In this document: in pieces, positions 1 to 64,000 of the stretch
Position numbering within the stretch: position 1 is the first letter of the stretch
Layout: each line of letters opens with the position of its first letter
Source: a virus
Reading direction: 5' to 3' (one strand)
Length of the DNA stretch: 64,000 nucleotides
Virus record (IMG/VR): IMGVR_UViG_3300045988_080466
Notes under the pieces: generated by a model
Told to the model about the DNA's origin: nothing
What the model saw: only the letters and a program-made list of their open reading frames with translations
The model's database searches: none
Translations under genes and position numbers: made by a program

Positions 1-1048
1 TCTTGTCTACTGTTGTACAATTTATTCCGAGCAATTCAAATAATGGAACAACTTGTTTACTACTATTCCAGTTTATATTACACCTATATGCGTTATCAAA
101 TCCAGAGAATAAATCTCCTTGTAGATTCATTTCTACATAATCGAAAGGTATTCCAAATGAATATTCTATTCCTTCATCAACGACTTTCCTCTTTACCCCA
201 AATGCAGTAGGAGGAATCTTCATCAAGTCTTTCATTTCCTTTCTAAGTGTAGTCATAATACTCGTCTTTACAAATGGACGATTCTTAAGCTGTGGGTCTG
301 GATGAACCATTTTATGTTCTTCATAAAAATCTTCCACCCATTTATTGATGCTTGCTTCTGCGTCTTTCATTTGCCTAATATCGTCCTTCATCTTAGCTCT
401 CCATTTTTCTACATCAATCTTAGCACCGCAATATTCAATATAGGCAATAACAGGAACAAAATGATTCTCGAAATCAACAGCTTTAAGAAGGTCTTTCTTT
501 ACCAACTCAACTGTTTGCTTCTCTTTAATCTTAGTAAGATAAATAACATCATGTGCAGCATAAACTATGACATCTTCTGTTAATCCAGTATTAACAATTT
601 TACCTCGAATACTCTTATCCAAATCCAAGCCTAAATAATGATGTGCTGCGGATTGTAGAGACAGACTATGAAATTGGGCTGGATATCCCAAATACAATAG
701 CTTCTCAGCTATCATTCCGTCCCATACATTTACAGGGACTATTCTATGATGATATAAAAATTTTAAATCAAATGAAAGATTCCATCCTAGTAATGTAATA
801 TCAGGATTCTCAAACACTGGTCTAAAATAATTAACATCAATTGTTGTGGTATCTACTATTATTTGGTCCTCACCTAAGCCAAATTGAATACACAATAAGG
901 CTTTTGTATAAGGGTCTAATCCTTCAGTTTCACTATCATATTCAATCCATGTATGTTCAAGGATGCGCTTTAATGCTTCTTCTTTAGACATGATTTCATA
1001 TGCATCGGACTTAAAGAATCTTTGTTGTTCAGTAACAAGATAAATCAT
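1..1048 (-). CDS. DNA polymerase, family A (PolA-like), N-terminal 3'-5' exonuclease part; partial, continues past window start
   Basis: Not in ORF track (open at window edge). ATG at 1046-1048 overlaps upstream stop (TAATG). My translation MIYLVTEQQRFF... shows ExoI EYDSETEGLDP, ExoII GWNLSFDLKF, ExoIII YAAHDVIYL. Confidence 0.8.
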   Translation of the reverse strand, partial: MIYLVTEQQRFFKSDAYEIMSKEEALKRILEHTWIEYDSETEGLDPYTKALLCIQFGLGEDQIIVDTTTIDVNYFRPVFENPDITLLGWNLSFDLKFLYHHRIVPVNVWDGMIAEKLLYLGYPAQFHSLSLQSAAHHYLGLDLDKSIRGKIVNTGLTEDVIVYAAHDVIYLTKIKEKQTVELVKKDLLKAVDFENHFVPVIAYIEYCGAKIDVEKWRAKMKDDIRQMKDAEASINKWVEDFYEEHKMVHPDPQLKNRPFVKTSIMTTLRKEMKDLMKIPPTAFGVKRKVVDEGIEYSFGIPFDYVEMNLQGDLFSGFDNAYRCNINWNSSKQVVPLFELLGINCTTVDK

Positions 1049-1278
1049 TAATCGACGTATACATCAAGTTTGGTTATGTCTATATCTCCTCTTAATGCTA
1101 AATCATCTGCAAATCTCTGCTTCAACAACTCTGCGATTTCAAATTCATCTTTATCCAATGTTCCAAAATACTCATAGAAAAAGTCTCCTGTAATCTCTAC
1201 AGAAAACTTAAACACTTTCTCGTTTATGTTGTATGGAGCGCTTTCGTCCATTTCCGCTCCTAGTGGTAGGTTTGACAT
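1048..1278 (-). CDS. hypothetical protein (76 aa, acidic)
   Basis: ORF in tightly packed minus-strand array; no motif recognised. Confidence 0.5.
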   Translation of the reverse strand: MSNLPLGAEMDESAPYNINEKVFKFSVEITGDFFYEYFGTLDKDEFEIAELLKQRFADDLALRGDIDITKLDVYVD

Positions 1279-1450
1279 CCTCTTTTTCAGATAAAATGTT
1301 ACAAATGTCTTTCATCTCACTTATTTCGTAGCCCAACATAGTTCCTAAATGACTTCCTAATTCCGGAGGAAGATACGGTAAACATAAACTTACCGCTTCA
1401 AAGAACGGAACTAGGTTACTAATCTTAGTAATTAACAATTCTCGGTTCAT
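1208..1450 (-). CDS. hypothetical protein; overlaps both neighbours, start uncertain
   Basis: ORF 1208..1498; internal ATG (MNRELLITK) at 1450; 71-nt overlap with 1048..1278 lowers confidence. Confidence 0.3.
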   Translation of the reverse strand: MNRELLITKISNLVPFFEAVSLCLPYLPPELGSHLGTMLGYEISEMKDICNILSEKEDVKPTTRSGNGRKRSIQHKRESV

Positions 1451-2063
1451 GGTAGTATAATAATGTTGGACTGTCTCTGTGGATATCAAGAGCATCAAAC
1501 CCGTTAAGTGCCAATTCTTGTTGACATTGTTCTACATCAAATTTAGATGTGATAAGATGATAACCATGTAAAGTAGGAACAACGAGCTTCACTCTATCTT
1601 CCTCATTACCTCTACACTTCGAAATAATGTCTACTATACTATGCAGCTTCCATTTATCATATACATCAACATCTACCAGTCTCAGTAGGTTCTTTCCGCT
1701 AAGGGAAGGTAATTCTCCACAAACATGGTCCCAAACTCTTGGAGCTTGGAAGGTATTTCCTTCCATAAGCATCCTTGCAAGTTTCTCTTGTGCTCCACAA
1801 GCTGTTTTGAAATAGCTTCTCTTGTTGAGATGAATGTATGCTCTTGCATTGTTATTTTGACACAGCTCGATTATTTTTTGTTTCTTTTCCTCAAGATGTT
1901 CGATACTGTGAATATAATAGGCTTTAATGAGTCTTGCTCCATTATTACCTCTTCCTGTTTCGTTTCCGTCCTTTTTGCGCTGAATCACTTGAAGGAAATA
2001 AAAATCATCTTCAGATTCAAACTTTAAGAACTCCTCAATTAAATCAAAGTTATCTACTGTCAT
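1425..2063 (-). CDS. hypothetical protein with archaeo-eukaryotic primase (AEP/PrimPol)-like motif order
   Basis: ATG at 2061-2063 overlaps upstream TGA (ATGA). Motifs in AEP order: LLRLVDVDV (DxD), VPTLHGYHLI (sGxH), LDIHRDSPTLLYY (hD..R). Confidence 0.35.
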   Translation of the reverse strand: MTVDNFDLIEEFLKFESEDDFYFLQVIQRKKDGNETGRGNNGARLIKAYYIHSIEHLEEKKQKIIELCQNNNARAYIHLNKRSYFKTACGAQEKLARMLMEGNTFQAPRVWDHVCGELPSLSGKNLLRLVDVDVYDKWKLHSIVDIISKCRGNEEDRVKLVVPTLHGYHLITSKFDVEQCQQELALNGFDALDIHRDSPTLLYYHEPRIVNY

Positions 2064-2347
2064 AATTCTTTTTCTACTACACAATTACCGTAATAATGAC
2101 TGCCACTTATTGAATATGTCAAGTTACCTTTCACAAAAGTAGCCCAATAATCCAATTCCCAACCGTTTGTTTCATGTTCAAGCTCCTCGAATCCTAGCTG
2201 TTCCATTACTTCTAGAACTATATCAAAAGGACATTTACCAACAAAACACTCCGGTAATGTCTCCATGATAGCTAGGAAATTAGCTTTAACATCTCTAAGA
2301 GATTGAGTTAACAATTCTCCATGATTTATAATATTTGTTTCAGTCAT
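2060..2347 (-). CDS. hypothetical protein (95 aa)
   Basis: ORF, translationally coupled to neighbours. Confidence 0.55.
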   Translation of the reverse strand: MTETNIINHGELLTQSLRDVKANFLAIMETLPECFVGKCPFDIVLEVMEQLGFEELEHETNGWELDYWATFVKGNLTYSISGSHYYGNCVVEKEL

Positions 2348-2453
2348 TCGGAATTACATTTAAGTCTGTCAAATAAAATCCATTATCATCTAAGTCTTTC
2401 TGTACGAAGTATCCATTAACTCCAACAGTCTCTCCTCCAAGAGTATGTATCAT
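2340..2453 (-). CDS. small hypothetical protein (37 aa)
   Basis: Below track cutoff; MIHTLGGETVGVNGYFVQKDLDDNGFYLTDLNVIPND, stop overlaps next ATG. Confidence 0.3.
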   Translation of the reverse strand: MIHTLGGETVGVNGYFVQKDLDDNGFYLTDLNVIPND

Positions 2454-2491
2454 GACTTCTCTGTCTTGGTCATATCTTTCAAGGATTTTAA

Positions 2492-2878
2492 TTAATTGCC
2501 CCACAAGTATTGCCATTTGTCATAATGTAAAGAAAACTTATATAATCTGTTAGCTGCCTCAACTGGAGTATGGCCATCCCATTCATCAGCTTTCCATCTT
2601 TCAGGAACATTGAACAGATTCCATTCTTCAGCCCTATAATGATTGCTCACTTGACCAGTAGGAAGGTTAGCCATAACAATAAACCATCCTCCTCCAAAGC
2701 ATAGTTCACCATCTGCATGTCTGTAAGATTTATGGACCTCATATTTACCTTCCAAGCTGTTAAAGAATGCTGCATTGTACAGCATTCTGTAGTGATATAA
2801 CTCATCAAAGGTATGAAATCCGTCTGAGATTTGTCCTTCTGGCAAAAATAAATTTTTAAGTCTTTGTAATAGTTTCAT
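2492..2878 (-). CDS. hypothetical protein (128 aa), directly upstream of the kinase/phosphatase gene
   Basis: ORF; Trp/His-rich (HTFDELYHYR, WDGHTP); family not recognised. Confidence 0.55.
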   Translation of the reverse strand: MKLLQRLKNLFLPEGQISDGFHTFDELYHYRMLYNAAFFNSLEGKYEVHKSYRHADGELCFGGGWFIVMANLPTGQVSNHYRAEEWNLFNVPERWKADEWDGHTPVEAANRLYKFSLHYDKWQYLWGN

Positions 2879-3792
2879 TAGAATTTTCCCTCATTAGGTT
2901 GTAAACAAGTTAAACCTTGTTCTCTCCACATCTCAACACATTTACAATTGTCTTCAAGAACGAATTGAACATTATATTTTCCCTTAATATTGTCCTCGTA
3001 GATTTTTTTCTTACATTCAGCTCCGGGACTGTAGTCTTTAACTGGACGGAAGAACAGCTCATCAACTTTAATATCATGCTTAGCCAACCATTCTTTAGTA
3101 GCTGCTACGATTTCGGGAGTGCCTTCTCTACCAGTAACAATAAATACTTTACACTTTTCATACATGCGCCTAACAAGCGTACAGGTACCTTCAATGGCAA
3201 TATCATTCAACATGCCTTCAGCTGCACCTTCTCCAAAGTAAGGTCTGCCAGTGGTATTCAAACACAAGGTGGCGTCCATATCCACTAATATAACAGGGTG
3301 ACCTCCGTCTACATGCTTGGCACTTTTACTTAACATATTTTTAATATCCTCTTGGATAATAAAGTCACGGTATCTTCTCCAAGTGTCTTTAATTACCTTA
3401 GCTCCCATTGGCTGCTCACGCATTGCATCACGACGAATACATTCATCAACTGAAATGAAGAAATCCTTAAATTCCAGTTCATATTCAAATTCTGTGGTGG
3501 CGTTAGCAACTTTAATAACGTCTTCCCACCACTTTACTTCTTTAGGATTGAGATTCATATTGTCTACAACAATATTATATCCTTTCCTCGTTGCTTCACA
3601 AGCAAAAGAACGCTTAAGTTCAGTAACCATTCCTTCTCTGTTCGGAACCCAATATTCTCCAAGCATGTTACGAATATCGTCATTATTGAAACGTACTCTA
3701 TGTTCAGGGTCTTCTTTAGCCCATGCTTTTGCCCAAGTTGATTTACCAGAGGCTTGAATTCCTCTACACAATATTAGTTTTCGCTTTTCCAT
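2878..3792 (-). CDS. polynucleotide 5'-kinase / 3'-phosphatase (T4 Pnkp type)
   Basis: N-terminal P-loop GIQASGKST; C-terminal HAD phosphatase DxDxT motif VDMDATL; about 300 aa, two-domain layout as in T4 PseT. Confidence 0.85.
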   Translation of the reverse strand: MEKRKLILCRGIQASGKSTWAKAWAKEDPEHRVRFNNDDIRNMLGEYWVPNREGMVTELKRSFACEATRKGYNIVVDNMNLNPKEVKWWEDVIKVANATTEFEYELEFKDFFISVDECIRRDAMREQPMGAKVIKDTWRRYRDFIIQEDIKNMLSKSAKHVDGGHPVILVDMDATLCLNTTGRPYFGEGAAEGMLNDIAIEGTCTLVRRMYEKCKVFIVTGREGTPEIVAATKEWLAKHDIKVDELFFRPVKDYSPGAECKKKIYEDNIKGKYNVQFVLEDNCKCVEMWREQGLTCLQPNEGKF

Positions 3793-4103
3793 TCTTTAAT
3801 TTTAAGTTTTATGTATTCAATTTTCTCTTCAGCAGAAGGCCAACCCCTTCGCAATTCTCCGTTCTCAATATAGAAAACTTCTGGATGCGATATATAGGCT
3901 TCGTCCCAGTCTTTGAAAGTTTCTTCTTGAATTTTATTATAACAAACCAAAAGGTCTCCATCAGAAATGTTACCATTTAGCACTTCTGGATAACGTCTTA
4001 TATCAGGGCAATAAATTAGGTCAAACAAATCTTCAACGGTTAAGTTAAGATAACTACTACCTCCTTCACTATCCGCCATAAATGCATGGTATAGTTTACT
4101 CAT
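3774..4103 (-). CDS. hypothetical protein (109 aa)
   Basis: ORF in array. Confidence 0.5.
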   Translation of the reverse strand: MSKLYHAFMADSEGGSSYLNLTVEDLFDLIYCPDIRRYPEVLNGNISDGDLLVCYNKIQEETFKDWDEAYISHPEVFYIENGELRRGWPSAEEKIEYIKLKIKEWKSEN

Positions 4104-4299
4104 AATATACTACTTGTTTAATTACTTTTTCCTCACCTTCATAAGTAGCACCTACTATTTGTTCTAGATTATATTCAGGATATTCTAGACCATGAGGATA
4201 CTCCTTTATAATTTCCATAGCTCGAAAGGCATTACGGGCAGCAACTACAATCAGTCCTGCCGCATAATGTCCATGAAATTCATTTGTATATAAATACAT
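4096..4299 (-). CDS. hypothetical protein (67 aa)
   Basis: ORF in array. Confidence 0.45.
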   Translation of the reverse strand: MYLYTNEFHGHYAAGLIVVAARNAFRAMEIIKEYPHGLEYPEYNLEQIVGATYEGEEKVIKQVVYYE

Positions 4300-4754
4300 T
4301 ATTTAACGGCTTTATACAAATCCATTACACTGTGTACAGCATAAGTACGATATGCTTCTTCGATAAGCTCTTGTGCTTTAACAGTTTCGGTTCTTGACAA
4401 TTCTGGAACTATAAATACCCCATCTTTAGTTTCAATAACGAATGTAATTCCCTCTACAATTGGGTTTTTATCTGTGTTTGGAAATCCAGCATATATGTAG
4501 TCATTAAACGACATCATACCAAATCTGTGTAGGCAGTCCTTGATTTTATCGAATGGTTTGCCTGTTAAGTTTCTAGGAAGAAGAGTTTCACAGTCATGTT
4601 TGTATTTTCTTCTCCACATGATTTTTACGCAAGATTCATTTACTTTGTATTCAAGGAAACCCTCTCCTACTGCAACTGGAGTTTTAGGCAGTAAAGCCCA
4701 GAATAATTTACTTATGTTCTCATCTACGATTTGTTTTACTTCTTTGTCAGTCAT
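4299..4754 (-). CDS. hypothetical protein (151 aa)
   Basis: ORF in array. Confidence 0.55.
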   Translation of the reverse strand: MTDKEVKQIVDENISKLFWALLPKTPVAVGEGFLEYKVNESCVKIMWRRKYKHDCETLLPRNLTGKPFDKIKDCLHRFGMMSFNDYIYAGFPNTDKNPIVEGITFVIETKDGVFIVPELSRTETVKAQELIEEAYRTYAVHSVMDLYKAVK

Positions 4755-4767
4755 TTTTATTTAATTT

Positions 4768-6141
4768 TTAAGATTCTGATTCAATATCTACCTCACCTTT
4801 GTCAAGAGCTTTACCTTCTCCGTCAAGGAACTTAAAGCACTTCAACTTAAAGGCTTCCGATTTCATATTCTCAATCTTGATTACAATTCCTTCATGAGGA
4901 ACTTTATTATCACAAATTGGAGAATTACATTCCATATAGAACTTCTTCTCATTAGCTAATCTAGCCAAGAAATTCTCATTCCAATGGTCAGACGGAGCCA
5001 AGTCAGGATATAAATCCTTCGCATATCCATAATAGAACTCTTCTACTGGATTAAGTCCAACCATTTTACACCACAATTGTACTTCACGAGCAGAGAACTC
5101 ATGTACTTTACCGTCTACGTTAGTAATAGTTACACGATAAATCTGAACTCCGAAATGCTTTCCATACTCATATTTCTCGTCTCCGACTGGTGGAAGGAAG
5201 CCATAATCGTAATTCTTTTGGATATACCCACCATTGGGCAAGAATCCAATGATTTCATAGTATGCAGTCATACCTTTAGACAGACACGGACGAACAATGT
5301 CATCAGCATATTTCCATACATCGACTCCATAGAATCCTCCCTGAACATTTCTGTTGTAATACTGGTTTTTGATTACAGAACGAGAAGAATACAAATAGTC
5401 GTACTTGTCAAACTCCTCTCCGGTCAACCAACGAGCAATTTTCTGTTTCCAGTTTAGTTCTTGCTTACACAATACATAAGCAGATATTCCAGAAGTTCCG
5501 TGAACTTTAGAAGTTATGCTGATAAGGTCGTTGGGATGTAAAACATGCGGACACTTTTTGATAAGGACGGTATCATAGTGGAATCTGAACTGATTTTCGA
5601 TGATTTTATCAAGTCCCTTAGGCTGCTTTCCTTTACCCGAATTGCCTGAGCCTGGCTCTCCCGGAGTGCGAGTATTTTTAGGGATATACTTCTTATTAAC
5701 CCAAAATTGTTTTCCATCGTGTTCAACTGAATCAAATTCAACTCCTTCTTCCACATTAAGTTCTACATTTACAGTAGACATTACCCAATTCTGCAAAACC
5801 ACAATAGGGATAATGAATCCCTCAGACAGCTCACCACGCAATCTGATAGCCTTCACGCGACCATTGTCCTCAAACATTCCATTCTTCGTCGGGTCGTCAT
5901 TAAGGTTCTCATGACGATATAAATTAGCGTAGCTAAGGAATTTGGGATTGATGCAACAAGCTGTCGGGAAGTACACATATAAACCCGGTTCGGAGTCAAT
6001 ACCAGTAATAATATTAAAGCCGTCAATACAGCAACATTTTAACTTAGTTACCTCTGGGTCAGAGTGTTTGTGGAAGTTTTCGATTTTTACAATCTTTGCC
6101 AAATAGTTCACATTGGCATTTTTACTTTGTACTAATTTCAT
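4768..6141 (-). CDS. ATP-dependent RNA ligase (Rnl5 / DRB0094-like, N-terminal OB-like domain)
   Basis: Nucleotidyltransferase motif I as KVHGTS (Lys-x-His-Gly, typical of DraRnl/NgrRnl-type ligases); N-terminal NYLAKIVKIENF...GFNIITG domain; 2 kb from the Pnkp gene. Confidence 0.7.
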   Translation of the reverse strand: MKLVQSKNANVNYLAKIVKIENFHKHSDPEVTKLKCCCIDGFNIITGIDSEPGLYVYFPTACCINPKFLSYANLYRHENLNDDPTKNGMFEDNGRVKAIRLRGELSEGFIIPIVVLQNWVMSTVNVELNVEEGVEFDSVEHDGKQFWVNKKYIPKNTRTPGEPGSGNSGKGKQPKGLDKIIENQFRFHYDTVLIKKCPHVLHPNDLISITSKVHGTSGISAYVLCKQELNWKQKIARWLTGEEFDKYDYLYSSRSVIKNQYYNRNVQGGFYGVDVWKYADDIVRPCLSKGMTAYYEIIGFLPNGGYIQKNYDYGFLPPVGDEKYEYGKHFGVQIYRVTITNVDGKVHEFSAREVQLWCKMVGLNPVEEFYYGYAKDLYPDLAPSDHWNENFLARLANEKKFYMECNSPICDNKVPHEGIVIKIENMKSEAFKLKCFKFLDGEGKALDKGEVDIESES

Positions 6142-6434
6142 AATTCAACTACTTGTTCTGGTGTTACAAATTCAAAATTACTTTCTTCATAAGTTTGATG
6201 GATTTTATAGGCCTCAAAATACTTTATTGCGGAGACATATTCTTGTACAGTGTCTCCTTCAAGTATTTCTGAACTCCATACATGTACCTCTCCGTTTGCC
6301 TTAAAGTAACAGGTAATTTTACCGTTCTCGGGATTAATTCCGAAACAGGAGTTTCCAACAGGCTTTAAATAACGATTTTCAACTCTTCTATAACCCATAA
6401 AGAGAGCTGCGTTCTGTAAATCCTTACTGTTCAT
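6138..6434 (-). CDS. hypothetical protein
   Basis: ORF 6138..6464; ATG at 6434 (MNSKDLQ) minimises overlap, ATG at 6464 also possible. Confidence 0.5.
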   Translation of the reverse strand: MNSKDLQNAALFMGYRRVENRYLKPVGNSCFGINPENGKITCYFKANGEVHVWSSEILEGDTVQEYVSAIKYFEAYKIHQTYEESNFEFVTPEQVVEL

Positions 6435-6630
6435 ATATACTCCATTCCTTAGACAAAACGGCATCAGTATAGAATTTAGTTACCACATAATTCACATGTG
6501 AACCTTTAATTCCACAGATGATTTTTCCATCTTCCATGTAATACATACGAGTTTTATCACCAATAGTCAAACAAACTGTAAGACCACTTTCCATAAAGGA
6601 GATTGCATCTCCAAATCCAAAATTTTCCAT
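6424..6630 (-). CDS. hypothetical protein (68 aa)
   Basis: ORF in array. Confidence 0.45.
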   Translation of the reverse strand: MENFGFGDAISFMESGLTVCLTIGDKTRMYYMEDGKIICGIKGSHVNYVVTKFYTDAVLSKEWSIYEQ

Positions 6631-6632
6631 AT

Positions 6633-6854
6633 TTATCTTTCTTTTATTAATTCTAAAAATTCATCCCAGTTTTCTGTGCTGTCATACATAGCTTCGATAA
6701 CATCACTAGTAAAACGGCTCATTAGTCTGAGAGTTTGTTCAAATACGTCTTTAAACATATCGTCTTGTTCATCCTTACTAAGCGTCTTACCAGTCATTCC
6801 GACTAGTAATTCGCCTACTTTGGATGCAATGTCTATTTGTTTCTTATAGCTCAT
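6633..6854 (-). CDS. hypothetical protein
   Basis: ORF 6633..6893; ATG at 6854 (MSYKKQ) reduces overlap with upstream gene. Confidence 0.45.
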   Translation of the reverse strand: MSYKKQIDIASKVGELLVGMTGKTLSKDEQDDMFKDVFEQTLRLMSRFTSDVIEAMYDSTENWDEFLELIKER

Positions 6855-7146
6855 AGGCTCGTGTGGCTCTGTATTCACACATAAAGTTTGCAAATGATTG
6901 TGCTAATGCTTCATCTTGCTTATTGTTGTAGAAGAACTGGAAGCAGTGAAATAACTCATGCCAGAAAGTATTTTCTATTTGCTGTTCAGTTAATTGCACT
7001 ATTTTTCCTTCATCATCCATGCTTTTGGCTACGACTATTTTTCTCCTTATATCATTGTGGTAGCCGTAATTTCCATCATCGGACTTATCTACAACTTGTA
7101 CCTCATACTCGGTATTTGCTATTTTAAACCTTTTAGGGATTTCCAT
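6844..7146 (-). CDS. small HExxH-motif protein (putative minimal zinc metallopeptidase-like)
   Basis: WHELFHCFQF contains HExxH; 100 aa. Confidence 0.4.
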   Translation of the reverse strand: MEIPKRFKIANTEYEVQVVDKSDDGNYGYHNDIRRKIVVAKSMDDEGKIVQLTEQQIENTFWHELFHCFQFFYNNKQDEALAQSFANFMCEYRATRAYEL

Positions 7147-7358
7147 TCGTTTAAGAAGTCTTCCATTATAAGTTCAGATTCTGATTCATCTATCCGCACA
7201 TCACCAGTGTCTATTTCCATACTGATTATATCATATATGGCGTCCGTTAATTCACCCTCGTCCTTACATTCCAAAAAATCTTCTGGATTCAGTTTGAGTT
7301 CAGAATAAATAAAACCTTTCCAAATGTACCTATTAAACTCTACCCAATGCTCACTCAT
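7119..7358 (-). CDS. hypothetical protein (79 aa, acidic)
   Basis: ORF in array. Confidence 0.45.
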   Translation of the reverse strand: MSEHWVEFNRYIWKGFIYSELKLNPEDFLECKDEGELTDAIYDIISMEIDTGDVRIDESESELIMEDFLNEWKSLKGLK

Positions 7359-8541
7359 AGTCTCTTATACATTTTAATACAGGTTGTAAAGGAGTTCCTT
7401 CTTCTGAATAATAGAAGAACTTAACAGTAGCCATTTTACCGATAATATCATCTAGATTGTCTCGATATTCTTGTTTCAATTCCCTACTTCCCATTGGTTT
7501 AGCCTTAAATTCTATTCCATCTTCAGTTATGCAAGTGAAACACATATCTTCATCACGAAGACCCTCCGAAATACCAGTGATTTCAAATTCCGCATCCTGA
7601 TATTCTTTGATTTTAATCATATCATTAGTTCGTTTACCAAAACCATACAGTTTACTTGGATTACGAATAACAACACCTTCAAAACCTTCACCTACATACT
7701 TATCATGTAACTTTTTAATATTTGTCCAACCACTAACTTCTTCTTGAGGAACAAGTCTTATTTGTAAATCCTTAGTAAGAATAGGGGCAAACAAATCAGA
7801 AGTAATATTCAACTCTTCTGCCATTTCAAGCATTTGCTCATTTCTTTGAGTAAAGTCAGCTTCTGCATCCATAATGTCATACATCCAAAACTCTAATTCA
7901 AGAGTTCTAGGGTCGTCTTGCTCTAACCTTGCGGTACCAGAAATCCATTGAAGTGGTCTACCATGAGAATATAGTTCTCCGTCAATAGATACATCTGGAT
8001 GATTCTTAAACCACTCTACCAAAGCTGGATTATTTCTTATGTGAGCAGTAGCAGGGTCATAATCTCCCCCACCTCTGCTTGAAGAACGAACTTCTCCATC
8101 TTTGAAGTAAAAAGAACAACGAACTCCATCAATTTTACGAGATGCTAACCACACTTTGACCTTATCATATACACTTGTTGCAACCTTATTAAAGTCTTTA
8201 GCAAGCATATGTTTCTTACATCCATTAGCATCGGTCTTATGCTCTGGAAGAATTTCATCAAGTTGAGCTTTAGTATAGTCGTTGATGCTCCCTTCGATTA
8301 ACTTATATCCTTTATCTTGATACTTTTTAAGGTGAGAGTTATATTCAAGTTCTGCTTGTTGTGTAACAGTTCTTTTAACCTTCCCTTTAGTAATTGTAAT
8401 ATCTGGCTGTGCTGTAACCTTACCTTGATATTGGTAAGTGTTTCTTTTAATAGTGAAACCAGAGAGTTCACTTCCTTCACAGGAAATCTCAACTACTCTA
8501 ATTTTTCCTTTTGAGTCTTTACTTATTAATGTATTATTCAT
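7351..8541 (-). CDS. lig: ATP-dependent DNA ligase
   Basis: Motif I SRKIDGVR (KxDG), motif IV EGVVIRNP, motif V MIKIKEY; 396 aa. Confidence 0.85.
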   Translation of the reverse strand: MNNTLISKDSKGKIRVVEISCEGSELSGFTIKRNTYQYQGKVTAQPDITITKGKVKRTVTQQAELEYNSHLKKYQDKGYKLIEGSINDYTKAQLDEILPEHKTDANGCKKHMLAKDFNKVATSVYDKVKVWLASRKIDGVRCSFYFKDGEVRSSSRGGGDYDPATAHIRNNPALVEWFKNHPDVSIDGELYSHGRPLQWISGTARLEQDDPRTLELEFWMYDIMDAEADFTQRNEQMLEMAEELNITSDLFAPILTKDLQIRLVPQEEVSGWTNIKKLHDKYVGEGFEGVVIRNPSKLYGFGKRTNDMIKIKEYQDAEFEITGISEGLRDEDMCFTCITEDGIEFKAKPMGSRELKQEYRDNLDDIIGKMATVKFFYYSEEGTPLQPVLKCIRDYE

Positions 8542-8544
8542 TCT

Positions 8545-8757
8545 TTATAAAGCTTTAACTGCCTTATATTTAGAGCTTTTGTTTTTAGATACATAATCTA
8601 TAGCTGCCTCTTTACTATGAGTCCATTTTGTGGGCCCGCTTTTTGACGTATATATTACATACATCGTTTTAGGAAGTGGAGATTCCTCTATCACTTCATA
8701 TTCGGCATCTTCTATAACTACTTCTCTATACTGTTTCAGTTTTTCTTCTAACCCCAT
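8545..8757 (-). CDS. hypothetical protein (70 aa)
   Basis: ORF in array. Confidence 0.45.
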   Translation of the reverse strand: MGLEEKLKQYREVVIEDAEYEVIEESPLPKTMYVIYTSKSGPTKWTHSKEAAIDYVSKNKSSKYKAVKAL

Positions 8758-9176
8758 ACGTAATTATCTAATTGGTGAGTTTCCATAAATTCTCCTCTTA
8801 AGTCACGAACACATTTCATATCCCATCGTGTTCCAGCATGTCTAAGTGCAGCAGCCAGATTACTGTTGTATTCTAGGCTACTTGAAGGAACAAATAAATC
8901 CTTAGATTCCCATACGGTGGATAAATTTGCTTCTTCATATCTTATTATGCACCATAGATGTCTTCTGTGGTCATAAGAAGATTCTATAGTCTCAAACACA
9001 ATTTTCCCTGAATCAGGATTAACTGCAACTATCCTAGCATTGGTAATGCCTTTGATTTTAAAGCACTTCCCAATAACTTTACTTGCTAAATCGTCCTGTA
9101 CTGATGTTAATGCATTTTTTAGTTTAGATGTGGCTGTAATTAATCCTTCAATCTCTGCCGGTACCATATTACTCAT
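8748..9176 (-). CDS. hypothetical protein (142 aa)
   Basis: ORF in array. Confidence 0.5.
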   Translation of the reverse strand: MSNMVPAEIEGLITATSKLKNALTSVQDDLASKVIGKCFKIKGITNARIVAVNPDSGKIVFETIESSYDHRRHLWCIIRYEEANLSTVWESKDLFVPSSSLEYNSNLAAALRHAGTRWDMKCVRDLRGEFMETHQLDNYVWG

Positions 9177-9197
9177 TTTTATAAAAACTTGATTATA

Positions 9198-9722
9198 TTA
9201 TTTTTCTCCAGTATGTCCAAATCCGCCCTTGCGGTCAGTTTCATTCAATCTTGCAACTTCTTCCCATTCTGCCACACAAGCCCATCCAAATACTAATTGG
9301 GCAATACGTTCTCCATCTTCAATGTACACTGCTTCGTGTCCTTGATTGATTAGAATTACATGTATTTCTTCTCTATAGTCAGCATCGACAGTTCCGGGAG
9401 TATTGAGTACTGTAATTCCTTTCTTTAAGGCCAATCCGCTTCTAGGTCTTACTTGACATTCCGCCACATATCCGTCTGTAAGATTGTCAGGAAGAGCAAT
9501 CTTCAATCCTGTTGGGATGAGTGCTCTAGCACCTGGGTCTAAACGCAGCATTGTGACTTTATTAACATCAGACTTAAAGAGAATTTCACAATCTCCAAAT
9601 GCCTTAATGGGTTTATCAACTGTTACTCTACTGAAGTCTGCACGTATATCCATACCTGCGGACATAGGAGTTTCATACTGGGGAAGTTTGTTATTCGATA
9701 GATTAATTACTTGTACCTTCAT
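9198..9722 (-). CDS. dut: dUTP diphosphatase (trimeric dUTPase)
   Basis: Motifs [45 protein letters not shown]. Confidence 0.9.
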
Positions 9723-9975
9723 TTAAATAGTTTATTAGAGAGTTCAATACGTCTTTATCTGCTTCTGAATAGAAAGCCTTAATCAATTCATCTCCTTCAT
9801 AAACTGCAACAAACGGAGTCATTCTGGCTCCGCATGATGCTTTTAGTTTATATGCTTGCTTCTTTTCTTTATAGCTTTCTTCATCGAACATTTCCAGAAA
9901 GATTCCAGACAAATTTGCGTCTAGTATCCTATCTGCATCAGAAGGATTACTATAAACAAATTTTACTGTTACCAT
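9703..9975 (-). CDS. thioredoxin/glutaredoxin-fold-like protein lacking a CxxC motif (tentative)
   Basis: 90 aa; C-terminal [17 protein letters not shown] resembles Grx/NrdH strand-turn; no redox cysteines. Confidence 0.3.
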
Positions 9976-10442
9976 TCTTCGTCTATTATTACAAGCTCAA
10001 CACTAGTATAATCCCCAGTTGAACAATAGAACTCAAACACATCGCTATTATCATAAAGGTCGTAAATACTACCGAAACGGTCATCAGCCATTGTATCCCA
10101 ATCAACATAGCATCTTACATGTTCGGGAACTGTACGTTTTTCTTCCCAGAGATAATCATCTTTAGCGTTCTCTAACATAGTGTCTATATCATCACTGTTA
10201 CAAACTTTATATGTTTTTGAAATTCCCTCTTCTTCATTTTCATAACAAACCTCACGGTCGTCATAATCATCAGTTGTAATCATTTGAAGAATATCTTTGA
10301 TGTCCTCTTCTGGAGTTTCTTCGTTGAATCTTTTGTCATGTAGGTCTAGTACTGCAACAACTCTCCAAGGTTCGTCAAAAAGTTCTCTATCTTCAATATA
10401 ATTAGCCATAAACACGAGGGTCTGTTCTCTTTCAGTCATCAT
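9969..10442 (-). CDS. hypothetical acidic protein (157 aa)
   Basis: ORF in array; very Asp/Glu rich. Confidence 0.5.
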   Translation of the reverse strand: MMTEREQTLVFMANYIEDRELFDEPWRVVAVLDLHDKRFNEETPEEDIKDILQMITTDDYDDREVCYENEEEGISKTYKVCNSDDIDTMLENAKDDYLWEEKRTVPEHVRCYVDWDTMADDRFGSIYDLYDNSDVFEFYCSTGDYTSVELVIIDEEW

Positions 10443-10454
10443 TTTCGTAAATTT

Positions 10455-11873
10455 TTATTGTAATAAATGAGCATCTTTTCTTGTTCTAGACAGAGCAACA
10501 TATTGCAACTGCCGTCTTTCATCTTCATCTTTACAAAGGTTGATATTCTTCATATCAACAAAAACCTCACCATAAGAACTTCCTTGAGACTTATGCGTTG
10601 AGCAAGCATAGCCATAGTCGAACGATTTTTTCCTAATCAATCTTCCATCATAGTATAAATCGACTGGAGTAGTGAAACTTCCAATAAGTTTATAATATTC
10701 ACTCCAAGCGGATTTAGATTGTTGCATCCGCCCTGCTTCTTTAAGATTGATAGCTTGTAATCGTAATCCTTCAATACGTGATGCAAGAGCTTGTTTATAA
10801 TCAGAATCAAGGTCTCTTGCAATCATTGATATTGTAGTTCTATCGTCTGTGGTAGAATCATACATATTCAGTTCATACCCAGGAACTTTCATAAATCCGG
10901 GTATATAAATGTCACGCTTTACTGGCTCGTCTACTATAATATAATCCATAGAGTTCCAGAATTTAACTCCGTTAAACTCGAGATTCTCATATCCAGTTAA
11001 GAACTCAAACTGATGATATTCAACAGTTCTTGCATCTTCCCAGATTACTCGTCTGATACAGTTGTTATAACTGGCAACCATAGCATTTGTATACGCTAAT
11101 ATCTTAGTTGCCAATATATCTCCATTTCTCATAGCCTTCTTGTAAGCTGGCACTGCGGCCTTTAAGAATGGAACAACATCAGAATGACAATATAGAGAAC
11201 CCTCCTCTGATTCTACAGAGTGAAACCAATCAATGGTTTTGCTCCTCAAGGTAGTTAATATAGGCATCAAGGCATTATTCTCTGCCTGCCTATAAACCTT
11301 AGTAAGAGTGTATTTGTCTTCCAAGTTAAATACTTTGGAAGTGGTAAGTGAATTAACCGGACGTAACTGACATTTATCTCCTACAAAGATAACCTTACAA
11401 TTAAATGCGGCACATTTCTCAATCAACAAATCAAATAAATCATCATTTATCATTGAAGATTCATCGCATATAACTACTCCACCTCTCGGCATTTGTATTC
11501 GTCTATCACTTACTCTAAACTTTAAATCTTTGAAATCCAAGGCAAGGATTTCTATGTTTGGAGATAATTGTAGCAATTGATGTAGAGTAATTGCATTTCT
11601 GTCGGCAAACCTGGATAGTACCAGTTTAGCTTTATGAGTTGGAGCACATAAAGCATAATCCATTTCCAATTCTGAATCCATATATTCAATAAGGTTTCTC
11701 ATTAGAAAACTTTTACCTGTACCTGCTGCCCCAATTAATGAAAATGCTCTCTTAGATTTATCTAATAAGAACCTTTCCATTAAATCCAATGCTTCTCTTT
11801 GCTGTTCTCCTAATTGAGGTTTCTCTGTTTCTACTCCTATGTTTGATAGTGTGAAATTAAACATACTATGCAA
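10455..11873 (-). CDS. SF1B DNA helicase (Dda / RecD-like)
   Basis: Walker A GAAGTGKSF, Walker B VICDESSMI, C-terminal STHKSQGSSY and YVALSRTRK motifs. Confidence 0.85.
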   Translation of the reverse strand: MHSMFNFTLSNIGVETEKPQLGEQQREALDLMERFLLDKSKRAFSLIGAAGTGKSFLMRNLIEYMDSELEMDYALCAPTHKAKLVLSRFADRNAITLHQLLQLSPNIEILALDFKDLKFRVSDRRIQMPRGGVVICDESSMINDDLFDLLIEKCAAFNCKVIFVGDKCQLRPVNSLTTSKVFNLEDKYTLTKVYRQAENNALMPILTTLRSKTIDWFHSVESEEGSLYCHSDVVPFLKAAVPAYKKAMRNGDILATKILAYTNAMVASYNNCIRRVIWEDARTVEYHQFEFLTGYENLEFNGVKFWNSMDYIIVDEPVKRDIYIPGFMKVPGYELNMYDSTTDDRTTISMIARDLDSDYKQALASRIEGLRLQAINLKEAGRMQQSKSAWSEYYKLIGSFTTPVDLYYDGRLIRKKSFDYGYACSTHKSQGSSYGEVFVDMKNINLCKDEDERRQLQYVALSRTRKDAHLLQ

Positions 11874-11894
11874 ACAATAGTGTTAACAATACTA

Positions 11895-12056
11895 TCACAT
11901 TAATGACAGTTTTATACGGATATATGTCCATATCTCTCTCTCCAAGTCATAGTATTTCCTCAAATAATCTCTCCCTACTGGATTAAGTACAAATATAGAA
12001 GTTAATACCATATTCGCAATCCATATCCATACAATGATTTGTGCTATTAAAACCAT
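11895..12056 (-). CDS. small membrane protein (53 aa)
   Basis: Below track cutoff; MVLIAQIIVWIWIANMVLTSIFVL... hydrophobic N-terminus. Confidence 0.35.
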   Translation of the reverse strand: MVLIAQIIVWIWIANMVLTSIFVLNPVGRDYLRKYYDLEREIWTYIRIKLSLM

Positions 12057-12083
12057 AATGCTATATAATAAAAAAGAGCGGTT

Positions 12084-12581
12084 CTACACGAACCACTCTC
12101 TCCAAAATAAATTAGTAATATCTTCTAATACATAAAGACCTGCTTCTTCATATGTTTTATTAACTTTATACATTTTCTGATTGGTGTTAGGATTATCAAG
12201 TGGGCCTAATTCCTCAATATACGGTCCTAACTTAATAAAATCATACTCCCCCAGTCTTCTTTCTAAACCAAGCGGTAATTGTTCTCTTCCAGAATACCAT
12301 GCTGTTTTGAGAGAAGGATAAAGAGCTCTTATATGCTTGCATAGGTAATAAATGTCCATAGGATTGGAATCTCCTCCCATAAAAGCCACACAGGTTATTC
12401 CTTCATTCTTGTTAATCAGACAATCTAGTTCGCTGTGAGTCAATTCCTTACCAATATCCTCTGCCAAGTAAGAACTATGACAGCCCTTACAATGACATGG
12501 ACAATTAGAAATGTTTATACAGAGAGTTACCTCAAGAGGAATCTCTCGTAGTGTTACTGCTGTGTCTGTATATTTAAGCAT
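12084..12581 (-). CDS. nrdG: anaerobic ribonucleotide reductase activating protein (radical SAM)
   Basis: CPCHCKGC cluster (CxxxCxxC); small size; overlaps the nrdD stop. Confidence 0.85.
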   Translation of the reverse strand: MLKYTDTAVTLREIPLEVTLCINISNCPCHCKGCHSSYLAEDIGKELTHSELDCLINKNEGITCVAFMGGDSNPMDIYYLCKHIRALYPSLKTAWYSGREQLPLGLERRLGEYDFIKLGPYIEELGPLDNPNTNQKMYKVNKTYEEAGLYVLEDITNLFWREWFV

Positions 12582-14784
12582 TTGTATATCCTAATTTAGA
12601 ATTGTCTACTGTGTAAGTAAGAGAATTGTACACTCTATGTGTTTGCTCTTCTTGTCTGCCTGCTGACCAATTCTTTATCTTAGTAAGATAACCAATGATT
12701 CTGTCATACATATCTATGTGAGTGCTTCCACACTTAGGACAAGTAGTAACAGGAACCTTAGTAATGAACCCACAATCTTGACATTCAGAGTTTGGAACAT
12801 TAAATGTTAGATAACTACATCCAACAGTGGCAGCATAGTTGAGTAACAGACTTGCCTGATTCTTAGTAGGATGTTCGGATAGATTAATATGAGCTGCACT
12901 ACCTCCGTCTAACCAATCACCAACATATTCACTTCCATGAAGTTTGATTTTCTCCAAGATTGAACTGTTAGATTCTGGTAAAAATACATAAGAAGTATAT
13001 AAGTTTCTTTCTTTAGGAACCCAATACCCATCAGCTTTATCCCAGTTGTAATTCTTCACAGCTAAAGATTCAGCAGGAACCAGTTCAGTGTTGAACATAG
13101 TTTTCTTAGTATTATGGAGTTGATTTTGCTCTTTGATAGTTCCGAAAATAAGATTACAGAACTCTTTGTACTCATCATTGTCACTACATTCAATTCCCAA
13201 GAACATTGCAGCTTCATTCAATCCATTTAAGCCAATGGTTAAATACTGATTATTCAGGTTGATAAATCCAGCTTCATATACAGGCAACAAATGTGCATTA
13301 TATAAGTCCCAAAGTAGCTCATTGTAAGCTGTATGATACTTATAGACTCTGTCTAAAATATTGGTTAGATACTCTTTTACCTCTGGATAGCAATGCTTGC
13401 TGAGTTGTGTTCCCGGAATAGGACATTCATCTTTAGTTTCTCTTATAAAATTCTGAATAATTCTATTCAGGTTAAGAGTAATTACAGATTTAGAACCAGT
13501 TTGTTCTCCAACCAATCCATTAGTAAATGTAAATTCATTAGATTGGAGTTTATTCTTTAATCGGCAGCAACTTGATAAAGAGTCCACACTATCACTTATA
13601 TAAGTAAAGAATGAATGTCCTTCTGCATACTCTTCTGAAACAAATTGTTCCCATTCCTTATCTTGAAACTCTCCGTCCTTATAAAGAAGAGATACTGTTT
13701 CTACTGGGAATGTGAGCATACAACGAAGTCTCTCTTGATTAAACCACTTCATAAATTTCTTTTGAAGCCAGTTAAGAGAATTCCATTTTGGAGTATCTCC
13801 ATCAGGGAATACAAAATGTCCATACATTCCTTCAAAGTAAGGTTTATCAAAATAACTTACATTCCAGAAAGCTGATTGAAAACCTCTTGCTGCTGCCGGC
13901 TGATTCACAGAATATACGATTTGTTGGAAGTACTGTTCTATTTGCTTACCGATAGTACCTTCGTCAATCTTATTTCCATTTTCGTCTTCGTGCCACCTAC
14001 GCTTAGCGTTATCACCATCAGCATATTTAAAATAATAATCACCCCATTTCTTACGAGCAAAGTGGTCAAACATTACTAAGAAACTTGCAGTTGCAACAGC
14101 TCCCGCAAATTGGGAAGATACAGCAAATATCATATTTACAAACATTCCACAAAATGAATCAAGGTTCTTTGGAGATGCAGATAAACCACCAATTCCCTTA
14201 ATTCCGCCTTGCAGGAATGGATAACAGGATAAAGCTACACAATATGGGAATCCAAATGTAGAATTTTCATCATGTTTATAGATGATATGGCTCTTTAAAT
14301 CTCTTTCATACTGTTTGTAGTCGAAATCAGGATATAGTACTTGAAGTTTCTCCTTTACTCTATACCTATTAAGGTCTATATTATTACTTTTATATAGCTC
14401 ATTGTTAAGTACCGCAATATTCTTATTGGCAACATTTGAGTTATCATCAACTTCTGAGCCTTCCGCTGCATTAGAAGCCTTCATAAATTCTTTTATAAAT
14501 TCTTCTCTTTCTCTCACATTCTCACGAACACGAGCTCTGTTTTCTCTATATAAGATATAAGCTTTAGCAACATCAGGGAAATCAAAGTCCATAAGAATCT
14601 CCTCTATCTGGTCTTGTATGTCCTCAATCGTTATTTCATCCCATACTTCAATAGAATCTAAAATATCCTCGACAGTATCTTCTTGTGGTGTGTATCCGCA
14701 AGCACTAAATGCTTTCAGGACTGCAATTTTGATTTTTGAGGCATTGAAAGCCTCGCTTGTTCCGTCTCTTTTTATTACGTTCAT
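12574..14784 (-). CDS. nrdD: anaerobic ribonucleoside-triphosphate reductase
   Basis: N-terminal ATP-cone VIKRDGTSEAFNASKI; C-terminal Zn site CQDCG...CPKCG followed by glycyl-radical-type RIIGYLT; 736 aa. Confidence 0.9.
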   Translation of the reverse strand: MNVIKRDGTSEAFNASKIKIAVLKAFSACGYTPQEDTVEDILDSIEVWDEITIEDIQDQIEEILMDFDFPDVAKAYILYRENRARVRENVREREEFIKEFMKASNAAEGSEVDDNSNVANKNIAVLNNELYKSNNIDLNRYRVKEKLQVLYPDFDYKQYERDLKSHIIYKHDENSTFGFPYCVALSCYPFLQGGIKGIGGLSASPKNLDSFCGMFVNMIFAVSSQFAGAVATASFLVMFDHFARKKWGDYYFKYADGDNAKRRWHEDENGNKIDEGTIGKQIEQYFQQIVYSVNQPAAARGFQSAFWNVSYFDKPYFEGMYGHFVFPDGDTPKWNSLNWLQKKFMKWFNQERLRCMLTFPVETVSLLYKDGEFQDKEWEQFVSEEYAEGHSFFTYISDSVDSLSSCCRLKNKLQSNEFTFTNGLVGEQTGSKSVITLNLNRIIQNFIRETKDECPIPGTQLSKHCYPEVKEYLTNILDRVYKYHTAYNELLWDLYNAHLLPVYEAGFINLNNQYLTIGLNGLNEAAMFLGIECSDNDEYKEFCNLIFGTIKEQNQLHNTKKTMFNTELVPAESLAVKNYNWDKADGYWVPKERNLYTSYVFLPESNSSILEKIKLHGSEYVGDWLDGGSAAHINLSEHPTKNQASLLLNYAATVGCSYLTFNVPNSECQDCGFITKVPVTTCPKCGSTHIDMYDRIIGYLTKIKNWSAGRQEEQTHRVYNSLTYTVDNSKLGYTNA

Positions 14785-14821
14785 AGATATATAATTGTTT
14801 ATATTGTGCCGAAATGCTTTA

Positions 14822-14852
14822 CAAAGATAGTAAAAAATTTCGACACTTCAAA
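14822..14852 (-). promoter_or_regulatory. Bacteroidota sigma-A-type promoter (-33 TTTG / -7 TATCTTTG) for nrdD-nrdG
   Basis: Minus-sense TTTG (14849-14852), 19-nt spacer, TATCTTTG (14822-14829); about 38 nt upstream of the nrdD ATG. Confidence 0.75.
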
Positions 14853-14860
14853 ACAAATTG

Positions 14861-15637
14861 CTATACTGTTAAGATGTCCTTTAGTAGTAAAGTTTTCTCA
14901 ACTTTATTCATTATATCTTTTCCTCCATCATTGCTGATTAATTGAGTAAATGCATTATATACAGTGAACATATTTACTGGCTGGTCTTCTGGAACATAAT
15001 ATTCGGATTTCTTGTCAAACAATAGTTTATAAGCATCTATTGGAGTACTAGTTGCTAGTTTGACTTTACCATATCCAGAGTCATATGCCATGTTAATAGA
15101 GTTTCTCACCCACATTCCAAGATTTCTCTCGATTTGTTCATCAGTTCTTTCAAACTCTGTTTTATGCAGTTTCTCTAGCCAGACTTTCATATCATTAGTC
15201 TGTTCCATTAAAGTGGTTACAGGTCTATAATTGATAGCTTTCTCTGGCGACAATTCCTGAATACTTAAGAAAGAAGGATTAAACACGCAGAGGTTAGTAC
15301 AAGCTCTGTTAAGTCCACCTCTATATATCTTTACAACTGGTTTGCGTACATCTAATCCATATATAAAACCAACTACTTCATCGTGATTGTCAAATGAATA
15401 TTCTTCTGGCATTACTGCCTGTATCCATACACGATTGTAAGTAACATCATCTACATCTATTCCTCCGTCTTTGGTTTTAGTTATCTGGTCTGGTAGTTTT
15501 ACTTGAATTCTAAAATCATCAGTAAACTTTGACATTCTTTCTAAGAAAGGTGTTACGTATGCTTCGGTTTTAAAGTACTCATTGTCTTTAATAACAGTAG
15601 CTTTACCTTTCAGTAATTCAGGCAGTGTGATTTCCAC
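14861..15637 (-). CDS. conserved hypothetical protein (possibly DUF932/DUF3871-like)
   Basis: 258 aa; GGLNRACTNLCVF segment recalls DUF932/DUF3871 phage and conjugative-element proteins (from memory, weak). Confidence 0.5.
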   Translation of the reverse strand: MEITLPELLKGKATVIKDNEYFKTEAYVTPFLERMSKFTDDFRIQVKLPDQITKTKDGGIDVDDVTYNRVWIQAVMPEEYSFDNHDEVVGFIYGLDVRKPVVKIYRGGLNRACTNLCVFNPSFLSIQELSPEKAINYRPVTTLMEQTNDMKVWLEKLHKTEFERTDEQIERNLGMWVRNSINMAYDSGYGKVKLATSTPIDAYKLLFDKKSEYYVPEDQPVNMFTVYNAFTQLISNDGGKDIMNKVEKTLLLKDILTV

Positions 15638-16052
15638 TTATATTTAATACTTTCAATGTTGTTCCACGATTTATCATATCTATGAACTGATTGAGGGAAT
15701 CCTCATAATCTTTAATTAAATCTTCCCCGAAGATTGTCTGTATCATGTCTTCATCAAACCTGAAACCTCGATTGTAGGGGTCATACTCAAGATAAATGTA
15801 ATCGGTTATTTCTGAGTACTCTTCCTCAGCTTTTTCCTCTCCAACTAAATAATCCAGAAGAGAATAGGCTGCTTCAAACTTTTGTTGAACGGCCCATAAA
15901 AATTCGCTTTCAATTTCACCTTCCTCTAAATAACATATGTTTACATCTTCCGGATGGATAAAACCGCGGGTTGCTTCACATAGAGAAAAAAGGCAATCAA
16001 TTGCCTCTTCTCCTGCGTGATTTTCTAATATTTCTCTAAACAAATAATTCAT
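15618..16052 (-). CDS. hypothetical acidic protein (144 aa)
   Basis: ORF in array. Confidence 0.5.
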   Translation of the reverse strand: MNYLFREILENHAGEEAIDCLFSLCEATRGFIHPEDVNICYLEEGEIESEFLWAVQQKFEAAYSLLDYLVGEEKAEEEYSEITDYIYLEYDPYNRGFRFDEDMIQTIFGEDLIKDYEDSLNQFIDMINRGTTLKVLNISGNHTA

Positions 16053-17653
16053 TGTAATACAATTCTTCCATCAATAATTTTTGTGCCATCTATGATTGAA
16101 TAATCAGTACAAGCCGGAGTGTTTCCAAAGTTCTTATGAATCCATTCGGAACTTCCAAATAGAGAACCTACTGATTTATATGTAAACCTACGTCCGTAGG
16201 TTGTTGCAGATTGATGTAAATCTCCCTTTACAAATACAACCTTATTTCCGAATATCTGTTTATTATCGAGGTATTCATTAATAAAGTTCTCTGTCTTTAC
16301 ATCTAAAGTCAGAGGAAGATTCTTAAACATATCCTTATTATCCTTTCCATGGCAAAGTACAAATGTTGTGTCTCCTACATTAAATTCTCCAATAAATTTA
16401 TCGAAGATTGTACAGTCTACACCTTTATGAGTAAGGATTGCTTCTAATGCTACATTGGCCGCATATCCAAAGTCTCCATCATGATTCGATTCTCCGACAC
16501 AAATGTACTTCATTTCGTTATAGTTCAAGTGATTTAAGGTATCGAAGAACTCTACCATACACTCGATAAATGTGTGAATTTGTTCTTTGTTACACATATT
16601 TTGCGGAAGAGAATGTCCACCACGAGTGGTTTGCCCATCATATCCGTCAAGAGAATCTCCAAGATTACAAACATAGATGTTATTAAATCCGCCATATAAG
16701 GCGTTAAGTCTAAACAATTCGTCTGCAATCAATCTCAATCTTCTTCCTACTTCTTCCTTGTTGTAAGGATTAGAATAAATCGAAAGAGGAGAAACATACG
16801 CTCCAATGTGCATATCTGACAAATAAATGATAATGTCCTGTTTACCACAAGATTTCTTCGGAGAATACTTGGAGAGATTAGTCAAATTCAATCCATCCAA
16901 ATCAATATGGATTCCTTCTTCAAGCTTTCTCTTTAACTCAATGTTTTCGAGAGCATACTTTTTAAGAAGTAATCTATCGTTCTTTACAGATTGTTCTTCG
17001 ATTGTTCGTAAGAAGTCATTCTCCTTTTCACGCATTTGCATATCTGCCAATTCCTCTTGGGTATGTTCCTCAATAATGTGAGGGGCAAATGGAGATACGG
17101 CTTTAGTAATGCTGAATACACGAAGAATACGTTTGAAGTCAATAAGAGAATATTCAGGGAAATATCTACTTATCTCTCTTTGAGTAATAGACATTCCATA
17201 ATATGAATACATTCGGTGAATGTTGTTCATTTCATCTCTTGTAAGTCTTCCAGTAAGAGGAGCTTTGTCTTTTCTTAAGACTTTAAATTCATAGAACTTA
17301 ATCTTCCCATCTTCGTCACGGATAAGATTAACACTATTTCTATCGTCGTCTGCTTCAAGTTGCACTTGTTCCAGAGTAGTATCATCTGACGTGGATTCTT
17401 CCATTGGAGCTGCCGTTTCTTGAGTGAAAGGAAGTTCCGGACATGAAGTTTTACTCCACAATTCATTGATTTTATCCATATCTTCTTTATTAATCATACC
17501 TTCCTTGTAATGATTACTTATGTTTTCATAAGTGTCTTCAAAATACCTTTTCGGAAGTTTGTTTGATTTAGTAAAATCTGACTTAGATGCTCCAAGTTCA
17601 ACCAGTTGTGATAAACGCGCGATAAAATTAGTAATTGTTTTTTTGTAAATCAT
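16049..17653 (-). CDS. calcineurin-like metallophosphoesterase (Mre11/SbcD-like nuclease candidate) with about 270-aa N-terminal extension
   Basis: Ordered motifs LSDMHIG (DxH), NLGDSLDG (GDxxD), GESNHDG (GNHD/E), LCHGK, GDLHQ. Confidence 0.65.
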   Translation of the reverse strand: MIYKKTITNFIARLSQLVELGASKSDFTKSNKLPKRYFEDTYENISNHYKEGMINKEDMDKINELWSKTSCPELPFTQETAAPMEESTSDDTTLEQVQLEADDDRNSVNLIRDEDGKIKFYEFKVLRKDKAPLTGRLTRDEMNNIHRMYSYYGMSITQREISRYFPEYSLIDFKRILRVFSITKAVSPFAPHIIEEHTQEELADMQMREKENDFLRTIEEQSVKNDRLLLKKYALENIELKRKLEEGIHIDLDGLNLTNLSKYSPKKSCGKQDIIIYLSDMHIGAYVSPLSIYSNPYNKEEVGRRLRLIADELFRLNALYGGFNNIYVCNLGDSLDGYDGQTTRGGHSLPQNMCNKEQIHTFIECMVEFFDTLNHLNYNEMKYICVGESNHDGDFGYAANVALEAILTHKGVDCTIFDKFIGEFNVGDTTFVLCHGKDNKDMFKNLPLTLDVKTENFINEYLDNKQIFGNKVVFVKGDLHQSATTYGRRFTYKSVGSLFGSSEWIHKNFGNTPACTDYSIIDGTKIIDGRIVLQ

Positions 17654-17700
17654 TTTTCAATGTTTTAAGTTAAGCTGTTACGCCTTTAAAGTTTATTAAA

Positions 17701-17740
17701 ATAAAAAAGGAGTCCGCCTAAATTAATAGACGAACTCCTC
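17701..17740 (-). terminator. rho-independent terminator (minus strand)
   Basis: AGGAGTCCG...CGAACTCCT stem (1 mismatch) followed in minus sense by TTTTTTATTTT; just downstream of stop at 17765. Confidence 0.6.
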
Positions 17741-17764
17741 TGGGGCTGTATTGATACATAGAAG

Positions 17765-18316
17765 TTATGCTACAATACCAAAGCAAAGGTATGTTCCTTT
17801 CTTAGCACTCTTAGATGGAGTATATTCTACCTCAAATGCGATAGGTTCTCCTTCAAGTACTTGTTTTGTGTAAGTGCAAACGATGTCACCTTTATAACCT
17901 TTGTCAGTGTAAAGGGATTTTGCGATTTCTTTAGCCTTAGCTTTTGTTTCGCTAGTTTCAGCGATAACAGAGCCAGTTTTCTTATCAATCAACTGATAAG
18001 TAGTTTTGTATTTACGTTTACCTTTTTCGTTCTTTACGTCATTTACTTTGTAAGGACGTTCACGAGTGTCAGCAGCTCCGGCTTCGATTGTAATCATACA
18101 ACCTGCGTTCTTTACATTCTTAGTGTGTTTTGCAAGATAATCCAGACAGAACTCTTTGATGTCCTTTTCTGTGATTCCACCTTCGTGGTTTTTCTTCCAA
18201 TTCTTGTACGCTTGAGTTGCGTCTTTCATTACTTCAAATGGTAATTGAGCCTTTGCTTCTTCTTTAGTAAATGCACATACTTCTAATTTCTGGAAATTCA
18301 ATACTTGTGTTGCCAT
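17765..18316 (-). CDS. Lys-rich hypothetical protein (183 aa) in its own promoter-terminator unit
   Basis: ORF flanked by two consensus promoters upstream and a terminator downstream; no motif recognised. Confidence 0.6.
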   Translation of the reverse strand: MATQVLNFQKLEVCAFTKEEAKAQLPFEVMKDATQAYKNWKKNHEGGITEKDIKEFCLDYLAKHTKNVKNAGCMITIEAGAADTRERPYKVNDVKNEKGKRKYKTTYQLIDKKTGSVIAETSETKAKAKEIAKSLYTDKGYKGDIVCTYTKQVLEGEPIAFEVEYTPSKSAKKGTYLCFGIVA

Positions 18317-18371
18317 AATTCAAAAAATTTTTTAAACATTATTCTTATTAATCATCTTCTATTTATTGTTA

Positions 18372-18403
18372 CAAAGATAGTCATTTTTCTGTAACTCACC
18401 AAA
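18372..18403 (-). promoter_or_regulatory. Bacteroidota-type promoter (proximal)
   Basis: Minus-sense TTTG (18400-18403), N20, TATCTTTG (18372-18379). Confidence 0.75.
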
Positions 18404-18480
18404 CTAATTTGGTAAATAAATCTTAATAAAGTATAATCTAATTCTTGAATTATCTATAATGTTCTTCCGAAGAAGTGATA

Positions 18481-18511
18481 CAAAGATACTACATTTTTTC
18501 GAGGTTGCAAA
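18481..18511 (-). promoter_or_regulatory. Bacteroidota-type promoter (distal, tandem)
   Basis: Minus-sense TTTG (18508-18511), N19, TATCTTTG (18481-18488). Confidence 0.7.
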
Positions 18512-18547
18512 ACCTCACTTGTTAAAAAGTGTGAAAATAAATTTATA

Positions 18548-18772
18548 TCAAATTTCTTCAATAGGATTTGGAGGAAAGCAAAAGCTGTTATTACACATTT
18601 GTTTCCATGTGATTTCGCTCTCCTCATAGAATTTATCCACTATTTCATCATTACGCTTTTCTATAAGACCCGCAGCCCATAAAAGCTGATGAAATCTTAG
18701 TTCGGGATGTTGTGCCATTAACTCTGTTAATCTACAGATAATAGCTTTATTATACATCAACGTTCGCGTCAT
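18548..18772 (-). CDS. hypothetical protein (74 aa)
   Basis: ORF in array. Confidence 0.45.
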   Translation of the reverse strand: MTRTLMYNKAIICRLTELMAQHPELRFHQLLWAAGLIEKRNDEIVDKFYEESEITWKQMCNNSFCFPPNPIEEI

Positions 18773-18774
18773 AA

Positions 18775-19137
18775 TTAAAAGGGTAAATATTCGTGAAGTA
18801 TCTTTCCAATCTGTGTCGCCATTTCAGCCGGAGTTTTAATTCCGAATGTGGGGAACTCTGTACAGCCATACATAAAGTCCTCACACATAATAGCTAGCCC
18901 CTTTATAAACTTCTCTGGAAGGGGGTCTTTGGCAGTAATCTGCATTAGTATTTTATAAGGAGTGATATCTGGTCTCTGCTGTTTGGCTTTCATAGTCAAA
19001 TGGCAAGTCAGAGCAATCACCGCAAATTTATTACTGACGTCAACATTCAGGTAGCCGAGCGAGAAGTTGTCGGCATAAAGCTGTTTCATTTCATCATACG
19101 TCATATCGTAATATTCCATTAAATAGGTGTCTCCCAT
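18775..19137 (-). CDS. hypothetical protein (120 aa)
   Basis: ORF in array. Confidence 0.5.
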   Translation of the reverse strand: MGDTYLMEYYDMTYDEMKQLYADNFSLGYLNVDVSNKFAVIALTCHLTMKAKQQRPDITPYKILMQITAKDPLPEKFIKGLAIMCEDFMYGCTEFPTFGIKTPAEMATQIGKILHEYLPF

Positions 19138-20153
19138 GGATTTACAGTATAAAATGCAACCATTCGCAATAGCTTTACAAACTCTGCGAATCCTCTTATT
19201 AGTTCTTTCTTACTGACTTTATATACTCCAGCAAAATAATTGGGAACAGTAGATACCAATAGCATGTTTGCTTTCATGTCGGGCTCTTTAAGCCCGTATA
19301 TATGTTCAGCAGCTAGCATTAGTAACCAACCATACATACCCATTTGCCGATAATAATGATATTGTTCCCAACTTTCATTAAATCGAGTCAAATAATGACC
19401 AGTAGTTTTTAAGTCATTTAATGTGATAAGGTTCTCATCTGGACAAATAGTATAATTATCCAGTTTAGCTTTTAGCTTTAATATGAAAGGCTCGTGGTCT
19501 GGAACTGTCACTTCGACGTCCAGTATAACGGCTTGTTCATTTAAAGACAATGGTGGAGTCATTATAAATTGAGGATTTAATAGAGACTGTATCTCCTTAT
19601 TCCTATTTACTGACTGCAAACAAAGCTGTAATTTCTCCCTTGATTTGGAATCCAGATAGATTGGAACCTTGGATGTATTATTTCCAAATTCATATTTCTT
19701 TCTGTCAATCCAATATTCTGTGCACTTATTACGTATGGATAAGATTTTCTTATCGTCCATTTTACCCTTGTAATAATCTATCTTGTCAGAAGCGGCTATA
19801 ATATCTTCATCAGATACTTCACCTTTTATTAAAAAGACAGAATATAGTTCATCTGCCATGAATCCAGCTTTTGCTGTTGGTCTATCGACCGAGTCCACTA
19901 AAGTAAATTCATTTGGCTGTAAAACTAACTCATGCACTGCAGAACCAAATACTAACGAATCGGAGTAAGCGGTTTTCAATCCTTCAAAATACTGCTCTGG
20001 AGACCCTCCTTGCTCAGGGTTTATATATTTAAGTCTCGAGTTACTGATATAATCTCTATATCCATTCCCAAAATACTCTTCATCAGTAATGTCAAGTACC
20101 TTGAGTGTTTCTACTAGGGGATTGAGCTTGATGTCATTCAAGCTCATAGGCAT
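19119..20153 (-). CDS. PD-(D/E)XK exonuclease, RecE/exonuclease VIII-like (DUF3799-type)
   Basis: GSAVHELVLQPNEF, LNDLKTTGH (D..DxK-type), YYRQMGMYGW (QxxxY) in the order typical of RecE-type PDDEXK domains. Confidence 0.65.
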   Translation of the reverse strand: MPMSLNDIKLNPLVETLKVLDITDEEYFGNGYRDYISNSRLKYINPEQGGSPEQYFEGLKTAYSDSLVFGSAVHELVLQPNEFTLVDSVDRPTAKAGFMADELYSVFLIKGEVSDEDIIAASDKIDYYKGKMDDKKILSIRNKCTEYWIDRKKYEFGNNTSKVPIYLDSKSREKLQLCLQSVNRNKEIQSLLNPQFIMTPPLSLNEQAVILDVEVTVPDHEPFILKLKAKLDNYTICPDENLITLNDLKTTGHYLTRFNESWEQYHYYRQMGMYGWLLMLAAEHIYGLKEPDMKANMLLVSTVPNYFAGVYKVSKKELIRGFAEFVKLLRMVAFYTVNPWETPI

Positions 20154-20391
20154 GTAATTCTAATTTAAATGTTGCACTCGGAGTATCTAAATCATCAGCT
20201 GATTCATATACACTCATTGTCCCATTCTCATAGTCCATATCAATACAATATGCTTTGTCTCCCGCTTTATATTTACCAACGTCCTTGATAAATACACAAT
20301 TCATAAAAGTTATAAAAAGAGTATCGCATAAATCCCAACTTCCCCAAGTGAATAATTGTTTTTCCATTAACCGTAGGTTTTCATAAAGCAA
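20134..20391 (-). CDS. hypothetical protein (85 aa)
   Basis: ORF in array. Confidence 0.45.
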   Translation of the reverse strand: MLYENLRLMEKQLFTWGSWDLCDTLFITFMNCVFIKDVGKYKAGDKAYCIDMDYENGTMSVYESADDLDTPSATFKLELHAYELE

Positions 20392-20876
20392 TAGGCATCC
20401 ATAATTTCGTCCTTACAAAGAGAGAAAACCTTATACATAGGAAAATCTGAAGTTCTTTCTGTATGATATACCAATGCAGGTAAGCCTGAATTGTGACATT
20501 TCAATACATTGCTGACTGAATCATCAATAAATACATCGACCTTACCTTTAATCATATCAGCTTTATTGCCGTGCTGATAGACCATTTGATAGATAGGAGC
20601 TTTCGGGAATCCGTTCATCTCCAGCCACTTCTTAGTCCATTCCTTATTGTTTACTCTTTTTGTGCAATACAGAGCTGGCTGGAAATCTGGCATATTAATA
20701 ACCTTCAGACCAAGCCAAAAATCTCTGTCTTTAGATAATACCTGCTGCACGTTTTTAGTAATTATACTATCTTCGAGCATACGTGGATTGTTTTTTGTAT
20801 CAAAATACTCACAATATGCTCCCCAAAAGTCGGCTAGACAATCGTCTATGTCTAATCCAATTCTAAATCTCTTCAT
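20367..20876 (-). CDS. HAD-family 5'(3')-deoxyribonucleotidase-like phosphatase
   Basis: N-terminal IGLDIDDCLADF (DxDxx nucleophile motif), late FIDDS; about 170 aa as in NT5C-type enzymes. Confidence 0.6.
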   Translation of the reverse strand: MKRFRIGLDIDDCLADFWGAYCEYFDTKNNPRMLEDSIITKNVQQVLSKDRDFWLGLKVINMPDFQPALYCTKRVNNKEWTKKWLEMNGFPKAPIYQMVYQHGNKADMIKGKVDVFIDDSVSNVLKCHNSGLPALVYHTERTSDFPMYKVFSLCKDEIMDAYCFMKTYG

Positions 20877-20894
20877 TTAATAAAATTTTATTCT

Positions 20895-21107
20895 TTATAA
20901 AGCGTCTATATCAATGACATCACCTACTTGGGCATTTGCGGCTTCGATGATGTCAACAAACTCACTCCAATCCCCAGGATAGTCTAAATCCCAGAGATTT
21001 ACATAAGTTTCAATGATTTTATCCTTAGCTTCTTGAAGGCTTCTGGCTGTAATTTTCTCAACCCAGACGCTATCACTGGTGCTAAAAGGAACTACGTATG
21101 TGTTCAT
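20895..21107 (-). CDS. hypothetical protein (70 aa)
   Basis: ORF in array. Confidence 0.45.
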   Translation of the reverse strand: MNTYVVPFSTSDSVWVEKITARSLQEAKDKIIETYVNLWDLDYPGDWSEFVDIIEAANAQVGDVIDIDAL

Positions 21108-21910
21108 TCACAAACTTCGTCAAAGTTTTCAACAATGTCAATCATCTCATTATCGAGAACATCCCAGACTTGGTCGAATATGGTTTGTGGCATCTTTTCG
21201 TAATAGGCATAAGCAATACTGCCGGCCATAGCTGCAATAGTATCACTATCTCCACCCATAGAAATAGCTAGTTTTAAACAATCCTCGTAGTCTTTAGACT
21301 CAAGAAATGCAAGTAAAGCAATAGGAACACTGCCTTGACAAGTAGAATCGAAATGATATTCTGGACGAATCTCATCCAAAGTCTTAGATGCATACTCTGG
21401 ATAATATTTATTGAGAATGTCTCTCACAGAATTTTTAGTCCGAAGTTTCTGTTTCATTACGTATATTGCCAATGCAATAGCTTGAGCACCTTTCACTCCC
21501 TCTGGGTCATTATGAGAACACAGAGCAGAGTTCTTAGCGAGTTCAAGACACTCCTCAGCACTTTTAGCTGCATAGCCACAAGGACTTACACGCATTGCCG
21601 AACCATTACCATAGCTTCCATAAGGAACAGGATTATCAATCCATTTACGGAACATTCCACCATATCCTCTGTTGGGATATTTCTTACACATTTCTTGGAT
21701 GCACTCTCCAAATTGCTCTGGAGTAGGATTTCCGTACTTTAGAATAGCATTTGCTACTCCAATAGTACATACAGTATCGTCTGTAAAACCATTACCTGTT
21801 CTTACTAAACGAACCACTTCATACAGTTTAGTTCTTCCGAACTTTGCTTCATAGGAGGAACCGCAGACATCACCTGCAATTGCTCCAAATAGTACATAGT
21901 CTATTATCAT
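21104..21910 (-). CDS. ADP-ribosylglycohydrolase family protein (DraG/ARH-like)
   Basis: GAIAGDVCGSSYE, FTDDTVCT, YGNGSAMRVSPCG, GGDSDTIAAMAGSIAYAYY. Confidence 0.85.
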   Translation of the reverse strand: MIIDYVLFGAIAGDVCGSSYEAKFGRTKLYEVVRLVRTGNGFTDDTVCTIGVANAILKYGNPTPEQFGECIQEMCKKYPNRGYGGMFRKWIDNPVPYGSYGNGSAMRVSPCGYAAKSAEECLELAKNSALCSHNDPEGVKGAQAIALAIYVMKQKLRTKNSVRDILNKYYPEYASKTLDEIRPEYHFDSTCQGSVPIALLAFLESKDYEDCLKLAISMGGDSDTIAAMAGSIAYAYYEKMPQTIFDQVWDVLDNEMIDIVENFDEVCE

Positions 21911-22212
21911 TGGTAGCTGACTGAGTTTTTAATAGTTATTTCTTCGTTGTAAAAGTTGAATCCTTCAGGGGTTCCAAAATCTGTTAATGTAAAAGAGCTA
22001 TCCGTTGCTCCTTCAAAAATTTCATCGTCCATGTCCTTGTTAAACACTTTAACAATTATTCCTTTAAAGCTCTTGAGTGATGGTTCTACTGCAAGAACAA
22101 CATAATCATAACCATGACTTGCATATCTAAGAAGGCATGGATACGGGAGTGTTTCAGATGTCATAGGAGATGTAATTTTTACACCCTCTATTTTTGGAGT
22201 CGATTTAATCAT
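21907..22212 (-). CDS. hypothetical protein (101 aa)
   Basis: ORF coupled between the radical-SAM and ARH genes. Confidence 0.5.
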   Translation of the reverse strand: MIKSTPKIEGVKITSPMTSETLPYPCLLRYASHGYDYVVLAVEPSLKSFKGIIVKVFNKDMDDEIFEGATDSSFTLTDFGTPEGFNFYNEEITIKNSVSYQ

Positions 22213-23129
22213 AATTCAATTATTTTAATTGGATTTAAGTTAAATGAACTTGGGGTTATTTGTACTTTATCTTTTGTAAGAATCACGTTCTTACTTAAAG
22301 ATTCGGGTGGATAAAGATAAGTAGGAATCTTAGAAGTTTCCAGATACTTAGAGAAATGGGCTCCGAAAGCAATGTTTTCCATACCTTCTGTGAGTACTTT
22401 CTCTTCAAGATACTCGAATACTCCCTCATCAATTCCACTATCACTACGTCCAGAAGGCATCAACGGCAACAGAACATGATATTTTACATCACTTCCATAG
22501 CGTTTCCATTCATTAACAAAATAGTCAACGGATTCCTTGTTGGAAATAATATGGTGAATATTTACATTTGTGTCACCCATCGTAATGAGATTGCAAATAG
22601 CCATATCAGCATATTTACGCAACTCTCTATTTCCTAAACTTACAGCAACTCCGCCTACGAAGTTACGAGTATATTCAAGCAACTCTCGATTAGTAGCTTT
22701 AGACAATGTAATGCCATTAGTAGTATAATTAGGAACTACTCCTGTATTATACACTGTCTCTAAGAACTTACAGAAGTCTGGATGAATAGTAGGCTCACCA
22801 GTAGAACCGATAGCAATTTGAAATGGCTTATCGGTAATAGTAACGTGATTTGCCTTTTCTTCTTTATAAAGACTCATCCACTTTACCCATGTTTCGCATA
22901 TATCAGGATAGTTAATTCCTTTATGTGAAGCACTTACGTAACAGAATGGACATTCTGCATTACAAAGAGTGTTAATACCCACATCGTAGAACTCTGCTTT
23001 ATCAGCCGGAAGTTCTTTTGCAACTCCTTCACCAAGTCTAATAGTCTTTAAATTTGGAGACCAAATTGCATTATAATTGTAGTCTGGAAACACTCTTCTT
23101 TTTAAACCCCAATGGTTAAAATCTTTCAT
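22209..23129 (-). CDS. radical SAM enzyme (no SPASM/twitch Cys cluster seen)
   Basis: CNAECPFCY (CxxxCxxC), GSTGEPTIHPDF, TTNGITL; 306 aa; no further Cys-rich region. Confidence 0.8.
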   Translation of the reverse strand: MKDFNHWGLKRRVFPDYNYNAIWSPNLKTIRLGEGVAKELPADKAEFYDVGINTLCNAECPFCYVSASHKGINYPDICETWVKWMSLYKEEKANHVTITDKPFQIAIGSTGEPTIHPDFCKFLETVYNTGVVPNYTTNGITLSKATNRELLEYTRNFVGGVAVSLGNRELRKYADMAICNLITMGDTNVNIHHIISNKESVDYFVNEWKRYGSDVKYHVLLPLMPSGRSDSGIDEGVFEYLEEKVLTEGMENIAFGAHFSKYLETSKIPTYLYPPESLSKNVILTKDKVQITPSSFNLNPIKIIEL

Positions 23130-23146
23130 CTTTTAATTGTTTTTTT

Positions 23147-23671
23147 TTAGTTTCTTTCGTTTTCTGGAAGTTCTTTCCATTCAGAATAAGATACAACTTC
23201 TATCACTCTTTTGGTTTCTGGGTCAATGCGACAATAACTGTCACAAGTTACCACTTCAAGGTTATTAAGTAACCAATTGATTGTGGCTCTTCTGCTGTGG
23301 TCTATATCAACCCACACGAATTTTTCCAACTCTTCAAGAGATTCTTTAAATTGTAAAGAGAAGACTTCCTTGGTGAATAAATCCCGCTTGTTTTCAGGTA
23401 TATATTCATTCTTATCTTCGTTGTAATAATCATCAAAAGTCTTTATCTCCAATTCCCCGCCCATACCGGATGAAGAATCGTACTTGGCTCTTTCTTCGTC
23501 AGATAGTTTCTCCCACTCATCCCAATCGCCATCAAAATAGTTCTTGTTTGCAACTTGCTCAATTAGATTTACTAAATCATTGACTGGAGTAGTTGCCTTA
23601 ACTACGAATACCTCTGAACTAGAGTTCGTAATAATGTCTGAAACAGACTGTAATTTAATTCCTAATCGCAT
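23147..23671 (-). CDS. ITNSSS-motif paralog 4 (174 aa)
   Basis: N-terminus MRLGIKLQSVSDIITNSSSEVF shared with 3 upstream genes. Confidence 0.65.
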   Translation of the reverse strand: MRLGIKLQSVSDIITNSSSEVFVVKATTPVNDLVNLIEQVANKNYFDGDWDEWEKLSDEERAKYDSSSGMGGELEIKTFDDYYNEDKNEYIPENKRDLFTKEVFSLQFKESLEELEKFVWVDIDHSRRATINWLLNNLEVVTCDSYCRIDPETKRVIEVVSYSEWKELPENERN

Positions 23672-24003
23672 CTTTCTACTGTATAATTTTCTTCTCCGAA
23701 CTTATCTTTGAGAATAGCCTTAACTCCTACTTCAAAGAATGTATCACATTCTATTCCATAAGGAAGACTTAATTCACAGACAAATCCTTCAAATCCTTCT
23801 TCATTCTCATGATAATATTCAGTCTCGTCACTAATAACAGGACTTAGTTCCCAGTCATGAGAAGGGAAAAGGTCCTTTAGCGCGTTATATATTTCATCAT
23901 GCAGGACTTTGTCCTTAGTATCTACTCTAAGAAATGTTTCAGAACTTGAATTTGTAATGAGGTCGGAAATTGATTGAATTTTAAGTGTAATTTTTAATTT
24001 CAT
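23662..24003 (-). CDS. ITNSSS-motif paralog 3 (113 aa)
   Basis: N-terminus MKLKITLKIQSISDLITNSSSETF. Confidence 0.65.
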   Translation of the reverse strand: MKLKITLKIQSISDLITNSSSETFLRVDTKDKVLHDEIYNALKDLFPSHDWELSPVISDETEYYHENEEGFEGFVCELSLPYGIECDTFFEVGVKAILKDKFGEENYTVERCD

Positions 24004-24191
24004 ACTCTAATCTTTTTGAATTTACCACATTTTTTACATAAAAAAGTGATTTCTACCCAAGTGGGACATTTATCAGTCCCGCTCCAGTATAATTCACTCT
24101 GTTTTACTTGTTCCCATTCGTGGCAGCATAGGAATTTCTTTTTAAACGCTTCTACTAAGTCTTTAAACATATCAATAACGATAGTCAGCAC
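24000..24191 (-). CDS. small Cys-rich (zinc-ribbon-like) protein (63 aa)
   Basis: CCHEW ... CPTW ... CKKCG; sits between paralogs 2 and 3. Confidence 0.45.
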   Translation of the reverse strand: MLTIVIDMFKDLVEAFKKKFLCCHEWEQVKQSELYWSGTDKCPTWVEITFLCKKCGKFKKIRV

Positions 24192-24711
24192 TGTATAGAG
24201 TATCTAAAGAGTTCAGAGCTTTGGCAGCCATTTCAGCGTCCTCATTGTCTAATCCGTCCTTAACTCTAATGTTCAATTCTTCAAGAGCTGGGAAAGAGTC
24301 CCAGGCACCGTCATTTTGTTCTATACAGTATTCTTCGTATGTCTGTGCTCCATTTTCAATTGCAACTCTTTTTACTTCATCAAAAATATATTCAAGTGCT
24401 TTAGACTTACTTTCACTCCAATCTCCTGCATCCCAGCCGTCAGAGTAAATTTTTTCAAGAGATTTAGCATAATCATTATCCCCGTCCTTGATATAATTTT
24501 TGATGTAGTCATAGTATGCGTCCTCCCATCTATCATCGAACTTAGTGTCGAATACAAATAGGTCAGAGAACATAAGAGTACTTCCTACCGATGCAAGTAA
24601 AGAATCCACAATATTCCTGATAATACATTCTGCATTGTCATTCAATACTGTAAATGTTTCAGTGGAACTGTTAGTAATTAAATCTGTAATAGATTGAATT
24701 TTGATTTTCAT
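24172..24711 (-). CDS. ITNSSS-motif paralog 2 (179 aa)
   Basis: N-terminus MKIKIQSITDLITNSSTETF. Confidence 0.65.
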   Translation of the reverse strand: MKIKIQSITDLITNSSTETFTVLNDNAECIIRNIVDSLLASVGSTLMFSDLFVFDTKFDDRWEDAYYDYIKNYIKDGDNDYAKSLEKIYSDGWDAGDWSESKSKALEYIFDEVKRVAIENGAQTYEEYCIEQNDGAWDSFPALEELNIRVKDGLDNEDAEMAAKALNSLDTLYSADYRY

Positions 24712-24712
24712 T

Positions 24713-25045
24713 TTATCCTAAATGATAACGGTTAATATTTGAATAATCTAGACTTTCTATAAACTCCATTACCCATCCCGGTATGCTGTTATCTGTTACT
24801 GACTCGATGACTAAGTCTCCTCTTTTTATTTTAATGTGTCTGTAAAAATCATAGGTCATATCATTTGATGCTACCCAAGTTTTGTATAATTCGCTCGGAA
24901 CTAATCCGGCAGCGGTTACTACTTTATCAATCAATTCTTCTATTTCCTGATTTTTACTTTTTTGATTGTGAACTACAAACAACTCACTCGAGCTATTTGT
25001 TATCACATCTGATATTGACTGCGTCCTCAAGATTACTATCATCAT
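24713..25045 (-). CDS. ITNSSS-motif paralog 1 (110 aa)
   Basis: N-terminus MMIVILRTQSISDVITNSSSELF. Confidence 0.65.
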   Translation of the reverse strand: MMIVILRTQSISDVITNSSSELFVVHNQKSKNQEIEELIDKVVTAAGLVPSELYKTWVASNDMTYDFYRHIKIKRGDLVIESVTDNSIPGWVMEFIESLDYSNINRYHLG

Positions 25046-25169
25046 CTAAAAGTGTTTGTAAGTTATTAATTTCTCTTTGGTGATAGTCTATTTCGTCCTC
25101 TAAATCCATAATTATAAGATTATGTTCAAGGATTTGGCTCTCTATCACTTCTCTCTGTTCATTTGTCAT
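24993..25169 (-). CDS. small coiled-coil hypothetical protein (58 aa)
   Basis: Below track cutoff; MTNEQREVIESQILEHNLIIMDLEDEIDYHQREINNLQTLL...; 53-nt overlap with paralog 1. Confidence 0.25.
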   Translation of the reverse strand: MTNEQREVIESQILEHNLIIMDLEDEIDYHQREINNLQTLLDDDSNLEDAVNIRCDNK

Positions 25170-25173
25170 AACA

Positions 25174-25203
25174 ATAAAAAAGGCGACTATTGTTTAGTCG
25201 CCT
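25174..25203 (-). terminator. rho-independent terminator (minus strand)
   Basis: Perfect 9-bp stem AGGCGACTA/TAGTCGCCT, 5-nt loop, followed in minus sense by TTTTT; overlaps stop of 25187..25582. Confidence 0.8.
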
Positions 25204-25582
25204 TAATTAGTTCATAGAAATATTCTTTTGTCATAATGACATATTCTCCAATAGAGCCCATGTTGACTTCCTTATTTACCTGATAGTTATGAAATACTAC
25301 CAATGGTCTGTCTTTACGAGGGCATCCGGGAATAATGTCTTGATACGAGGGCTTATTCTTAGTACATTTGCATTGCACATAGAATGGTAACGTGTTTGGA
25401 ATTGTCTCTGCTATATCTATTTTATCAGCATCAAGGTTTTTCGATTCAGAACGAGAGGACTTCAATCCTTCAAATCCAAGTGCAGTTAATTCCTTGATAA
25501 TCTTTAACTCATAATTGTTACCCTTCCTCTTTGCATACGCTCCTGTGTGTTTCTTCTTTGGTTTCTCTTGTTCTTCTGCCAT
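25187..25582 (-). CDS. PD-(D/E)XK nuclease, Hjc-like Holliday junction resolvase candidate
   Basis: KRKGNNYELKIIKELTALGFEG...SSRSES...DKIDI...FYVQCK follows the G..E..L..GF..R.S..D...(E/Q)xK pattern. Confidence 0.5.
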   Translation of the reverse strand: MAEEQEKPKKKHTGAYAKRKGNNYELKIIKELTALGFEGLKSSRSESKNLDADKIDIAETIPNTLPFYVQCKCTKNKPSYQDIIPGCPRKDRPLVVFHNYQVNKEVNMGSIGEYVIMTKEYFYELIKATKQ

Positions 25583-26567
25583 AATAATTTACTCCTTCTT
25601 GGATTAGTTCCAAGGTCTTTTTGTGTCCATACTTTTTGTGAAAATCTGAAATATCCTTAGCACCATAGCTACGAGGTATCATAAGACAGATTAAACCAGT
25701 GTCTTTTCTAATTTTTTTCATATTAGAAACACCGGCTAAATCATTATCATATAATACACATATGTGCTCAAATCTACTTTTCAATTCATCAAAAAGAGTT
25801 TGCGGAATAAATAAATTCTCAGAGTTAGGTGCTATGGCAGGTATTCCACACGAATAAAAAGTCATTACGTCTTTCAGAGACTTAGTAATAACCAGAACTT
25901 TACCCTTTTTAGGTAACTGGTCTAGTCCCTGTATCATTTTAGCAGACCAATTAGAAAGGAATCTATACGACTTTCGTTTAGGAAAATAAATTCTCCATAA
26001 TTCTAGTCCATCCTTTTTACCTTTATAATAACCATAAATGGGACTTTGTTCGTTGGAAGAAGCAAAATAATTTCCATTTAAAAAAATGGATTTACAAGAA
26101 TATACCCTAAACTTTTTCAGTATAGGGGGCGTGATACCATAAGAAGCCCACCACTCAAGCTCTTTTTGAGAGAAATCTTGCATCTCAATTTGAATACTGG
26201 CTGGCCCAGTTTCCTCAAATTTCTCAGCTCGTTCATTAATTTTGCCTTTGTTCTTTTTAAGATGTGGGGAAGATATTAGTCCGAAATCATTGGCGATAAT
26301 TTTCAAGGCCTGATGATAAGTACAACTAAATTTCCGCATTACAACGCTAATGAAGTTTCCGTAGAAATCTCCCTTAAAGTCATTAAAGATAACATCGCCC
26401 GATTTATTCACATAAAATGAACAAGTTGGGTGGTCATCAATCCTTAGAGGTGATTTAAATAATCCCTTCTTTACAGGAATACCCAAATAGTATTCCATGT
26501 AAGTTTCTTGGGAGTATTTAGATAACAAATAGTCTTTTGTGATTGTAGGTTCAATCGTGAATTGCAT
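25518..26567 (-). CDS. DNA primase (TOPRIM, DnaG/T7-like)
   Basis: N-terminal SPLRIDDHPTCSFY, central VLVITKSLKDVM...IPAIAPNSEN...VLYDNDLAG (TOPRIM E...DxD). Confidence 0.7.
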   Translation of the reverse strand: MQFTIEPTITKDYLLSKYSQETYMEYYLGIPVKKGLFKSPLRIDDHPTCSFYVNKSGDVIFNDFKGDFYGNFISVVMRKFSCTYHQALKIIANDFGLISSPHLKKNKGKINERAEKFEETGPASIQIEMQDFSQKELEWWASYGITPPILKKFRVYSCKSIFLNGNYFASSNEQSPIYGYYKGKKDGLELWRIYFPKRKSYRFLSNWSAKMIQGLDQLPKKGKVLVITKSLKDVMTFYSCGIPAIAPNSENLFIPQTLFDELKSRFEHICVLYDNDLAGVSNMKKIRKDTGLICLMIPRSYGAKDISDFHKKYGHKKTLELIQEGVNYYGRRTRETKEETHRSVCKEEG

Positions 26568-26592
26568 ATTAACATACTATTTTATTGAACCA

Positions 26593-26624
26593 CAAAGATA
26601 ACAGTTTTAAATCTCAATTCCAAA
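26593..26624 (-). promoter_or_regulatory. Bacteroidota-type promoter for the primase operon
   Basis: Minus-sense TTTG (26621-26624), N20, TATCTTTG (26593-26600). Confidence 0.75.
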
Positions 26625-26627
26625 TAA

Positions 26628-26665
26628 CTCTTAATGAGATTAGTAAGAGCTAAGGGATATTAGCT
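26628..26665 (-). terminator. possible tandem-hairpin terminator (minus strand)
   Basis: AGCTAA/TTAGCT and CTCTTA/TAAGAG hairpins after stop at 26667, then T-rich run in minus sense. Confidence 0.4.
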
Positions 26666-26666
26666 T

Positions 26667-27365
26667 TTACTTCAAAGAGTTAAAGTCAATAGCATCGACA
26701 GATGCAGTATCAGAGGCTGCGTCAGCTGCACTATTCTTTTTCTCAATAGCATCAACGTCAGTCGGCTTCTTAGCCTTTAAATCTTCTTTTCTCTTTAAAT
26801 CATATTCAGTAAAGAATAAATTTTCTCCAATGAAGTTATCAGAAACGAATACTTCACCTTGTTTGTTAAGAGCCAAGAAATAAGGAAGACGAGGTACGAA
26901 ATTTCCGTCTTTGTCTGTTGCCCCTATAAGTTTCAAGTTAGTCTCTGTACCAAATTTTGGTTTAAGGATGTTGATGAAATTTTCACAAAGTTCACCGAAT
27001 GTCTTAAAGGGAATACCCTTTAGTCTTTCGAACTCTTTCGGAGCTATCACAGTTCCTAATTGAGCAATAAAGGACATTGTTCTTTCAAAGTTGCTAGGGC
27101 TTTCAACTTCGTGTCCTTCTTTGTTTTGGCGAGTTGGTCTCTTGTCGTCTCCTTCTTTTGGGAAGAAGATGCTTTCTTCATAGTAACCGTCGTTGTTCTC
27201 AAATCTCACTTTCAAAATTTCATATACAGCATCAGGGTCTTTCTTTCCCTTTAATGTCTCTACCTTAACGTCCGCGAGCTTAACTCTGTGAATCTCATAA
27301 GGTTTCAATCTTGGTTTAGATGTTGATACTGCGGGTGCTGCTGAAAGGTTAAAATTTAATTCCAT
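26667..27365 (-). CDS. putative ssDNA-binding protein
   Basis: Position between the helicase/ATPase genes and primase; acidic C-terminal tail ending DAIDFNSLK; no direct motif. Confidence 0.4.
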   Translation of the reverse strand: MELNFNLSAAPAVSTSKPRLKPYEIHRVKLADVKVETLKGKKDPDAVYEILKVRFENNDGYYEESIFFPKEGDDKRPTRQNKEGHEVESPSNFERTMSFIAQLGTVIAPKEFERLKGIPFKTFGELCENFINILKPKFGTETNLKLIGATDKDGNFVPRLPYFLALNKQGEVFVSDNFIGENLFFTEYDLKRKEDLKAKKPTDVDAIEKKNSAADAASDTASVDAIDFNSLK

Positions 27366-27373
27366 ATTGTAGA

Positions 27374-27982
27374 TTATTTTAATGTAAAGTCGAATTTTGT
27401 TATAGTATCTTCTTCTACTGAATCATCTTGTACCATATTTGCAAGTTGAATATCCAATGGAATATCCTCACTTGGCTCTTCATCTACTTCATTTACATCA
27501 ATCTTATCATCTACTACTTCTGATTCCTCTGGCATACTGTCCCCTATAAGCATGAATAGTCCATCCTTATGTGCATGGGGTATAAGTGTAAATTGGGAAC
27601 CATATTCACTAAGAGTTTCATTAGCTTTACCTCTACAACTTACAGTTAAAGAGTTAGTTAGCTTATTTCCTCCCTTAGTTCCAAATGCTTCATTAGAACC
27701 TATCACAGGCTTTAGAAGCTTTCCGTGCTTTTCGTACTTAATATCGATTCTATCATCAGGACTAACACCAAGTGCTTCTGCAGCGGCTTCATTTAATATA
27801 TATTTATTGTCTTCGAGAACAATTAAAGGTTCTTTGCTATCTGGAAGTGTAGACTTACCTTTACCCTTTTTAGGAGTTTCAGCTTTAGTCTTCTTTGCAC
27901 CAGTTTCTCCTTCGTTCAAGATTTCGCGAGACACAGGAGTGTATTCCCCTGTCTCTGGGTCGAAATCGAACACAATCAGCAT
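27374..27982 (-). CDS. hypothetical protein with acidic C-terminal third
   Basis: ORF 27374..27997; ATG at 27982 avoids overlap. Confidence 0.5.
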   Translation of the reverse strand: MLIVFDFDPETGEYTPVSREILNEGETGAKKTKAETPKKGKGKSTLPDSKEPLIVLEDNKYILNEAAAEALGVSPDDRIDIKYEKHGKLLKPVIGSNEAFGTKGGNKLTNSLTVSCRGKANETLSEYGSQFTLIPHAHKDGLFMLIGDSMPEESEVVDDKIDVNEVDEEPSEDIPLDIQLANMVQDDSVEEDTITKFDFTLK

Positions 27983-27983
27983 T

Positions 27984-28682
27984 TTAATCCTCACCATTAT
28001 ATTCCTTAATACGTTGAATTACCATGTTCAAATCATTATCTATCAATAGTTCATCAAACAATCCCATTGGAGACTTAGCAGTGCAAGTTCCGTCCGAGTT
28101 AGTCTTGAACATATAACGAGGTTTATTTTCTTCATCCTTCTCGATTGTAGTGAAAAGTACATAAGTGAACAAACCTTCTAGAGTAATAACTGAATCCAAC
28201 ATCTTACCAAGAGTTTTAATCTTTAGATATTGGTTAACTCTATCCCCAATATTCTCACTATGAGTAGATACTACAATATACAAATCATCACGAAGATTCA
28301 TTGCATTTTTCAGCACTGAATAAGCATGTTGTGCCATTTCAGTAAACTTCTCATATCCCTTCTCTTTAGCTCTATCCATAGCTTCAAACGCCATGAAATA
28401 CTGGAAGTCATCAATAATAACGTATTTAATCCACGCCATTTTGCTATTGATTAGTTTCAACATAGTTGCCACATTATCAACGCTAGTTGTTGTGTAGAAG
28501 TTACCCAACTCTTCTGGTGTTTTACCAGCTGTGTTTAAGTTACGATACTTCTTTTTTGCACCAGGAATACCCGGTCTTTTACCTGTTGTTGTGATGATAA
28601 AAGTTTCTTCTGGATTTAAATTTCTGATTGAAGTAGTCTTTCCAGAACCAGACTCTCCGCAAATACAAATCATTTCTGCCAT
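27984..28682 (-). CDS. P-loop NTPase (AAA_24/Sak4-like RecA-fold ATPase candidate)
   Basis: Walker A GESGSGKTT at N-terminus, Walker B-like VIIDDFQ. Confidence 0.55.
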   Translation of the reverse strand: MAEMICICGESGSGKTTSIRNLNPEETFIITTTGKRPGIPGAKKKYRNLNTAGKTPEELGNFYTTTSVDNVATMLKLINSKMAWIKYVIIDDFQYFMAFEAMDRAKEKGYEKFTEMAQHAYSVLKNAMNLRDDLYIVVSTHSENIGDRVNQYLKIKTLGKMLDSVITLEGLFTYVLFTTIEKDEENKPRYMFKTNSDGTCTAKSPMGLFDELLIDNDLNMVIQRIKEYNGED

Positions 28683-29782
28683 TATAGTGTAATAGTTATT
28701 TGTAAAGGTTTATTTTCTTTGGCATCTATTTTCTTTGGCTGAATCTCTTCATACTTTTCCTTTACATAGTCGGAAGTTAAATACTTCCCGTAATCATAGA
28801 TTTCGTCAGATTTTGGCAACTCTTTCCAGAGTCCGCACTTTCCATAGAAAGCAGTTCCTACCTCTATATCCGACTCGCCATAACGATTCTTTAGAACAGT
28901 TATGCTTCTAAATCTAGATTGTAATGTTTTTATGTCGTAACCCTTATATTTATTCAGTCTTTCTCTGAACGGATTGAATATAGAAATAATGATTTCACTA
29001 TCCTGAGCTGGAGAACCACTATCCTTTATATCTGAGATTTGCATATTATCAAATCCGGCTTTCTTTCTGTCCATTGAAGTAGAATCTCTATTCGCCTGCA
29101 TAATAACTAGCGGACTAATTCCACATCTATTTCTCAAAGTTACCAAATAAGATGAAATTAAATCCATTTCTTCCTTTAGACTTCTTCCTTGAGATTTACG
29201 AACAAGACTCAAGTGGTCTATCACTACTAAATGAATCAGGTCTTCGTTGTCTGGCTCATAAATAGTTCTAGTTTCAGTCTCAATAAATTTACCTCTTCCC
29301 TCCAGTTCCTTCATTAGGGATGAATACAGAATCTCTGCATTTAAAGCCTTATCGTGAACTGTAATTACCTTTTCAACATCATGTAACCAAGGTAAAGATG
29401 CAAGAACTAAATTATAGTGCTCTTCGCTTAATGTATATCCCTTCTCTTTAGAAAGTAATTCTTTAGTAGATAATTCAACTCCATATTCCTCGAATATGTG
29501 CATACATAGTAGTTTAGCAAAGAGTAACTCACTACTCATTTCCAAACTATAATATGTAACTTTGAAGTTGTCGTCATGTAAATGTTCAACCAGTGGTCTG
29601 TAAATGTAAGAATACAAAGCTAATGAGGTCTTACCAGAACCAGTTCCACTAAATAACAGAGTGTAAGTTCCCTTAGTTACTCCATCTATTATACTCTCCA
29701 ACTTGGGCATACCCATACTTAATCCCCAGTTCTTTCCACTTCTTCCTAATGTGATTTGATGTACTAACGAGTTTGTTATCAT
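28682..29782 (-). CDS. DnaB-like replicative DNA helicase (RecA-type domain)
   Basis: Walker A SGTGSGKTS, Walker B HLVVIDHLSL, LVIMQANR, DSGSPAQDSEIIISIF. Confidence 0.75.
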   Translation of the reverse strand: MITNSLVHQITLGRSGKNWGLSMGMPKLESIIDGVTKGTYTLLFSGTGSGKTSLALYSYIYRPLVEHLHDDNFKVTYYSLEMSSELLFAKLLCMHIFEEYGVELSTKELLSKEKGYTLSEEHYNLVLASLPWLHDVEKVITVHDKALNAEILYSSLMKELEGRGKFIETETRTIYEPDNEDLIHLVVIDHLSLVRKSQGRSLKEEMDLISSYLVTLRNRCGISPLVIMQANRDSTSMDRKKAGFDNMQISDIKDSGSPAQDSEIIISIFNPFRERLNKYKGYDIKTLQSRFRSITVLKNRYGESDIEVGTAFYGKCGLWKELPKSDEIYDYGKYLTSDYVKEKYEEIQPKKIDAKENKPLQITITL

Positions 29783-30399
29783 AAAGACCTAATTGCTGAA
29801 AAGTTTATACCATCATAATCTCCACTCATTAATAATTCTATGTCTTTCCATTTTTGCGAAATGACAAACTCACAAATGCCGAAGTTTATAAAGCTAGTAT
29901 TTTCAAGTGCCCAGTTTAAGCACTCCAACACATGCTCATGTTCGGCTGGATTATGTCTTATAGATTTACCATAAAATCGGAAGAAATCCTCAAGACTGTC
30001 AAATTTCTTAGCAATATTACGTAATCCATACGTAACTCCATTAATGTTAGTAAATGCAGGATATGCTTCAAACAGCTCTTTTCCCATTTCAAACGAAGCT
30101 CTATAAAAAGTCTTTAAGAAATTAACAGCAAAATCAACCTTTTCAGGATGAAACTGTTCTCCTTTATTGGGAATCTTATAAGACTTCAATATTACTCCCT
30201 TGTTCTGTAAAGAAACAAGTGTATCTCTCAAAGGACCTCTCATTTCTTCTGGAATTGCTAAAAATCTAAATACATATTCAGGGTTATATTCTTCTTTCGC
30301 AAAAAGTAAAATTCTAATTGTAAATAGCTCATTCGGAGAGATTTGATACTTCTCCAAAATTGCTAGCTCATTGTCTATTGTTAAACTTAATTTATCCAA
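29779..30399 (-). CDS. hypothetical protein (replication-associated by position)
   Basis: TTG start; overlaps helicase start; no motif. Confidence 0.5.
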   Translation of the reverse strand: MDKLSLTIDNELAILEKYQISPNELFTIRILLFAKEEYNPEYVFRFLAIPEEMRGPLRDTLVSLQNKGVILKSYKIPNKGEQFHPEKVDFAVNFLKTFYRASFEMGKELFEAYPAFTNINGVTYGLRNIAKKFDSLEDFFRFYGKSIRHNPAEHEHVLECLNWALENTSFINFGICEFVISQKWKDIELLMSGDYDGINFSAIRSL

Positions 30400-30447
30400 A
30401 CAGTTAAAAATTAAATAGTAAAATATTAATCTCTAACTGTAATCACT

Positions 30448-30633
30448 TTAATCTCCTCTCAGAGCGTTATCAATTACATACGGTTCTAAAAACTCTTCCA
30501 AAAGTTTGTCTACTCGGTTTTCTATAGCTACTGGGCTATATATCTTATCGTTAACCTCGAAAAAGTCCATCTCTTCTGTTGCGTCCAAAATTCTAGCCAA
30601 CAACAGTAATTCTACTTGTTTCTCTAATATCAT
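30448..30633 (-). CDS. hypothetical protein (61 aa)
   Basis: Track ORF 30448..30699 trimmed to ATG 30633 (MILEKQ) because a consensus promoter lies inside the extension. Confidence 0.45.
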   Translation of the reverse strand: MILEKQVELLLLARILDATEEMDFFEVNDKIYSPVAIENRVDKLLEEFLEPYVIDNALRGD

Positions 30634-30647
30634 TTCGAATTGGATTA

Positions 30648-30679
30648 CAAAGATAATAAAAATAATCGACATTTCCAAA
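30648..30679 (-). promoter_or_regulatory. Bacteroidota-type promoter
   Basis: Minus-sense TTTG (30676-30679), N20, TATCTTTG (30648-30655). Confidence 0.7.
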
Positions 30680-30711
30680 CCTAAGTGAGATTTAGGCAAT
30701 TTTAACCTAAA

Positions 30712-30912
30712 TCACTTGGTCGGTCCTTTCCATGTCTCTAAAAAGAATTCTAGGTTTCTCTGACATTCGGCAGGGTCTTTATATGTATATTTGCTATCCC
30801 AGCATTGATACCCACAGTTTAATGTCCAAGCCCATCCCCATAAGTCAGCTTCCTCATCGTACCAATAGTTCATTGATACGTCATAGTTTTTTCCTGCTTC
30901 CTGTATTGTCAT
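30712..30912 (-). CDS. hypothetical protein (66 aa, Trp-rich)
   Basis: ORF in array. Confidence 0.45.
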   Translation of the reverse strand: MTIQEAGKNYDVSMNYWYDEEADLWGWAWTLNCGYQCWDSKYTYKDPAECQRNLEFFLETWKGPTK

Positions 30913-31283
30913 ATTATATTAAATATGTTGTCTATTGCCTTTTTGACAACAGCATTATTACAAATATCATATTTCTCACTCCAGTTTGATTTTCTGTAGT
31001 AAGAAAATATCTGACTAGAGGTTAACTGTGTTGTTTTAATATGGGAATACTTAGAAAGTTTATTTATAAACAATTTACTAGGCATTATTTGCAAACAATA
31101 GTGCTTTCCCGAAACTCCGTCTATCGGACCATCATCTTGTATAATAAAACGATATTCAATATCATAAGCCTCTAACCACTCTGCTATCAAGTAAGCAAAA
31201 TAACAGCAACCTCCAGAATTCATACTATATCTCCTATCTAGCTCGGATGCTAGATAGTTTAACTTTTTAATCAGAAATTCCAT
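30909..31283 (-). CDS. transglutaminase-like / papain-fold Cys-His protein, paralog A
   Basis: NSGGCCYFAYLIAEWLEAYDIEYRF ... GKHYCLQI fits the GxCxxFA...(I/V)xxR...H pattern of transglutaminase-like cysteine proteases. Confidence 0.5.
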   Translation of the reverse strand: MEFLIKKLNYLASELDRRYSMNSGGCCYFAYLIAEWLEAYDIEYRFIIQDDGPIDGVSGKHYCLQIMPSKLFINKLSKYSHIKTTQLTSSQIFSYYRKSNWSEKYDICNNAVVKKAIDNIFNII

Positions 31284-31286
31284 ATG

Positions 31287-31406
31287 TTAATCATAGTATC
31301 CACTCATCCAACGTTGTCTTTCTATATACTGTTTAGCAGTTTTAGACACTGGAGCATTATACCAGTTTTTTAACTTCTTCATTTCGTTATCATAATCGCT
31401 TGACAT
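31287..31406 (-). CDS. small hypothetical protein (39 aa)
   Basis: Below cutoff; MSSDYDNEMKKLKNWYNAPVSKTAKQYIERQRWMSGYYD. Confidence 0.3.
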   Translation of the reverse strand: MSSDYDNEMKKLKNWYNAPVSKTAKQYIERQRWMSGYYD

Positions 31407-31440
31407 AATTTTGTATTTTTAAATAAGTTAGTAAAATATC

Positions 31441-32718
31441 TCAATACCTAAACATGAAGGTCATTGGCTTTTTCTTTATCTCTTCAAAAGGTTCTCTTTT
31501 CAATACGTGCATTAATTGTTCTTCGTCTAAAGTTACATACTTTTTATTGGCATGTGACTTATTAAACCACTCTTCTTCAACAGTTCCTCTTACCACAAAG
31601 GTAAATATTTCTGCACGCTTGTTCGGAGCAAACCTAACTACTCTTCCAGTTCTTTGTATCATTTTGGTAGGACTTGAATCCATTCCTAGAATTATAGCTA
31701 CAGATAATCCAGAAACATCCATTCCCTCATCTGCTTTTTTAACGGTATTTAATACCCCAGTATCCATTTTACTGAACTCTTCAAGAGTTATTCTGCTTTT
31801 CTTTTTTGAATCTTTTCCAGTATAAACAGACCCTCGTTTTATTTTTTCTGCAATTTTAGTAGTTGCAGAAAATGTGACTATTTTACAATCCTGCCTGTAA
31901 TCACAAATTAATTGAGTAAGTCTGATTTTATCTGGGTGATTATAAATGAATTGTTTTCTTTGCTGCATAGTTCTTGCAAAACCAACAGCATGAAATGTGA
32001 TATCCTTTAGAACTTCAGACTTTATTTTCCCATCCTTTATCTTGTCTCTTTCACATATAAAGTCTCTATAAACCATTCTATATTTATAGCCCTCTTTACC
32101 AATCATTTGCATGGCTAAAGAGAAGTTATAATCAAAGTAAGAGAAGTGTTCAGTAAACTCTCTATTATATTTCTGGTACTCGGAGATGTCTGCATCAATA
32201 TACACTTTATATTCAACATAATCAGAAACCCATCCATTCTGAAGAGCTTCTTCAAGAGAAATAGTATCAATAATTGGACAATATTTCTCAATAATTTTAT
32301 GTCTTCCATCAAGTCTCTCAAGTGTTGCGGTTAGACCAAGTATCATTCGATACTTGACTCTTTCAAATACTTCACTAAATGTATCAGCTCCCATTCTATG
32401 AATTTCATCAATTATAAGTATATCGCAAGTCCATTCGTGTTTAACGACGGTATTGATTACTACAACCTCTGCGTTCATAAAGATTCCATGCTTAGTAAGT
32501 TGCATAATCCATTGCTCTTTAAGCAAGTCTGTCGGGACTACAACCAATATTCTAAACTGTGGATATTTATTCAAGACACTCTTTGCACATTTAATGGCAG
32601 TATAAGTTTTGCCTACACCAGTACCATATTCTAAAGTTCCTCTACATTTATTATCAATCCATTTAATTCTACCTTCTTCCTGTCTTTCATCACGAGTTGG
32701 CGGTGTAAATAAATCCAA
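31441..32718 (-). CDS. SF2 DEAD/DEAH-box helicase (UvsW / type III res-like)
   Basis: Motif I GTGVGKT, motif II IIDEIH, motif III LTAT, late QRTGRVVR; TTG start. Confidence 0.75.
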   Translation of the reverse strand: MDLFTPPTRDERQEEGRIKWIDNKCRGTLEYGTGVGKTYTAIKCAKSVLNKYPQFRILVVVPTDLLKEQWIMQLTKHGIFMNAEVVVINTVVKHEWTCDILIIDEIHRMGADTFSEVFERVKYRMILGLTATLERLDGRHKIIEKYCPIIDTISLEEALQNGWVSDYVEYKVYIDADISEYQKYNREFTEHFSYFDYNFSLAMQMIGKEGYKYRMVYRDFICERDKIKDGKIKSEVLKDITFHAVGFARTMQQRKQFIYNHPDKIRLTQLICDYRQDCKIVTFSATTKIAEKIKRGSVYTGKDSKKKSRITLEEFSKMDTGVLNTVKKADEGMDVSGLSVAIILGMDSSPTKMIQRTGRVVRFAPNKRAEIFTFVVRGTVEEEWFNKSHANKKYVTLDEEQLMHVLKREPFEEIKKKPMTFMFRY

Positions 32719-32777
32719 AATTAGATTATAGATGCTAATATTACATAATTATCTACAGGAATAGTAGAAAGTTTCCC

Positions 32778-32785
32778 CAAAATTA
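32778..32785 (-). promoter_or_regulatory. possible -7 promoter element (TAATTTTG)
   Basis: Matches TAnnTTTG about 60 nt upstream of the helicase start; no clear -33 TTTG. Confidence 0.3.
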
Positions 32786-32814
32786 ATGAAACTTTAAAGA
32801 GAAACAACTCAATT

Positions 32815-33678
32815 TTAGAGGGTGTATCCATGATATTCAGCAACCTTTTCGATTTGCTCCATTCTAGTTTCCCACTGCTCGATATGATACTTCACTTCTT
32901 CTTCAAGTAAGAACAATACTTTATCTCTCAAAGTAGTCAGTTGTTCGGTAGTTAAATCGAAATACTTCTTACTCTTCAAGTTAATCATTGCTCTCAATTG
33001 TCCATATGTCAATCCTCTCGAATTTACATATAGTTTAGCAGTAGATTTTAAATTGAGACGTTCCCTTACTACTTCTAATCTGTCTCTGATATTACCGTTC
33101 TCGTCCTTTTCAGTCAAGTCTTTCATTTCCTGTGGAGTGAACCATAATCCCTGTTTCAGAATAAAGGTAAGGGTTATATGTTGTTTGTTAAATTTACCTA
33201 GTGCATCTAGGCATCCATCCAATACTAGCTCGATAGGTATGCTTGCAAATTCCAACGGGATTCCGTTTGTAAGGGTAGAGATAGGATATTCTTTTAGTTT
33301 ATCCTTAGTAAGTTGTTCCTTGTTGGCTTCAATGACTTTACTCAAATCATTTCTATACAAGAATCTCGGATAACGCTTTCTGTCTTCTGTTTCTTTCTCA
33401 AGATAACGAAGATAAAGCTCAGTGTTACATTTGTCTCTCTGTTCCTTAATAATATCTAACAATACATATCTTCCCGGATGTGCTTTGTCAGTGTTATATA
33501 ACATAGATTTACAGTGTTGATAAAAACTTCTCAACTGTTCTTCTGTACAGTCAACCAGACGATATTCTGATTGAACTTTTTCTCCACCAAACTCTTCTTT
33601 AGCACCTTTCCAAATGAAAGATTTAATATTATTATCCTTTGCTGCAAGCGCTTCTTCTAGCTTTTCTTTAACTATCAT
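32815..33678 (-). CDS. hypothetical protein (287 aa)
   Basis: ORF in array. Confidence 0.6.
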   Translation of the reverse strand: MIVKEKLEEALAAKDNNIKSFIWKGAKEEFGGEKVQSEYRLVDCTEEQLRSFYQHCKSMLYNTDKAHPGRYVLLDIIKEQRDKCNTELYLRYLEKETEDRKRYPRFLYRNDLSKVIEANKEQLTKDKLKEYPISTLTNGIPLEFASIPIELVLDGCLDALGKFNKQHITLTFILKQGLWFTPQEMKDLTEKDENGNIRDRLEVVRERLNLKSTAKLYVNSRGLTYGQLRAMINLKSKKYFDLTTEQLTTLRDKVLFLLEEEVKYHIEQWETRMEQIEKVAEYHGYTL

Positions 33679-33755
33679 AACTTTTATAAACTTTTACTAT
33701 TCTTAATTTTTCATCATCTCTTTGTTTTAAAAGTTATCTATTGTGTTCTTAGCCG

Positions 33756-34052
33756 TTACATATACATAACATACTCTTTCTTTTCTTCTGGTTTAGGTAT
33801 AAACTTAATAAATTGTATGTTATTATAATTATAGGGAATCATTTTACTCCCATCGAACCATGTATCAATTCCGGCTCTAATCTCTTTATACTCTAGAAAG
33901 CCTACTTCTCCCAGACGTAGTGAGCGGTGTTCCCAATTCGGGAACTGCACACACATAAGATACTCTTTACTTTCTAAATCCTGAAATACATACGTGACAT
34001 ATTGCTCGGGGTCAGTACTACTCGCAACCAGTTTCGCAAGTATTGTTATCAT
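33756..34052 (-). CDS. hypothetical protein (98 aa)
   Basis: ORF; ATG start; 35-nt overlap with upstream gene. Confidence 0.45.
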   Translation of the reverse strand: MITILAKLVASSTDPEQYVTYVFQDLESKEYLMCVQFPNWEHRSLRLGEVGFLEYKEIRAGIDTWFDGSKMIPYNYNNIQFIKFIPKPEEKKEYVMYM

Positions 34053-34437
34053 CCTCTATGATGTAGTCACGAATAAGGTCTTCCTTATCTGTTTCCGTGT
34101 CTTCATCTGTGGGGATTGCACAATACTCAATCCAGTCTTCCATGTAGCTATCAAACACCTCATTGGCATATGCTACCAATTCCGGGTCTTCATCGTCTCT
34201 ATCCCAACCGAGTTCTCCATGGGCTTCTTCTATTGCATCCGCATAAGTACCTAAGCCATTGGTACCTTCATAAGAATCATACTCTTCACAAGCTGCTTCC
34301 CATGCTTCATGTTCTGCATCTTCGTGAGATTCGAACATACCGGTGTATAAATATTTCTTTCCACCGAAACCTCCACCGAGTCCAGCATAAATGTTATATT
34401 CTTTCATTTTACTTCTATCAATTGTTTTTACTGCCAT
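34018..34437 (-). CDS. hypothetical acidic protein (139 aa)
   Basis: ORF in array. Confidence 0.5.
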   Translation of the reverse strand: MAVKTIDRSKMKEYNIYAGLGGGFGGKKYLYTGMFESHEDAEHEAWEAACEEYDSYEGTNGLGTYADAIEEAHGELGWDRDDEDPELVAYANEVFDSYMEDWIEYCAIPTDEDTETDKEDLIRDYIIEDDNNTCETGCE

Positions 34438-34898
34438 AATACGTCGTTTTCAGGAATTTCAATACCAATCTGTTTGCACTTATTATATTGAGCTTGAGAA
34501 ATTCTACCTCTATATCCTGGAGTGTTTCTCATAACACGAATCCAGCCAGATGCTTCAAGTTGCTCTACTGATTTCTTAAAATAGTAATATGCAAGGTCAT
34601 CATGTTGCATCCAGTCACAAGGATAGAGTTTTCCGTCTCTATCTATCCAACCATTACCATTCCATTCTTTACCAGTGGGGTCTAAATAAGTGTCTTTATA
34701 ATCAAGCTCTTCGAAGCAGATTGCTTCTACTTCTTCTAATACATCGAAAGCACTTACTGGGCATCTCCCGTAATTCCCATTATAGCATAAAACATCCACT
34801 CCGTCACGGTAATCCTTAATATCTTTATCAAGGATTTGTCTCCAGCCAGGTTGTACACGTTCTAACCCAGCTTCTCTTATTTTTATAAACAAGCCCAT
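34428..34898 (-). CDS. hypothetical protein
   Basis: Track ORF starts at TTG 34988; ATG at 34898 (MGLFIKIRE) avoids overlap with the membrane-protein gene. Confidence 0.5.
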   Translation of the reverse strand: MGLFIKIREAGLERVQPGWRQILDKDIKDYRDGVDVLCYNGNYGRCPVSAFDVLEEVEAICFEELDYKDTYLDPTGKEWNGNGWIDRDGKLYPCDWMQHDDLAYYYFKKSVEQLEASGWIRVMRNTPGYRGRISQAQYNKCKQIGIEIPENDVLWQ

Positions 34899-34932
34899 AT
34901 TGTAATAAGCATTAAGTAATATAAGTATGTTT

Positions 34933-35196
34933 TCATTTCTTAAATAACCAATATAAAAGTTTGTTTTCTTCCCAGCCTTTCCACTCAAATTGTATGAAGC
35001 TTATTGCAGTTACTAAAATGAACGCAAGAGCCACATTAAGAAATGGAATTATACAAACAGCATAAAGTAATATCTTTACAATGTTAGGAACTTTAATCTT
35101 TTTTTCATCCCAGTCATCGTAAGCATACTTATTTGCTATCTTTATCCACCAAGATATTACTATAATGGATATAATTATTGTTATTAAATATGTCAT
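34933..35196 (-). CDS. membrane protein (2 predicted TM helices)
   Basis: MTYLITIIISIIVISWW... and LLYAVCIIPFLNVALAFILVTAISF. Confidence 0.5.
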   Translation of the reverse strand: MTYLITIIISIIVISWWIKIANKYAYDDWDEKKIKVPNIVKILLYAVCIIPFLNVALAFILVTAISFIQFEWKGWEENKLLYWLFKK

Positions 35197-35197
35197 T

Positions 35198-35359
35198 TTA
35201 TTTTTCTCTATAATCTACACAACCATACTTCGCAAAGTCACAAATCTTCTTTTCGATTCCTATAAAACAAGGATATTTTACACACTCTTTACAAGTTCGA
35301 GCCGGATATTTGTATTTAACTCCGTCCTTATCCTTATCTATTGCCTGCTTTTTTGCCAT
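35198..35359 (-). CDS. small Cys-rich protein
   Basis: ATG at 35359 (MAKKQAIDK...); CKEC..YPC..C...C. Confidence 0.4.
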   Translation of the reverse strand: MAKKQAIDKDKDGVKYKYPARTCKECVKYPCFIGIEKKICDFAKYGCVDYREK

Positions 35360-35585
35360 TAGTTTTTGGTTTATAATTCTCACAGAAATTTACAGCGGCA
35401 TCTAATGCTTCGCTATATTTCAAATATCCAGCTCTCGGCAATCCATTATTGGAATCTGCCCAATGAGCTGTTGTGACATTACCTACATAAACTCCAGCAG
35501 TCCACAACCATTGACCTTTATTTTGTTGTGGAAATATGCAGATTCGGAATCCTTTTGCTTCCCATTGTTCGATTGTTTCAATCAT
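35334..35585 (-). CDS. hypothetical protein (83 aa)
   Basis: ORF in array. Confidence 0.45.
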   Translation of the reverse strand: MIETIEQWEAKGFRICIFPQQNKGQWLWTAGVYVGNVTTAHWADSNNGLPRAGYLKYSEALDAAVNFCENYKPKTNGKKAGNR

Positions 35586-35712
35586 CGGCTAACCATGCTA
35601 AGAATATTGCCCAAGCAACACATGTAAGAGCCATAGCTATTACATTGCTTATTAAGGATGATATTACAGCAGCTCCGAGAATTAAACCAATCCAGTACCT
35701 TACGTCTTTCAT
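35578..35712 (-). CDS. small membrane protein (about 44 aa)
   Basis: ATG at 35712 (MKDVRYWIGLILGAAVISSLISNVIAMALTCVAWAIFLAWL); ATGA overlap with upstream stop. Confidence 0.4.
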   Translation of the reverse strand: MKDVRYWIGLILGAAVISSLISNVIAMALTCVAWAIFLAWLADD

Positions 35713-36131
35713 TTTATAAATAACACAGCAAAAAGTCCAGCAGCGACAGTAAATCCACCTATTGATAGATTTCTCCACTTCTTTATCCTTTTCTCTTTCT
35801 TAGTCAATTGTAAATTGAGTGAACTAATAACTTGGTCGTTCAAGTCAGCCTGTAACATACACCTATTTAACTGGGATAATCTCAAAGAATCAGCAACAGC
35901 TAAATTCTTATTAATGGTCTCCAATCCATTTACTTGCTGAATAAGCAAGTCTACTTCTTTAGAGAGTTTTCTATGCTCTAAAAAGATTAAGTTAGTGTGT
36001 TTCAGTTGCTGGGGAGTTATCACCACCAAAGAATCTTCCGTAACTTTCGGATAGGTAGTCTGAGAAAAACTTGACATCGTCCCCAAGAGGCTGATTAGTA
36101 ATATCAATATAATCTGCTTCATATTTTTCAC
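35709..36131 (-). CDS. secreted/membrane protein: N-terminal signal-like segment plus C-terminal TM (u-spanin-like topology, no lipobox Cys)
   Basis: MKNMKQIILILLISLLGTMSSFSQ ... LSIGGFTVAAGLFAVLFIK; 140-nt out-of-frame overlap with 35992..36363. Confidence 0.45.
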   Translation of the reverse strand: MKNMKQIILILLISLLGTMSSFSQTTYPKVTEDSLVVITPQQLKHTNLIFLEHRKLSKEVDLLIQQVNGLETINKNLAVADSLRLSQLNRCMLQADLNDQVISSLNLQLTKKEKRIKKWRNLSIGGFTVAAGLFAVLFIK

Positions 36132-36363
36132 GAATTTTAATTATTTTTACTTTAGTAGTATCAACAGCATTACGTAAACTGTCATTAACTTTATTAATAC
36201 TACTGATGTGATTATTTAAAGAGTCGATGTCTCGCACCAACTCTTTATAATCCTCACTGGGAGATGTCGGAAGGTTTTTTCTGTAGACCCTATCCATAAT
36301 AGTCATTGTGCCTGCTATGCAGATTAATGCTATTAATAGATAAAGTGCCCAGTTACCTCTCAT
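35992..36363 (-). CDS. N-terminally anchored coiled-coil protein (i-spanin-like topology)
   Basis: NWALYLLIALICIAGTMTIM TM, then heptad-like region. Confidence 0.5.
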   Translation of the reverse strand: MRGNWALYLLIALICIAGTMTIMDRVYRKNLPTSPSEDYKELVRDIDSLNNHISSINKVNDSLRNAVDTTKVKIIKIREKYEADYIDITNQPLGDDVKFFSDYLSESYGRFFGGDNSPATETH

Positions 36364-36884
36364 TACAACTCTCCTCTTCTTTGCAATTCGGCATCATATT
36401 GCAGACACTCGCTAAGGATTTCGAGTTCCCAATCCGGAGCAGTCAGCAGATAATCATGAACTTCCTTCATTCTTGGGCTCAGACTTTGACGTTTTTCTTC
36501 AAGTTCAAGTTCGAAGAAATATCTCTCTGCATCAGCTTTATAAGCTGCAAGATACTTACCCGGATTCTTTTCAAAGAACTCTGCTTCCTGTTCAAGAACA
36601 GCCTGTACCATAGTAGAATTGATAACACCACAAGTGTCAGCGCGAAGGATAGTGAATGGGTTTTCTTTTGCCTTTCTTTCAGCTTCGGTTATACCAATTC
36701 CACGAACATATTCATCACCATCACGTCTTACTGCAATACCCAGGCGAAGTTGTTTTACTTCTGTATCGCTTGCGTTATCGTCACCTTCCTCAATCGGGCA
36801 ACTAAGTGCACAGATTGTATACTCACGTTCGTCACCTTTATAATCAATAAAAGTTCCTTCAATAAATTCAGCTACTTTTTTCAT
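36363..36884 (-). CDS. hypothetical protein (173 aa)
   Basis: ORF in array. Confidence 0.55.
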   Translation of the reverse strand: MKKVAEFIEGTFIDYKGDEREYTICALSCPIEEGDDNASDTEVKQLRLGIAVRRDGDEYVRGIGITEAERKAKENPFTILRADTCGVINSTMVQAVLEQEAEFFEKNPGKYLAAYKADAERYFFELELEEKRQSLSPRMKEVHDYLLTAPDWELEILSECLQYDAELQRRGEL

Positions 36885-36906
36885 TTTGTTTATTTTTTAA
36901 TGTTTA

Positions 36907-37482
36907 TTAATCGTCATTTGGGTTTCTTCCTGGATAATCCAGATAGAAACTCAGGATAGTATCCTGTTTAGTTTGCCAGTCAGTGTCCTCATTTGCCATT
37001 TCAGCAATAGTACGACTGATTGACTCTTCTTCGATCTGTTCCAGAACAAGTTTACCATGTTCATCATCGTTGCCTTTCAACCATGCTTCTGTAGCCCAAT
37101 CACCTTCCTGTATAGCCTGCTTTACAATCTTATTAATTGATTCTGTAGTTTCGATTTCTCTGTCTACAGTAGCTTCGAATGGATAAGCTCTATTAGGAAT
37201 ATCCACATTTATAGCTTCAATTCTTGGATACTGAAATTCGGCATCATTATAGTTTAGATACCAAAGAATCCAGTTGTGGTGATTATCTTCTTCGTCAGCT
37301 CTCAAGATAAAATATTCTTCAAGCTTGGGAAGTCCTTGACAACTAAAATAGTTGGCAAATGTTCTGTAAAGATTGTGATTGCTCAATTCTGCACCGAGTT
37401 GTTTTACCAACATTTCAATCATTGCATGACTAAGAGTACATACTCTTCTGCTCTTGTCGATTGTTTGCTCGGTCTTTGCCAT
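36907..37482 (-). CDS. ferritin-like protein
   Basis: Trimmed to ATG 37482 (MAKTEQ...). QLGAELSNHNLYRTFANYF..GLPKLEEYFILRADEEDNHHNWILWYL fits the ferritin E...ExxH di-iron pattern. Confidence 0.65.
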   Translation of the reverse strand: MAKTEQTIDKSRRVCTLSHAMIEMLVKQLGAELSNHNLYRTFANYFSCQGLPKLEEYFILRADEEDNHHNWILWYLNYNDAEFQYPRIEAINVDIPNRAYPFEATVDREIETTESINKIVKQAIQEGDWATEAWLKGNDDEHGKLVLEQIEEESISRTIAEMANEDTDWQTKQDTILSFYLDYPGRNPNDD

Positions 37483-37495
37483 TGTAGGAGCAACA

Positions 37496-37813
37496 CTATC
37501 GTTTTTTACGACTGGTCTTTCGCTTTCCTTTTTCTCCATTTTTATCGTATAATTTAAATCCATTACTCTCAATATATGACATAGGAGCGCCAACCCATGC
37601 AACACATTTCATATAAGTACATGTCTTGGTCTTTACGGTTTCACACTCCTTAAACTTGCCAATTGGTTTATCAGTTGAGTAGTGTTGAGAGCCTACACAT
37701 TCAGCTCTATCCTTGAAGACTCTATAAAGATTCACTTCGTAGATAAAGCTGTCTGTCACTACTACTTTAACGTCCCCAGAATGGTAGACTGGTTCCGGTG
37801 TAGGTTTTGCCAT
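37496..37813 (-). CDS. hypothetical protein (105 aa)
   Basis: ORF in array. Confidence 0.45.
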   Translation of the reverse strand: MAKPTPEPVYHSGDVKVVVTDSFIYEVNLYRVFKDRAECVGSQHYSTDKPIGKFKECETVKTKTCTYMKCVAWVGAPMSYIESNGFKLYDKNGEKGKRKTSRKKR

Positions 37814-38183
37814 TCCATGAATAGTTTACAAGGTTGTCTTTGTACTTTGCCAAGATTTTTGGAATATCACTTTGTCCACATTTAATGGATAAAGTGGTCT
37901 TTCCACCCTTCGGAACCTTGTGTAACCTTACTATGAGCTTGTCATAGAACGGAATACTCTTTTTCTTTCCTGCCCATCGGGTAAGAAACTCGGTCTTGTC
38001 ACGAGCCCGCTCACGCTTCAGGATGAATTTTTCGGAAGGAGTCTTAGTCCAAACCGAAGGGTCTCTCGGCACAAGTGGTGGAACACGTAATCCCAACGCT
38101 ACCATTTCTGCGTCGTTATATACATCAACTCTTAATTCTTCGTCACTCTGTTGTACTCTTTTTGGTTTTTCAATCTTTTTCAT
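37767..38183 (-). CDS. hypothetical basic protein (138 aa)
   Basis: ORF in array. Confidence 0.5.
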   Translation of the reverse strand: MKKIEKPKRVQQSDEELRVDVYNDAEMVALGLRVPPLVPRDPSVWTKTPSEKFILKRERARDKTEFLTRWAGKKKSIPFYDKLIVRLHKVPKGGKTTLSIKCGQSDIPKILAKYKDNLVNYSWNGKTYTGTSLPFWGR

Positions 38184-38191
38184 GATTATAA

Positions 38192-38425
38192 TTATTTATT
38201 GATTTGAATTACTGATACTCCACCCTTATAGCCATTACTGACTATAATAAATTCATAACCTTTATAGGTAAAGGTATGTACAGTGCCGTCGTTTTTGAAG
38301 CTAGAACCGAATGTTCCTATACGATTAACAACTACACCATTATAACTCCTGTTTTCAGCCGGAGTTCCACTGCAACCTACCATGAGAGCTACTCCCAAGG
38401 CAAGCCCAAGTAATAATTTTTTCAA
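38192..38425 (-). CDS. small lipoprotein
   Basis: MKKLLLGLALGVALMVGCSG signal peptide plus lipobox Cys. Confidence 0.65.
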   Translation of the reverse strand: MKKLLLGLALGVALMVGCSGTPAENRSYNGVVVNRIGTFGSSFKNDGTVHTFTYKGYEFIIVSNGYKGGVSVIQINK

Positions 38426-38691
38426 ATTTTCCTGAATAGAATTTTAAAAACTATGCTATACTTAGCCAATGTAGTCCAATCATCACCAGACATATCCGCG
38501 ACGGCTCGTATAACTAGAACTAAAAACACTAAATTAACAACAGGACAAAGTGCTAAGACTATTCCAATAATGGCATGGATTAACAGCACATCATCCTCTT
38601 CCTCTTCCTTCGCTATTTTATAGGTCGCTTGTAATAAGTCTACCCATAATAAAACGGGAAGTATATAAAAGAATATAATTACCCAAATCAT
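38422..38691 (-). CDS. membrane protein (89 aa)
   Basis: Hydrophobic N-terminus and central helix. Confidence 0.5.
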   Translation of the reverse strand: MIWVIIFFYILPVLLWVDLLQATYKIAKEEEEDDVLLIHAIIGIVLALCPVVNLVFLVLVIRAVADMSGDDWTTLAKYSIVFKILFRKI

Positions 38692-38742
38692 ATAGAACGC
38701 ACTGTTTTACAAATGTTGCACTTATAGATTTTGTTCTCATAA

Positions 38743-39297
38743 TCACATAAGGAGTGATTTGTCTGACCTTGACAACGGGCACAGAAGAGATTCTTCACTG
38801 GAGTATACACTTCTTTCTTTTTTGTTTCTTTTTTGGATTGCTTTTTCATATTTATCAAATGCTTTAACTACCATACGTTCTACAGTGGGATTGTTTTTTC
38901 TTTTATAAAAGTCATTCCACCTTCCTGTTTTATAAATCCAGTTAATGTCTTCGGAGTTTACATAACTTATTAAAATTACTTCACTTCCCCAACTTGATTC
39001 ATAGTTGACCAATTCCCCACCTACCATTAAGGTAAAATGGTTGCAATTAACCAAACTATTTCCTCCAACATAAGATTGTCTACTCTTAAGAGCTCTCCTT
39101 GCTTTTAGTCGATTGGTTTTACAGAATTTCTTTGAGAAAGTCCAATCCTCTATTGCAAGTTTATACTTTATCTTACGTTTATCAAGTTCACGGGCCACTA
39201 AATAAGCAAAATAACAGCAACCTCCAGAATTTATGTTAAATTTTTCTTCACAAGTAGCTGCCACTGCATTTATAGTCTCAATTAATTCGGTATACAT
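38743..39297 (-). CDS. transglutaminase-like / papain-fold Cys-His protein, paralog B
   Basis: NSGGCCYFAYLVARELDKRKIKYKL ... CNHFTLMV; N-terminal half aligns with 30909..31283. Confidence 0.5.
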   Translation of the reverse strand: MYTELIETINAVAATCEEKFNINSGGCCYFAYLVARELDKRKIKYKLAIEDWTFSKKFCKTNRLKARRALKSRQSYVGGNSLVNCNHFTLMVGGELVNYESSWGSEVILISYVNSEDINWIYKTGRWNDFYKRKNNPTVERMVVKAFDKYEKAIQKRNKKERSVYSSEESLLCPLSRSDKSLLM

Positions 39298-39560
39298 ATT
39301 TTTTCTATTTCCTTCTGAATCTGTTTATAGTCTTCCAAATACTTTTTTAAAGATATGGCACCATCTCCATGTTTGGACTGTATCCTATAGCTGATAATTC
39401 GTTTTATAGCAGCATCTAGAGGCAATCCATACCCAGCAATTTTAAATTCCTCTCTTGGTTCTCCACCTTTGGGCCTTACAATATGTAAAAGCTCAAGGTC
39501 GAACATTGGAGAAGATTCATTTACTGGGGTTAACTTAAAGTCTTTTTCTTTAATCGTCAT
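39282..39560 (-). CDS. hypothetical protein (92 aa)
   Basis: ORF in array. Confidence 0.45.
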   Translation of the reverse strand: MTIKEKDFKLTPVNESSPMFDLELLHIVRPKGGEPREEFKIAGYGLPLDAAIKRIISYRIQSKHGDGAISLKKYLEDYKQIQKEIEKICIPN

Positions 39561-39960
39561 TTATTATTTCATCAATTACAATGCTTTGTGAGACATAGTT
39601 TGGAGCTCCTCCCATATCTTCTCCCTGATAATAGTAACTTCCTTTAGGAATATGACAACGTACCATTACTACTTCGTCGTTTTCTTTGCGGATAGGACTA
39701 AAATCCTCGTGACAGTCACAGGAATGAATAAAACTGTGGAATCCTCCATGGTCTATCACGTTAAAGTAAATTCCTCCAACTGCAATATTCGAGAAATCTT
39801 CTTCCGTAGTATAACACTTACCTATTTCATAAGGAAATTTCAAGAAATAAGAGGTTAATTGTCCTTCCTTGAAATTTAGAAACTTGTAACAAGGGACATC
39901 GTGTTCCGCAAGTGTGGGCTTAAGAGCAGATGTTCCAGAGACAGTAATATACAGACACAT
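39550..39960 (-). CDS. hypothetical protein (136 aa)
   Basis: ORF in array. Confidence 0.5.
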   Translation of the reverse strand: MCLYITVSGTSALKPTLAEHDVPCYKFLNFKEGQLTSYFLKFPYEIGKCYTTEEDFSNIAVGGIYFNVIDHGGFHSFIHSCDCHEDFSPIRKENDEVVMVRCHIPKGSYYYQGEDMGGAPNYVSQSIVIDEIINDD

Positions 39961-39962
39961 AG

Positions 39963-40280
39963 CTAAACCTCCTCTACTTTATAGATAGAATTTTTAGTAT
40001 ATACCAAGTTATCCTCCATTTTCAATACTTCGGAAGTGTGGAAGTAATCCAGTATTCCTCTATCTCCACTCATTTCCAACATCCAGCCAACCTTTACTCC
40101 TAAAAGCCTTCCTTCCATTGTATAGCCTTCTTCGATACCGTTAGGATGCCCGTCTTTATATCTAACGGATTCCAGTTTGGTTAATCGAACTTTCTTTCCA
40201 ATTAATTCTTCTACTTTACTCATTCGTGTTTTCTTTTTTAATCCAATTACAGGTTTAGAACTCGGCACAAATAGTTCCAT
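39963..40280 (-). CDS. hypothetical protein (105 aa)
   Basis: ORF in array. Confidence 0.5.
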   Translation of the reverse strand: MELFVPSSKPVIGLKKKTRMSKVEELIGKKVRLTKLESVRYKDGHPNGIEEGYTMEGRLLGVKVGWMLEMSGDRGILDYFHTSEVLKMEDNLVYTKNSIYKVEEV

Positions 40281-40282
40281 AA

Positions 40283-40603
40283 TTAAAACGGATAAATTAA
40301 ACCTTGATTAACAAATTGTGTCATTAACATATCCTCTGTCAGTCTAGGTTCAAATTCTACTCTATTATCCAGAATGGCATTGAACTCTGCTGCTAAAGCC
40401 TTTACATTCAGAACTTTACATAAGTTCGGATTCTTGACAGCACCAGTGATTGCCTTTACCTCTATGGTGTTATTACTATAATGATATTTAATCCTAACTT
40501 TAATGACGTCAGAAAGGATTTTATACTTTAGTACGGCATGTACATACTGCCCATCCTTTGTGTCAGGAAGTAGGATGAACTTCTTAATTTTCTTTTTAGT
40601 CAT
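40283..40603 (-). CDS. hypothetical protein (106 aa)
   Basis: ORF in array. Confidence 0.5.
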   Translation of the reverse strand: MTKKKIKKFILLPDTKDGQYVHAVLKYKILSDVIKVRIKYHYSNNTIEVKAITGAVKNPNLCKVLNVKALAAEFNAILDNRVEFEPRLTEDMLMTQFVNQGLIYPF

Positions 40604-40613
40604 GAATTAAGTC

Positions 40614-40664
40614 AAAAAAAAAATAAGCCCCACCCACATAGCTAAGTGTATATGGATAGGGCTT
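40614..40664 (-). terminator. rho-independent terminator (minus strand)
   Basis: Imperfect long hairpin AAGCCC...GGGCTT followed in minus sense by T10; downstream of the SPFH gene stop. Confidence 0.8.
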
Positions 40665-40692
40665 TTAAGATTAGTTTTAGATATTATACTGC

Positions 40693-41901
40693 TTATTTAG
40701 ATTTGTTCAGTTTGTCGGCGATATCCATTACCATCTTCAAACCTACTGCATCCATTGCATTACCTCCATTGCTGCCACCCATCATGACATCAGGAACCCA
40801 CTTAACCTCTGATTTAGACAATGCTTCTGCTACACCAACAGTTGTCTTATAGTCCCATTCAGCTTTCTCCTGTGGAGTTAAACCTGCTTGAACTTTAAGT
40901 TTATTAGCTTCTGCTTCTGCTCTACCTTCAGCGATAATTTTCTTAGCTTTCTCATTAGCTTCTTTAGCTTGCAACTCAGCCACTTCAAATGCTTGTTGTG
41001 CTTTAGTTACTTCTACAGCCTTAACTTTTTCCTGTTCCCATTTAGCCTGTGCTGCGGATGCTTTACCTTCTTCTTCAATCTGAATTGTTTTCTGAACAGC
41101 TTCCAACGCTTTAGCCTTTGCAGTTACAATAGACATATCAGCTTCTCTTTGTTTAGAAATCTGAGCCAAAGTTGCTGATTCATATTCCAAATCGTTGATT
41201 GATAATTGAGAAACTTTCAAACCATAGAAAGCAAACGGAGACTCTTCCTGTCTTTTCACACCATTAGGAGCAAGACTATCCGAAATTGCTTCTGCTACTT
41301 TCTGTAATTGTTTTTCACCAGTAAGAGGATTGATAGTTTCTACTGTCTTAACACGAGTCTTATAAACACCATAATTCAACTGGTCTGTAATAAGTGCAAT
41401 TAAGTCAGTTCTTTTCTCACTTACTGATTCCAATGAAGACATAAGAGGGCCACATGATATAACTACTTTACCAAGAGTCGGTTTAACTAAGTCTTTAATA
41501 AGTCTCTCCTGTGAACCATAGTGAGTTTGAATACGTTCAAGATACTTTTGCTCTAACGGCATTTCTACTCGAACTGAACCCAATACGAAACCTTTACCCT
41601 TATCATTGTAAGTAATAGCCATTGCCGGATTTTCCATACTTACATCCACAGATACGTTACCTTCTTGGTCTTTCTTTACTTCATTGAACCAAATCTGACT
41701 GGTTTTGTCATAAACGGATACGTTGCCGAACTTCTGCCATTGGAAACCACCATTGGTCCAATATTCATACGTACCGGAGATAGGAATTTGATTGATACCA
41801 ATCTTACTCTTATCCATGTCTTCCATCAACATCGGGAAACAAGCAATTAACACTACGGCAAAAATGCCAACAATAATACCTAAAAGTTTAAATCTTTTCA
41901 T
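40693..41901 (-). CDS. SPFH/band-7 (prohibitin/flotillin-like) membrane protein
   Basis: N-terminal TM LLGIIVGIFAVVLIACF, long Ala/Glu/Lys coiled-coil, C-terminal SKSEVKWVPDVMMGG. Confidence 0.6.
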   Translation of the reverse strand: MKRFKLLGIIVGIFAVVLIACFPMLMEDMDKSKIGINQIPISGTYEYWTNGGFQWQKFGNVSVYDKTSQIWFNEVKKDQEGNVSVDVSMENPAMAITYNDKGKGFVLGSVRVEMPLEQKYLERIQTHYGSQERLIKDLVKPTLGKVVISCGPLMSSLESVSEKRTDLIALITDQLNYGVYKTRVKTVETINPLTGEKQLQKVAEAISDSLAPNGVKRQEESPFAFYGLKVSQLSINDLEYESATLAQISKQREADMSIVTAKAKALEAVQKTIQIEEEGKASAAQAKWEQEKVKAVEVTKAQQAFEVAELQAKEANEKAKKIIAEGRAEAEANKLKVQAGLTPQEKAEWDYKTTVGVAEALSKSEVKWVPDVMMGGSNGGNAMDAVGLKMVMDIADKLNKSK

Positions 41902-41931
41902 TGTTTTTAAATATTTAAAAATTATACAATC

Positions 41932-42087
41932 TTATTTATAGCTCTCTGGATTTGCTATCCAGTAATAGAATGGAATAATACACCTTACAAGTGTAATTTT
42001 CCTGTTAGTTAATTTGAACGCACCGAGCAAGTGGAACACTAACATACCGTAATATATTGCCAATAGCAACATAATTACGAAAACCAT
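41932..42087 (-). CDS. small membrane protein (51 aa)
   Basis: Below cutoff; MVFVIMLLLAIYYGMLVFHLLGAF... Confidence 0.35.
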   Translation of the reverse strand: MVFVIMLLLAIYYGMLVFHLLGAFKLTNRKITLVRCIIPFYYWIANPESYK

Positions 42088-42101
42088 GACTTTAAATGCT
42101 A

Positions 42102-42491
42102 TCATTCTTTCTTTTTACTTAGAGTTTCAACAATCCAATTACCAAAATCATCCTGAATCTTTGCGGCTTTCTCTGCTGAAAGATTCAATCCTCCAGTACC
42201 AATTAGATAACCCCAACCACGAACCACCATGATTTTAAACCATTTATCCTCCCTTTTAATGGAGATATATCCATCCTCATATTTCAAAGGATATTCAATA
42301 CTCTGGCTGTCATCACCGTTAAGAATATTAATTATTTTCTTCTGTGATTCTTCCGCCACGTGCACTATGTCTTCATCTTCGCCCTTATATCTGCGAAGGA
42401 AGTCAAATGCCATGTGTCCATTTGCATGGAACACCTTATCCATACCTTCATATTTCTCTAAAGGTAGTTTATATACATCTTTAAAATTCAT
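42102..42491 (-). CDS. hypothetical protein (129 aa)
   Basis: ORF in array. Confidence 0.5.
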   Translation of the reverse strand: MNFKDVYKLPLEKYEGMDKVFHANGHMAFDFLRRYKGEDEDIVHVAEESQKKIINILNGDDSQSIEYPLKYEDGYISIKREDKWFKIMVVRGWGYLIGTGGLNLSAEKAAKIQDDFGNWIVETLSKKKE

Positions 42492-42493
42492 AC

Positions 42494-42817
42494 TTATATT
42501 TTTGGTTGAGTAATGTAAAAGTTTTCAATTCCTTGTTCTATGGCTTTAATAAGAGCTTCCTTGTATTCATTAAATCCAAAAGGAGAAAATATTCTCTCGT
42601 AACAAGGTTTTCCTGCTGTTGATTTCTCGTGGTTCAACAAGAATGTTTCTGCTGTAAAATATCCAGTACTTCGTCTAATTCCTACTGATGCAAGAATATC
42701 AAGATTAATTAGGTTTTGTTGAATATCCACAAGTTGAGAGAGACTTAGAGAAGATTTGTGTGTTTCAAATAACTCTTTTAAATCTTCAAGTTCGTTCTGT
42801 AGTTTCATAATGTTCAA
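42494..42817 (-). CDS. hypothetical protein (107 aa)
   Basis: ORF in array. Confidence 0.5.
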   Translation of the reverse strand: MNIMKLQNELEDLKELFETHKSSLSLSQLVDIQQNLINLDILASVGIRRSTGYFTAETFLLNHEKSTAGKPCYERIFSPFGFNEYKEALIKAIEQGIENFYITQPKI

Positions 42818-43094
42818 TCAATTTATCAAATGCTTTAACTCTAGCATTGTGTCCTTCCTCGCTATCTGGAGTCCACCAAAATGCCTTACCGTTTCTATCC
42901 CTTGGAGCATTAAGAAAATTCCTGTTAAATTCAGGAAATAGTGCTACTATATCACGTTCATCGTATATAGTACTACCTCTTTCAGTCCCAGCCATAGCGT
43001 GCTCAATACAAAAACACATTCCCCAATATTCTGGGTGTTCTACAAACAGCTTTTTAGCTTGCTTGAGAATCTTAAGTTTTTCTGAATTTGTCAT
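42786..43094 (-). CDS. hypothetical protein (102 aa)
   Basis: ORF in array. Confidence 0.5.
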   Translation of the reverse strand: MTNSEKLKILKQAKKLFVEHPEYWGMCFCIEHAMAGTERGSTIYDERDIVALFPEFNRNFLNAPRDRNGKAFWWTPDSEEGHNARVKAFDKLIEHYETTERT

Positions 43095-43262
43095 AAATTT
43101 ACAATAATTTTATCCTCTTCTTTTAAAGGTTCTGCAGGAGTGTTATATCCGTGCAGTTTACCGCAACGAACACACCATACTACTCCATAAGAATTTTCTC
43201 TCGGTTTACATTTGCCTTTAGCACAAAACTTGGCAACTTTTTGATAGTTTTCTTTATCCATT
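43092..43262 (-). CDS. small zinc-ribbon-like protein (56 aa)
   Basis: Below cutoff; MDKENYQKVAKFCAKGKCKP...WCVRCGKLHG; ATGA coupling to next gene. Confidence 0.4.
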
Positions 43263-43278
43263 GTAATTTAGATTATAC

Positions 43279-43311
43279 AAAAAATCCCCGAACTTTAATA
43301 AGTCCGAGGAT
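43279..43311 (-). terminator. rho-independent terminator (minus strand)
   Basis: 10-bp stem (2 G-U pairs in minus-sense RNA) ATCCUCGGAC/GUUCGGGGAU followed by UUUUUU. Confidence 0.7.
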
Positions 43312-43457
43312 TATTTAGACGTTAAATGATAAGAGTTACATTCACTACAGTAGTAATACCTTTTTTCATTACGTAAAGGATTGTAGTTGCCAATTCTTTT
43401 ACATTGGGATAATGCAAACATTGCTCCCAACTTATCATACTTTCTTTTCTTACACAT
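43311..43457 (-). CDS. small basic Cys-containing protein (48 aa)
   Basis: Below cutoff; MCKKRKYDKLGAMFALSQCKRIGNYNPLRNEKRYYYCSECNSYHLTSK. Confidence 0.4.
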   Translation of the reverse strand: MCKKRKYDKLGAMFALSQCKRIGNYNPLRNEKRYYYCSECNSYHLTSK

Positions 43458-43529
43458 TAGCTTAACCAAATAGTTAAAAATTCATCTTCAGAGATTTCAA
43501 GTAAATGCTTCTCATACCGCTACTTTTAG

Positions 43530-43602
43530 TACCCCGTGCTGGATTCAAACCAGCGACCCGCACATTAGAAGTGTGCTGCTCTATTCACTGAGCTAACGGG
43601 GC
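43530..43602 (-). tRNA. tRNA-Arg (anticodon UCU)
   Basis: Hand-folded cloverleaf GCCCCGT..., anticodon loop CTTCTAA, T-loop TTTGAAT; 73 nt, no encoded CCA. Confidence 0.85.
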
Positions 43603-43994
43603 AAGTGTAGGTATTTATCTCGTTACACCTACGGGTCCGGCAATCCTGTCTTATATACCGCGTGAGCTAGCGGTCTATGCCCAGTACAAAGACCATAATC
43701 TATGTGTGGGACTTTTGTCCGTTTTAAAGTGCATTATGGTAGGATATACCTACCAAGTGCACTTGTACTCCTAACAGCACTCCTATGGAATTACCCAATG
43801 GTCTGTCACCTATTCTAATAGAGGTAAGGGTTGAAATACATCTTTCTTACTTATCAGTTTTAAGGTTCAAGGGCTCTGGTTTGAGTACTTTAATATAGCC
43901 CTTTATTATTTGGAGAGCAGCCGTTCTCTCCATGTCCGGTTCGTGCTCTACAGAGCATACAAGGTTTCGATATTATCGCAGAGGCCGGCTTCCC
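43603..43994 (-). ncRNA. candidate structured noncoding RNA (unclassified), about 390 nt
   Basis: No credible ORF; visibly GC-richer than surroundings; at least 8 stable hairpins, e.g. GTGTAGGT/ACACCTAC, AAGTGCA..GGTAGG/CCTACC..TGCACTT, GGAGAG/CTCTCC, AAGGGCT/AGCCCTT. Confidence 0.4.
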
Positions 43995-44372
43995 TTACTC
44001 CGAACGGCTTTCTTGTAATTCATCCCACGGAATATACCAATAAGTTTCAAATTCTTCATCAGACAAGATTACATCAGAATTTTCAAATCCAGTCCAACCC
44101 ATACTACTTCTAAATCCTACGATACAGTTTTCACAACTTTCAGAATTATATCCTACTAGGACAGCTTCCTGACCCTCAACAATGAAAGTTTCTCCAATGC
44201 ATCTTTTTATTTCAGTAGGAATGTGTTCTTCATATAAACTCTCGGGAACCATATAGGTACTATCTGGACAAGGATGTCCATCAATTGCTTGGCAGAATAT
44301 ACATTCTCCCCATCTCTCATGTTCCATGAAATCTTGGATTTCAGGAAACGTAACCATTACATATTTTTCCAT
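43995..44372 (-). CDS. hypothetical protein (125 aa)
   Basis: ORF. Confidence 0.55.
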   Translation of the reverse strand: MEKYVMVTFPEIQDFMEHERWGECIFCQAIDGHPCPDSTYMVPESLYEEHIPTEIKRCIGETFIVEGQEAVLVGYNSESCENCIVGFRSSMGWTGFENSDVILSDEEFETYWYIPWDELQESRSE

Positions 44373-44373
44373 A

Positions 44374-44487
44374 CTATCTTACTTTTACAGAACCGGGTTT
44401 CTTGTTTGCTGCTTGGTAATCTTTACCTTGTTTATCCCACCAATCTTGGCGAGCCTTTAAATACGCTAGTCTTTTTCTATATTTCAT
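44374..44487 (-). CDS. small basic protein (37 aa)
   Basis: Below cutoff; MKYRKRLAYLKARQDWWDKQGKDYQAANKKPGSVKVR. Confidence 0.3.
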   Translation of the reverse strand: MKYRKRLAYLKARQDWWDKQGKDYQAANKKPGSVKVR

Positions 44488-44502
44488 ATTTAATAAATTT
44501 GA

Positions 44503-44904
44503 TTAATCCCACCAAGTTCTCATTTTATATGTTCTAATGAGATTATACAGGTGTAACGCTTTAGCTTGTCTCAAATCATCGAGGTAGTAATTGGAAGAAG
44601 GAATTGGACATCGAGATATAAACCTTTTCCAATTCTTACTGTTTACATAAGGAAGTGTTCTAGTACCATTAAAGAAGTAACCTTTTGGGTCTCTTTCCAT
44701 AATAATATCAATCAGCTTTATGCATAGATTGATTTCAGAAACCATTTGTTCCCATCCATGTACCAATTGAGATTCAGCAAAATATTTGGACATTCTCTTA
44801 AGCTTGAATTGTTCTAACTCGAGCATATATGCCCAGTCCCAATCTCTATCTTCTTTAAGAAGTTTAGAGTATTTTTTAACTGTTGTACTTCTATTTCTAC
44901 TCAT
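44503..44904 (-). CDS. hypothetical protein (133 aa)
   Basis: ORF. Confidence 0.5.
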   Translation of the reverse strand: MSRNRSTTVKKYSKLLKEDRDWDWAYMLELEQFKLKRMSKYFAESQLVHGWEQMVSEINLCIKLIDIIMERDPKGYFFNGTRTLPYVNSKNWKRFISRCPIPSSNYYLDDLRQAKALHLYNLIRTYKMRTWWD

Positions 44905-44908
44905 ATAT

Positions 44909-45166
44909 TTATTTATTCACATTGAATGTTTCCTTACACCACCCTATCCATGTTCTTTTTATATTTGTCAATATATTTTTTATAGAAAGAGATGGAATCT
45001 GACGCATCAAATATATTACATACAGTGTATTTACAATTGGACACAAAGTGATTACGAATGAAACAGGGTTAATAGAAATCTCTATTTTTGCATAATCACA
45101 AATAAATGTGTATGAAATGAGAGTAACTAAATACAATATAACTGAAAATAACAATAATGTATTCAT
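44909..45166 (-). CDS. membrane protein (85 aa)
   Basis: Two hydrophobic helices. Confidence 0.5.
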   Translation of the reverse strand: MNTLLLFSVILYLVTLISYTFICDYAKIEISINPVSFVITLCPIVNTLYVIYLMRQIPSLSIKNILTNIKRTWIGWCKETFNVNK

Positions 45167-45190
45167 AATCTAATTAATTTTTAAAGTTAG

Positions 45191-45262
45191 TTGGGCTACT
45201 AGGATTCGAACCTAGACTACAACAGTCAAAGTGTTGTGTGCTAACCACTACACTATAGCCCA
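45191..45262 (-). tRNA. tRNA-Gln (UUG)
   Basis: TGGGCTA acceptor, loop CTTTGAC, T-arm CTAGG-TTCGAAT-CCTAG. Confidence 0.85.
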
Positions 45263-45268
45263 ATAATC

Positions 45269-45365
45269 AGATGACTTTTCTACATATTTTACCTCTAAGT
45301 AGTAGAGGGTTCTACTTATCCTAACTCTAGTATTTGTTGTTATATTGCTGTAAGTCATCTTTGTT
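45269..45365 (-). ncRNA. tRNA-leader hairpin family, copy 1 (ACAGCAA motif)
   Basis: Minus sense ACAAAGATGACTT-ACAGCAAT...AAGTCATCT, 9-bp closing stem, 6 nt before the tRNA-Gln 5' end. Confidence 0.6.
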
Positions 45366-45420
45366 GTTTATTTTAGCTAAATGGAATCTGATACTATTTC
45401 CAAAGTAACATATTCTTTAT

Positions 45421-45858
45421 TCATGTCATAAGTTGTTGACTTGCATCTACCGCTATTTTATCAGCCCTAGCATTAAATTCATCTTCATAATGTCCTTTTA
45501 CCCATTCAATATGAAGATTTCCTATAAGACTTCGCTTTTCTTTAACAATATTATCAAGTTCTTGTAAAACATCTAAATTTGTATTTCTCTTATACTTTAT
45601 ACTTCCAATCCGAGAAGTTCCTATTGCATACATAGAGTCACTAATAATAGTCACATCTTCTATATAAGCTGCTATACACTTAAATGCAATAATGATAGCT
45701 TTAAGCTCCATTCTGTTGTTAGTTGTATTTTTATAGCCTTTAGATACTTCTGCAATCTTAGTAAGTTTACCATCTACTTCTTTTACAAATACTACTCCTA
45801 CACCACCTTGGTTAAGAGCACTACTGTATGCACCGTCAGTATAAATTCTATATTTCAA
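45421..45858 (-). CDS. rnhA: ribonuclease HI
   Basis: IYTDGAY (D), NNRMELKAII (E), IISDSMY (D), WVKGHYEDEFNARADKIA (H..D). Confidence 0.85.
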   Translation of the reverse strand: MKYRIYTDGAYSSALNQGGVGVVFVKEVDGKLTKIAEVSKGYKNTTNNRMELKAIIIAFKCIAAYIEDVTIISDSMYAIGTSRIGSIKYKRNTNLDVLQELDNIVKEKRSLIGNLHIEWVKGHYEDEFNARADKIAVDASQQLMT

Positions 45859-46271
45859 GTTTCAGTTTTTTCTACCTGCTTACTTACTAAGAGATAAGAA
45901 TCTCTTCCCAAGCAAGTTGCAATTCTTAATAAATCATCGTCACTTTCAACAACAATTTTATTTAAGATGAAGGTGTCCATTTCAGAAGGAACTACCATTC
46001 TGCCTTTAAGCTCAACAAACTTCTGTTTCCAAAATACTAATTGAGGTTTATAACGTCTAACATTCCATTTTATTGGAGTAAGCTGTTCATCAGGGTTACC
46101 TGCCTTGAATCCATCTGCTTCCATTTCTTTACAGACTTCTTCAATAAAGAATCCAAAATAATAAGCTCTAGCTACATCACCTTTAATGAATCCTTCGTAG
46201 TAATCATCATTGGCGTACATTTCCTCCATAAAACGTTGTCTCCATTTATCGCTCTTTTCTAATGTAATCAT
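45855..46271 (-). CDS. hypothetical protein (138 aa)
   Basis: ORF coupled to rnhA. Confidence 0.5.
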   Translation of the reverse strand: MITLEKSDKWRQRFMEEMYANDDYYEGFIKGDVARAYYFGFFIEEVCKEMEADGFKAGNPDEQLTPIKWNVRRYKPQLVFWKQKFVELKGRMVVPSEMDTFILNKIVVESDDDLLRIATCLGRDSYLLVSKQVEKTET

Positions 46272-46297
46272 CTTGATGTAAATTTAAGTTTTACAAG

Positions 46298-46382
46298 TGG
46301 AGGGTGTCAGATTCGAACTGACGGACCCCGAAGGGCCGGCACGTTAGCAGTGTGCTGGGTTAAACCACTCCCCCAACCCTCC
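46298..46382 (-). tRNA. tRNA-Ser (GCU), class II
   Basis: Loop CTGCTAA; long variable arm GGCCC-TTCG-GGGTC. Confidence 0.85.
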
Positions 46383-46388
46383 TTACCA

Positions 46389-46628
46389 TTAACCCAATAA
46401 GTCGGTTAACTTATTAAGTGTTTGTTCGTTTTTGTTGGCTACTTCTTCAAGAGCTTGTTTCTCCGCCAAAGCAGCGTCAGCTTCTTGTTGTTTGATTGCA
46501 GCTTGTTCTCTAGCTTTAGTAATTACTCCAGACAAGCCGGAAACAGTGTTCTTAAATACTTTCAATAAGTTGTCAGCAGATGATGCTAAATCGGCAGCAG
46601 TACTAGCCTTCTTTGAAATTAATGCCAT
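46389..46628 (-). CDS. small Ala/Lys-rich coiled-coil protein (79 aa)
   Basis: ORF ending 6 nt before tRNA-Ser. Confidence 0.5.
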   Translation of the reverse strand: MALISKKASTAADLASSADNLLKVFKNTVSGLSGVITKAREQAAIKQQEADAALAEKQALEEVANKNEQTLNKLTDLLG

Positions 46629-46661
46629 AATCTTTATAAATTTAATTGTTAATATTAAGCG

Positions 46662-46743
46662 TATCCGAGGTCAGATTCGAACTGACACGAGCTTTGCTCA
46701 TTGGTTCCTAAGACCAACGCGGCTACCATTTCGCCACTCGGAC
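46662..46743 (-). tRNA. tRNA-Leu (UAG), class II
   Basis: Loop CTTAGGA; variable arm GAGC-AAA-GCTC. Confidence 0.85.
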
Positions 46744-46748
46744 AAGTA

Positions 46749-46828
46749 GCAAGGAGTCTATAGTGGGCTGCAGGACGTCTAAATCCACAGCGAACTAAAA
46801 CAATGGAAGATTTCGGGAGACTCCTTGC
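46749..46828 (-). ncRNA. tRNA-Leu 5' leader hairpin (11-bp closing stem; lacks the ACAGCAA motif)
   Basis: GCAAGGAGTCT (46749-59) pairs with AGACTCCTTGC (46818-28); 5 nt from the tRNA 5' end. Confidence 0.5.
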
Positions 46829-46835
46829 GAATATT

Positions 46836-47105
46836 TTAGTTGTGGGCTCTTAATAGCTCCCCATATTTGTAGTGATTACAATACCTATGTAAGTAGGCAA
46901 TGTAGACGTACTTATCCTTTATTAAGTCATAGTGCTTTTGTTGAAAGCGAAGAACAGAATCTCTGTCTCCATTTAAAAATTCAACATGATACTCTGCAAC
47001 TGAAGGATGCACAAAGATACTACTTTTAGTCGATTGTGCAAAGACAATCGCTATAAAAAATGTTAAAATTAAAACCAGTATTCTATTAGACTTTATAATG
47101 GTCAT
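46836..47105 (-). CDS. secreted or membrane-anchored small protein
   Basis: N-terminal ILVLILTFFIAIVFAQS signal-like segment. Confidence 0.5.
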   Translation of the reverse strand: MTIIKSNRILVLILTFFIAIVFAQSTKSSIFVHPSVAEYHVEFLNGDRDSVLRFQQKHYDLIKDKYVYIAYLHRYCNHYKYGELLRAHN

Positions 47106-47382
47106 ACAGCAATGAAATTAAATTTGGATTAATCCATTTCTGTGTGTCTATTGTTCTAAACAGATGCAGGAAATCACTCGCTACACGTTCATTGTCAAGA
47201 TACCAGTCAATTTTACTTATCTCAATTTCAAGGTCTTTAATAGACCTCTCATCGGGAAGAGACTCACAAATTTCATCAATTCTGTTATTAAGTCTCTTGG
47301 AACACATCACCAAACAGATTAATACTGTTACTGCTCTTACAAAGTAAATTGCAAGAAATAAACATATAAAAAGGTTCATCAT
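47086..47382 (-). CDS. membrane-anchored protein (98 aa)
   Basis: N-terminal TM MMNLFICLFLAIYFVRAVTVLICLV. Confidence 0.5.
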   Translation of the reverse strand: MMNLFICLFLAIYFVRAVTVLICLVMCSKRLNNRIDEICESLPDERSIKDLEIEISKIDWYLDNERVASDFLHLFRTIDTQKWINPNLISLLYDHYKV

Positions 47383-48335
47383 AAGCTCATTAGTTTTTCG
47401 TAAGCTGCTGTTAGTTCCTTAAATTTCTCTTCACTGCCACCTCTATCAGGGTGATAAACAAGAACCAATTTCCTATAAGCTGCTTTAATTATTTTCTTAT
47501 CAGTTGTTGGAGAGATTTGCAACATTGTGTAAAGAGAAGCGTAAGGATTAACTGTCTCTTGTTGGCGTTTAGCTTGTTCTCTTGAGAAATTATCCCACCA
47601 ACTCTGGTATTGGTGATTAAACCCTGCAAAATCATCATTAAACTCAAATCCTTGATTACCATAGAATCTAGCTCTCTGATATGCATTTTCTTGTTTAACC
47701 CTTTCTCTTTCTCTTCTTTCACGCTCTATCCTTTCTTCCCACTCTCTTTGTGCTCTTCTTGCTGCTTCTTGTGCCTTTCTTATGTTTTCCTCTACTTTAG
47801 CGGGAATCTCATAAAATATGTGGTCGAGAGTTTTATCAGCAATAGTCCACAAGATACTAATATGGATGGGCTTACTAATAGCATACTTCATTCCAGCATC
47901 CCAGAGATTTCCTTTCACATTAGCGTATATGGAAATATTTTGCCGATTTTCTTTCAAACCTTTCTCTATAGCTTCTATAACAGCATAGAAATAAGGCTCT
48001 TTCTTCCCTTCAAGAAGTTTCAGTATAGCTCTGAATTGAGGAATCCTTTCCCTATCAAGTTGGCTACTTAACAAATAAGCAAACCACTTAAAGTGATTGT
48101 ACTTTTTCAATTCCGAGAAATTACACTTTATAAGGGAATGTTCAGGCTCAAAGTCAGATTCCTCAACGAAATGTGCTCCGCTAAAGAAATTATAGTATTC
48201 AAACTCAAGATTGTACTTCCTACAAGCATATATAAACGCTTTATCTCTACTTGTAATAATGTCTCTTTCCTCTCCCTCATTTAGATTAGAAGAGCCATTA
48301 AAGTATTTTAAAGAAATCTTTTTAAAAACATTCAT
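47379..48335 (-). CDS. J-domain (DnaJ-like co-chaperone) protein
   Basis: C-terminal YTMLQISPTTDKKIIKAAYRKLVLVYHPDRGGSEEKFKELTAAYEKL with HPD tripeptide. Confidence 0.75.
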   Translation of the reverse strand: MNVFKKISLKYFNGSSNLNEGEERDIITSRDKAFIYACRKYNLEFEYYNFFSGAHFVEESDFEPEHSLIKCNFSELKKYNHFKWFAYLLSSQLDRERIPQFRAILKLLEGKKEPYFYAVIEAIEKGLKENRQNISIYANVKGNLWDAGMKYAISKPIHISILWTIADKTLDHIFYEIPAKVEENIRKAQEAARRAQREWEERIERERRERERVKQENAYQRARFYGNQGFEFNDDFAGFNHQYQSWWDNFSREQAKRQQETVNPYASLYTMLQISPTTDKKIIKAAYRKLVLVYHPDRGGSEEKFKELTAAYEKLMSL

Positions 48336-48361
48336 TGTCTCATCTATTTAGTTGTTAAACG

Positions 48362-48435
48362 TGGGCCTGACCGGACTTGAACCGATAACCTCAACATTAT
48401 GAGTGTTTTGCTCTGACCGATTGAGCTACAGGCCC
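48362..48435 (-). tRNA. tRNA-Met type (CAU; could be elongator Met or lysidine-Ile2)
   Basis: GGGCCTG acceptor, loop CTCATAA, T-loop TTCAAGT. Confidence 0.8.
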
Positions 48436-48438
48436 AAT

Positions 48439-48465
48439 AAAAAAGGACAGCTGTTAACTGTCCTT
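48439..48465 (-). terminator. rho-independent terminator (minus strand), 3 nt upstream of the tRNA 5' end
   Basis: AAGGACAG/CTGTCCTT 8-bp stem followed in minus sense by TTTTTTATT. Confidence 0.8.
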
Positions 48466-48470
48466 AGTTT

Positions 48471-48881
48471 TTACTCTTCAATTTCTTTATCATCGGATTC
48501 TTCATCCATAAGAATGATTCCTAAACCGACAACGTTGCCAAGTTCTTTTGGCAATGTGACTGCATCTTCTGGAAACCATTCGTTGTAAGTTTCAACAGCA
48601 ATTTTCCAATCAACGAGAACATCACGAAGTCCGCTTTTCTTAGTATGGATAGTTTCAACAAACTGTTTCGGATTGAAGTCTTTATCTACCGGAGATAAAG
48701 ATGTTGTGTTGTTGATTGATAAATCCATGAGGTTCGTTAACTCATTGATGAGTCTTTGAGCTTCTCTTTTGTAGGTGGCAATTACTTGTTCTTGTTCTGC
48801 CTTTACAATGTTAGCAATGTTAGTTGCGCGAGCGTTCAGCAATCCTTGTCCGCTGCGAGATAAGATACTTTTAAATTTCAT
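48471..48881 (-). CDS. hypothetical protein (136 aa)
   Basis: ORF. Confidence 0.55.
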   Translation of the reverse strand: MKFKSILSRSGQGLLNARATNIANIVKAEQEQVIATYKREAQRLINELTNLMDLSINNTTSLSPVDKDFNPKQFVETIHTKKSGLRDVLVDWKIAVETYNEWFPEDAVTLPKELGNVVGLGIILMDEESDDKEIEE

Positions 48882-48911
48882 TTCCTTACGTAATTTTTAT
48901 TAAGATATTTT

Positions 48912-49487
48912 TTAATCAATCAAAAGCCAGCGATAATCAACTTTATCTGCATAGATAGCGTCAAATACCAGTTGTCCAAACTGCTTACATACATATAAAG
49001 CCGTTTCTTCATCCTTACAGGATAAAATCCCTACATAGGAGCCGGAAGCGCTGACCCCAGCATAAGAATAGAAGCAACCAGGGCCAGCATCACTACTGCT
49101 ATCAGGAGCGTTGCTGCTAAGCAGATAATATGTTTCTCCTTCGCAGATGAACTTTCCGATAATATTCTTCTTTTCACTGTTGGGCAACTTACTTTCCAGA
49201 TAGAAACGAACCCAGGGATACCATATTCTTCCTTCTGTTAAGCTGAAATCATGACCCTGATTCAAAGCACGAAGCACAGTCTGTAGTTCATACATTTTAC
49301 GAATGGAACAAGGAGCGGATTCCAACCAAGAAGGATACTTCTCTCCTAACGCTTCAAAAGCATCAGCCACACTCTTTACCCTTGATTTGATGTCTTCATC
49401 AATAAAGCTAATTGTGCGAGTGCTTTTATCATATACAGGAATCTTACCTTCTGGAGCCTGTACTTCAATTACATGTTTCTTACTCAT
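48912..49487 (-). CDS. hypothetical protein (191 aa)
   Basis: Track ORF 48912..49601 trimmed to ATG 49487 (MSKKHVIEV) because its N-terminal extension overlaps a tRNA. Confidence 0.55.
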   Translation of the reverse strand: MSKKHVIEVQAPEGKIPVYDKSTRTISFIDEDIKSRVKSVADAFEALGEKYPSWLESAPCSIRKMYELQTVLRALNQGHDFSLTEGRIWYPWVRFYLESKLPNSEKKNIIGKFICEGETYYLLSSNAPDSSSDAGPGCFYSYAGVSASGSYVGILSCKDEETALYVCKQFGQLVFDAIYADKVDYRWLLID

Positions 49488-49516
49488 ACTAAAATATTTA
49501 ATAAAGTTTTTAATTG

Positions 49517-49599
49517 AGCCCTCTGTCCGATTCGAACGGACGTGTCCTTGCGGAACATCATTACAAGTGACGTGCAATCGACCACTATGCGAAGAGGGC
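49517..49599 (-). tRNA. tRNA with UGU (Thr) anticodon and a class II-type long variable arm
   Basis: GCCCTCT/AGAGGGC acceptor, 3-bp D stem, loop CTTGTAA, variable TTCC-GCAA-GGACAC (GNRA-capped), discriminator U. Confidence 0.7.
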
Positions 49600-49605
49600 A
49601 AATAC

Positions 49606-49727
49606 AGATGTGAGTTTTTAAGACGGACTCGAACCGAAATCTCCTAGCAAGCTAGGCGTAATAACCATTATACTATACTTCCTTGTTGGTGGGAGTTAAT
49701 TATTAACTTGCTGTTACACATCTTTAG
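49606..49727 (-). ncRNA. tRNA-leader hairpin family, copy 2 (loop carries tRNA-like arms)
   Basis: Stem AGATGTG/CACATCT, TAACAGCAAG motif; loop contains a D-arm-like GTATAATGGTTATTAC, CCTAG-CTTG-CTAGG hairpin and CGG-TTCGAGT-CCG. Confidence 0.55.
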
Positions 49728-49751
49728 ATATAACCTTGCCAGGTTAGGTTG

Positions 49752-49823
49752 TCGAGAGCGGGGGATTCGAACCCCAACTACCACAGTGACAGTGTGGCGT
49801 GCAGCCATTACACTACGCCCTCG
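49752..49823 (-). tRNA. tRNA-Asp (GUC)
   Basis: Loop CTGTCAC, T-arm GGGG-TTCGAAT-CCCC; acceptor/D junction slightly irregular, ends +/- 3 nt. Confidence 0.75.
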
Positions 49824-49960
49824 AAGGAGTGGATGTCAGCCGTTTCTATTCCACCATTGCGTACTACGCTGCTGACTAGCGTCTAAGACTTCTTTTCCTC
49901 ACGTCGTCTTAGAATGTACTTGATTATTATTGCCAGTTAAGGGAGGATTAAGTACAAGAG

Positions 49961-50035
49961 CACCGCCCACGGGATTCGAACCCGTATTAGCATCATCGAA
50001 AGTGATGTGTCCTAGTCCAATTAGACGAGAGCGGC
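49961..50035 (-). tRNA. tRNA-Glu (UUC)
   Basis: GCCGCTC acceptor, loop CTTTCGA, T-arm ACGGG-TTCGAAT-CCCGT. Confidence 0.85.
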
Positions 50036-50042
50036 AGAAAGC

Positions 50043-50165
50043 GGAAGACCTTTTATTACGTTGCTCTACCTGACTGAGCTAAATGAAGCAAGCTTCACTA
50101 TGAGATTTGAACTCATGACCGACGGCTTACAAGGCTGAATAGTTATTGCTGCAAGTCTTCCTTAT
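50043..50165 (-). ncRNA. tRNA-leader hairpin family, copy 3: encloses a circularly permuted tRNA-like domain (YrlA / Y-RNA-like architecture)
   Basis: Basal stem GGAAGAC/GTCTTCC, TTGCAGCAAT motif. Then, 5' to 3': T-arm ATGAG-TTCAAAT-CTCAT, acceptor-like 7-bp stem AGTGAAG-CTTG-CTTCATT closed by a tetraloop, U8-A9, canonical D-arm GCTC-AGTCAGGTA-GAGC. Confidence 0.6.
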
Positions 50166-50178
50166 TTATTAACTTAAC

Positions 50179-50493
50179 CTATTTTTCTTTTGGCTTAAAA
50201 ATGAATCTGGCAGGATAGATTTCACCAAGACCTGGCTTGTCATATTCAACTTCCCAACCATTTTTACGGTATTCATCTTCTACATTTAACCATCTGTTTT
50301 CCCAAATAGTTTGAACAGTTATGTCGTCAAGGGGGCAAAGACGAATAATTTCAGTAATAACTTCATCTTGCAATATTACAGTGCTATAAGCATCATAATT
50401 CTTTACAAGAAGATTGTTAAACGCCCCATACACAAAATCAGGAATGGATGCAAGTTTATGTTCCTTAGCATCTTTTGGTGTAAATACTTTCAT
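50179..50493 (-). CDS. hypothetical protein (104 aa)
   Basis: Track ORF trimmed from GTG 50544 to ATG 50493 (MKVFTPKD). Confidence 0.5.
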   Translation of the reverse strand: MKVFTPKDAKEHKLASIPDFVYGAFNNLLVKNYDAYSTVILQDEVITEIIRLCPLDDITVQTIWENRWLNVEDEYRKNGWEVEYDKPGLGEIYPARFIFKPKEK

Positions 50494-50521
50494 ATTATTT
50501 ATTTTTAAGTAGTAATCTCTA

Positions 50522-50725
50522 TTAATCCCAAAACCAAATTTCACGAGCCATAGCTCGTCTCATCGATATTTTACCATCAAGAATTTTAAACCATTTTTGG
50601 TGTCTGAAATGTTGAAATCTACATTTTCCTTTCTTTCCACCTAATACGTGATAAATCCACCGTCTTCCATGAGAGCGTTTACCAATGTATTTACTAGCAG
50701 TTTTCCATTTCTTTCCGTTGCTCAT
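50522..50725 (-). CDS. small highly basic protein (67 aa)
   Basis: Lys/Arg/Trp-rich ORF. Confidence 0.4.
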   Translation of the reverse strand: MSNGKKWKTASKYIGKRSHGRRWIYHVLGGKKGKCRFQHFRHQKWFKILDGKISMRRAMAREIWFWD

Positions 50726-50743
50726 ATTATTAATAAAGGTTAG

Positions 50744-50831
50744 AGGAGGCTGTAGGAGTCGAACCTACTCAACGAATGGGTACGTTACATCGGATTTCAA
50801 GTCCGTTCCATTACCGTTCTGGCAAACCTCC
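50744..50831 (-). tRNA. tRNA-Ser (UGA), class II
   Basis: Loop CTTGAAA, long variable arm with AACG/CGTT stem. Confidence 0.8.
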
Positions 50832-50860
50832 ATTTTATTCATAAAATAACATTATTTACG

Positions 50861-50944
50861 GGTGTAGTATGGGATTCGAACCCATGCGTTTCTTATGTAC
50901 CAGAACCACAATCTGGCGGCATCAACCACTAGCCGAACTACACC
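50861..50944 (-). tRNA. tRNA-His (GUG) with encoded G-1 and an unusually long (about 14 nt) variable region
   Basis: G-1:C73, stem CCAGA/TCTGG, loop TTGTGGT; variable TACATAAGAAACGC. Confidence 0.75.
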
Positions 50945-50952
50945 ATGTTTAT

Positions 50953-51303
50953 TTATCGGTAAACGAAGAAATATCTTGGAAACTCTCCTCCAAATAGAGT
51001 AAGGGCTACATTACATAACCAAATGCTTGGAACAGGGACATCAGAACAAGAAATCCATTCATAAGTTGCTCCAAATTCATCTTGTTGTGGAGTGATATGA
51101 AAATAAAGGTCGTTTCTTCCTACCTCAATTTCTGTATCAACTTTCAATGTAACAACTTCTTTATTGTCAGGATATTCGGTAACATACCATTCTAAGAAAT
51201 CATCAGCACCGTTTACCATTTGTAAATCATCAATGCTTCCAGCCCAAGGAATATCAACAAACCATCGTTGAGCTAATTTTTTAAATGTTAGTTCAAGTTT
51301 CAT
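50953..51303 (-). CDS. hypothetical protein (116 aa)
   Basis: ORF. Confidence 0.5.
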   Translation of the reverse strand: MKLELTFKKLAQRWFVDIPWAGSIDDLQMVNGADDFLEWYVTEYPDNKEVVTLKVDTEIEVGRNDLYFHITPQQDEFGATYEWISCSDVPVPSIWLCNVALTLFGGEFPRYFFVYR

Positions 51304-51320
51304 ATTATTTCTTTATTAAG

Positions 51321-51394
51321 TGGAGCCAGTGGGACTCGAACCCACGACTTTCTGCGTGCAAGGCAGACGTTCTAGCCATCTGAACTATGACCCC
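51321..51394 (-). tRNA. tRNA-Ala (UGC)
   Basis: G3:U70 pair present, loop CTTGCAC. Confidence 0.85.
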
Positions 51395-51411
51395 AAGTTA
51401 TAGTTGAGGGG

Positions 51412-51485
51412 AGGGGAGTGTCGGGTTCGAACCGACAACCTATGGGTTAACAGCCCATTGCTCTGCCAATTATAGCTAACTCCCC
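51412..51485 (-). tRNA. tRNA-Asn (GUU)
   Basis: GGGGAGT acceptor, loop CTGTTAA. Confidence 0.85.
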
Positions 51486-51491
51486 GAATAC

Positions 51492-51562
51492 GGATTACTA
51501 TTTAAATGTGTCGCTATTTTCTGGTGCAATAATTTAAGGTAATTGCTGTAAGTAATCCTTGT
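51492..51562 (-). ncRNA. tRNA-leader hairpin family, copy 4
   Basis: ACAAGGATTACT-TACAGCAATTA...AGTAATCC, 6 nt before tRNA-Asn. Confidence 0.6.
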
Positions 51563-51901
51563 AATATATTTTAATATGTAAAAACAGTAGTCATTTATAA
51601 TCCCTATGTGTAGGAACTTACTCCCCCATTGGAAGTGTTCCCGTTGGTAACCAAGTATAGCTGTGTGAAGCTTGCTCGAAATACCATACAAAAGCTCTTT
51701 TTAATAATTTCATAACTTTCATACTTTTAAGGGTTAAATGAATAAATAAATAATCTAAAAACTCTGGTCAACCACACGCATCCCACCAGTTTGTACTTCC
51801 CGCTCCTCTTAGTACAAGTGACTCTGTTGTTCCTACAGATTATCTCCTAAGTATCCAAGCGAGTTATCACCTGCCAAAGCCTTGTCCGTTGTGAGTTTTT
51901 G

Positions 51902-51975
51902 TGCGCCCGTTGTGATTCGAACACAAGACCCACGGATTAAAAATCCGTTGCTCTAACCAACTGAGCTACGAGCGC
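51902..51975 (-). tRNA. tRNA-Lys (UUU)
   Basis: GCGCTCG acceptor, loop TTTTTAA. Confidence 0.85.
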
Positions 51976-51997
51976 AATCCTAAATTGCCTTTCGGGC

Positions 51998-52067
51998 AGA
52001 ACACTATAATAAGCTGTGTCAAATTAAAAGTTTGATGCTGAATATAATTGCTGTAAGTGTTCTTTAT
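51998..52067 (-). ncRNA. tRNA-leader hairpin family, copy 5
   Basis: ATAAAGAACACT-TACAGCAATTA...AGTGTTCT; 22 nt (with a GCC/GGC mini-hairpin) before tRNA-Lys. Confidence 0.6.
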
Positions 52068-52085
52068 TATTAACTAAAATGGAAG

Positions 52086-52167
52086 AGCCCAGAGTCGGAT
52101 TCAAACCGACGACAGATTTCTCAAACGGTTTTGCAGACCGCCCCCTTAATCACTCGGGCATCTGGGC
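52086..52167 (-). tRNA. tRNA with GCA (Cys) anticodon, U73, and a long variable region
   Basis: GCCCAGA/TCTGGGC acceptor, 3-bp D stem CCC/GGG, loop CTGCAAA, variable TTGA-GAAA-TCTGTC. Confidence 0.7.
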
Positions 52168-52173
52168 ATAAAC

Positions 52174-52236
52174 AGAAGTCTTTTTGTTGACAATATAACC
52201 AATTGTTGTATTAAATTTGCTGTGAGACTTCTTTGT
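52174..52236 (-). ncRNA. tRNA-leader hairpin family, copy 6
   Basis: ACAAAGAAGTCT-CACAGCAAAT...AGACTTCT, 6 nt before tRNA-Cys. Confidence 0.6.
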
Positions 52237-52430
52237 ATTTTTGGTATTCTGAAATATTCTACTAAAGAGAACCACTTTCGATAGTCTTCTCACGTACCAA
52301 TCGAGTTAATTCCCTGTCACACTTACGTGCCTTGTGCAGTTTTTTACCTGCTGCCCAGTACACTTATTTCTTGTTGAATAAGTATGAAAAAGTCACCCGA
52401 ATTTATCGTCACATTCGGTAAACGGTGAGG

Positions 52431-52504
52431 TCGGACGGGTAGGACTTGAACCTACGACCCTTACCTTATCAGAGTAATGCTCTAACCAACTGAGCTACCG
52501 TCCG
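52431..52504 (-). tRNA. tRNA-Ile (GAU)
   Basis: Loop CTGATAA, canonical D and T arms; C1:G72. Confidence 0.8.
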
Positions 52505-52719
52505 GATTACGAGACTTGCCTATATGCGTCCATATAAGTAGTATCTCAACCTATCTTCTACTTCGGTCGTTGATAGGACTGATTTCCTCCCACCTTTGCG
52601 CATCCATATCCGAATTTGGAGAGGCGTAGGAAGGATATTTGGTATTCCACGATAAGAGGTCGTTACTCTCTCACCACCGCTTGTTTAAGGCGGCTATGCA
52701 ACTCTACACTATATCGTCT

Positions 52720-53103
52720 TTATAATTTATAAATTAAAGTTTTATATTTGTCTTTCATTATTTTGAATCCCAATGGAAGTAAAGCATATTCATATACCTT
52801 TCTTCTCCTCTCATCGTCAGGATAAACCTCAATAGAGTCTCCTGGGAATTTCCATTTAGCATAATCAATAAAGTCAAGTAAACATTTTTTAGCCCACAAT
52901 AAAGACTTTATTCCGTCTTTACCAGTTGTTTTACCTTCTTGATAACCATGCTTCCTTTTAGTGGTTACATAAAAGGCAAAGTTTAAGGTCTCATTGTAAG
53001 TTCTATATACTTCACAGACAATTATTTGATTACACTCATTACGCGATTTATAAATGTAATGGTCAAGGTATTCTTTACCTGATTCTCTTTGTACATCATA
53101 CAT
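52720..53103 (-). CDS. hypothetical protein (127 aa)
   Basis: Trimmed to ATG 53103. Confidence 0.5.
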   Translation of the reverse strand: MYDVQRESGKEYLDHYIYKSRNECNQIIVCEVYRTYNETLNFAFYVTTKRKHGYQEGKTTGKDGIKSLLWAKKCLLDFIDYAKWKFPGDSIEVYPDDERRRKVYEYALLPLGFKIMKDKYKTLIYKL

Positions 53104-53410
53104 AATCCTCACATTCTTCTCTAATTAACTTTTTAGCTTCATATCGTTTTTTACGATTTTCTTTCTTTACGTCATACTGATGCATTTTACTTCTGCCGAC
53201 AACTGTACTATGTTTAAGTTTCTTAGCAAACTTGGAATCATTAAGAAAATCTGTAATAGATTCACAATTTCTATAAGTTGCTATTGTGTTTGGATAACTA
53301 TGTTTAATTCCTCTTATCGGGACATCAAAAGTTCCCCATGAATTGTAAATCTTTCTTGCTCTCGAAATCCATTTATTTCTTGTGCGTTCACGTCTAAGTT
53401 CTCTATTCAC
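53096..53410 (-). CDS. hypothetical basic protein (104 aa), GTG start
   Basis: ORF; Arg/Lys-rich. Confidence 0.45.
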   Translation of the reverse strand: MNRELRRERTRNKWISRARKIYNSWGTFDVPIRGIKHSYPNTIATYRNCESITDFLNDSKFAKKLKHSTVVGRSKMHQYDVKKENRKKRYEAKKLIREECEDYV

Positions 53411-53514
53411 AACTATCTTTTATTAATGATGTTACTTATATCCATTCATTTGTTATTTTTAGTAGAATTGGTTGGTTATCCAGTCACACCACGTGGAGGT
53501 TTCTACTATGTGAC

Positions 53515-53587
53515 CTGCGGAGCTGGGAATCGAACCCAGAACCCGAGGATATGAGCCTCGTGAGATACCATTTCTACGCACTCCGCA
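53515..53587 (-). tRNA. tRNA-Met type (CAU), second copy (initiator/elongator/Ile2 unresolved)
   Basis: Stem CGAGG/CCTCG, loop CTCATAT, T-arm CTGGG-TTCGATT-CCCAG; D arm irregular. Confidence 0.7.
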
Positions 53588-53590
53588 ATA

Positions 53591-53761
53591 TCATTTGTTT
53601 ATTCCTTGCATTAATATATCTCCAGTAATATCACCTGCTACATTTAGAAGATACTCTGCAAAATTATTTTCAGCTGATGGTTGGGTATTTTTATCTATCC
53701 TTTTTGCTATTTTAAGCAATTCATCTAACTTTTTAATAATTAAATCGAGTTTGTCTTCCAT
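53591..53761 (-). CDS. small hypothetical protein (56 aa)
   Basis: Below cutoff; MEDKLDLIIKKLDELLKIAKRIDKNTQPSAENNFAEYLLNVAGDITGDILMQGINK; the plus-strand track ORF here is its antisense. Confidence 0.4.
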   Translation of the reverse strand: MEDKLDLIIKKLDELLKIAKRIDKNTQPSAENNFAEYLLNVAGDITGDILMQGINK

Positions 53762-53776
53762 AGTAGTAATTATATG

Positions 53777-53852
53777 TGCGGATAGAGAGACTCGAACTCT
53801 CCCCTTCTGATTGGAAGTCAGACATGCTCAAAACCATTGACACCACACCCGC
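53777..53852 (-). tRNA. tRNA-Gly (UCC)
   Basis: Loop CTTCCAA, T-arm GAGAG-TTCGAGT-CTCTC; long D loop. Confidence 0.8.
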
Positions 53853-53857
53853 AGATT

Positions 53858-53879
53858 AAAAAGGCTTAATTAGCCTTTT
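53858..53879 (-). terminator. A/U-flanked hairpin, probable terminator (overlaps the MazG-like stop)
   Basis: AAAAGGCT-TAATT-AGCCTTTT. Confidence 0.45.
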
Positions 53880-54180
53880 GTTTGTTATATTTTTCAATCC
53901 ATTTGTCACACTTTACTTTGAGTCTTTCTTCAAAGAGTTTTTGGAAATCATCTCCGTAAACACTTACTCCCAAGTCTACTACATTAATAAATGTATCGAC
54001 CAATTCATCACAAAGATTGAGAGCTTCTGTTTTCTTATAATCAGAAAGGCCAGTAATAATACTGATTTCTCCCATTACCTCACCACTCTCTTCTGCCAAC
54101 TTAATGGCAATGTCCTGAGTTGTTCGCCCGTTCTTAATAGACTTTCCAACTTCAACAACGTGTTCAATCACATCAATCAT
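53866..54180 (-). CDS. MazG-like nucleoside triphosphate pyrophosphohydrolase
   Basis: 104 aa all-helical; LAEESGEVMGE (EExxE) and CDELVD motifs. Confidence 0.6.
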   Translation of the reverse strand: MIDVIEHVVEVGKSIKNGRTTQDIAIKLAEESGEVMGEISIITGLSDYKKTEALNLCDELVDTFINVVDLGVSVYGDDFQKLFEERLKVKCDKWIEKYNKQKAN

Positions 54181-54203
54181 AATTTATTTCCTTAATTGTG
54201 AGT

Positions 54204-54235
54204 ACAAAGATACTACATATTTTTAATGTTACAAA
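54204..54235 (-). promoter_or_regulatory. Bacteroidota-type promoter
   Basis: Minus-sense TTTG (54232-35), N20, TATCTTTG (54204-11). Confidence 0.75.
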
Positions 54236-54340
54236 ATAGTAACTGTTAATTTCTGTTAAAGAATGGACTACTTTCCCAAGCAATCCATTTATGTGTCTAA
54301 TTTAAAAAATAAAATTATAGAAACTATGAGAACTTTTTTG

Positions 54341-54423
54341 CTGAACGGTCAGGATTCGAACCTGAGTGAGCTTTCGCTGATGGTTTTGGAGACCATTCTC
54401 GTCGACCACTTGAGTACCGCCCA
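54341..54423 (-). tRNA. tRNA with CCA (Trp) anticodon, G73, and a class II-type long variable arm
   Basis: 3-bp D stem CTC/GAG, stem ATGGT/ACCAT, loop CTCCAAA, variable CAGC-GAAA-GCTCAC (GNRA-capped). Confidence 0.7.
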
Positions 54424-54429
54424 GTGTAC

Positions 54430-54488
54430 AGATGTCCTTTTTGTATATTCAGTAAATAATATTAAATATTGCTGCAAGACATCTTTAA
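54430..54488 (-). ncRNA. tRNA-leader hairpin family, copy 7
   Basis: TTAAAGATGTC-TTGCAGCAATA...GACATCT, 6 nt before tRNA-Trp. Confidence 0.6.
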
Positions 54489-54510
54489 AAATAATAAAAA
54501 TGAACAAATG

Positions 54511-54594
54511 TGGGCCCGGCAGGACTCGAACCTGCAGTCCAATTAAGGAGGGGATTTACAGTCCCCGCGGCTACCAATTACCGGTTACGTGCCC
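54511..54594 (-). tRNA. tRNA-Tyr (GUA), class II
   Basis: Stem GGGGA/TCCCC, loop CTGTAAA, variable arm TCC-TTAATT-GGA. Confidence 0.8.
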
Positions 54595-54601
54595 GAAAAA
54601 C

Positions 54602-54664
54602 AGATGTGCATTTACGATGTTAATATTTGGTAAACATTATAAGTTTGCTGTTGCACATCTTTGT
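54602..54664 (-). ncRNA. tRNA-leader hairpin family, copy 8
   Basis: ACAAAGATGTGCA-ACAGCAAAC...TGCACATCT, 7 nt before tRNA-Tyr. Confidence 0.6.
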
Positions 54665-54696
54665 AATCAATTAACAACTAAAAATCAACACAAAAG

Positions 54697-54769
54697 TCTG
54701 GGTAGCAGGATTCGAACCTGCGGTCTCTACATCCCAAATGTAGCGTGTTGCCAACTCCACCATACCCAG
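54697..54769 (-). tRNA. tRNA-Pro (UGG)
   Basis: C1:G72, loop TTTGGGA. Confidence 0.85.
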
Positions 54770-54773
54770 AAAT

Positions 54774-54791
54774 GGAGACTATTTTGTCTCC
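54774..54791 (-). terminator. hairpin at gene end / tRNA-Pro leader (weak terminator)
   Basis: GGAGAC-TATTTT-GTCTCC; weak U tract. Confidence 0.35.
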
Positions 54792-55408
54792 AAATATTTC
54801 ATTAAATCAAGAGATGAACTTCCTGCATACAATGCTCCAGCATTAATTGCATCTTTCAACTTCTCAATTACTACATCCACTGTTTGTCCTTTACAAGCCT
54901 TATAAATCACTGTCCTCTTCTTGGAAGTCATGAACTTCTTATAATTTGGAAACGTACTATTTACAACAGCCCAGAAACTTACCCATTCTGCTTCGTTTGT
55001 ATAATTGCAGGTAAGACCCGATTCCGCTTTAGAAATCTTCCTAGAACATTTAACAGCATTTTGCGCCTTCACTACCTTGTTTGCCTTTGCAACATTAGAT
55101 ATTATTTCCTTTTTCAATTCCTTTATTTCTCTTATATATAAATAGTTAGAGATAAAGGTCTTAAGTCCAGCTAAGTTAAATGTCAATATCTGTGGTCCTT
55201 CTTTCACTTGAACCAAATATACTGTCTTAGCATTTAAAGGATTTACTATTCTAATATCACAAGTGATTTTAGCTGCTTCTGGAAAATGGTCACTTATTCC
55301 TATTTTAAGCTTTCCAATGTTATAATAAACACTGTTAGTTGTTTTGGAATTTGTGACTTTATCCTTCTTGGTCATTAAAGACTCAAGATACTTACTTATA
55401 TACGACAT
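54779..55408 (-). CDS. hypothetical protein (209 aa)
   Basis: ORF. Confidence 0.55.
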   Translation of the reverse strand: MSYISKYLESLMTKKDKVTNSKTTNSVYYNIGKLKIGISDHFPEAAKITCDIRIVNPLNAKTVYLVQVKEGPQILTFNLAGLKTFISNYLYIREIKELKKEIISNVAKANKVVKAQNAVKCSRKISKAESGLTCNYTNEAEWVSFWAVVNSTFPNYKKFMTSKKRTVIYKACKGQTVDVVIEKLKDAINAGALYAGSSSLDLMKYLETK

Positions 55409-55635
55409 TAGTGTTGATATTTACGGATTCTACACTTGCAATCAGGGTCATGAACTACTCCCATAGTTCTTGTCTTAGCACTACCTGTGGTAAATGAAAT
55501 ATACGTATGACCACTGTATTCAAATTTCTCGACTCTTGTTGAATATGCCTGAACTTTAATGACAGAGTATCGTGGCTCAACTCTAGTACATCCAACTAAG
55601 GATATAATAACTAATAAGTAAATTACCTTTCTCAT
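55408..55635 (-). CDS. small lipoprotein
   Basis: Trimmed to ATG 55635: MRKVIYLLVIISLVGCTRV (lipobox). Confidence 0.6.
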   Translation of the reverse strand: MRKVIYLLVIISLVGCTRVEPRYSVIKVQAYSTRVEKFEYSGHTYISFTTGSAKTRTMGVVHDPDCKCRIRKYQH

Positions 55636-55636
55636 A

Positions 55637-55780
55637 CTAGGCCTTTTTTGGATAAAAAGATGCAACTATTGAGGATAAGAAAAGCCCTCCTGCCATACCA
55701 CAAAGGTAAGCACTAGGTTCCTTAAATAGGATTGAAGCCACAAGCATAATAAATCCCAACACTATTAATAATCCATTCAT
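55637..55780 (-). CDS. small membrane protein (47 aa)
   Basis: Below cutoff; MNGLLIVLGFIMLVASILFKEPSAYLCGMAGGLFLSSIVASFYPKKA. Confidence 0.4.
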   Translation of the reverse strand: MNGLLIVLGFIMLVASILFKEPSAYLCGMAGGLFLSSIVASFYPKKA

Positions 55781-55814
55781 AATATTAATCTTTAATTAAT
55801 AACTCATTTAATTG

Positions 55815-55891
55815 TGGGGAATGGCAGAATCGAACTGCCGCTATCGTCCTGGATTTTCAGTCCAGCGCTCTACCAACTGAGCTAATTCCCC
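55815..55891 (-). tRNA. tRNA-Phe (GAA) with 9-nt variable region
   Basis: Loop CTGAAAA; variable GACGATAGC instead of the usual 5 nt. Confidence 0.8.
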
Positions 55892-55978
55892 GTTTGCCTG
55901 CGAACCTCACAGTCTCTTTTTTAGTTCACAGGCTACTCTCTATCCTCCCGTATTCTGGGATTTGACACTATTGATTAC

Positions 55979-56077
55979 GGATTAGGTTCGTGCCTCTTCT
56001 TACCTTCCGGTACCTTCGAGAGCTTTCGTCCTTATTTATATAGTATAAGTTGTGTACTTGCTGTACCTAATCCTTGT
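55979..56077 (-). ncRNA. tRNA-leader hairpin family, copy 9
   Basis: ACAAGGATTAGGT-ACAGCAAGT...ACCTAATCC; 87 nt (with an extra 10-bp hairpin) upstream of tRNA-Phe, directly downstream of the TROVE/vWA gene. Confidence 0.55.
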
Positions 56078-56116
56078 TAGACATTACCTATCTACTTAAT
56101 CTTTACCTAACCGCTG

Positions 56117-57838
56117 TTAGAGAGTAAGCATATTCAGTAATTCTTGATTCATTGCTGCTTGGAACAATTCCAGAGCATTTTTCGGAATACTTTCAACAGG
56201 TGTTTTACCAGTAAGGAAGGCAATTCCAGCTGGGTCAAGACCACTCATATAGAAAGTATATGCGTCGTCACAGAGTGATTCAAACTTCGGACGAGGACTT
56301 GAGGAATAATATCCGTTAGGAATATCCCATAGAACCATAACGAAGTTATCAACGAACTCTTTAGAGAATCTCGTTCTCAATAGTTGACGGAACGCAGTAA
56401 ATACTGACTGATTACGTCCAACAGAGTTGAACTCACCATCAGAAATACAGATGATACCACTTGGGAAATCTTCTTCTGCATATCCCTTATCTCTAAGAGA
56501 TACAAGAAGTTGTGCAACTGACATTAAATTGGTTCCACAATAACCGCCACCATGAAACTTAGTGAATTTTTCATAAGGAGTATCTCCCCTCCACTCTTTC
56601 ATTAGGCATGTATTTGAGAACTCAAGTACAGTATTTGCAAATTTCCCTTCCAGTAAGTATGACAGATACAGAGCAATGGATTTTGCTACATGATATGCAC
56701 TTACTTCAAGTCCGGCAGCCTTGGAAGTCATAGAACCAGATGTGTCAAGAACAGCGATAAGATTAGTCTTGCGATTCATATCTTGTTTAGCTGTTTCGAT
56801 AAGAGACATAAACTGCTTATTAACAGTGTCTATCTGGTAAGGTTTCAGAGCTGTTTTTCTTCCATTATAACAATCGTTATCAGGGAACAGTTCATACACA
56901 AATCCAGTGAACTTAGCCACTGGTTTCGCTGTAAGCCATTCCTCATAAGCCTGTGTCAAGTTGTGGTTTTCTAAGAACTTACCTTTAGCAAGTAATGCAA
57001 GTGCTCTACCAGCAATCGAATCGAAATCAAGATTTTTGTAGTCTTGACGGCTAATTGCCTGCTGCCATTTGTGGGCATTGCCTGATGCTTTAATTTCACG
57101 ATACATTTTATATGCACGCCACTTACCTCCTTCACCTTCTCCCAAGTCGAATATTTCTTTAACGATTTTCTTTGCAATAAAGTTATTGCATTGAGAACGC
57201 AAAGAAGTACACTTCTTGCTTGGCTTTATCTGTGGAAGATACTTTCTCACCAAGTTAGTTTGGCTATCATCAGCCAATCCACCGACAATAAACCTGATGA
57301 TGTATTTCCAATCAAGAACTTTATTGACTGCACCATGATATTCAAGGTCAAGCCTTAGAATTTCAAAGACATCATCCCACGAACCTGCTGTAACAAACAC
57401 AGGTAAGTTCTTTTTGAAGATTTTTGGGTGATTGATGGCAAGCCAAATCATTCTCATGAAGAACTCGGATTTAAGTCCTTGTCCTCTTTGAACACCCAAT
57501 TTCTTGCCAGTAAACAGTTTCGGATTACGAGTAATCAAACGAATGTACACTGCTTCTTTAATAGCTGTCAATGGGTCTACTGCCCAAAGCCTTTCCATAG
57601 TCTGGGAAACCTCAGCAAACTCTCTGGGTTTTCTGTAATTACCAATGGCTGCGAAGTCATCGATAAATACATTACCTGACGTATCATACTTCAAACTTCC
57701 GTTACCGGATAAAGTTTGATGTTCCATCTTATATGCTTCTCTCTGGAAGATATTTTCAAACTTGGGAGCTTGTACTCCCGAACCTTTAGTAACTTTAGGA
57801 GTTACTTCATAAAGCGATGTTCTTTTTCTGTCAAACAT
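56117..57838 (-). CDS. Ro60-like TROVE + von Willebrand A domain protein (DUF2828-type)
   Basis: N-terminal TLSGNGSLKYDTSGNVFIDDFAAIGNYR then helical repeats; C-terminal vWA with MIDAS VLDTSGSMTS and ICISDGEFN; same order as Ro60/Rsr. Confidence 0.6.
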   Translation of the reverse strand: MFDRKRTSLYEVTPKVTKGSGVQAPKFENIFQREAYKMEHQTLSGNGSLKYDTSGNVFIDDFAAIGNYRKPREFAEVSQTMERLWAVDPLTAIKEAVYIRLITRNPKLFTGKKLGVQRGQGLKSEFFMRMIWLAINHPKIFKKNLPVFVTAGSWDDVFEILRLDLEYHGAVNKVLDWKYIIRFIVGGLADDSQTNLVRKYLPQIKPSKKCTSLRSQCNNFIAKKIVKEIFDLGEGEGGKWRAYKMYREIKASGNAHKWQQAISRQDYKNLDFDSIAGRALALLAKGKFLENHNLTQAYEEWLTAKPVAKFTGFVYELFPDNDCYNGRKTALKPYQIDTVNKQFMSLIETAKQDMNRKTNLIAVLDTSGSMTSKAAGLEVSAYHVAKSIALYLSYLLEGKFANTVLEFSNTCLMKEWRGDTPYEKFTKFHGGGYCGTNLMSVAQLLVSLRDKGYAEEDFPSGIICISDGEFNSVGRNQSVFTAFRQLLRTRFSKEFVDNFVMVLWDIPNGYYSSSPRPKFESLCDDAYTFYMSGLDPAGIAFLTGKTPVESIPKNALELFQAAMNQELLNMLTL

Positions 57839-57866
57839 ATTCAGGTTATTAATTCGTTATTACTTG

Positions 57867-57952
57867 TAGCTCCAGTGAGACTCGAACTCACACGTCCATT
57901 TCTGGACATCAGGGCTTAAACCTGACGCGTCTACCAATTCCGCCATAGAGCC
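57867..57952 (-). tRNA. tRNA-Leu (UAA), class II
   Basis: Loop TTTAAGC, variable arm GTCCA-GAAA-TGGAC. Confidence 0.85.
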
Positions 57953-57963
57953 ATCCTTGTTAT

Positions 57964-58095
57964 TTAGAAGCCATCTTCATCAATATCGTCGTTGTAAATG
58001 TAGTCAATCATTGCACCAGCAAGAATAAACATTCCGAATAAAACGAATAAGAATAAAATGAAGATTATGATTACTCCCAGTATAAATTCTATCAT
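57964..58095 (-). CDS. small membrane protein (43 aa)
   Basis: Below cutoff; MIEFILGVIIIFILFLFVLFGMFILAGAMIDYIYNDDIDEDGF; consensus promoter upstream. Confidence 0.45.
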   Translation of the reverse strand: MIEFILGVIIIFILFLFVLFGMFILAGAMIDYIYNDDIDEDGF

Positions 58096-58120
58096 ACTTT
58101 TCCTTTTTGATTAAGTGATG

Positions 58121-58151
58121 CAAAGATACTACAAAAAATTGAGCTTACAAA
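58121..58151 (-). promoter_or_regulatory. Bacteroidota-type promoter
   Basis: Minus-sense TTTG (58148-51), N19, TATCTTTG (58121-28). Confidence 0.75.
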
Positions 58152-58439
58152 CCTTTATTAGTTAAAATTTGTAAATTCAATCTTTAAATATCTTGGTTGA
58201 TAGCCAACATATAAAAGTAAATCCAGCAGCAATGGCTGCCATACACAAAGTTCCCTGAAGAAGGTAAATTATGAAATCCATACTAAACTCCTTTCTTCCA
58301 TTTAACATACAAGATAGCCAATCCATATATAATTGGAAAGGCTATCATACCATAAAGAAATTCCATTAATTCGGTGTACTAAAGATGAAACACAGAATCA
58401 ATACCACGCATAATGCTATTAATACACCATTCATAATAA

Positions 58440-58790
58440 TTACATTTGGGCGATTTGAGATTTCATGCAGATGTTCGGAGTGCTGAAAACTGCATATGCC
58501 TGCACATCGCCAATTCCTACCATTTTGACCTTTACGTGGCCGGAATCAACAACAATAGGTGTAACATCGTCACCATATTGGTCAGTGTCAAGTACTACAG
58601 CGACAACCCCAAGTTCAGAAGAGATGTGGCTACAAATATCAGAAAGAACTTCCGGGAACTCATTGTTCACCAGAATACACTCAAGCATTTCGTTGTGTGA
58701 TATAACAGCCACTACTGGAGAATCGTTGTTCATTTCAATTGCCAGTTTATTTTCACCTTCTTGTACTTTTGCAAATTCTAATTTCTTCAT
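58440..58790 (-). CDS. hypothetical protein (116 aa)
   Basis: ORF. Confidence 0.5.
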   Translation of the reverse strand: MKKLEFAKVQEGENKLAIEMNNDSPVVAVISHNEMLECILVNNEFPEVLSDICSHISSELGVVAVVLDTDQYGDDVTPIVVDSGHVKVKMVGIGDVQAYAVFSTPNICMKSQIAQM

Positions 58791-58808
58791 CTTTATATGA
58801 TTTTATGA

Positions 58809-58964
58809 TTAATAAATGTCGTTTTCAAGTTGTGCTGATACACATACTTGTTCCATATCATAGTCAGGATTTTTCTGAGCTATTTCAATGGCTGATTTTA
58901 CTACTTCGTTGAGACAGCCGTGTTCTTGAGCATTCTCTAACATTCGTTCAATGATTCCGTTCAT
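58809..58964 (-). CDS. small hypothetical protein (51 aa)
   Basis: Below cutoff; MNGIIERMLENAQEHGCLNEVVKSAIEIAQKNPDYDMEQVCVSAQLENDIY; ATGA coupling. Confidence 0.35.
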   Translation of the reverse strand: MNGIIERMLENAQEHGCLNEVVKSAIEIAQKNPDYDMEQVCVSAQLENDIY

Positions 58965-59212
58965 AGTTCAATAAGTGTTCCTTTTTGTAAGATTTTAACT
59001 TTATTGGAATAACACACAGCAGATATAGGAGCAGCAAAAAGAGTAGTATATGCTTTACCGCTTGGCTTTCCTATAGGAATAATAGCATCCTGATATCTCT
59101 GTATAACGTCACCTGGACTTAAATCTCGGTTATGCCAATTGAGGATTTCTGCCACATCTCCATCTCGCATATCTGCAAGACAAGATAACTGAGAATTTGA
59201 TACTTTAGCCAT
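58961..59212 (-). CDS. hypothetical protein (83 aa)
   Basis: ORF. Confidence 0.5.
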   Translation of the reverse strand: MAKVSNSQLSCLADMRDGDVAEILNWHNRDLSPGDVIQRYQDAIIPIGKPSGKAYTTLFAAPISAVCYSNKVKILQKGTLIEL

Positions 59213-59777
59213 TTAATTTACACTGTTTAATGATTTCTTTAGTTATAACTCCACCATTTTCTCTGGATAAAGCGTCAAGCATATCAAGGTCAAACTCCTC
59301 TTTTTGGAATTTGAATTGAATCCATGTCGGCTCACTTTGTCTGTAATCTAAGAATGTTTTACATTCTGTAGTTCCAAGAACTTCATGTACCATGGCAAGA
59401 ATACGTTCACCTGCCTTCTTAGTTCTTACAAATCCAGATAAATCATATCCAACACCTCTAGAACTCCAATATTCTCCTTCTTCAGGACGTTCATCCTTAG
59501 GCATCCAATGCCAACTTGGAATACCAGCTCTTGGATGTGGAATACGGATTGCTTGCTCCATTACATATTCAGAACGAGGATTCTCCGGGTCTTCTGGATA
59601 GCCTGCATACTCACAAATCATAGAAACCTGTGGAGCTCTTAATTCAAAGTGTAAGCCACAATGTCTACAAGTTGCAGAGGATAATCCTCCACCAGATGCA
59701 CAACTCCCTTTAGCAGAATCACATCCACAATTTGGGCAACCGAACTGTTTAAAATCAGAATATAGTATTGATAACAT
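59205..59777 (-). CDS. hypothetical protein with N-terminal zinc-ribbon (190 aa)
   Basis: CPNCGC...CRHCG. Confidence 0.55.
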   Translation of the reverse strand: MLSILYSDFKQFGCPNCGCDSAKGSCASGGGLSSATCRHCGLHFELRAPQVSMICEYAGYPEDPENPRSEYVMEQAIRIPHPRAGIPSWHWMPKDERPEEGEYWSSRGVGYDLSGFVRTKKAGERILAMVHEVLGTTECKTFLDYRQSEPTWIQFKFQKEEFDLDMLDALSRENGGVITKEIIKQCKLNG

Positions 59778-60077
59778 TTAGTAATTGGATTTAAATACAA
59801 CTTCTTTAAAGCACACAAATGATTTTCCATCTTCTTCGATAATACAATCGTTCTCTTCTAAGAACTTAGTAATAAAGAATGTAGGAATGTCATAGTTATC
59901 AGTCACAAACATATCACGCTCTTTATCATAATGATAGCGTTCATGTCTTTCAAGCCGAGTAGGATTTCCATTAAGGGTAATTTCACCAGACAAAGGATTA
60001 TCTTCATCTGGTTTAATTCCCTTTATATAGATTGAGTACTTGGCATCCGGCAAATAAACTTGCTGAATTACACTCAC
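59778..60077 (-). CDS. hypothetical protein (99 aa), GTG start
   Basis: ORF. Confidence 0.45.
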   Translation of the reverse strand: MSVIQQVYLPDAKYSIYIKGIKPDEDNPLSGEITLNGNPTRLERHERYHYDKERDMFVTDNYDIPTFFITKFLEENDCIIEEDGKSFVCFKEVVFKSNY

Positions 60078-60521
60078 TTACACTTCCTCCCAAGTAATGG
60101 TTACAACTTTCTTCAGGATTCTGTAGTCTCCAGTCTGCTTAAGGATGGCGATTGCTGATTCAACCAAATCATTTTCATTCATGATTTCTGGCTGATTGTT
60201 CTCTGGCTGATTATCTCCAACGACAGTTTCCTTTGGCTTCGCTTTCTTCTTGGAATTGGATTCAGCGGCAGCCTTCCTGTATTCTTTGAGGTAACTTTCA
60301 ACACGACCAATGTAGATTGGTTCAGATGGCAGAGAATAAGTTCCATACTTTTCTTTGTTAATCAATCCAAACTTCACAGCAATGGTGAAATAGGTTGGAA
60401 GACCCGGAACAATTCCTTTCAACAGTTCCAACACTTCTTTTTTTGAAAGGTCGCAGTTACAATTGTTGTCTCTTACTACATTGAGGTTTTTACAAACTTC
60501 TCTTGAATCATTTTTTCTCAT
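60078..60521 (-). CDS. hypothetical protein (147 aa)
   Basis: ORF. Confidence 0.5.
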   Translation of the reverse strand: MRKNDSREVCKNLNVVRDNNCNCDLSKKEVLELLKGIVPGLPTYFTIAVKFGLINKEKYGTYSLPSEPIYIGRVESYLKEYRKAAAESNSKKKAKPKETVVGDNQPENNQPEIMNENDLVESAIAILKQTGDYRILKKVVTITWEEV

Positions 60522-60561
60522 AATCTTGAAATATTTAGTTAATAATTGATTTATTGAGTTT

Positions 60562-60729
60562 TTATAACCAAATCTCTTTAAATTCAGAGAATTGATGATG
60601 ATATCCCTCTGTGTATGGATATATAGAAATTACTCTTTCTCTAAACTCTTTTAAAGATTCATTGTCTCTGGACAGCATACATTCAGCACTTCTTCCATAT
60701 GACCATATTCTACAAATGTATTGTTTCAT
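60562..60729 (-). CDS. small hypothetical protein (55 aa)
   Basis: Below cutoff; MKQYICRIWSYGRSAECMLSRDNESLKEFRERVISIYPYTEGYHHQFSEFKEIWL. Confidence 0.35.
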   Translation of the reverse strand: MKQYICRIWSYGRSAECMLSRDNESLKEFRERVISIYPYTEGYHHQFSEFKEIWL

Positions 60730-60753
60730 CTTTTTAGGTATTTAAATTGATTG

Positions 60754-61328
60754 TGGACCTGGGCGGAGTCGAACCGCCGTCCAAACAAAGTCCAATAATA
60801 GAATTTTACGTGTGTCTTGATTTAATTATATCACCAGTTAAGTTCTGGGTGTAGATAGTTTTATTAGAAGAGCTAGATTCTTTACAAGTGGGCTCATCTA
60901 GCACCTTCCCACTTAACTAATTAGCAAACTACCAAACTTAAAGGTTCAGAAGCTGACGCTTCCAAACCTGGGCTGACCGAAGTCACTCTTCCACCACTCC
61001 ATTTACGTTGGAGAACGGATGATATTTAGAGATTCGTCACATCTCTTGGACCACATCTTCCATCTGCTTTACGACATAGGAGATTTCAGCTTTACTAACC
61101 TTTGGCTTTCAAGTTAAGTGGGCTGCCCTATATGCTTCTTCCCACACCTCTTCTGTTTCTAGGTCTCTCCAATTAACCCGACTTAGAGCTAAATTAATAG
61201 ATAAGCCAGCAGCTTAGGCTGCCATTCTGTAGTCGCTTCTTTCAGCATTTATTGTTTTCCTTTGTTTAAAGAGATTGCGCTCTACACGTTCTATTACCTT
61301 CTCTATGCTGTCAAAACCATACAGGCCC
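60754..61328 (-). ncRNA. ssrA: tmRNA (transfer-messenger RNA), about 575 nt
   Basis: 5' GGGCCTGTATGGTTTTGACAGC... pairs with 3' ...GGACGGCGGTTCGACTCCGCCCAGGTCCA, giving an acceptor stem with G3:U70 and a T-arm. Internal tag frame GCT GAA AGA AGC GAC TAC AGA ATG GCA GCC TAA (AERSDYRMAA), stop inside a GCAGC/GCTGC hairpin. Confidence 0.8.
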
Positions 61329-61336
61329 AAAAGTTT

Positions 61337-61597
61337 TTATTCTAATTCCTGAATCTGTTTCATAACTTCAGTTACTTTATCTTTAGTGAGATGAGGTAAA
61401 ACATCACTAGTAATTGAAGTACTATAATCTATATATCCTTCTTCATCAAGAACAGCAACTTCATATGTATCTACTCCATTAGAGTAAAACCAGCTTCCGC
61501 ATACCACACTAATTCCACGACCATTGTCAAAGAACAGATGTGCTATTATTCCACCTAAAGGATGTGGTTCGAAAATCAAATCATCAAATGTTTTCAT
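61337..61597 (-). CDS. hypothetical protein (86 aa)
   Basis: ORF ending 9 nt before the tmRNA 5' end. Confidence 0.5.
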   Translation of the reverse strand: MKTFDDLIFEPHPLGGIIAHLFFDNGRGISVVCGSWFYSNGVDTYEVAVLDEEGYIDYSTSITSDVLPHLTKDKVTEVMKQIQELE

Positions 61598-61764
61598 TTC
61601 TTTTTTACTTTAAATTGATAGTATTCGTTCCATCTGTTATTTATAGAGGCTTTGGACTCTCATATCTAAGATATGGCTACATTAAACGGGCGATTTGCCC
61701 TGTATTCACATACAAGACAAATCTTTACTAATTTAAAAAAATGAAGTAACAACATAAATTTTTG

Positions 61765-61839
61765 AGGGAATGAAGAGATTCGAACTCTCAACCTTACCGT
61801 TCGTAGCGGTATGCTCTAATCCAATTGAGCTACATTCCC
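61765..61839 (-). tRNA. tRNA-Arg (ACG)
   Basis: GGGAATG acceptor, loop CTACGAA, canonical D and T arms. Confidence 0.85.
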
Positions 61840-62188
61840 GACCAGCGGATTTCCCCGCTTTTGTCATATTCGCTTTATAAAAAATGGTTGTAATGGTTAC
61901 CAACCCGGCTGGATTTCGTCTTGGCCTTCGACTACTTGGAATATAGCAATTATTCCTTTCTCATTACCACTATCTTGGAAATATAAATACACTGCTTTCA
62001 TAATACTGTTTCATCTATAAACATCGTTGTTTAGCGGGCTGTATTATTAAATAGTATGATAGTCAGTCTCTATCAGAGTGTTGCGCACCACTCAACAGTA
62101 TATTGAAAGTCATACAAGGCCTGACTCCCTTATTGGCACAATTAATAAATATAATATAACTAAAATCAATTATTCATAAGATTGGATT

Positions 62189-62458
62189 TTAAATGCCTTC
62201 TGCTTCGAGAGCAATAGGCAACGACTGTGCAACAGTGAGTTGCAAGTCAAATGTGTTAATACCATTGTTACTGCCGCAGAGGTAGAGTTCGTCAATCAAA
62301 TTCTTACACTCATCGCGTTCATTTGGGTTGTCGACTTGGGCGAGTTCCATTTCTGTATCAACTATACCCGAAAACAAAATACCTGGAAGATAGATTTTCT
62401 TATCCTCTTCTGATAATGATTCAATCACTGCATTTACTGGAAGTTCTTTCAATTTCAT
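62189..62458 (-). CDS. hypothetical acidic protein (89 aa)
   Basis: ORF. Confidence 0.5.
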   Translation of the reverse strand: MKLKELPVNAVIESLSEEDKKIYLPGILFSGIVDTEMELAQVDNPNERDECKNLIDELYLCGSNNGINTFDLQLTVAQSLPIALEAEGI

Positions 62459-62520
62459 ATTGTTCTAAGATTTGAGCTCTATTAGTGACTACAAATATCC
62501 TTTACGGAATCTTAACGGTG

Positions 62521-62757
62521 TTACAGTTCATTAACTAATGCTGTAATTTCATCCTGCACATCGTCAATACATTCGCGGAAGTTTTCGACAATTGCAAGAT
62601 TTTCTTCAGTTGGCTCTTGAGCCCATGCGAGTTCAGCCTTCTCTAAGTAACCCAAGAGTTTACGGCGACGTTCGTTCAACTTCTCTAATCTTTCTTCAGG
62701 ATGTTCTCCTTCCAAGATAAGAGCAAAAAATACTGATGTTATAACTCTTCTTTGCAT
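62521..62757 (-). CDS. hypothetical helical protein (78 aa)
   Basis: ORF. Confidence 0.45.
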   Translation of the reverse strand: MQRRVITSVFFALILEGEHPEERLEKLNERRRKLLGYLEKAELAWAQEPTEENLAIVENFRECIDDVQDEITALVNEL

Positions 62758-62990
62758 TGTTTAAAGAATTTATTACGGATATAGTTAATGAATAGGAGAA
62801 TTGGAGATAATGCAAGTATGTTCATACAAACAGTATCAAAAAGGTTCCAATTCCAGTGAGTGATTTCGTAGCCTGCAATATACTTAATTGCAACTCCAGT
62901 TGTAGCTAACAGAATTAAGGCACTGATTAACAGACCAAGGCAAACAATCCCAACTAAGATTAATGCCACTACATTCTTTATTATATTCAT
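62739..62990 (-). CDS. membrane protein (83 aa, 2-3 TM)
   Basis: Hydrophobic throughout. Confidence 0.5.
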   Translation of the reverse strand: MNIIKNVVALILVGIVCLGLLISALILLATTGVAIKYIAGYEITHWNWNLFDTVCMNILALSPILLFINYIRNKFFKQCKEEL

Positions 62991-63099
62991 CTATGTTTAT
63001 TAGTTAAAATAAAAAATAGGATATAAATAGGGTTAAAAAATACAGAATGAGCGAATTAATTGTAATTGACTACATCCACTGTATTTCTGGTGAGTTTTT

Positions 63100-63129
63100 G
63101 AAAATTGGAAAAATTGGGAAAATAGTGGG
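63100..63129. repeat. three tandem about 10-bp A-rich repeats
   Basis: GAAAATTGG AAAAATTGGG AAAATAGTGGG. Confidence 0.5.
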
Positions 63130-63167
63130 CGAACGGTAGAGTCCTCTCGCGCTCCTATCTACCCTCC

Positions 63168-63386
63168 TCACACCGGCAAGACTCGAATTATTTCCCAAAC
63201 TGTTGCTTTACTTTGCTTAAAAAGAAGTAAATACATTAAGGGAGTTGTGGGATAACATTGTGAACAAGGGAGATATTCATTTGTCCGCATGTCACGAATC
63301 CGCTTAACCTTTTCATCTGTAACATATCCTAGAACAGTTTTAAACTGTCCAGTCTTTTTTCCATAGTGCTTCGTTGCTGTATACAT
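63168..63386 (-). CDS. doubtful ORF (72 aa)
   Basis: Only ORF in a 490-nt gap; composition atypical. Confidence 0.25.
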   Translation of the reverse strand: MYTATKHYGKKTGQFKTVLGYVTDEKVKRIRDMRTNEYLPCSQCYPTTPLMYLLLFKQSKATVWEIIRVLPV

Positions 63387-63432
63387 GGCTACATGCTGCT
63401 TTAGATTATAGGAGTGCTACATGAAGGATAAT

Positions 63433-63459
63433 AAAAAGGATAGTCATTTCTGACTATCC
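63433..63459 (-). terminator. rho-independent terminator (minus strand)
   Basis: Perfect 9-bp stem GGATAGTCA/TGACTATCC, loop TTTC, followed in minus sense by TTTTTATT. Confidence 0.85.
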
Positions 63460-63481
63460 TATTGGTTTACAGATTAACAGA

Positions 63482-64000
63482 TTAACGGGTAAACGGTAAA
63501 TCTATGTTTGCAGCGTCAAAATGTGATTTTAGATTTTCGTCTTGCGAAGCGTCGTATAATTCTTTCAATACCTCACCAACTTTTTCGTAAATCTTTTCAT
63601 TTACTTTTGCTTCAAATAGCCAGCGTTTACGAACTGTTGTGCCTTCCATTGTGGGCTGTCCGTTTGCGTCAAAACCAATATTAACACAGTTCTTTTGCTC
63701 AATTGGTGCAATTTCCCGTTTTTCTTTCCACCACGTTTCAATAGTTTCGTAAGCTGATTTTCCGTTTTGGCGCGAACTTCCTGCAATGATTTCAACCTGT
63801 GGCATTTTTCTAATCATTTCGAGAGTGCAATTTTCGGGCAAAGTATCACTTTCGCAAACATTTGCCGTTCTTTGTACCCCACGTACTGAAACGCTGCCAA
63901 TTTTTACAAATTCCAAATTTTCAGGATTGAACAACAAAGTAACAAAAGCCGCATACGGTTTTGCACCGCCTCTAATTGTTTTAGGCTCAATAATAGGGGT
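63482..64000 (-). CDS. hypothetical protein, partial (frame stays open to window end)
   Basis: Track ORF begins at a TTG, but the frame is open upstream to position 64000 (…TPIIEPKTIRGGAKPYAAFVTLLFNPENLEF…); GC-richer than the phage core. Confidence 0.55.
   Translation of the reverse strand, partial: TPIIEPKTIRGGAKPYAAFVTLLFNPENLEFVKIGSVSVRGVQRTANVCESDTLPENCTLEMIRKMPQVEIIAGSSRQNGKSAYETIETWWKEKREIAPIEQKNCVNIGFDANGQPTMEGTTVRKRWLFEAKVNEKIYEKVGEVLKELYDASQDENLKSHFDAANIDLPFTR

What the first reader, a model, noticed from the sequence alone, without database searches (positions are those of the whole stretch)
45269..56077. Nine-copy structured RNA family (covarying closing stem plus invariant ACAGCAA) sitting 6-7 nt upstream of tRNA 5' ends
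In minus (RNA) sense, nine elements share the layout A-Y-A-A-R-G-A-[stem 5' strand]-(Y/W)ACAGCAA(W)-[41 to about 107 nt variable loop]-[stem 3' strand]-G-U-rich 6-7 nt spacer-mature tRNA 5' end. The closing stems differ in sequence but always pair: AGATGACTT/AAGTCATCT (Gln), AGATGTG/CACATCT (Thr-like), GGAAGAC/GTCTTCC (Glu), GGATTACT/AGTAATCC (Asn), AGAACACT/AGTGTTCT (Lys), AGAAGTCT/AGACTTCT (Cys-like), AGATGTC/GACATCT (Trp-like), AGATGTGCA/TGCACATCT (Tyr), GGATTAGGT/ACCTAATCC (after the TROVE gene, upstream of Phe). These compensatory changes, next to an invariant single-stranded ACAGCAA, indicate selection on an RNA structure rather than on DNA or coding sequence. Seven of nine copies end 6-7 nt from a tRNA 5' end. 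I know of no described tRNA-leader element like this. A Ro60-like TROVE/vWA gene sits inside the same island and one copy carries a YrlA-like tRNA mimic, so one hypothesis is that these are modular Y-RNA-like ligands or scaffolds. Alternatives are RNase III / RNase P processing determinants or 5' protective structures for pre-tRNAs.
Basis: partly seen in the sequence, partly recalled or inferred. Interest (0 to 1): 0.85.

Follow-up and report, generated by a model that had tools for sequence, protein, structure and literature searches.

The report
Phage hairpin RNAs resembling Y RNAs
Nine copies of a small structured RNA, each with a constant "handle" and a variable "cargo", lie among this phage's tRNA genes beside a Ro60-like protein gene. 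The same RNA-protein pairing recurs in hundreds of phages, including Felix O1, and the handle is nearly identical to that of the unexplained Class I RNAs of Dictyostelium.

Summary
Nine minus-strand elements (45269-56073) share A-A-R-G-A, a 7-9 bp helix of variable sequence, (CUU)ACAGCAA, a 29-94 nt loop, the 3' strand and then G. Seven of the nine base pairs show compensatory changes.

The tRNA adjacency (7 of 9 copies sit 6-7 nt upstream of a tRNA) is secondary. The constant partner is the neighbouring gene 56117-57838. By Pfam it is DUF2828+DUF7788, not TROVE, but its predicted fold matches Ro60.
- Around DUF2828 homologues (22-99% identity) in uncultured phages, cultured phages (Felixounavirus, Listeria, Enterococcus, Bacillus, Leptolyngbya) and bacterial assemblies, the hairpins recur on the gene's strand: 476 sense against 13 antisense.
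- They often form tandem arrays with no tRNA nearby.
- About a third carry a tRNA-like cargo resembling the bacterial Y RNA YrlA.

The only Rfam family that matches is Dictyostelium Class I RNA, below threshold. It has the same AAG start, helix, CUUACAGCAA motif, A-rich tract and CUGU end.

Best reading: these are Y-RNA-like partner RNAs of a second Ro60-like protein family, co-transcribed with tRNAs. Expression and binding are untested. This is a new variant of a known kind and of high interest.

The parts
45269..45360 (-). Hairpin RNA copy 1: helix AGAUGACUU/AAGUCAUCU, ACAGCAA, 66-nt loop. Lies 6 nt upstream of tRNA-Gln.
   Evidence: Rfam Dicty_Class_I 26.8 bits
49606..49723 (-). Copy 2: helix AGAUGUG/CACAUCU. 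The 94-nt loop holds a tRNA-like core without an acceptor stem. Lies 6 nt upstream of tRNA-Thr.
   Evidence: Rfam tRNA 28.1 bits at 49621-49676, model positions 7-64
49621..49676 (-). tRNA-like cargo inside copy 2 (D, anticodon-like and T arms; no acceptor stem)
50043..50161 (-). Copy 3: helix GGAAGACUU/AGGUCUUCC (one G.U pair), GCAGCAA, 93-nt loop with YrlA-like cargo. Lies 7 nt upstream of tRNA-Glu.
50057..50124 (-). YrlA-like permuted tRNA-like module (T arm, capped acceptor-like hairpin, D arm) inside copy 3
   Evidence: Rfam RF02553, 34.6 bits, E 2.9e-4, below the gathering score of 69; fold
51492..51558 (-). Copy 4: helix GGAUUACU/AGUAAUCC, 42-nt loop. Lies 6 nt upstream of tRNA-Asn.
   Evidence: Dicty_Class_I 21.1 bits
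51998..52063 (-). Copy 5: helix AGAACACU/AGUGUUCU, 41-nt loop. Lies 22 nt upstream of tRNA-Lys.
   Evidence: Dicty_Class_I 27.7 bits
52174..52232 (-). Copy 6: helix AGAAGUCU/AGACUUCU, 34-nt loop. Lies 6 nt upstream of tRNA-Cys.
   Evidence: Dicty_Class_I 27.2 bits
54430..54484 (-). Copy 7: helix AGAUGUCUU/AGGACAUCU (one G.U pair), GCAGCAA, 29-nt loop. Lies 6 nt upstream of tRNA-Trp.
   Evidence: Dicty_Class_I 30.7 bits
54602..54660 (-). Copy 8: helix AGAUGUGCA/UGCACAUCU, 33-nt loop. Lies 7 nt upstream of tRNA-Tyr.
   Evidence: Orthologues show G-C, G.U and A-U states at one pair.
55979..56073 (-). Copy 9: helix GGAUUAGGU/ACCUAAUCC, 69-nt structured loop. Starts 44 nt after the stop codon of the DUF2828 gene. 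This helix sequence is kept in relatives at 68-99% protein identity.
56117..57838 (-). Gene for a 573-aa Ro60-like protein (Pfam DUF2828 + DUF7788/vWA; PHROG 850 'RNA-binding protein'). Proposed protein partner of the hairpin RNAs.

Best explanation
The nine elements are genes for small non-coding RNAs built from two modules.
- Handle: a 7-9 bp helix formed by the RNA's two ends. It is flanked by an unpaired A on the 5' side and G-U(U) on the 3' side, and is followed by single-stranded (CUU)ACAGCAA(W).
- Cargo: either a short A-rich linker or an 80-130 nt module that mimics tRNA, as in the bacterial Y RNA YrlA.

They are most likely the RNA partners of the adjacent Ro60-like DUF2828/vWA protein, that is, functional analogues of Y RNAs for a second Ro60-like protein family. 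The handle would be the protein-binding site. The cargo would recruit or mimic other molecules, such as tRNA-binding enzymes or nucleases.

In this phage they are co-transcribed with tRNAs. RNase P cleavage at the downstream tRNA 5' end would leave the conserved 6-7 nt G-U-rich tail. In other phages the same units are released from tandem arrays with 4-nt GAUA spacers, or start right after a promoter.

By analogy with Ro60-Y RNA particles, and with the Ro60-like Bas63 gp130 that a preprint reports as countering the ppl defence system, the particle probably acts in RNA surveillance or repair, or in counter-defence, during infection.

Shown: the structure, the family, the strand specificity, the gene linkage and the Ro60-like fold. 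Inferred: expression as stable RNAs, processing, direct binding and biological role.
For: 1. RNA-level structure. 7 of 9 pairs have compensatory changes. Orthologues show G-C, G.U and A-U series, and wobbles occur only in the sense strand. 91% of motif sites have the complementary strand against about 2% background.

2. Linkage, from protein to RNA.
- Around 78 viral loci holding DUF2828 homologues (39-99% identity) there are 476 sense and 13 antisense elements.
- In distant phages they form tandem arrays directly after the gene.
- In 44 of 80 bacterial-assembly loci, 1-5 sense copies were found (93 sense, 6 antisense). In most listed loci they sit within about 400 nt upstream of the gene. In L158 and L199 (phage and Lachnospiraceae) the last copy abuts the Shine-Dalgarno sequence.
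- Cultured phages also carry them: E. coli VpaE1, Listeria LMSP-25, Enterococcus VRE9_3, Bacillus Nate and Leptolyngbya Lbo-JY46. The VpaE1 region is 96-100% conserved in more than 250 Felixounavirus records, including Felix O1.

3. Linkage, from RNA to protein. A search for three spaced ACAGCAA motifs found five true arrays with enough flanking DNA. All five lie next to DUF2828+DUF7788 genes of only 22-49% identity.

4. Protein. The seven best full-length Foldseek matches are all Ro60/Rsr (E 4.5e-7 to 7.7e-6), followed by vWA domains. The best profile hit in the PDB is the Thermus phage Ro60, marginal at E 0.03.

5. Cargo. 122 of 192 long loops contain a T-loop motif. YrlA model hits fall inside elements. 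In the L074 alignment the tRNA-like core matches the model, but the Ro60-binding segment does not.

6. The handle survives circular permutation. In Lachnospiraceae-type loci it is a capped hairpin, NNNCA-UGUUUG-UGNNN-(CU)ACAGCAA, placed where the anticodon arm of a tRNA-like RNA would be. A binding module would survive this; a processing site would not.

7. Context. RtcB and an RNA ligase lie beside the gene in Listeria phage LMSP-25. Pnkp and a ligase are in this window. A sigma70-like promoter sits 7 nt before an element in Bacillus phage Nate.

8. A preprint reports that Bas63 gp130 is Ro60-like, lies directly upstream of the tRNA genes and counters the ppl defence system.
Against: - No expression, end-mapping or binding data were available. 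Everything functional is inferred from sequence and gene neighbourhood.
- The protein is not a Pfam TROVE member. The structural match has modest TM-scores (0.33-0.48) and rests on a model with pLDDT 73.7.
- The YrlA Ro60-binding motif GNCGAAN0-1G is absent from the handle. Its single occurrence, in the loop of copy 9, is not conserved in orthologues.
- The tight 6-nt spacing to tRNAs in 43% of copies would also fit a role in tRNA processing.
- Copies that abut the ribosome-binding site of the gene would also fit a purely cis-regulatory operator.
- One DUF2828-bearing jumbo phage (Yersinia fHe-Yen9-04) has no detectable copy.
- That Bas63 gp130 is orthologous to the window's protein was not verified. 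The Felixounavirus homologues sampled are about 22-23% identical to it.
Confidence: 0.62

Rival explanations
1. tRNA 5'-leader elements. The hairpins would be processing determinants, insulators or protective structures that help RNase P (or another RNase) mature the downstream phage tRNA, and would have no life of their own.
For: 207 of 476 family members end 5-10 nt before a tRNA 5' end, with a sharp mode at 6 nt (125 cases) and 7 nt (50 cases). The spacer has a conserved form, G-W-W-W-A/U-U/C. Seven of nine window copies fit this pattern.
Against: - Only 207 of 1172 same-strand tRNAs in these islands are preceded by an element.
- Tandem arrays of 4-11 units with GAUA spacers and no tRNA occur in L056, L068, L070, L074, L077 and L280.
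- In Firmicutes and in Listeria, Bacillus and Enterococcus phages the copies sit in the leader of the DUF2828 gene.
- In some cases a tRNA lies inside the loop instead (L056 2961-3033; L234 4747-4817).
- The capped, permuted form has no free ends.
Confidence: 0.1
2. Cis-regulatory operators or sponges. The handle would be the operator through which the DUF2828 protein represses its own translation, and the dispersed copies would merely titrate the protein.
For: In the phage and Lachnospiraceae loci L158 and L199 the last copy ends 1-4 nt before the Shine-Dalgarno sequence of the gene. In the Listeria, Bacillus and Enterococcus phages a copy lies in the gene's leader.
Against: In this window and its relatives the copies lie downstream of the gene, spread over 11 kb of tRNA island. 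Elaborate tRNA-like cargo conserved across phyla is not needed for an operator. This reading still requires protein-handle binding, so it is a variant of the main explanation rather than a true rival.
Confidence: 0.1
3. Protein-independent decoy or anti-defence RNAs. The tRNA-like cargo and hairpins would act alone, for example by soaking up host anticodon nucleases or other tRNA-targeting defences. On this reading they are linked to DUF2828 only because both belong to a tRNA or RNA-repair island.
For: They sit in tRNA islands alongside Pnkp, ligase and RtcB genes. About a third carry tRNA mimics.
Against: The short-loop copies, about half of all, have no tRNA-like part yet keep the handle strictly. 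In bacterial-assembly loci, where my scan lists coordinates, the copies lie within a few hundred nucleotides upstream of the gene. I did not tally how many of those loci lack a large tRNA island.
Confidence: 0.08
4. Self-processing or DNA-level repeats. The units would be either small self-cleaving ribozymes that cut the polycistronic transcript, or DNA repeats (promoters, recombination sites or mobile-element sites) with no RNA function.
For: Precise head-to-tail arrays need some cutting activity. Known ribozymes (twister-like, hatchet, hammerhead) occur in the same islands. The repeats are multi-copy and dispersed.
Against: - No match to any ribozyme family at the elements.
- The only conserved single-stranded part is about 10 nt, and the loops are freely variable, which leaves little for a catalytic core.
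- G.U pairs are tolerated only in the sense strand, and the strand bias is 476 to 13. Both argue against a DNA-level role.
- The near-identical Dictyostelium consensus belongs to RNAs that the literature reports as expressed and abundant.
Confidence: 0.05

Closest known systems
Class I RNAs of dictyostelid social amoebae (Rfam RF01414; Kjellin et al. 2021, PMC7919456)
   Same: [quoted passage not shown]
- An unpaired motif follows directly after the 5' strand, with the same letters: Dictyostelium CCUUACAGCAA(U), phage (C)UUACAGCAA(W). The positions the paper calls near-invariant (U3, C6, C9, A10, A11) are kept in the phage, U3 less strictly at about 60%.
- The helix starts 10 nt before CAGCAA in 46 of 55 Dictyostelium sequences I compared and in all phage copies.
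- The 5' flank is A-A-G in both. An A-rich tract precedes the 3' strand in both. The 3' end is C-U-G-U.
- Short forms have similar total lengths (55-67 nt against 42-65 nt).
- A few Dictyostelium members also carry T-arm-like cargo (asu_can_20, ppa_can_99; seen by eye).
- All 11 Rfam hits of this model across my searches fall on elements, in sense orientation.
   Different: - Scores are below the Rfam gathering score (best 30.7 against 41.5).
- Dictyostelium has one more nucleotide (U) between the helix and the final G.
- Dictyostelium genes are free-standing, with an upstream DUSE promoter, and are probably Pol III transcripts. The phage copies are embedded in tRNA operons or tandem arrays of bacterial viruses.
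- The known Dictyostelium binding protein is the RRM protein CIBP/Rnp1A, not a Ro60-like protein.
- The paper found the class in no organism outside Dictyostelia.
- Homology and convergence cannot be told apart with these data.
Bacterial and phage Y RNAs of the YrlA type, bound by Ro60/Rsr (Rfam RF02553; Chen et al. 2014, PMC4201824)
   Same: - They are encoded next to the gene of a ring-shaped HEAT-repeat+vWA protein.
- The RNA ends pair into a stem and enclose a module that mimics tRNA (T arm, capped acceptor-like hairpin, D arm). The YrlA model aligns over this core in the window (34.6 bits), L003 (40.1) and L074 (39.4).
- Some loci lie near RtcB or other RNA-repair genes, as in the Salmonella rsr-yrlBA-rtcBA operon (from the literature).
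   Different: - The protein is DUF2828+DUF7788, not Pfam TROVE.
- The proposed binding handle (helix plus ACAGCAA) replaces the GNCGAAN0-1G motif.
- All hits are below the gathering score of 69.
- The family runs to 3-13 copies per locus rather than one or two, and half the copies have no tRNA-like part.
- Units are fused to tRNA genes or arranged head to tail.
Bas63 gp130, a Ro60-like protein of an E. coli Felixounavirus (PhageMaP preprint, 10.1101/2024.10.10.617714)
   Same: The preprint describes a protein with structural similarity to Ro60, encoded directly upstream of the phage tRNA block. This is the same position as the DUF2828 gene of Felixounavirus VpaE1, which is followed by four ACAGCAA hairpins. 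The authors guessed that some annotated tRNAs might be Y RNAs.
   Different: They did not identify the RNA. The hairpins found here are not tRNA genes. The reported function (countering the ppl defence system) has not been tested for this window's protein, and Felixounavirus homologues are only about 22-23% identical to it. I inferred orthology of gp130 and the VpaE1 gene from gene position; I did not check it.
Thermus phage phiLo Ro60 with its Yrl1/Yrl2 RNAs (PMC12135203)
   Same: A phage-encoded Ro60-type protein with phage-encoded partner RNAs next to the gene, reported to form a complex with host PNPase. It is the best sequence-profile hit of DUF2828 in the PDB (marginal at E 0.03).
   Different: It is a true TROVE protein. 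Its RNAs use the CGAA motif and a stem-bulge-stem layout. There are two copies, and they are not linked to tRNAs.

Membership tests
Dictyostelium Class I RNA (RF01414) | Short helix joining the 5' and 3' ends; structure conserved, sequence not | tested here: met
   7-9 bp helix; 7 of 9 pairs with compensatory changes; forms in all nine folds
Dictyostelium Class I RNA (RF01414) | Conserved, largely unpaired 11-nt motif (CCUUACAGCAA) directly after the 5' strand, with U3, C6, C9, A10 and A11 near-invariant | tested here: met
   Phage consensus C78 U60 U55 A90 C A G C A A, last six at 100% because the scan required them. The offset to the helix start is the same, 10 nt. Paper's definition.
Dictyostelium Class I RNA (RF01414) | Conserved termini: start AAG, end CUGU | tested here: inconclusive
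   Phage flanks are A94-A87-G88 ... U79-C88-U87-G94-U50. The letters are the same but the register differs by 1 nt. The real RNA ends are unknown.
Dictyostelium Class I RNA (RF01414) | Score at or above the Rfam gathering score (41.5 bits) | tested here: not met
   Best scores 30.7, 27.7, 27.2, 26.8 and 21.1 bits in the window. No hit at gathering level in seven related loci.
Dictyostelium Class I RNA (RF01414) | Free-standing gene with a DUSE promoter about 60 nt upstream and a Pol III-type T-run; dictyostelid genome | tested here: not met
   The copies lie in phage tRNA operons or tandem arrays. A bacterial sigma70-like promoter precedes a copy in Bacillus phage Nate.
Dictyostelium Class I RNA (RF01414) | Binding by CIBP/Rnp1A; cytoplasmic and abundant | not testable with these tools
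   No expression or binding data available
Y RNA, YrlA type (RF02553) | Encoded next to a Ro60 (TROVE) orthologue | tested here: inconclusive
   The neighbour is DUF2828+DUF7788, with no Pfam TROVE hit at E <= 0.01. Its predicted fold does match Ro60/Rsr best, with seven full-length hits at E 4.5e-7 to 7.7e-6 and TM 0.33-0.48.
Y RNA, YrlA type (RF02553) | 5' and 3' ends pair into a stem that carries the Ro60-binding motif GNCGAAN0-1G | tested here: not met
   The stem is present, but the motif is absent from the handle in all nine copies. The one loop match (GACGAAAG, copy 9) is not conserved in orthologues. In the L074 alignment the model's ggCgaAUG segment does not match.
Y RNA, YrlA type (RF02553) | tRNA-like domain (T arm, acceptor-like hairpin, D arm) | tested here: met
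   Met in a subset: window copy 3 (fold), L003 and L074. 122 of 192 long loops have a T-loop motif. Short-loop copies lack the domain.
Y RNA, YrlA type (RF02553) | Score at or above the Rfam gathering score (69 bits) | tested here: not met
   34.6 to 40.1 bits
Ro60 / TROVE protein family (for gene 56117-57838) | Pfam TROVE domain followed by a vWA domain with a MIDAS site; ring of HEAT-like repeats | tested here: inconclusive
   No TROVE hit. The model is all-helical at the N-terminus with an alpha/beta vWA domain at the C-terminus. A D-x-S-G-S motif is conserved. Fold search returns Ro60 first. The profile search hits a phage TROVE protein only at E 0.03.

The most novel reading that the evidence does not exclude
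The phage hairpins and the Dictyostelium Class I RNAs would be one RNA class, defined by a handle (terminal helix, ACAGCAA, G-U tail) that is the docking site of DUF2828-type Ro60-like proteins. If so, a second Ro/Y-like ribonucleoprotein lineage spans phages of at least four bacterial phyla, bacterial (pro)phage regions and probably giant viruses, and reaches eukaryotes. DUF2828 is reported in plants and in mimivirus-like proteins. The Class I RNAs have been functionally unexplained since 2004 and are reported as unique to dictyostelids. They would then gain both a candidate protein partner and an evolutionary origin, possibly through viruses of amoebae. One of the four proteins pulled down with Class I RNA DdR-21, DDB_G0281243, has no known function and should be checked first.
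Probability: 0.3. Interest if true: 0.95.

Novelty: new variant of a known kind. Interest (0 to 1): 0.85.

Why it matters
- It identifies the probable RNA partner of DUF2828, a widespread protein family of unknown function. The family occurs in hundreds of sequenced phages, including Felix O1, Listeria A511/P100-type phages used in food safety, and abundant large phages whose closest relatives come from human faecal samples. That turns a 'hypothetical protein next to tRNAs' into a testable ribonucleoprotein.
- It extends the Ro60/Y-RNA principle (constant protein handle, exchangeable cargo, tRNA mimicry) to a second protein family with a different handle. It also shows new layouts: multi-copy, fused to tRNA genes, tandem arrays and a circularly permuted form.
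- A Felixounavirus homologue has been reported to counter a bacterial defence system, so the RNAs may form part of an anti-defence device.
- The handle is almost the same as that of Dictyostelium Class I RNAs. This opens a concrete experiment on a long-standing orphan RNA class.
- E. coli, Salmonella, Listeria and Bacillus phages that carry the system are in culture, so all of this can be tested directly.

Tried and rejected
- A covariance model built from loop-trimmed window copies (R1) recovered only the three shortest-loop copies in full, because loop lengths vary too much. I replaced it with a rule-based scanner: CAGCAA, helix start 10 nt upstream, at least 7 Watson-Crick pairs, loop up to 260 nt.
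- A tenth copy at 9015-9147 (motif ACAGCCA, 10-bp helix) lies inside ORF 8748-9176, so I rejected it.
- GACGAAAG in the loop of copy 9 fits the YrlA Ro60-binding motif, but orthologues do not keep it, so it is most likely chance.
- Most of the 120 hits in the three-motif scan of viral contigs were chance matches. The two I examined, L084 and L132, were CAG/CAA coding repeats.
- Rfam at E-value level gave no family at the elements other than Dicty_Class_I, YrlA and tRNA. The Felixounavirus copies match none of them.
- NCBIfam and PADLOC have no model for the protein. Searching the single sequence against the PDB found nothing useful.
- I could not establish whether Dictyostelium has a DUF2828 protein, or what DDB_G0281243 is. 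The pull-down paper (Avesson 2011) is not held, the identifier occurs in no other paper, and the proteome files in the supplement are truncated.
- Megablast of the island against GenBank phages found no close cultured relative of this phage.
- Yersinia jumbo phage fHe-Yen9-04 has a DUF2828 gene but no recognisable hairpin.

Full report
**What is in the window.** The window looks like part of a large phage genome. Almost all genes lie on the minus strand and G+C is about 36%. It has 22 ARAGORN tRNAs, one further tRNA found only by Rfam, a tmRNA, and DNA- and RNA-metabolism genes: NrdD, helicases, Pnkp, a ligase and RNase H. The closest relatives are uncultured viral contigs of 100-190 kb. No close cultured relative exists in GenBank phages.

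**Checking the observation.** Reading the minus strand of 45100-56200, together with a mechanical scan, confirms nine elements at the stated places.
- Each reads A-A-R-G-A, helix 5' strand, one to three bases, CAGCAA, a loop of 29-94 nt, helix 3' strand, then G.
- The distance from the first helix base to CAGCAA is 10 nt in every copy. The invariant letters are A-A, G-A, CAGCAA, U-C and G.
- On a loop-trimmed alignment, 93.8% of helix cells pair, against 67% in shuffles and 35-47% when partners are slid. Seven of nine pairs show changes on both sides.
- All nine form the closing helix in their minimum-free-energy and centroid folds. The motif is essentially unpaired in eight; only the Thr copy pairs it extensively.
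- Seven copies end 6-7 nt before a tRNA 5' end. The other two end 22 and 87 nt before one.
- A relaxed scan finds no further credible copy in the window.

**The neighbouring gene.** ORF 56117-57838 is not a Pfam TROVE protein. It matches DUF2828 and DUF7788, and PHROG 850 'RNA-binding protein'. An AlphaFold model built from a 13-sequence alignment (pLDDT 73.7) is helical over its first 350 residues and has an alpha/beta domain at the C-terminus. In a Foldseek search of the PDB, the seven best matches, each covering about the full length, are Xenopus Ro60 and Deinococcus Rsr (E 4.5e-7 to 7.7e-6, TM 0.33-0.48). vWA domains follow. A profile of canonical DUF2828 proteins has a phage TROVE protein as its best PDB hit, but only at E 0.03. 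'Ro60-like' is therefore justified for the fold, not for family membership.

**The RNA and the gene travel together.**
- From protein to RNA. I fetched 78 viral loci around DUF2828 homologues of 39-99% identity. The scanner finds 476 elements on the gene's strand and 13 on the other.
- A test that does not presuppose pairing gives the same answer. 362 of 397 sense-strand A-R-G-A-N7-CAGCAA sites have a complementary strand of at least 7 Watson-Crick pairs within 260 nt, against about 2% for shuffled or antisense controls.
- Orthologous copies show stepwise changes. The Tyr-linked copy occurs as G-C, G.U and A-U at one pair, and the Trp- and Glu-linked copies have double changes in L011. The wobble pairs are G.U only in the tRNA-sense strand, which is what an RNA-level helix predicts.
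- In more distant phages (L056, L068, L070, L074, L077) the units stand head to tail. Runs of up to seven or more consecutive units are separated by 4-nt GAUA spacers, directly after the DUF2828 gene and without tRNAs.
- From RNA to protein. A scan of viral contigs for three spaced ACAGCAA motifs returned mostly chance matches, but it also found arrays in L108, L126, L134, L166 and L183. Every one lies within about 150 nt of a DUF2828+DUF7788 gene that is only 22-49% identical to the window's.
- In one-genome-per-species bacterial assemblies (Lachnospiraceae, Erysipelotrichaceae, Solobacterium and others), 44 of 80 DUF2828 loci have 1-5 sense copies (93 sense, 6 antisense). In most listed loci they lie within about 400 nt upstream of the gene. 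In L158 and L199 the last copy ends just before the Shine-Dalgarno sequence.
- Cultured phages carry the same pairing:
  - E. coli Felixounavirus VpaE1 has four copies after the gene, amid the tRNA block. This region is 96-100% conserved in more than 250 records, including Felix O1.
  - Listeria phage LMSP-25 has three copies between a promoter-like site and the gene, with RtcB and an RNA ligase downstream.
  - Enterococcus VRE9_3 has three copies.
  - Bacillus phage Nate has three, one of them 7 nt after a TTGACA-17-TATAAT promoter.
  - Leptolyngbya phage Lbo-JY46 has five tandem copies after the gene.
  - A Yersinia jumbo phage with a DUF2828 gene shows none.

**tRNA adjacency is frequent but not defining.** Of the 476 sense elements:
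- 207 end 5-10 nt before a tRNA, with a mode of 6 nt. The spacer reads G, then W-W-W, then A/U and U/C.
- 40 are followed at once by another element.
- 229 are followed by neither.
- Only 207 of 1172 same-strand tRNAs have one upstream.

**Cargo.** Loop lengths are bimodal. Short loops (20-60 nt) have an A-rich tract before the 3' strand. Of the long loops (mostly 80-130 nt), 122 of 192 contain a T-loop motif. The Rfam YrlA model hits inside elements in the window (copy 3, 34.6 bits), L003 (40.1) and L074 (39.4, full model length). All three are below the gathering score of 69. In the L074 alignment the T arm, acceptor-like hairpin and D arm match the model, but its 5' ggCgaAUG segment, the Ro60-binding motif of Chen et al. 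2014, does not. Copy 2 holds a tRNA-like core without an acceptor stem. In L056 and L234 a tRNA that scores above the Rfam threshold lies inside the loop.

**A permuted form.** In Lachnospiraceae-type loci the handle appears as a capped hairpin, NNNCA-UGUUUG-UGNNN, followed by (CU)ACAGCAA. It sits where the anticodon arm of a tRNA-like RNA would be (L158 11133-11246; L199 4076-4195 and 4246-4364; further cases in L201-L209). This is the circular permutation of the YrlA-like form. There the handle carries the RNA ends and the acceptor-like arm is capped; here the acceptor carries the ends and the handle is capped. The capping loop reproduces the G-U-U-U that follows the helix in the open form. 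A module that is kept through permutation, and that keeps the 'spacer' letters too, behaves like a binding site rather than a cleavage signal.

**The Dictyostelium connection.** At E-value level the only Rfam family matching the short-loop copies is Dicty_Class_I_RNA (RF01414). It gives five hits in the window (21-31 bits against a gathering score of 41.5), five in L003 and L074, and one in L199. All 11 fall on elements, in sense orientation. Kjellin et al. 2021 define Class I RNAs by five features: a short helix of variable sequence joining the ends, an 11-nt unpaired motif after the 5' strand, a variable remainder, conserved termini AAG and CUGU, and restriction to Dictyostelia.

I compared 356 unique phage copies with 55 published Dictyostelium sequences.
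- Both start the helix 10 nt before CAGCAA (46 of 55 Dictyostelium sequences).
- Both have C-U-U-A before CAGCAA, W after it, and an unpaired A before the helix.
- Both have an A-rich tract before the 3' strand and end in C-U-G(-U).
- The registers differ by one nucleotide at the 3' flank.
- A few Dictyostelium members contain T-arm-like cargo (asu_can_20, ppa_can_99; seen by eye).

The known Dictyostelium binder is an RRM protein. A pull-down also gave GuaB, NdkC and DDB_G0281243, a protein of unknown function. I could not determine whether dictyostelids have a DUF2828 protein. DUF2828 does occur in plants and in mimivirus-like proteins. A contig binned as a giant virus (L088) carries three tandem hairpins.

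**Interpretation.** The best-supported reading is a two-module non-coding RNA family whose constant handle is the docking site of the DUF2828 Ro60-like protein, making it a Y-RNA analogue for a second protein family.
- Production in this phage would be by co-transcription with tRNAs, with RNase P cleavage at the next tRNA setting the 3' end.
- Elsewhere the units would come from promoter-proximal starts or from processing of arrays.
- The biological role is inferred only by analogy: Ro60-Y RNA particles (Chen 2014), the phiLo Ro60-Yrl-PNPase complex, neighbouring RNA-repair genes, and the preprint report that the Ro60-like Bas63 gp130, directly upstream of that phage's tRNAs, counters the ppl defence system.
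- I put this reading at about 0.6.
- The tRNA-leader reading, a purely cis-regulatory reading, a protein-independent decoy reading, and ribozyme or DNA-repeat readings are each weaker, for the reasons given under the rival explanations.

**Novelty.** Ro60-like proteins with adjacent tRNA-like RNAs are a known kind, and the Ro60-like fold of the Felixounavirus protein has been noted in a preprint. New, as far as the Rfam library and the paper library I searched show, are:
- the RNA family itself;
- its ACAGCAA handle;
- its pairing with DUF2828 across phyla;
- its multi-copy, tRNA-fused, tandem and permuted layouts;
- its near-identity to the Class I RNA consensus.

I file it as a new variant of a known kind, of high interest.

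Noticed in passing
window 61626-61688 (-); L003 6207-6269: A twister-P1-like ribozyme match below the Rfam threshold (47.4 bits against 67.2, E 7e-8), about 75 nt downstream of tRNA-Arg(ACG). The same match occurs in a relative (44 bits). Relatives also carry a hatchet ribozyme (L045 5320-5467, 91.5 bits) and a RAGATH-1 hammerhead (L045 1208-1284, 76.5 bits) close to the tmRNA/tRNA island.
   Followed up: no
window 60751-61328 (-): Phage-encoded tmRNA (81.2 bits). Related loci have one too.
   Followed up: no
window 52505-52720, 51760-51900, 49825-49960, 55892-55978 (-): Four non-coding stretches of 90-215 nt next to tRNA-Ile, tRNA-Lys, tRNA-Asp/Glu and tRNA-Phe match no Rfam family. They look G+C-richer than their surroundings and could be further structured RNAs.
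   Followed up: no
window 52085-52167, 54340-54423, 49516-49599, 50860-50943 (-): tRNA-Cys, tRNA-Trp, tRNA-Thr and tRNA-His are 83-84 nt long. The Cys and Trp alignments show an extra arm of about 10 nt in the variable region, which is unusual for these isoacceptors. One tRNA (53777-53852) is seen by Rfam but not by ARAGORN.
   Followed up: no
window 2878-3792, 7351-8541, 21104-21910, 45421-45858, 47379-48335 (-): A gene set of RNA-repair or counter-defence type: Pnkp-like kinase-phosphatase, an ATP-dependent ligase with an RNA-ligase domain, ADP-ribosylglycohydrolase, RNase H, and a DnaJ-domain protein inside the tRNA island.
   Followed up: partly
L056 2935-3050; L234 4724-4826; L021 17336-17468: In some relatives a tRNA that scores above the Rfam threshold lies inside the loop of a hairpin element, enclosed by the handle, instead of downstream of it.
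   Followed up: partly
L088 11479-11700 (contig IMGVR_UViG_GVMAG-M-3300023174-155): Three tandem ACAGCAA hairpins lie in a visibly A+T-rich stretch of a contig binned as a giant-virus genome. The locus ends too soon to see whether a DUF2828 gene follows.
   Followed up: partly
Dictyostelium DdR-66 and DdR-67 (sequences): The long loops of these two Class I RNAs contain GGUGGGAG...GUGAAAUACCACC. From memory this resembles a conserved stretch of large-subunit rRNA, which would be another case of cargo mimicking a cellular RNA. I did not test it.
   Followed up: no
L281 8523-9734 and 11295-12236 (Listeria phage LMSP-25): The DUF2828 gene and its three leader hairpins lie between the tRNA array and genes annotated as tRNA-splicing ligase (RtcB), RNA ligase and HD phosphohydrolase. 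The layout recalls the Salmonella rsr-yrlBA-rtcBA operon.
   Followed up: no

Follow-up and report, generated by a model that had tools for sequence, protein, structure and literature searches.

The window, meaning the whole 64,000-nt stretch of virus record IMGVR_UViG_3300045988_080466, from a gut phage, analysed here, carries a large tRNA array (Table 1), whose count combines 22 tRNA genes called by ARAGORN with Gly-UCC, found by the Rfam tRNA model only. A long variable arm is the textbook preserve of the Leu, Ser and Tyr tRNAs, and the five members of these canonical class II families in the array are ordinary, as the original prediction had stated. That prediction, made by hand folding, also placed long variable regions in five tRNAs of class I identity, and here the automated finders agree with it: Thr-UGU, His-GUG, Cys-GCA and Trp-CCA are called with a variable region of 14 nt and Phe-GAA with one of 9 nt, by ARAGORN and the Rfam tRNA covariance model alike. 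The five expanded tRNAs measure 78-84 nt in ARAGORN, which places the same anticodons at the same loci and calls none of the long-arm species Ser, Leu or Tyr. The covariance model matches these loci with 46.6-69.8 bits (gathering score 29) and assigns the surplus bases to the variable region; segmentation yields, for Thr, His, Cys, Trp and Phe, the strings UUCCGCAAGGACAC, UACAUAAGAAACGC, UUGAGAAAUCUGUC, CAGCGAAAGCUCAC and GACGAUAGC, identical to those read by hand. The long-arm observation is thereby confirmed as real and far beyond chance, since two finders agree, the genes are kept in twelve related contigs and the variable stem of tRNA-Thr covaries.

Table 1. Positions of the array, its tRNA genes discussed here and two RNA-repair genes in the window
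Feature	Position	Strand	ARAGORN position	Variable region	Remarks
Pnkp (polynucleotide kinase-phosphatase)	2878..3792	(-)			Healing enzyme of T4-type tRNA repair pathway
Putative RNA ligase	4768..6141	(-)			phrog_968 'RNA ligase', 4.1e-37, full length
tRNA array	43529..61839	(-)			23 tRNA genes and tmRNA; small ORFs interspersed
tRNA-Ser(GCU)	46297-46382				Canonical, normal-looking class II
tRNA-Leu(UAG)	46661-46743				Canonical, normal-looking class II
tRNA-Thr(UGU)	49517..49599	(-)	49516-49599	49542-49555	83 nt up to discriminator; CCA not encoded
tRNA-Ser(UGA)	50743-50831				Canonical, normal-looking class II
tRNA-His(GUG)	50861..50944	(-)	50860-50943	50886-50899	Encoded G-1 (50944) facing C73
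tRNA-Lys(UUU)	51901..51975	(-)			Ordinary allele, 5-nt variable region
tRNA-Cys(GCA)	52086..52167	(-)	52085-52167	52111-52124	U73
tRNA-Gly(UCC)	53777-53852				Rfam only
tRNA-Trp(CCA)	54341..54423	(-)	54340-54423	54366-54379	G73
tRNA-Tyr	54510-54594				Canonical, normal-looking class II
tRNA-Phe(GAA)	55815..55891	(-)	55814-55891	55840-55848	A73
tRNA-Leu(UAA)	57866-57952				Canonical, normal-looking class II
tmRNA	60751-61328				Within tRNA array

The arm of tRNA-Thr, U[UCC GCAA GGA]CAC with the hairpin in brackets, has a 3-bp stem and a GCAA cap, its D arm (U8 C9 GCAUAGUGGUCGAUUGC A26) has a 3-bp stem, and its identity set is G1-C72, C2-G71 and U73. That of tRNA-Trp, C[AGC GAAA GCU]CAC, likewise joins a 3-bp stem to a GAAA cap, and its acceptor stem contains G3.U70 and G4.U69. 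The variable region of tRNA-Cys, UU[GA GAAA UC]UGUC, folds weakly, with two Watson-Crick pairs plus U.U and U.G. All three have the class II-like body proposed for them, a long variable arm with a 3-bp D stem, in which position 13:22 is non-Watson-Crick (U13.U22 in Thr, G13.A22 in Cys, A13.C22 in Trp), and the long-arm species here keep the standard 7/5 acceptor/T-stem geometry. The recurring mini-helix of the original prediction does not extend to His and Phe: both expansions are stemless, and the D arm of tRNA-Phe is an ordinary 4-bp class I arm. A misreading of Leu, Ser or Tyr genes was considered and rejected, since acceptor pairs and discriminators fit the Thr, Cys, Trp and His anticodons.

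Long arms are kept across the twelve related phage contigs to which the comparison was extended, and close relatives alternate long and short alleles of Lys, Phe, His, Cys and Asn. The His sequence of the window is identical in nine relatives, and L011 and L003 carry a 73-nt tRNA-His with V=4 (V being the length of the variable region in nucleotides); long tRNA-His with a hairpin, U[AGC GAAA GCU]CAC, occurs in L032 and L406. The tRNA-Cys of L011 has the acceptor and anticodon stems seen in the window, yet V=6, and a wider family of long-arm tRNA-Cys was also found. The Phe slot is allelic: L001, L004, L006 and L012 share V=9 with the window, and seven further relatives have V=5. The Lys slot holds in ten related phages an 86-nt tRNA-Lys with the arm A[GGAA GUAA UUCC]ACG.

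What might have been a peculiarity of one phage turned out to be a widespread phage tRNA architecture. The same design is present in hundreds of other phages; it is widespread among the Thr, Trp and Cys tRNAs of viral contigs and also occurs in those of Asn and Lys, and long variable regions were confirmed at 80 of 119 scan loci for Thr, 78 of 117 for Trp and 28 of 115 for Cys. Among cultured phages, T5 has a long-arm tRNA-Thr of 87 nt and tRNA-Asn of 83 nt, and Pseudomonas phage HPP-Temi also has long-arm tRNAs. Most phages manage without the trait: when viral DNA was sampled near-randomly, only 3/113 class I tRNAs were long-armed. No literature on long-arm class I phage tRNAs was found, and the design, that of T5 included, is apparently undescribed so far. 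On the chromosomes of Bacteroides and other Bacteroidales, Thr-UGU measures 75 nt and Trp-CCA 74 nt, both with V=5, so that in the comparison with host-type Bacteroidota tRNAs the Bacteroides genes are ordinary and armless; the host of this phage is presumed to be of Bacteroides type. Some Cytophagales carry a long-arm tRNA-Thr as an ordinary chromosomal gene, and the scaffold is therefore not strictly a phage mark.

The window tRNA-Thr belongs to a conserved phage family, whose D-arm pattern occurs at at least 116 viral loci versus 12 in 185,579 species genomes. This D arm is accompanied by V=11-18 in 67 of 67 distinct viral tRNAs and, at the 12 genome matches, in all 11 tRNAs called by ARAGORN. 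In line with re-targeting of the scaffold, the D arm of a Trp subfamily is that of phage tRNA-Tyr, and Gly-UCC of L079 combines the Thr-type D arm with a long arm. Canonical bacterial class II tRNAs (type 2: Leu, Ser, Tyr, Sec) have in common with these species a variable region longer than 10 nt that folds into a stem-loop, an enlarged D loop, a 3-bp D stem and a non-Watson-Crick 13:22; the share in which this pair forms is 27% for long-arm class I tRNAs, 27% for Leu, Ser and Tyr tRNAs and 81% for ordinary class I tRNAs. They differ in that anticodon, discriminator and acceptor determinants here belong to Thr, Trp, Cys and His, and elsewhere to Asn and Lys; we know of no cellular rule that gives any of these six tRNAs a long arm.

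The strict coupling of D-arm type and variable arm would also be expected from neutral drift of the scaffold, in which relaxed constraint lets the arm come and go wherever the synthetase is indifferent and the arm only keeps a class II-type core folded. The arm does track synthetase rules, Ser and Tyr tRNAs being close to 100% long and some 20-30% of phage tRNA-Leu, including both Leu tRNAs of T5, having lost it; drift is further favoured by the report that E. coli LeuRS does not need the arm (PMC9976931), by the interchange of long and short alleles and by stemless intermediate lengths (Phe V=9, Asp V=7-8, His). We nevertheless hold drift to be a possible but rather doubtful account. The bias among isoacceptors is pronounced, with long forms common in Thr-UGU and Trp, present in about 20% of Asn, Lys-UUU, Cys and His and in 0% of Asp, Arg-ACG and Thr-GGU, and a single Thr family, almost missing from cellular genomes, retains a near-constant D arm across phages of many metagenome samples and a Pseudomonas isolate.

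One phage clade contains two alleles of the Thr arm, UCC-GCAA-GGA and AGA-GAAA-UCU, which have none of their three stem pairs in common but are each able to pair. Among 46 diverse tRNA-Thr of phages, pairing in the variable stem reaches 98.6%, and 3/3 pairs show compensatory change (both sides altered in 26, 26 and 14 sequences); a stem of at least 3 bp forms in 60 of 73 long Thr arms, where shuffling gave 26 on average and 36 at most. These compensatory changes support the view that the variable hairpin is under selection. The Trp arm of L325, C[UGC GAAA GCA]CAC, likewise shows a compensatory change relative to that of the window. The hairpin could also be conserved only because it has become structurally entrenched together with the 3-bp D stem, without extra function.

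The GNRA caps, which had been regarded as a special addition, are enriched (22 of 73 Thr arms versus 0.06 expected), but the canonical Leu and Ser arms of these phages carry them equally often, and they are thus not a special handle. Loops vary widely (GAAA, GUAA, GCAA, UUCG, UUU and others), and with loops so unconserved nothing indicates specific recognition; a sequence-specific handle is accordingly disfavoured on both counts. That the arm recruits a phage-encoded modification, repair or delivery protein, or marks phage tRNAs for preferential use, might be suggested by the RNA-handling genes around the array (Pnkp, the RNA ligase, a TROVE/Ro60-like RNA-binding protein also encoded in the window, and the tmRNA), but appears improbable: ORF clustering at 332 loci revealed no recurrent partner beside long-arm tRNAs except homing endonucleases, most commonly HNH and GIY-YIG/NUMOD3 enzymes, a 190-aa ORF adjoining the long-arm Lys is absent from L006, L007 and L012, where the tRNA persists, and unrelated phages with different gene contents share the same tRNA family.

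Identity elements are mutually consistent with the anticodons, as originally proposed for the window. Of 73 long-arm tRNA-Thr, 69 carry G1C2...G71C72, position 73 being U in 56 and A in 13, and the discriminators of the other long forms are G73 for Asn (11/11), U73 for Cys (7/7), C73 for His (5/5) and, by inspection of the listed sequences, G73 in nearly all 64 Trp. Deliberate mischarging by SerRS, LeuRS or TyrRS, on the model of nematode nev-tRNAs or allo-tRNAs and with partial reassignment of the codons for Thr, Trp, Cys and His, is therefore very doubtful, since each species retains the acceptor and discriminator set matching its anticodon (C2-G71 in Thr versus G2-C71 in the phage's own tRNA-Ser, G-1:C73 in His, U73 in Cys). 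A73, needed for Leu and Tyr identity, occurs in none of the window's four 14-nt species, and three unpaired bases follow the arm stem, versus a single one in the phages' tRNA-Ser. Mischarging could still draw on the long arm as the main SerRS determinant and on U73 or G73, either of which can go with Ser identity in allo-tRNAs (PMC5389517), on G3.U70 of the window tRNA-Trp, the AlaRS determinant, and on the arm spacing, with a single unpaired base on the 5' side of the stem and three on its 3' side, which matches that of tRNA-Tyr in these phages and in Bacteroides.

A non-translational role, as decoys or sponges for host nucleases, or an origin as decaying class II pseudogenes, seems extremely improbable. 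Over-expressed phage tRNA-Tyr does partly shield host tRNA-Tyr from Septu (PMC13096335), and the His and Cys arms of the window look degenerate; against this, the cloverleaves are complete and the identity sets cognate, in long-arm tRNA-Thr the four canonical stems covary (98.5% of cells paired), T loops and G18 G19 are intact and the Levitt pair G15/C48 is invariant, and in several relatives, within the part of the array examined, the long-arm tRNA is the sole phage copy of its isoacceptor.

The reading that we favour, and judge on sequence grounds to be rather probable, is that these are working, cognately charged elongator tRNAs on a mobile class II-type scaffold, the selective value of which may lie in nuclease survival. 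Each would be charged according to its own anticodon while using a class II-type instead of a class I scaffold, in which the D arm has a 3-bp stem and an enlarged loop and the variable region forms a hairpin. This hairpin, a 3-5 bp stem closed by a tetraloop and flanked by one unpaired base on the 5' side and three on the 3' side, would be an integral, co-adapted part rather than an add-on. The scaffold would be tolerated because ThrRS, TrpRS, CysRS and HisRS read anticodon and acceptor/discriminator elements, all intact here, and AsnRS and LysRS would show the same tolerance in other phages. It is probably old and circulates in the homing-endonuclease-rich tRNA arrays of phages with many hosts; close relatives would exchange its alleles, and changes in anticodon and acceptor would have re-targeted it to further amino acids.

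Nematode nev-tRNAs and other eukaryotic tRNAs with non-canonical V-arms, reportedly described by Hamashima and colleagues in 2012 and 2016 (cited in PMC5389517), resemble the phage tRNAs in joining a class II body to a class I amino acid anticodon; the nev-tRNAs are said to retain Leu identity and to be charged with Leu, hence mis-decoding. They differ in their location in nematode nuclear genomes and in this Leu identity, whereas the identity elements of the phage tRNAs follow the anticodon. Allo-tRNAs, selC* tRNA-Cys and (8/4) tRNA-His or tRNA-Ser form a further set of irregular long-arm tRNAs, known from bacteria and phages, whose anticodons are not those of Ser (Mukai et al. 2016, PMC5389517); some are phage-borne, some sit in tRNA clusters, and Cys(GCA) with U73 is included. 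What defines these families, unlike the 7/5 species of the window, is an acceptor/T-stem geometry of 8/4 or 9/3 combined with a D arm like that of tRNA-Sec (PMC5389517).

With regard to nuclease survival, phage isoacceptors structurally unlike those of the host would withstand host tRNA-directed nucleases while host synthetases still charge them. Escape from tRNA-cutting host defences is plausible since the window encodes Pnkp and an RNA ligase, a repair pair that belongs to the context of tRNA-directed immunity. The Pnkp gene product contains Pfam HAD_PNKP (5.7e-25) and AAA_33 domains, matches PDB entries 4xrp (Pnkp1, 9e-24) and 1ltq (T4 Pnk, 1e-14) over its full length, and corresponds to phrog_505 (3.7e-59). 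Its candidate sealing partner, the putative RNA ligase, has no Pfam match and no PDB sequence match, and the name is thus a family label only.

Phage tRNAs are known to escape such defences, namely T5 tRNA-Lys in the case of PARIS, T5 and SP15 tRNA-Tyr in that of Retron-Eco7 and T6 tRNA-Tyr in that of Septu, the last two systems acting at the variable loop (PMC11464382, PMC11555353, PMC13096335, PMC10264068). Septu and Retron-Eco7 cleave within the variable arm of tRNA-Tyr, and an arm can therefore be a liability. Like the long-arm tRNAs, the escaping ones are structurally distinct from host isoacceptors and lie in the same type of array, and T5, a source of them, itself has the long-arm Thr and Asn; in the known cases, resistance is due to substitutions in the anticodon stem-loop, to sequence within a Tyr arm that is long anyway, or to dosage. 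To our knowledge, no escape case involves a class I tRNA that acquires an arm. The presence of Pnkp and the RNA ligase in the window and the lack of the arm in Bacteroides tRNA-Thr and tRNA-Trp are both fitting for nuclease evasion.

From 43.5 to 61.8 kb of the window, ARAGORN predicts a minus-strand set of 22 tRNA genes, among them five expanded species of 78-84 nt that carry anticodons of class I identities (see the table). Hand folding had suggested that these tRNAs (Thr, His, Cys, Trp and Phe) have unusually long variable regions; ARAGORN and the Rfam tRNA covariance model (gathering score 29 bits) independently call the same places with the same class I anticodons, and our own segmentation reproduces the variable-region strings of all five exactly. 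In Rfam tRNA alignments, the extra bases of Phe and Cys appear as an insertion in the variable region. If class II architecture is taken as a variable region (length V) of at least 10 nt with a stem-loop, Thr and Trp belong to it, Cys is marginal, and His and Phe are stem-less. The 3-bp D stems foreseen for Thr, Cys and Trp are confirmed by non-Watson-Crick oppositions at 13:22 (U.U, G.A and A.C, respectively), and Phe departs from class II by its 4-bp D stem; in class II tRNAs, the 3-bp D stem goes together with an enlarged D loop. The anticodons UGU, GUG, GCA and CCA lie outside the identities to which class II is restricted (Leu, Ser and Tyr in bacteria, or Sec), and the Leu, Ser and Tyr copies of the window are canonical on inspection, as originally predicted. 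Two further RNA genes were detected by Rfam: a tRNA-Gly(UCC), missed by ARAGORN, so that the array comprises 23 rather than 22 tRNAs, and a phage tmRNA of 578 nt, likewise not called by ARAGORN, with an insertion of approximately 186 nt relative to the Rfam model and a longer tag region.

Features of the window and of related or compared loci; square brackets in variable regions enclose the hairpin (5' strand, loop, 3' strand)
Feature	Location	Strand	Variable region or description	Evidence
tRNA-Thr(UGU)	49516-49599	-	U[UCC GCAA GGA]CAC; 3-bp stem, GNRA loop	ARAGORN; Rfam 49.0 bits; segmentation
tRNA-His(GUG)	50860-50943	-	UACAUAAGAAACGC; 14 nt, no stem	ARAGORN; Rfam 51.1 bits; segmentation
tRNA-Cys(GCA)	52085-52167	-	UU[GA GAAA UC]UGUC; marginal stem: 2 Watson-Crick pairs, wobble, mismatch	ARAGORN; Rfam 53.9 bits; segmentation
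tRNA-Trp(CCA)	54340-54423	-	C[AGC GAAA GCU]CAC; 3-bp stem, GNRA loop	ARAGORN; Rfam 46.6 bits; segmentation
tRNA-Phe(GAA)	55814-55891	-	GACGAUAGC; 9 nt, no stem	ARAGORN; Rfam 69.8 bits; segmentation
tRNA-Gly(UCC)	53777-53852	-		Rfam 49.8 bits
tmRNA	60751-61328	-		Rfam 81.2 bits
T4-type Pnkp (polynucleotide kinase-phosphatase)	2878-3792	-
Putative RNA ligase	4768-6141	-		PHROG family label only
ADP-ribosylglycohydrolase	21104-21910	-		Pfam 8.8e-34
TROVE/Ro60-like protein, 573 aa	56117-57838	-	inside tRNA array	DUF2828, DUF7788; PHROG 'RNA-binding protein'
Inserted tRNA block, relative L003	~16900-21350		~13 tRNAs, V=4-5
tRNA-like gene, relative L007	14512-14586		four-base anticodon call GCGU
tRNA-like gene, relative L009	14724-14798		four-base anticodon call GCGU
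190-aa ORF, relative L001	17205-17777		directly downstream of long-arm Lys
Cytophagales tRNA-Thr(UGU), L137	4796-4880		V=14-15
Cytophagales tRNA-Thr(UGU), L147	6268-6351		V=14-15
Cytophagales tRNA-Thr(UGU), L140, L144, L145			V=14-15
tRNA-Leu UAA and UAG, L595 (coliphage T5_ev212, LR597659.1)	89-165; 4258-4334		77 nt, 5-nt variable loop

The identity elements of the long-arm species of the window are, as far as can be read from sequence, cognate to their anticodons (the rules taken as determinants here are reviewed in PMC9976931): G1-C72, C2-G71 and U73 in Thr, U73 in Cys, G73 in Trp and, in His, the predicted G-1:C73, with an encoded G-1 facing C73. Across the wider sample of class I tRNAs with V of at least 10, G1C2...G71C72 is present in 69 of 73 distinct Thr sequences, whose discriminator is U73 in 56 and A73 in 13, and the remaining discriminators are G73 in Asn (11/11), U73 in Cys (7/7), C73 in His (5/5) and, on inspection of the listed sequences, G73 in nearly all of 64 Trp. 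The variable arm is used by SerRS and bacterial TyrRS, and mischarging is one alternative reading of the long arms. The class I species have three unpaired bases 3' of the arm, as does tRNA-Tyr both in these phages and in Bacteroides; the phage's own tRNA-Ser starts with GGA and has one unpaired base there. Together with the cognate sets, this argues against charging with Ser, Leu or Tyr, and mischarging is a less likely reading. As a separate observation, the acceptor stem of the window tRNA-Trp (54341-54423, minus strand) contains U1-A72, G3.U70 and G4.U69; since G3.U70 is the main AlaRS determinant and is kept in a related tRNA of another fetched locus (L325), dual Trp/Ala charging is possible.

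A search with the TROVE/Ro60-like protein retrieved 12 related IMG/VR contigs (62-188 kb) that share the tRNA array. Wherever the fetched stretch covers the Thr gene, its V is 14; the same length is kept by Trp in all relatives having it, by Cys in all except the most distant contig, L011 (V=6), and by His in nine. The Thr arm occurs as two alleles, U[UCC GCAA GGA]CAC and U[AGA GAAA UCU]CAC, which differ at all three stem pairs and yet keep the pairing and a GNRA loop. Among these close relatives the trait itself switches: tRNA-Lys(UUU) is ordinary in the window and an 86-nt species with the arm A[GGAA GUAA UUCC]ACG in ten relatives, Phe occurs in a V=9 form (five genomes) and a V=5 form (seven), and L011 combines a long-arm Asn (V=16) with short His and short Cys. 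A long-arm Asn, C[CC GAAA GG]UUC, is also found in a more distant GenBank relative, MT835492.1. In one close relative (L003), long-arm and ordinary Trp, Cys and Lys occur together, because its array contains an inserted block of some 13 tRNAs of ordinary length, among them Trp, Cys, His, Phe and Lys. In two others, a tRNA-like gene is called with a four-base anticodon; tRNAs of this kind could decode a quadruplet or cause a frameshift.

The sequences of the Thr arm indicate that it is under structural selection. A stem of at least 3 bp is present in 60 of the 73 distinct long-arm Thr arms (shuffles: mean 26, maximum 36), and a GNRA loop closes such a stem in 22 of them (shuffle mean 0.06). When 46 diverse Thr sequences with V=14 are aligned without gaps, pairing in the variable stem reaches 98.6%, with changes on both sides at all three pairs (in 26, 26 and 14 sequences), G15 and C48, the last variable base, are invariant, and the cloverleaf overall is 98.5% paired versus 65% in shuffles and 30-40% with slid partners. 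The arm covaries as part of the cloverleaf, and an intron or excised insert as the source of the extra bases finds no support. The tRNA introns known from bacteria belong to group I and lie in the anticodon loop.

The arm is furthermore coupled to the D arm. We define the Thr family by U8, C/G9, the D arm GCAUAGYGGUYGAYUGC, A26, G1-C72, C2-G71, a discriminator U73 or A73 and 11-18 nt of variable arm with C48 as the last base; the window Thr belongs to it and matches the D arm exactly. When viral contigs were scanned for this D arm and the anticodon loop, leaving the variable region unconstrained (at least 116 loci), all 67 distinct viral tRNAs among the matches listed had V=11-18. Among 1,924 distinct phage tRNAs pooled from the loci, 13:22 is paired in 81% of class I species with V of at most 5, in 27% of those with V of at least 10 and in 27% of Leu/Ser/Tyr species. 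By these couplings the arm is part of a co-adapted, class II-type scaffold, that is, a 3-bp D stem together with a variable hairpin. For the same reason, conservation of the arm alone is no proof of an extra function. Neutral drift of the scaffold under relaxed constraint is the main rival explanation. The proposal that a GNRA-capped mini-helix had been added deliberately stands in part: the hairpin covaries and GNRA loops are enriched, but the canonical arms of the same phages bear such caps just as often (Leu-UAA 12/23, Ser-UGA 10/27), and the cap is a general stabiliser of short stems rather than a special mark.

The trait is not a peculiarity of one phage. Viral contigs were scanned for a Thr-UGU anticodon loop and, beyond it, a T loop at a distance that demands V of at least 10, which returned at least 119 loci on contigs of 4-380 kb from many different samples; ARAGORN confirmed a long-arm tRNA-Thr(UGU) in 80 of the 119 matches listed, and 33 loci contain two to five long-arm class I tRNAs per fetched stretch of up to 15 kb. 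Scans of the same design gave 64 distinct long-arm Trp (78 of 117 matches listed) and 24 distinct long-arm Cys (28 of 115), and neighbouring genes included long-arm Asn, Lys, Gln, Glu, Gly, Ile, Met and Val. The His scan yielded 3 new loci among 108 matches listed, the rest being nearly all chance hits, and therefore indicates that long-arm His is rare, and that the stem-less His of the window is confined to its own clade; it also illustrates the background of chance matches to such patterns. The chance-hit loci, an approximation to random viral DNA, contained 113 class I tRNAs, of which 3 were long-armed, so that the trait is a minority one, clustered in particular phages. A BLAST search with the whole tRNA-Thr gave no match at E<=1e-3 in GenBank phages and, at E<=10, mostly ordinary 76-nt tRNA-Thr; a 38-nt D-arm/anticodon query found T5-like phages. 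Among cultured phages, coliphage T5 encodes an 87-nt tRNA-Thr(UGU) with the arm A[GGA GUAA UCC]CGUU (Rfam 60.3 bits) and an 83-nt tRNA-Asn (59.0 bits), both annotated as plain tRNAs, and Pseudomonas phage HPP-Temi an 87-nt tRNA-Thr.

In cellular genomes, the Thr-type D-arm pattern gave 12 hits in 185,579 species (one genome each), and all 11 tRNAs that ARAGORN called at these hits had V=11-18. About half lie in phage-like tRNA arrays in MAG contigs. Five are Cytophagales, including Spirosomataceae, Fibrella and Hymenobacter, each with one lone long-arm tRNA-Thr(UGU). In the two genomes checked (contigs of 4.3 Mb and 344 kb), this gene adjoins a DUF349 protein and pyridoxamine-phosphate oxidase (PdxH); it is a chromosomal gene, and its conserved synteny is why some Cytophagales appear to use the scaffold natively. 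For the phage of the window, 35.8% GC and a lack of Shine-Dalgarno motifs (8 of 54 genes) are compatible with a Bacteroidota host. Contigs of Bacteroides and other gut Bacteroidales, reached via EF-Tu (one form named Bacteroides eggerthii), carry the usual Thr-UGU/Tyr/Thr-GGU-tuf-Trp cluster, and in the segmented loci Thr-UGU has 75 nt and Trp 74 nt, both with V=5, and tRNA-Tyr has V=14, U[GGC UUAC GCC]UUC. Phage Thr-UGU and Trp-CCA differ from the versions of this presumed host group in both the D arm and the variable arm.

Some genes point to the origin of the scaffold. In one Trp subfamily, the D arm CG-CNACAGUUGGAGAGGUNG is that of the tRNA-Tyr of relative L001 and the arm is Tyr-like, and a Gly-UCC tRNA of another fetched locus (L079) joins a Thr-type D arm and a 17-nt variable region to a Gly acceptor (GCG...U73); both show class II-type bodies re-targeted to new amino acids. 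The commonest ORF families beside long-arm tRNAs are HNH and GIY-YIG/NUMOD3 homing endonucleases, which fits the allele swapping among relatives. A further alternative, also raised in the original prediction, is that the arm serves as a handle for a phage factor. A 190-aa ORF in seven relatives, absent from the window, lies directly downstream of the long-arm Lys in L001 and at the same position in L002-L005, L009 and L010; it was rejected as an arm-specific partner since L006, L007 and L012 lack it although they have the long-arm Lys, and it has no Pfam match. When 4,744 ORFs of 332 loci were clustered de novo in search of a recurrent partner, only homing endonucleases and clade-specific unknowns emerged, and a factor handle is accordingly the less likely explanation.

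Taken together, the genomic evidence supports the view that the long-arm tRNA genes are intact and conserved and combine cognate identity elements with a class II-type scaffold, which is widespread and mobile among phages and unlike the Bacteroides versions. Decoys, tRNAs present for something other than translation, are a less likely explanation. We infer instead that host ThrRS, TrpRS, CysRS and HisRS would charge these tRNAs, which would then serve translation, and that the benefit may lie in phage isoacceptors that look unlike host ones to tRNA-directed nucleases. Phage tRNAs can defeat PARIS, Retron-Eco7, PrrC and Septu, and tRNA-Tyr's variable arm is a site of recognition and cleavage (PMC11464382, PMC11555353, PMC13096335), so an arm can be a target. 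We offer, as a speculative proposal that is rather more likely to be wrong than right, that the variable hairpin with its matching D arm is a general structural counter-defence: tRNAs that are single isoacceptors or read AT-rich codons (Thr-UGU, Trp, Asn, Lys-UUU, Cys, His) would be shaped unlike those of the host and hence go unseen by host immune nucleases or by the phage's own host-tRNA-depleting activity, while still being charged by host synthetases, the shape acting as a mark of self and non-self. Arm protection against tRNA-cutting defences would, if true, add a new structural route to the known ones, namely anticodon-loop mutations, tRNA dosage and tRNA repair.

Repair genes are present in the window, which is a replication and nucleotide-metabolism block (NrdD, helicases, primase, DnaB-like protein, DNA ligase, dUTPase). 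T4 mends tRNA-Lys cut by the anticodon nuclease PrrC with Pnkp and RNA ligase (PMC10264068), and the presence of a T4-type Pnkp and a putative RNA ligase, about 1 kb apart, suggests that this lineage meets tRNA-cutting defences. With the TROVE/Ro60-like protein, the tmRNA and an ADP-ribosylglycohydrolase, which could reverse ADP-ribosylation by host toxins, they form an RNA-maintenance set; near the TROVE/Ro60-like gene, no Y-RNA family scored over the Rfam threshold. Two other candidates were rejected: the ligase at 7351-8541 is an ATP-dependent DNA ligase and not a tRNA-sealing enzyme, and the ORF at 54779-55408 in the array resembles a HEPN nuclease below the Pfam cut-off (E=0.0013), lacks the Rx4-6H motif and has no PADLOC hit.

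Textbooks and recent reviews assign the long variable arms of bacteria to tRNA-Leu, -Ser and -Tyr (and Sec) (PMC7609411, PMC9976931), and in full-text literature and dedicated reviews, older T5 tRNA papers being outside this scope, phage class I tRNAs with long arms were not found to be described. The nearest described cases, neither of which fits, are allo-/selC* tRNAs and nematode nev-tRNAs. The former, like other irregular (8/4) tRNAs (PMC5389517), have a 12-bp acceptor branch split 8/4 or 9/3, whereas the species here are 7/5, with an acceptor stem of 7 bp and a T stem of 5 bp by Rfam alignment and segmentation (99.7% and 99.6% paired in the 46 Thr). The window's species (U73/C73/U73/G73) have acceptor determinants that follow the anticodon, and nev-tRNAs have mismatched identity. 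The nev-tRNA type joins class II identity elements (e.g. A73 for Leu) to a foreign anticodon. The long-arm class I tRNAs are natural, widespread and structurally selected exceptions to the Leu/Ser/Tyr rule with cognate identity elements, which extend to a cellular lineage (some Cytophagales) and to T5, a long-studied model phage in which experiments are easy. Phage long-arm sequences are already in GenBank under ordinary tRNA labels, and annotators should be aware that such genes are silently labelled plain tRNA-Thr or -Asn and score lower on general tRNA models. Cognate charging, if true, would mean that a large extra arm is acceptable to six or more synthetases, that its restriction in cells to three families reflects discrimination or history rather than necessity, and that the scaffold provides ready-made, orthogonal-looking tRNA bodies for engineering.

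The reverse combination was also encountered. In pooled phage tRNAs, Ser and Tyr are essentially always long, and approximately 20-30% of tRNA-Leu have a 5-nt variable loop. Both tRNA-Leu genes of coliphage T5_ev212 are of this form, a class II identity on a class I body, and such arm-less phage tRNA-Leu fit the reported ability of E. coli LeuRS to do without the arm (PMC9976931).
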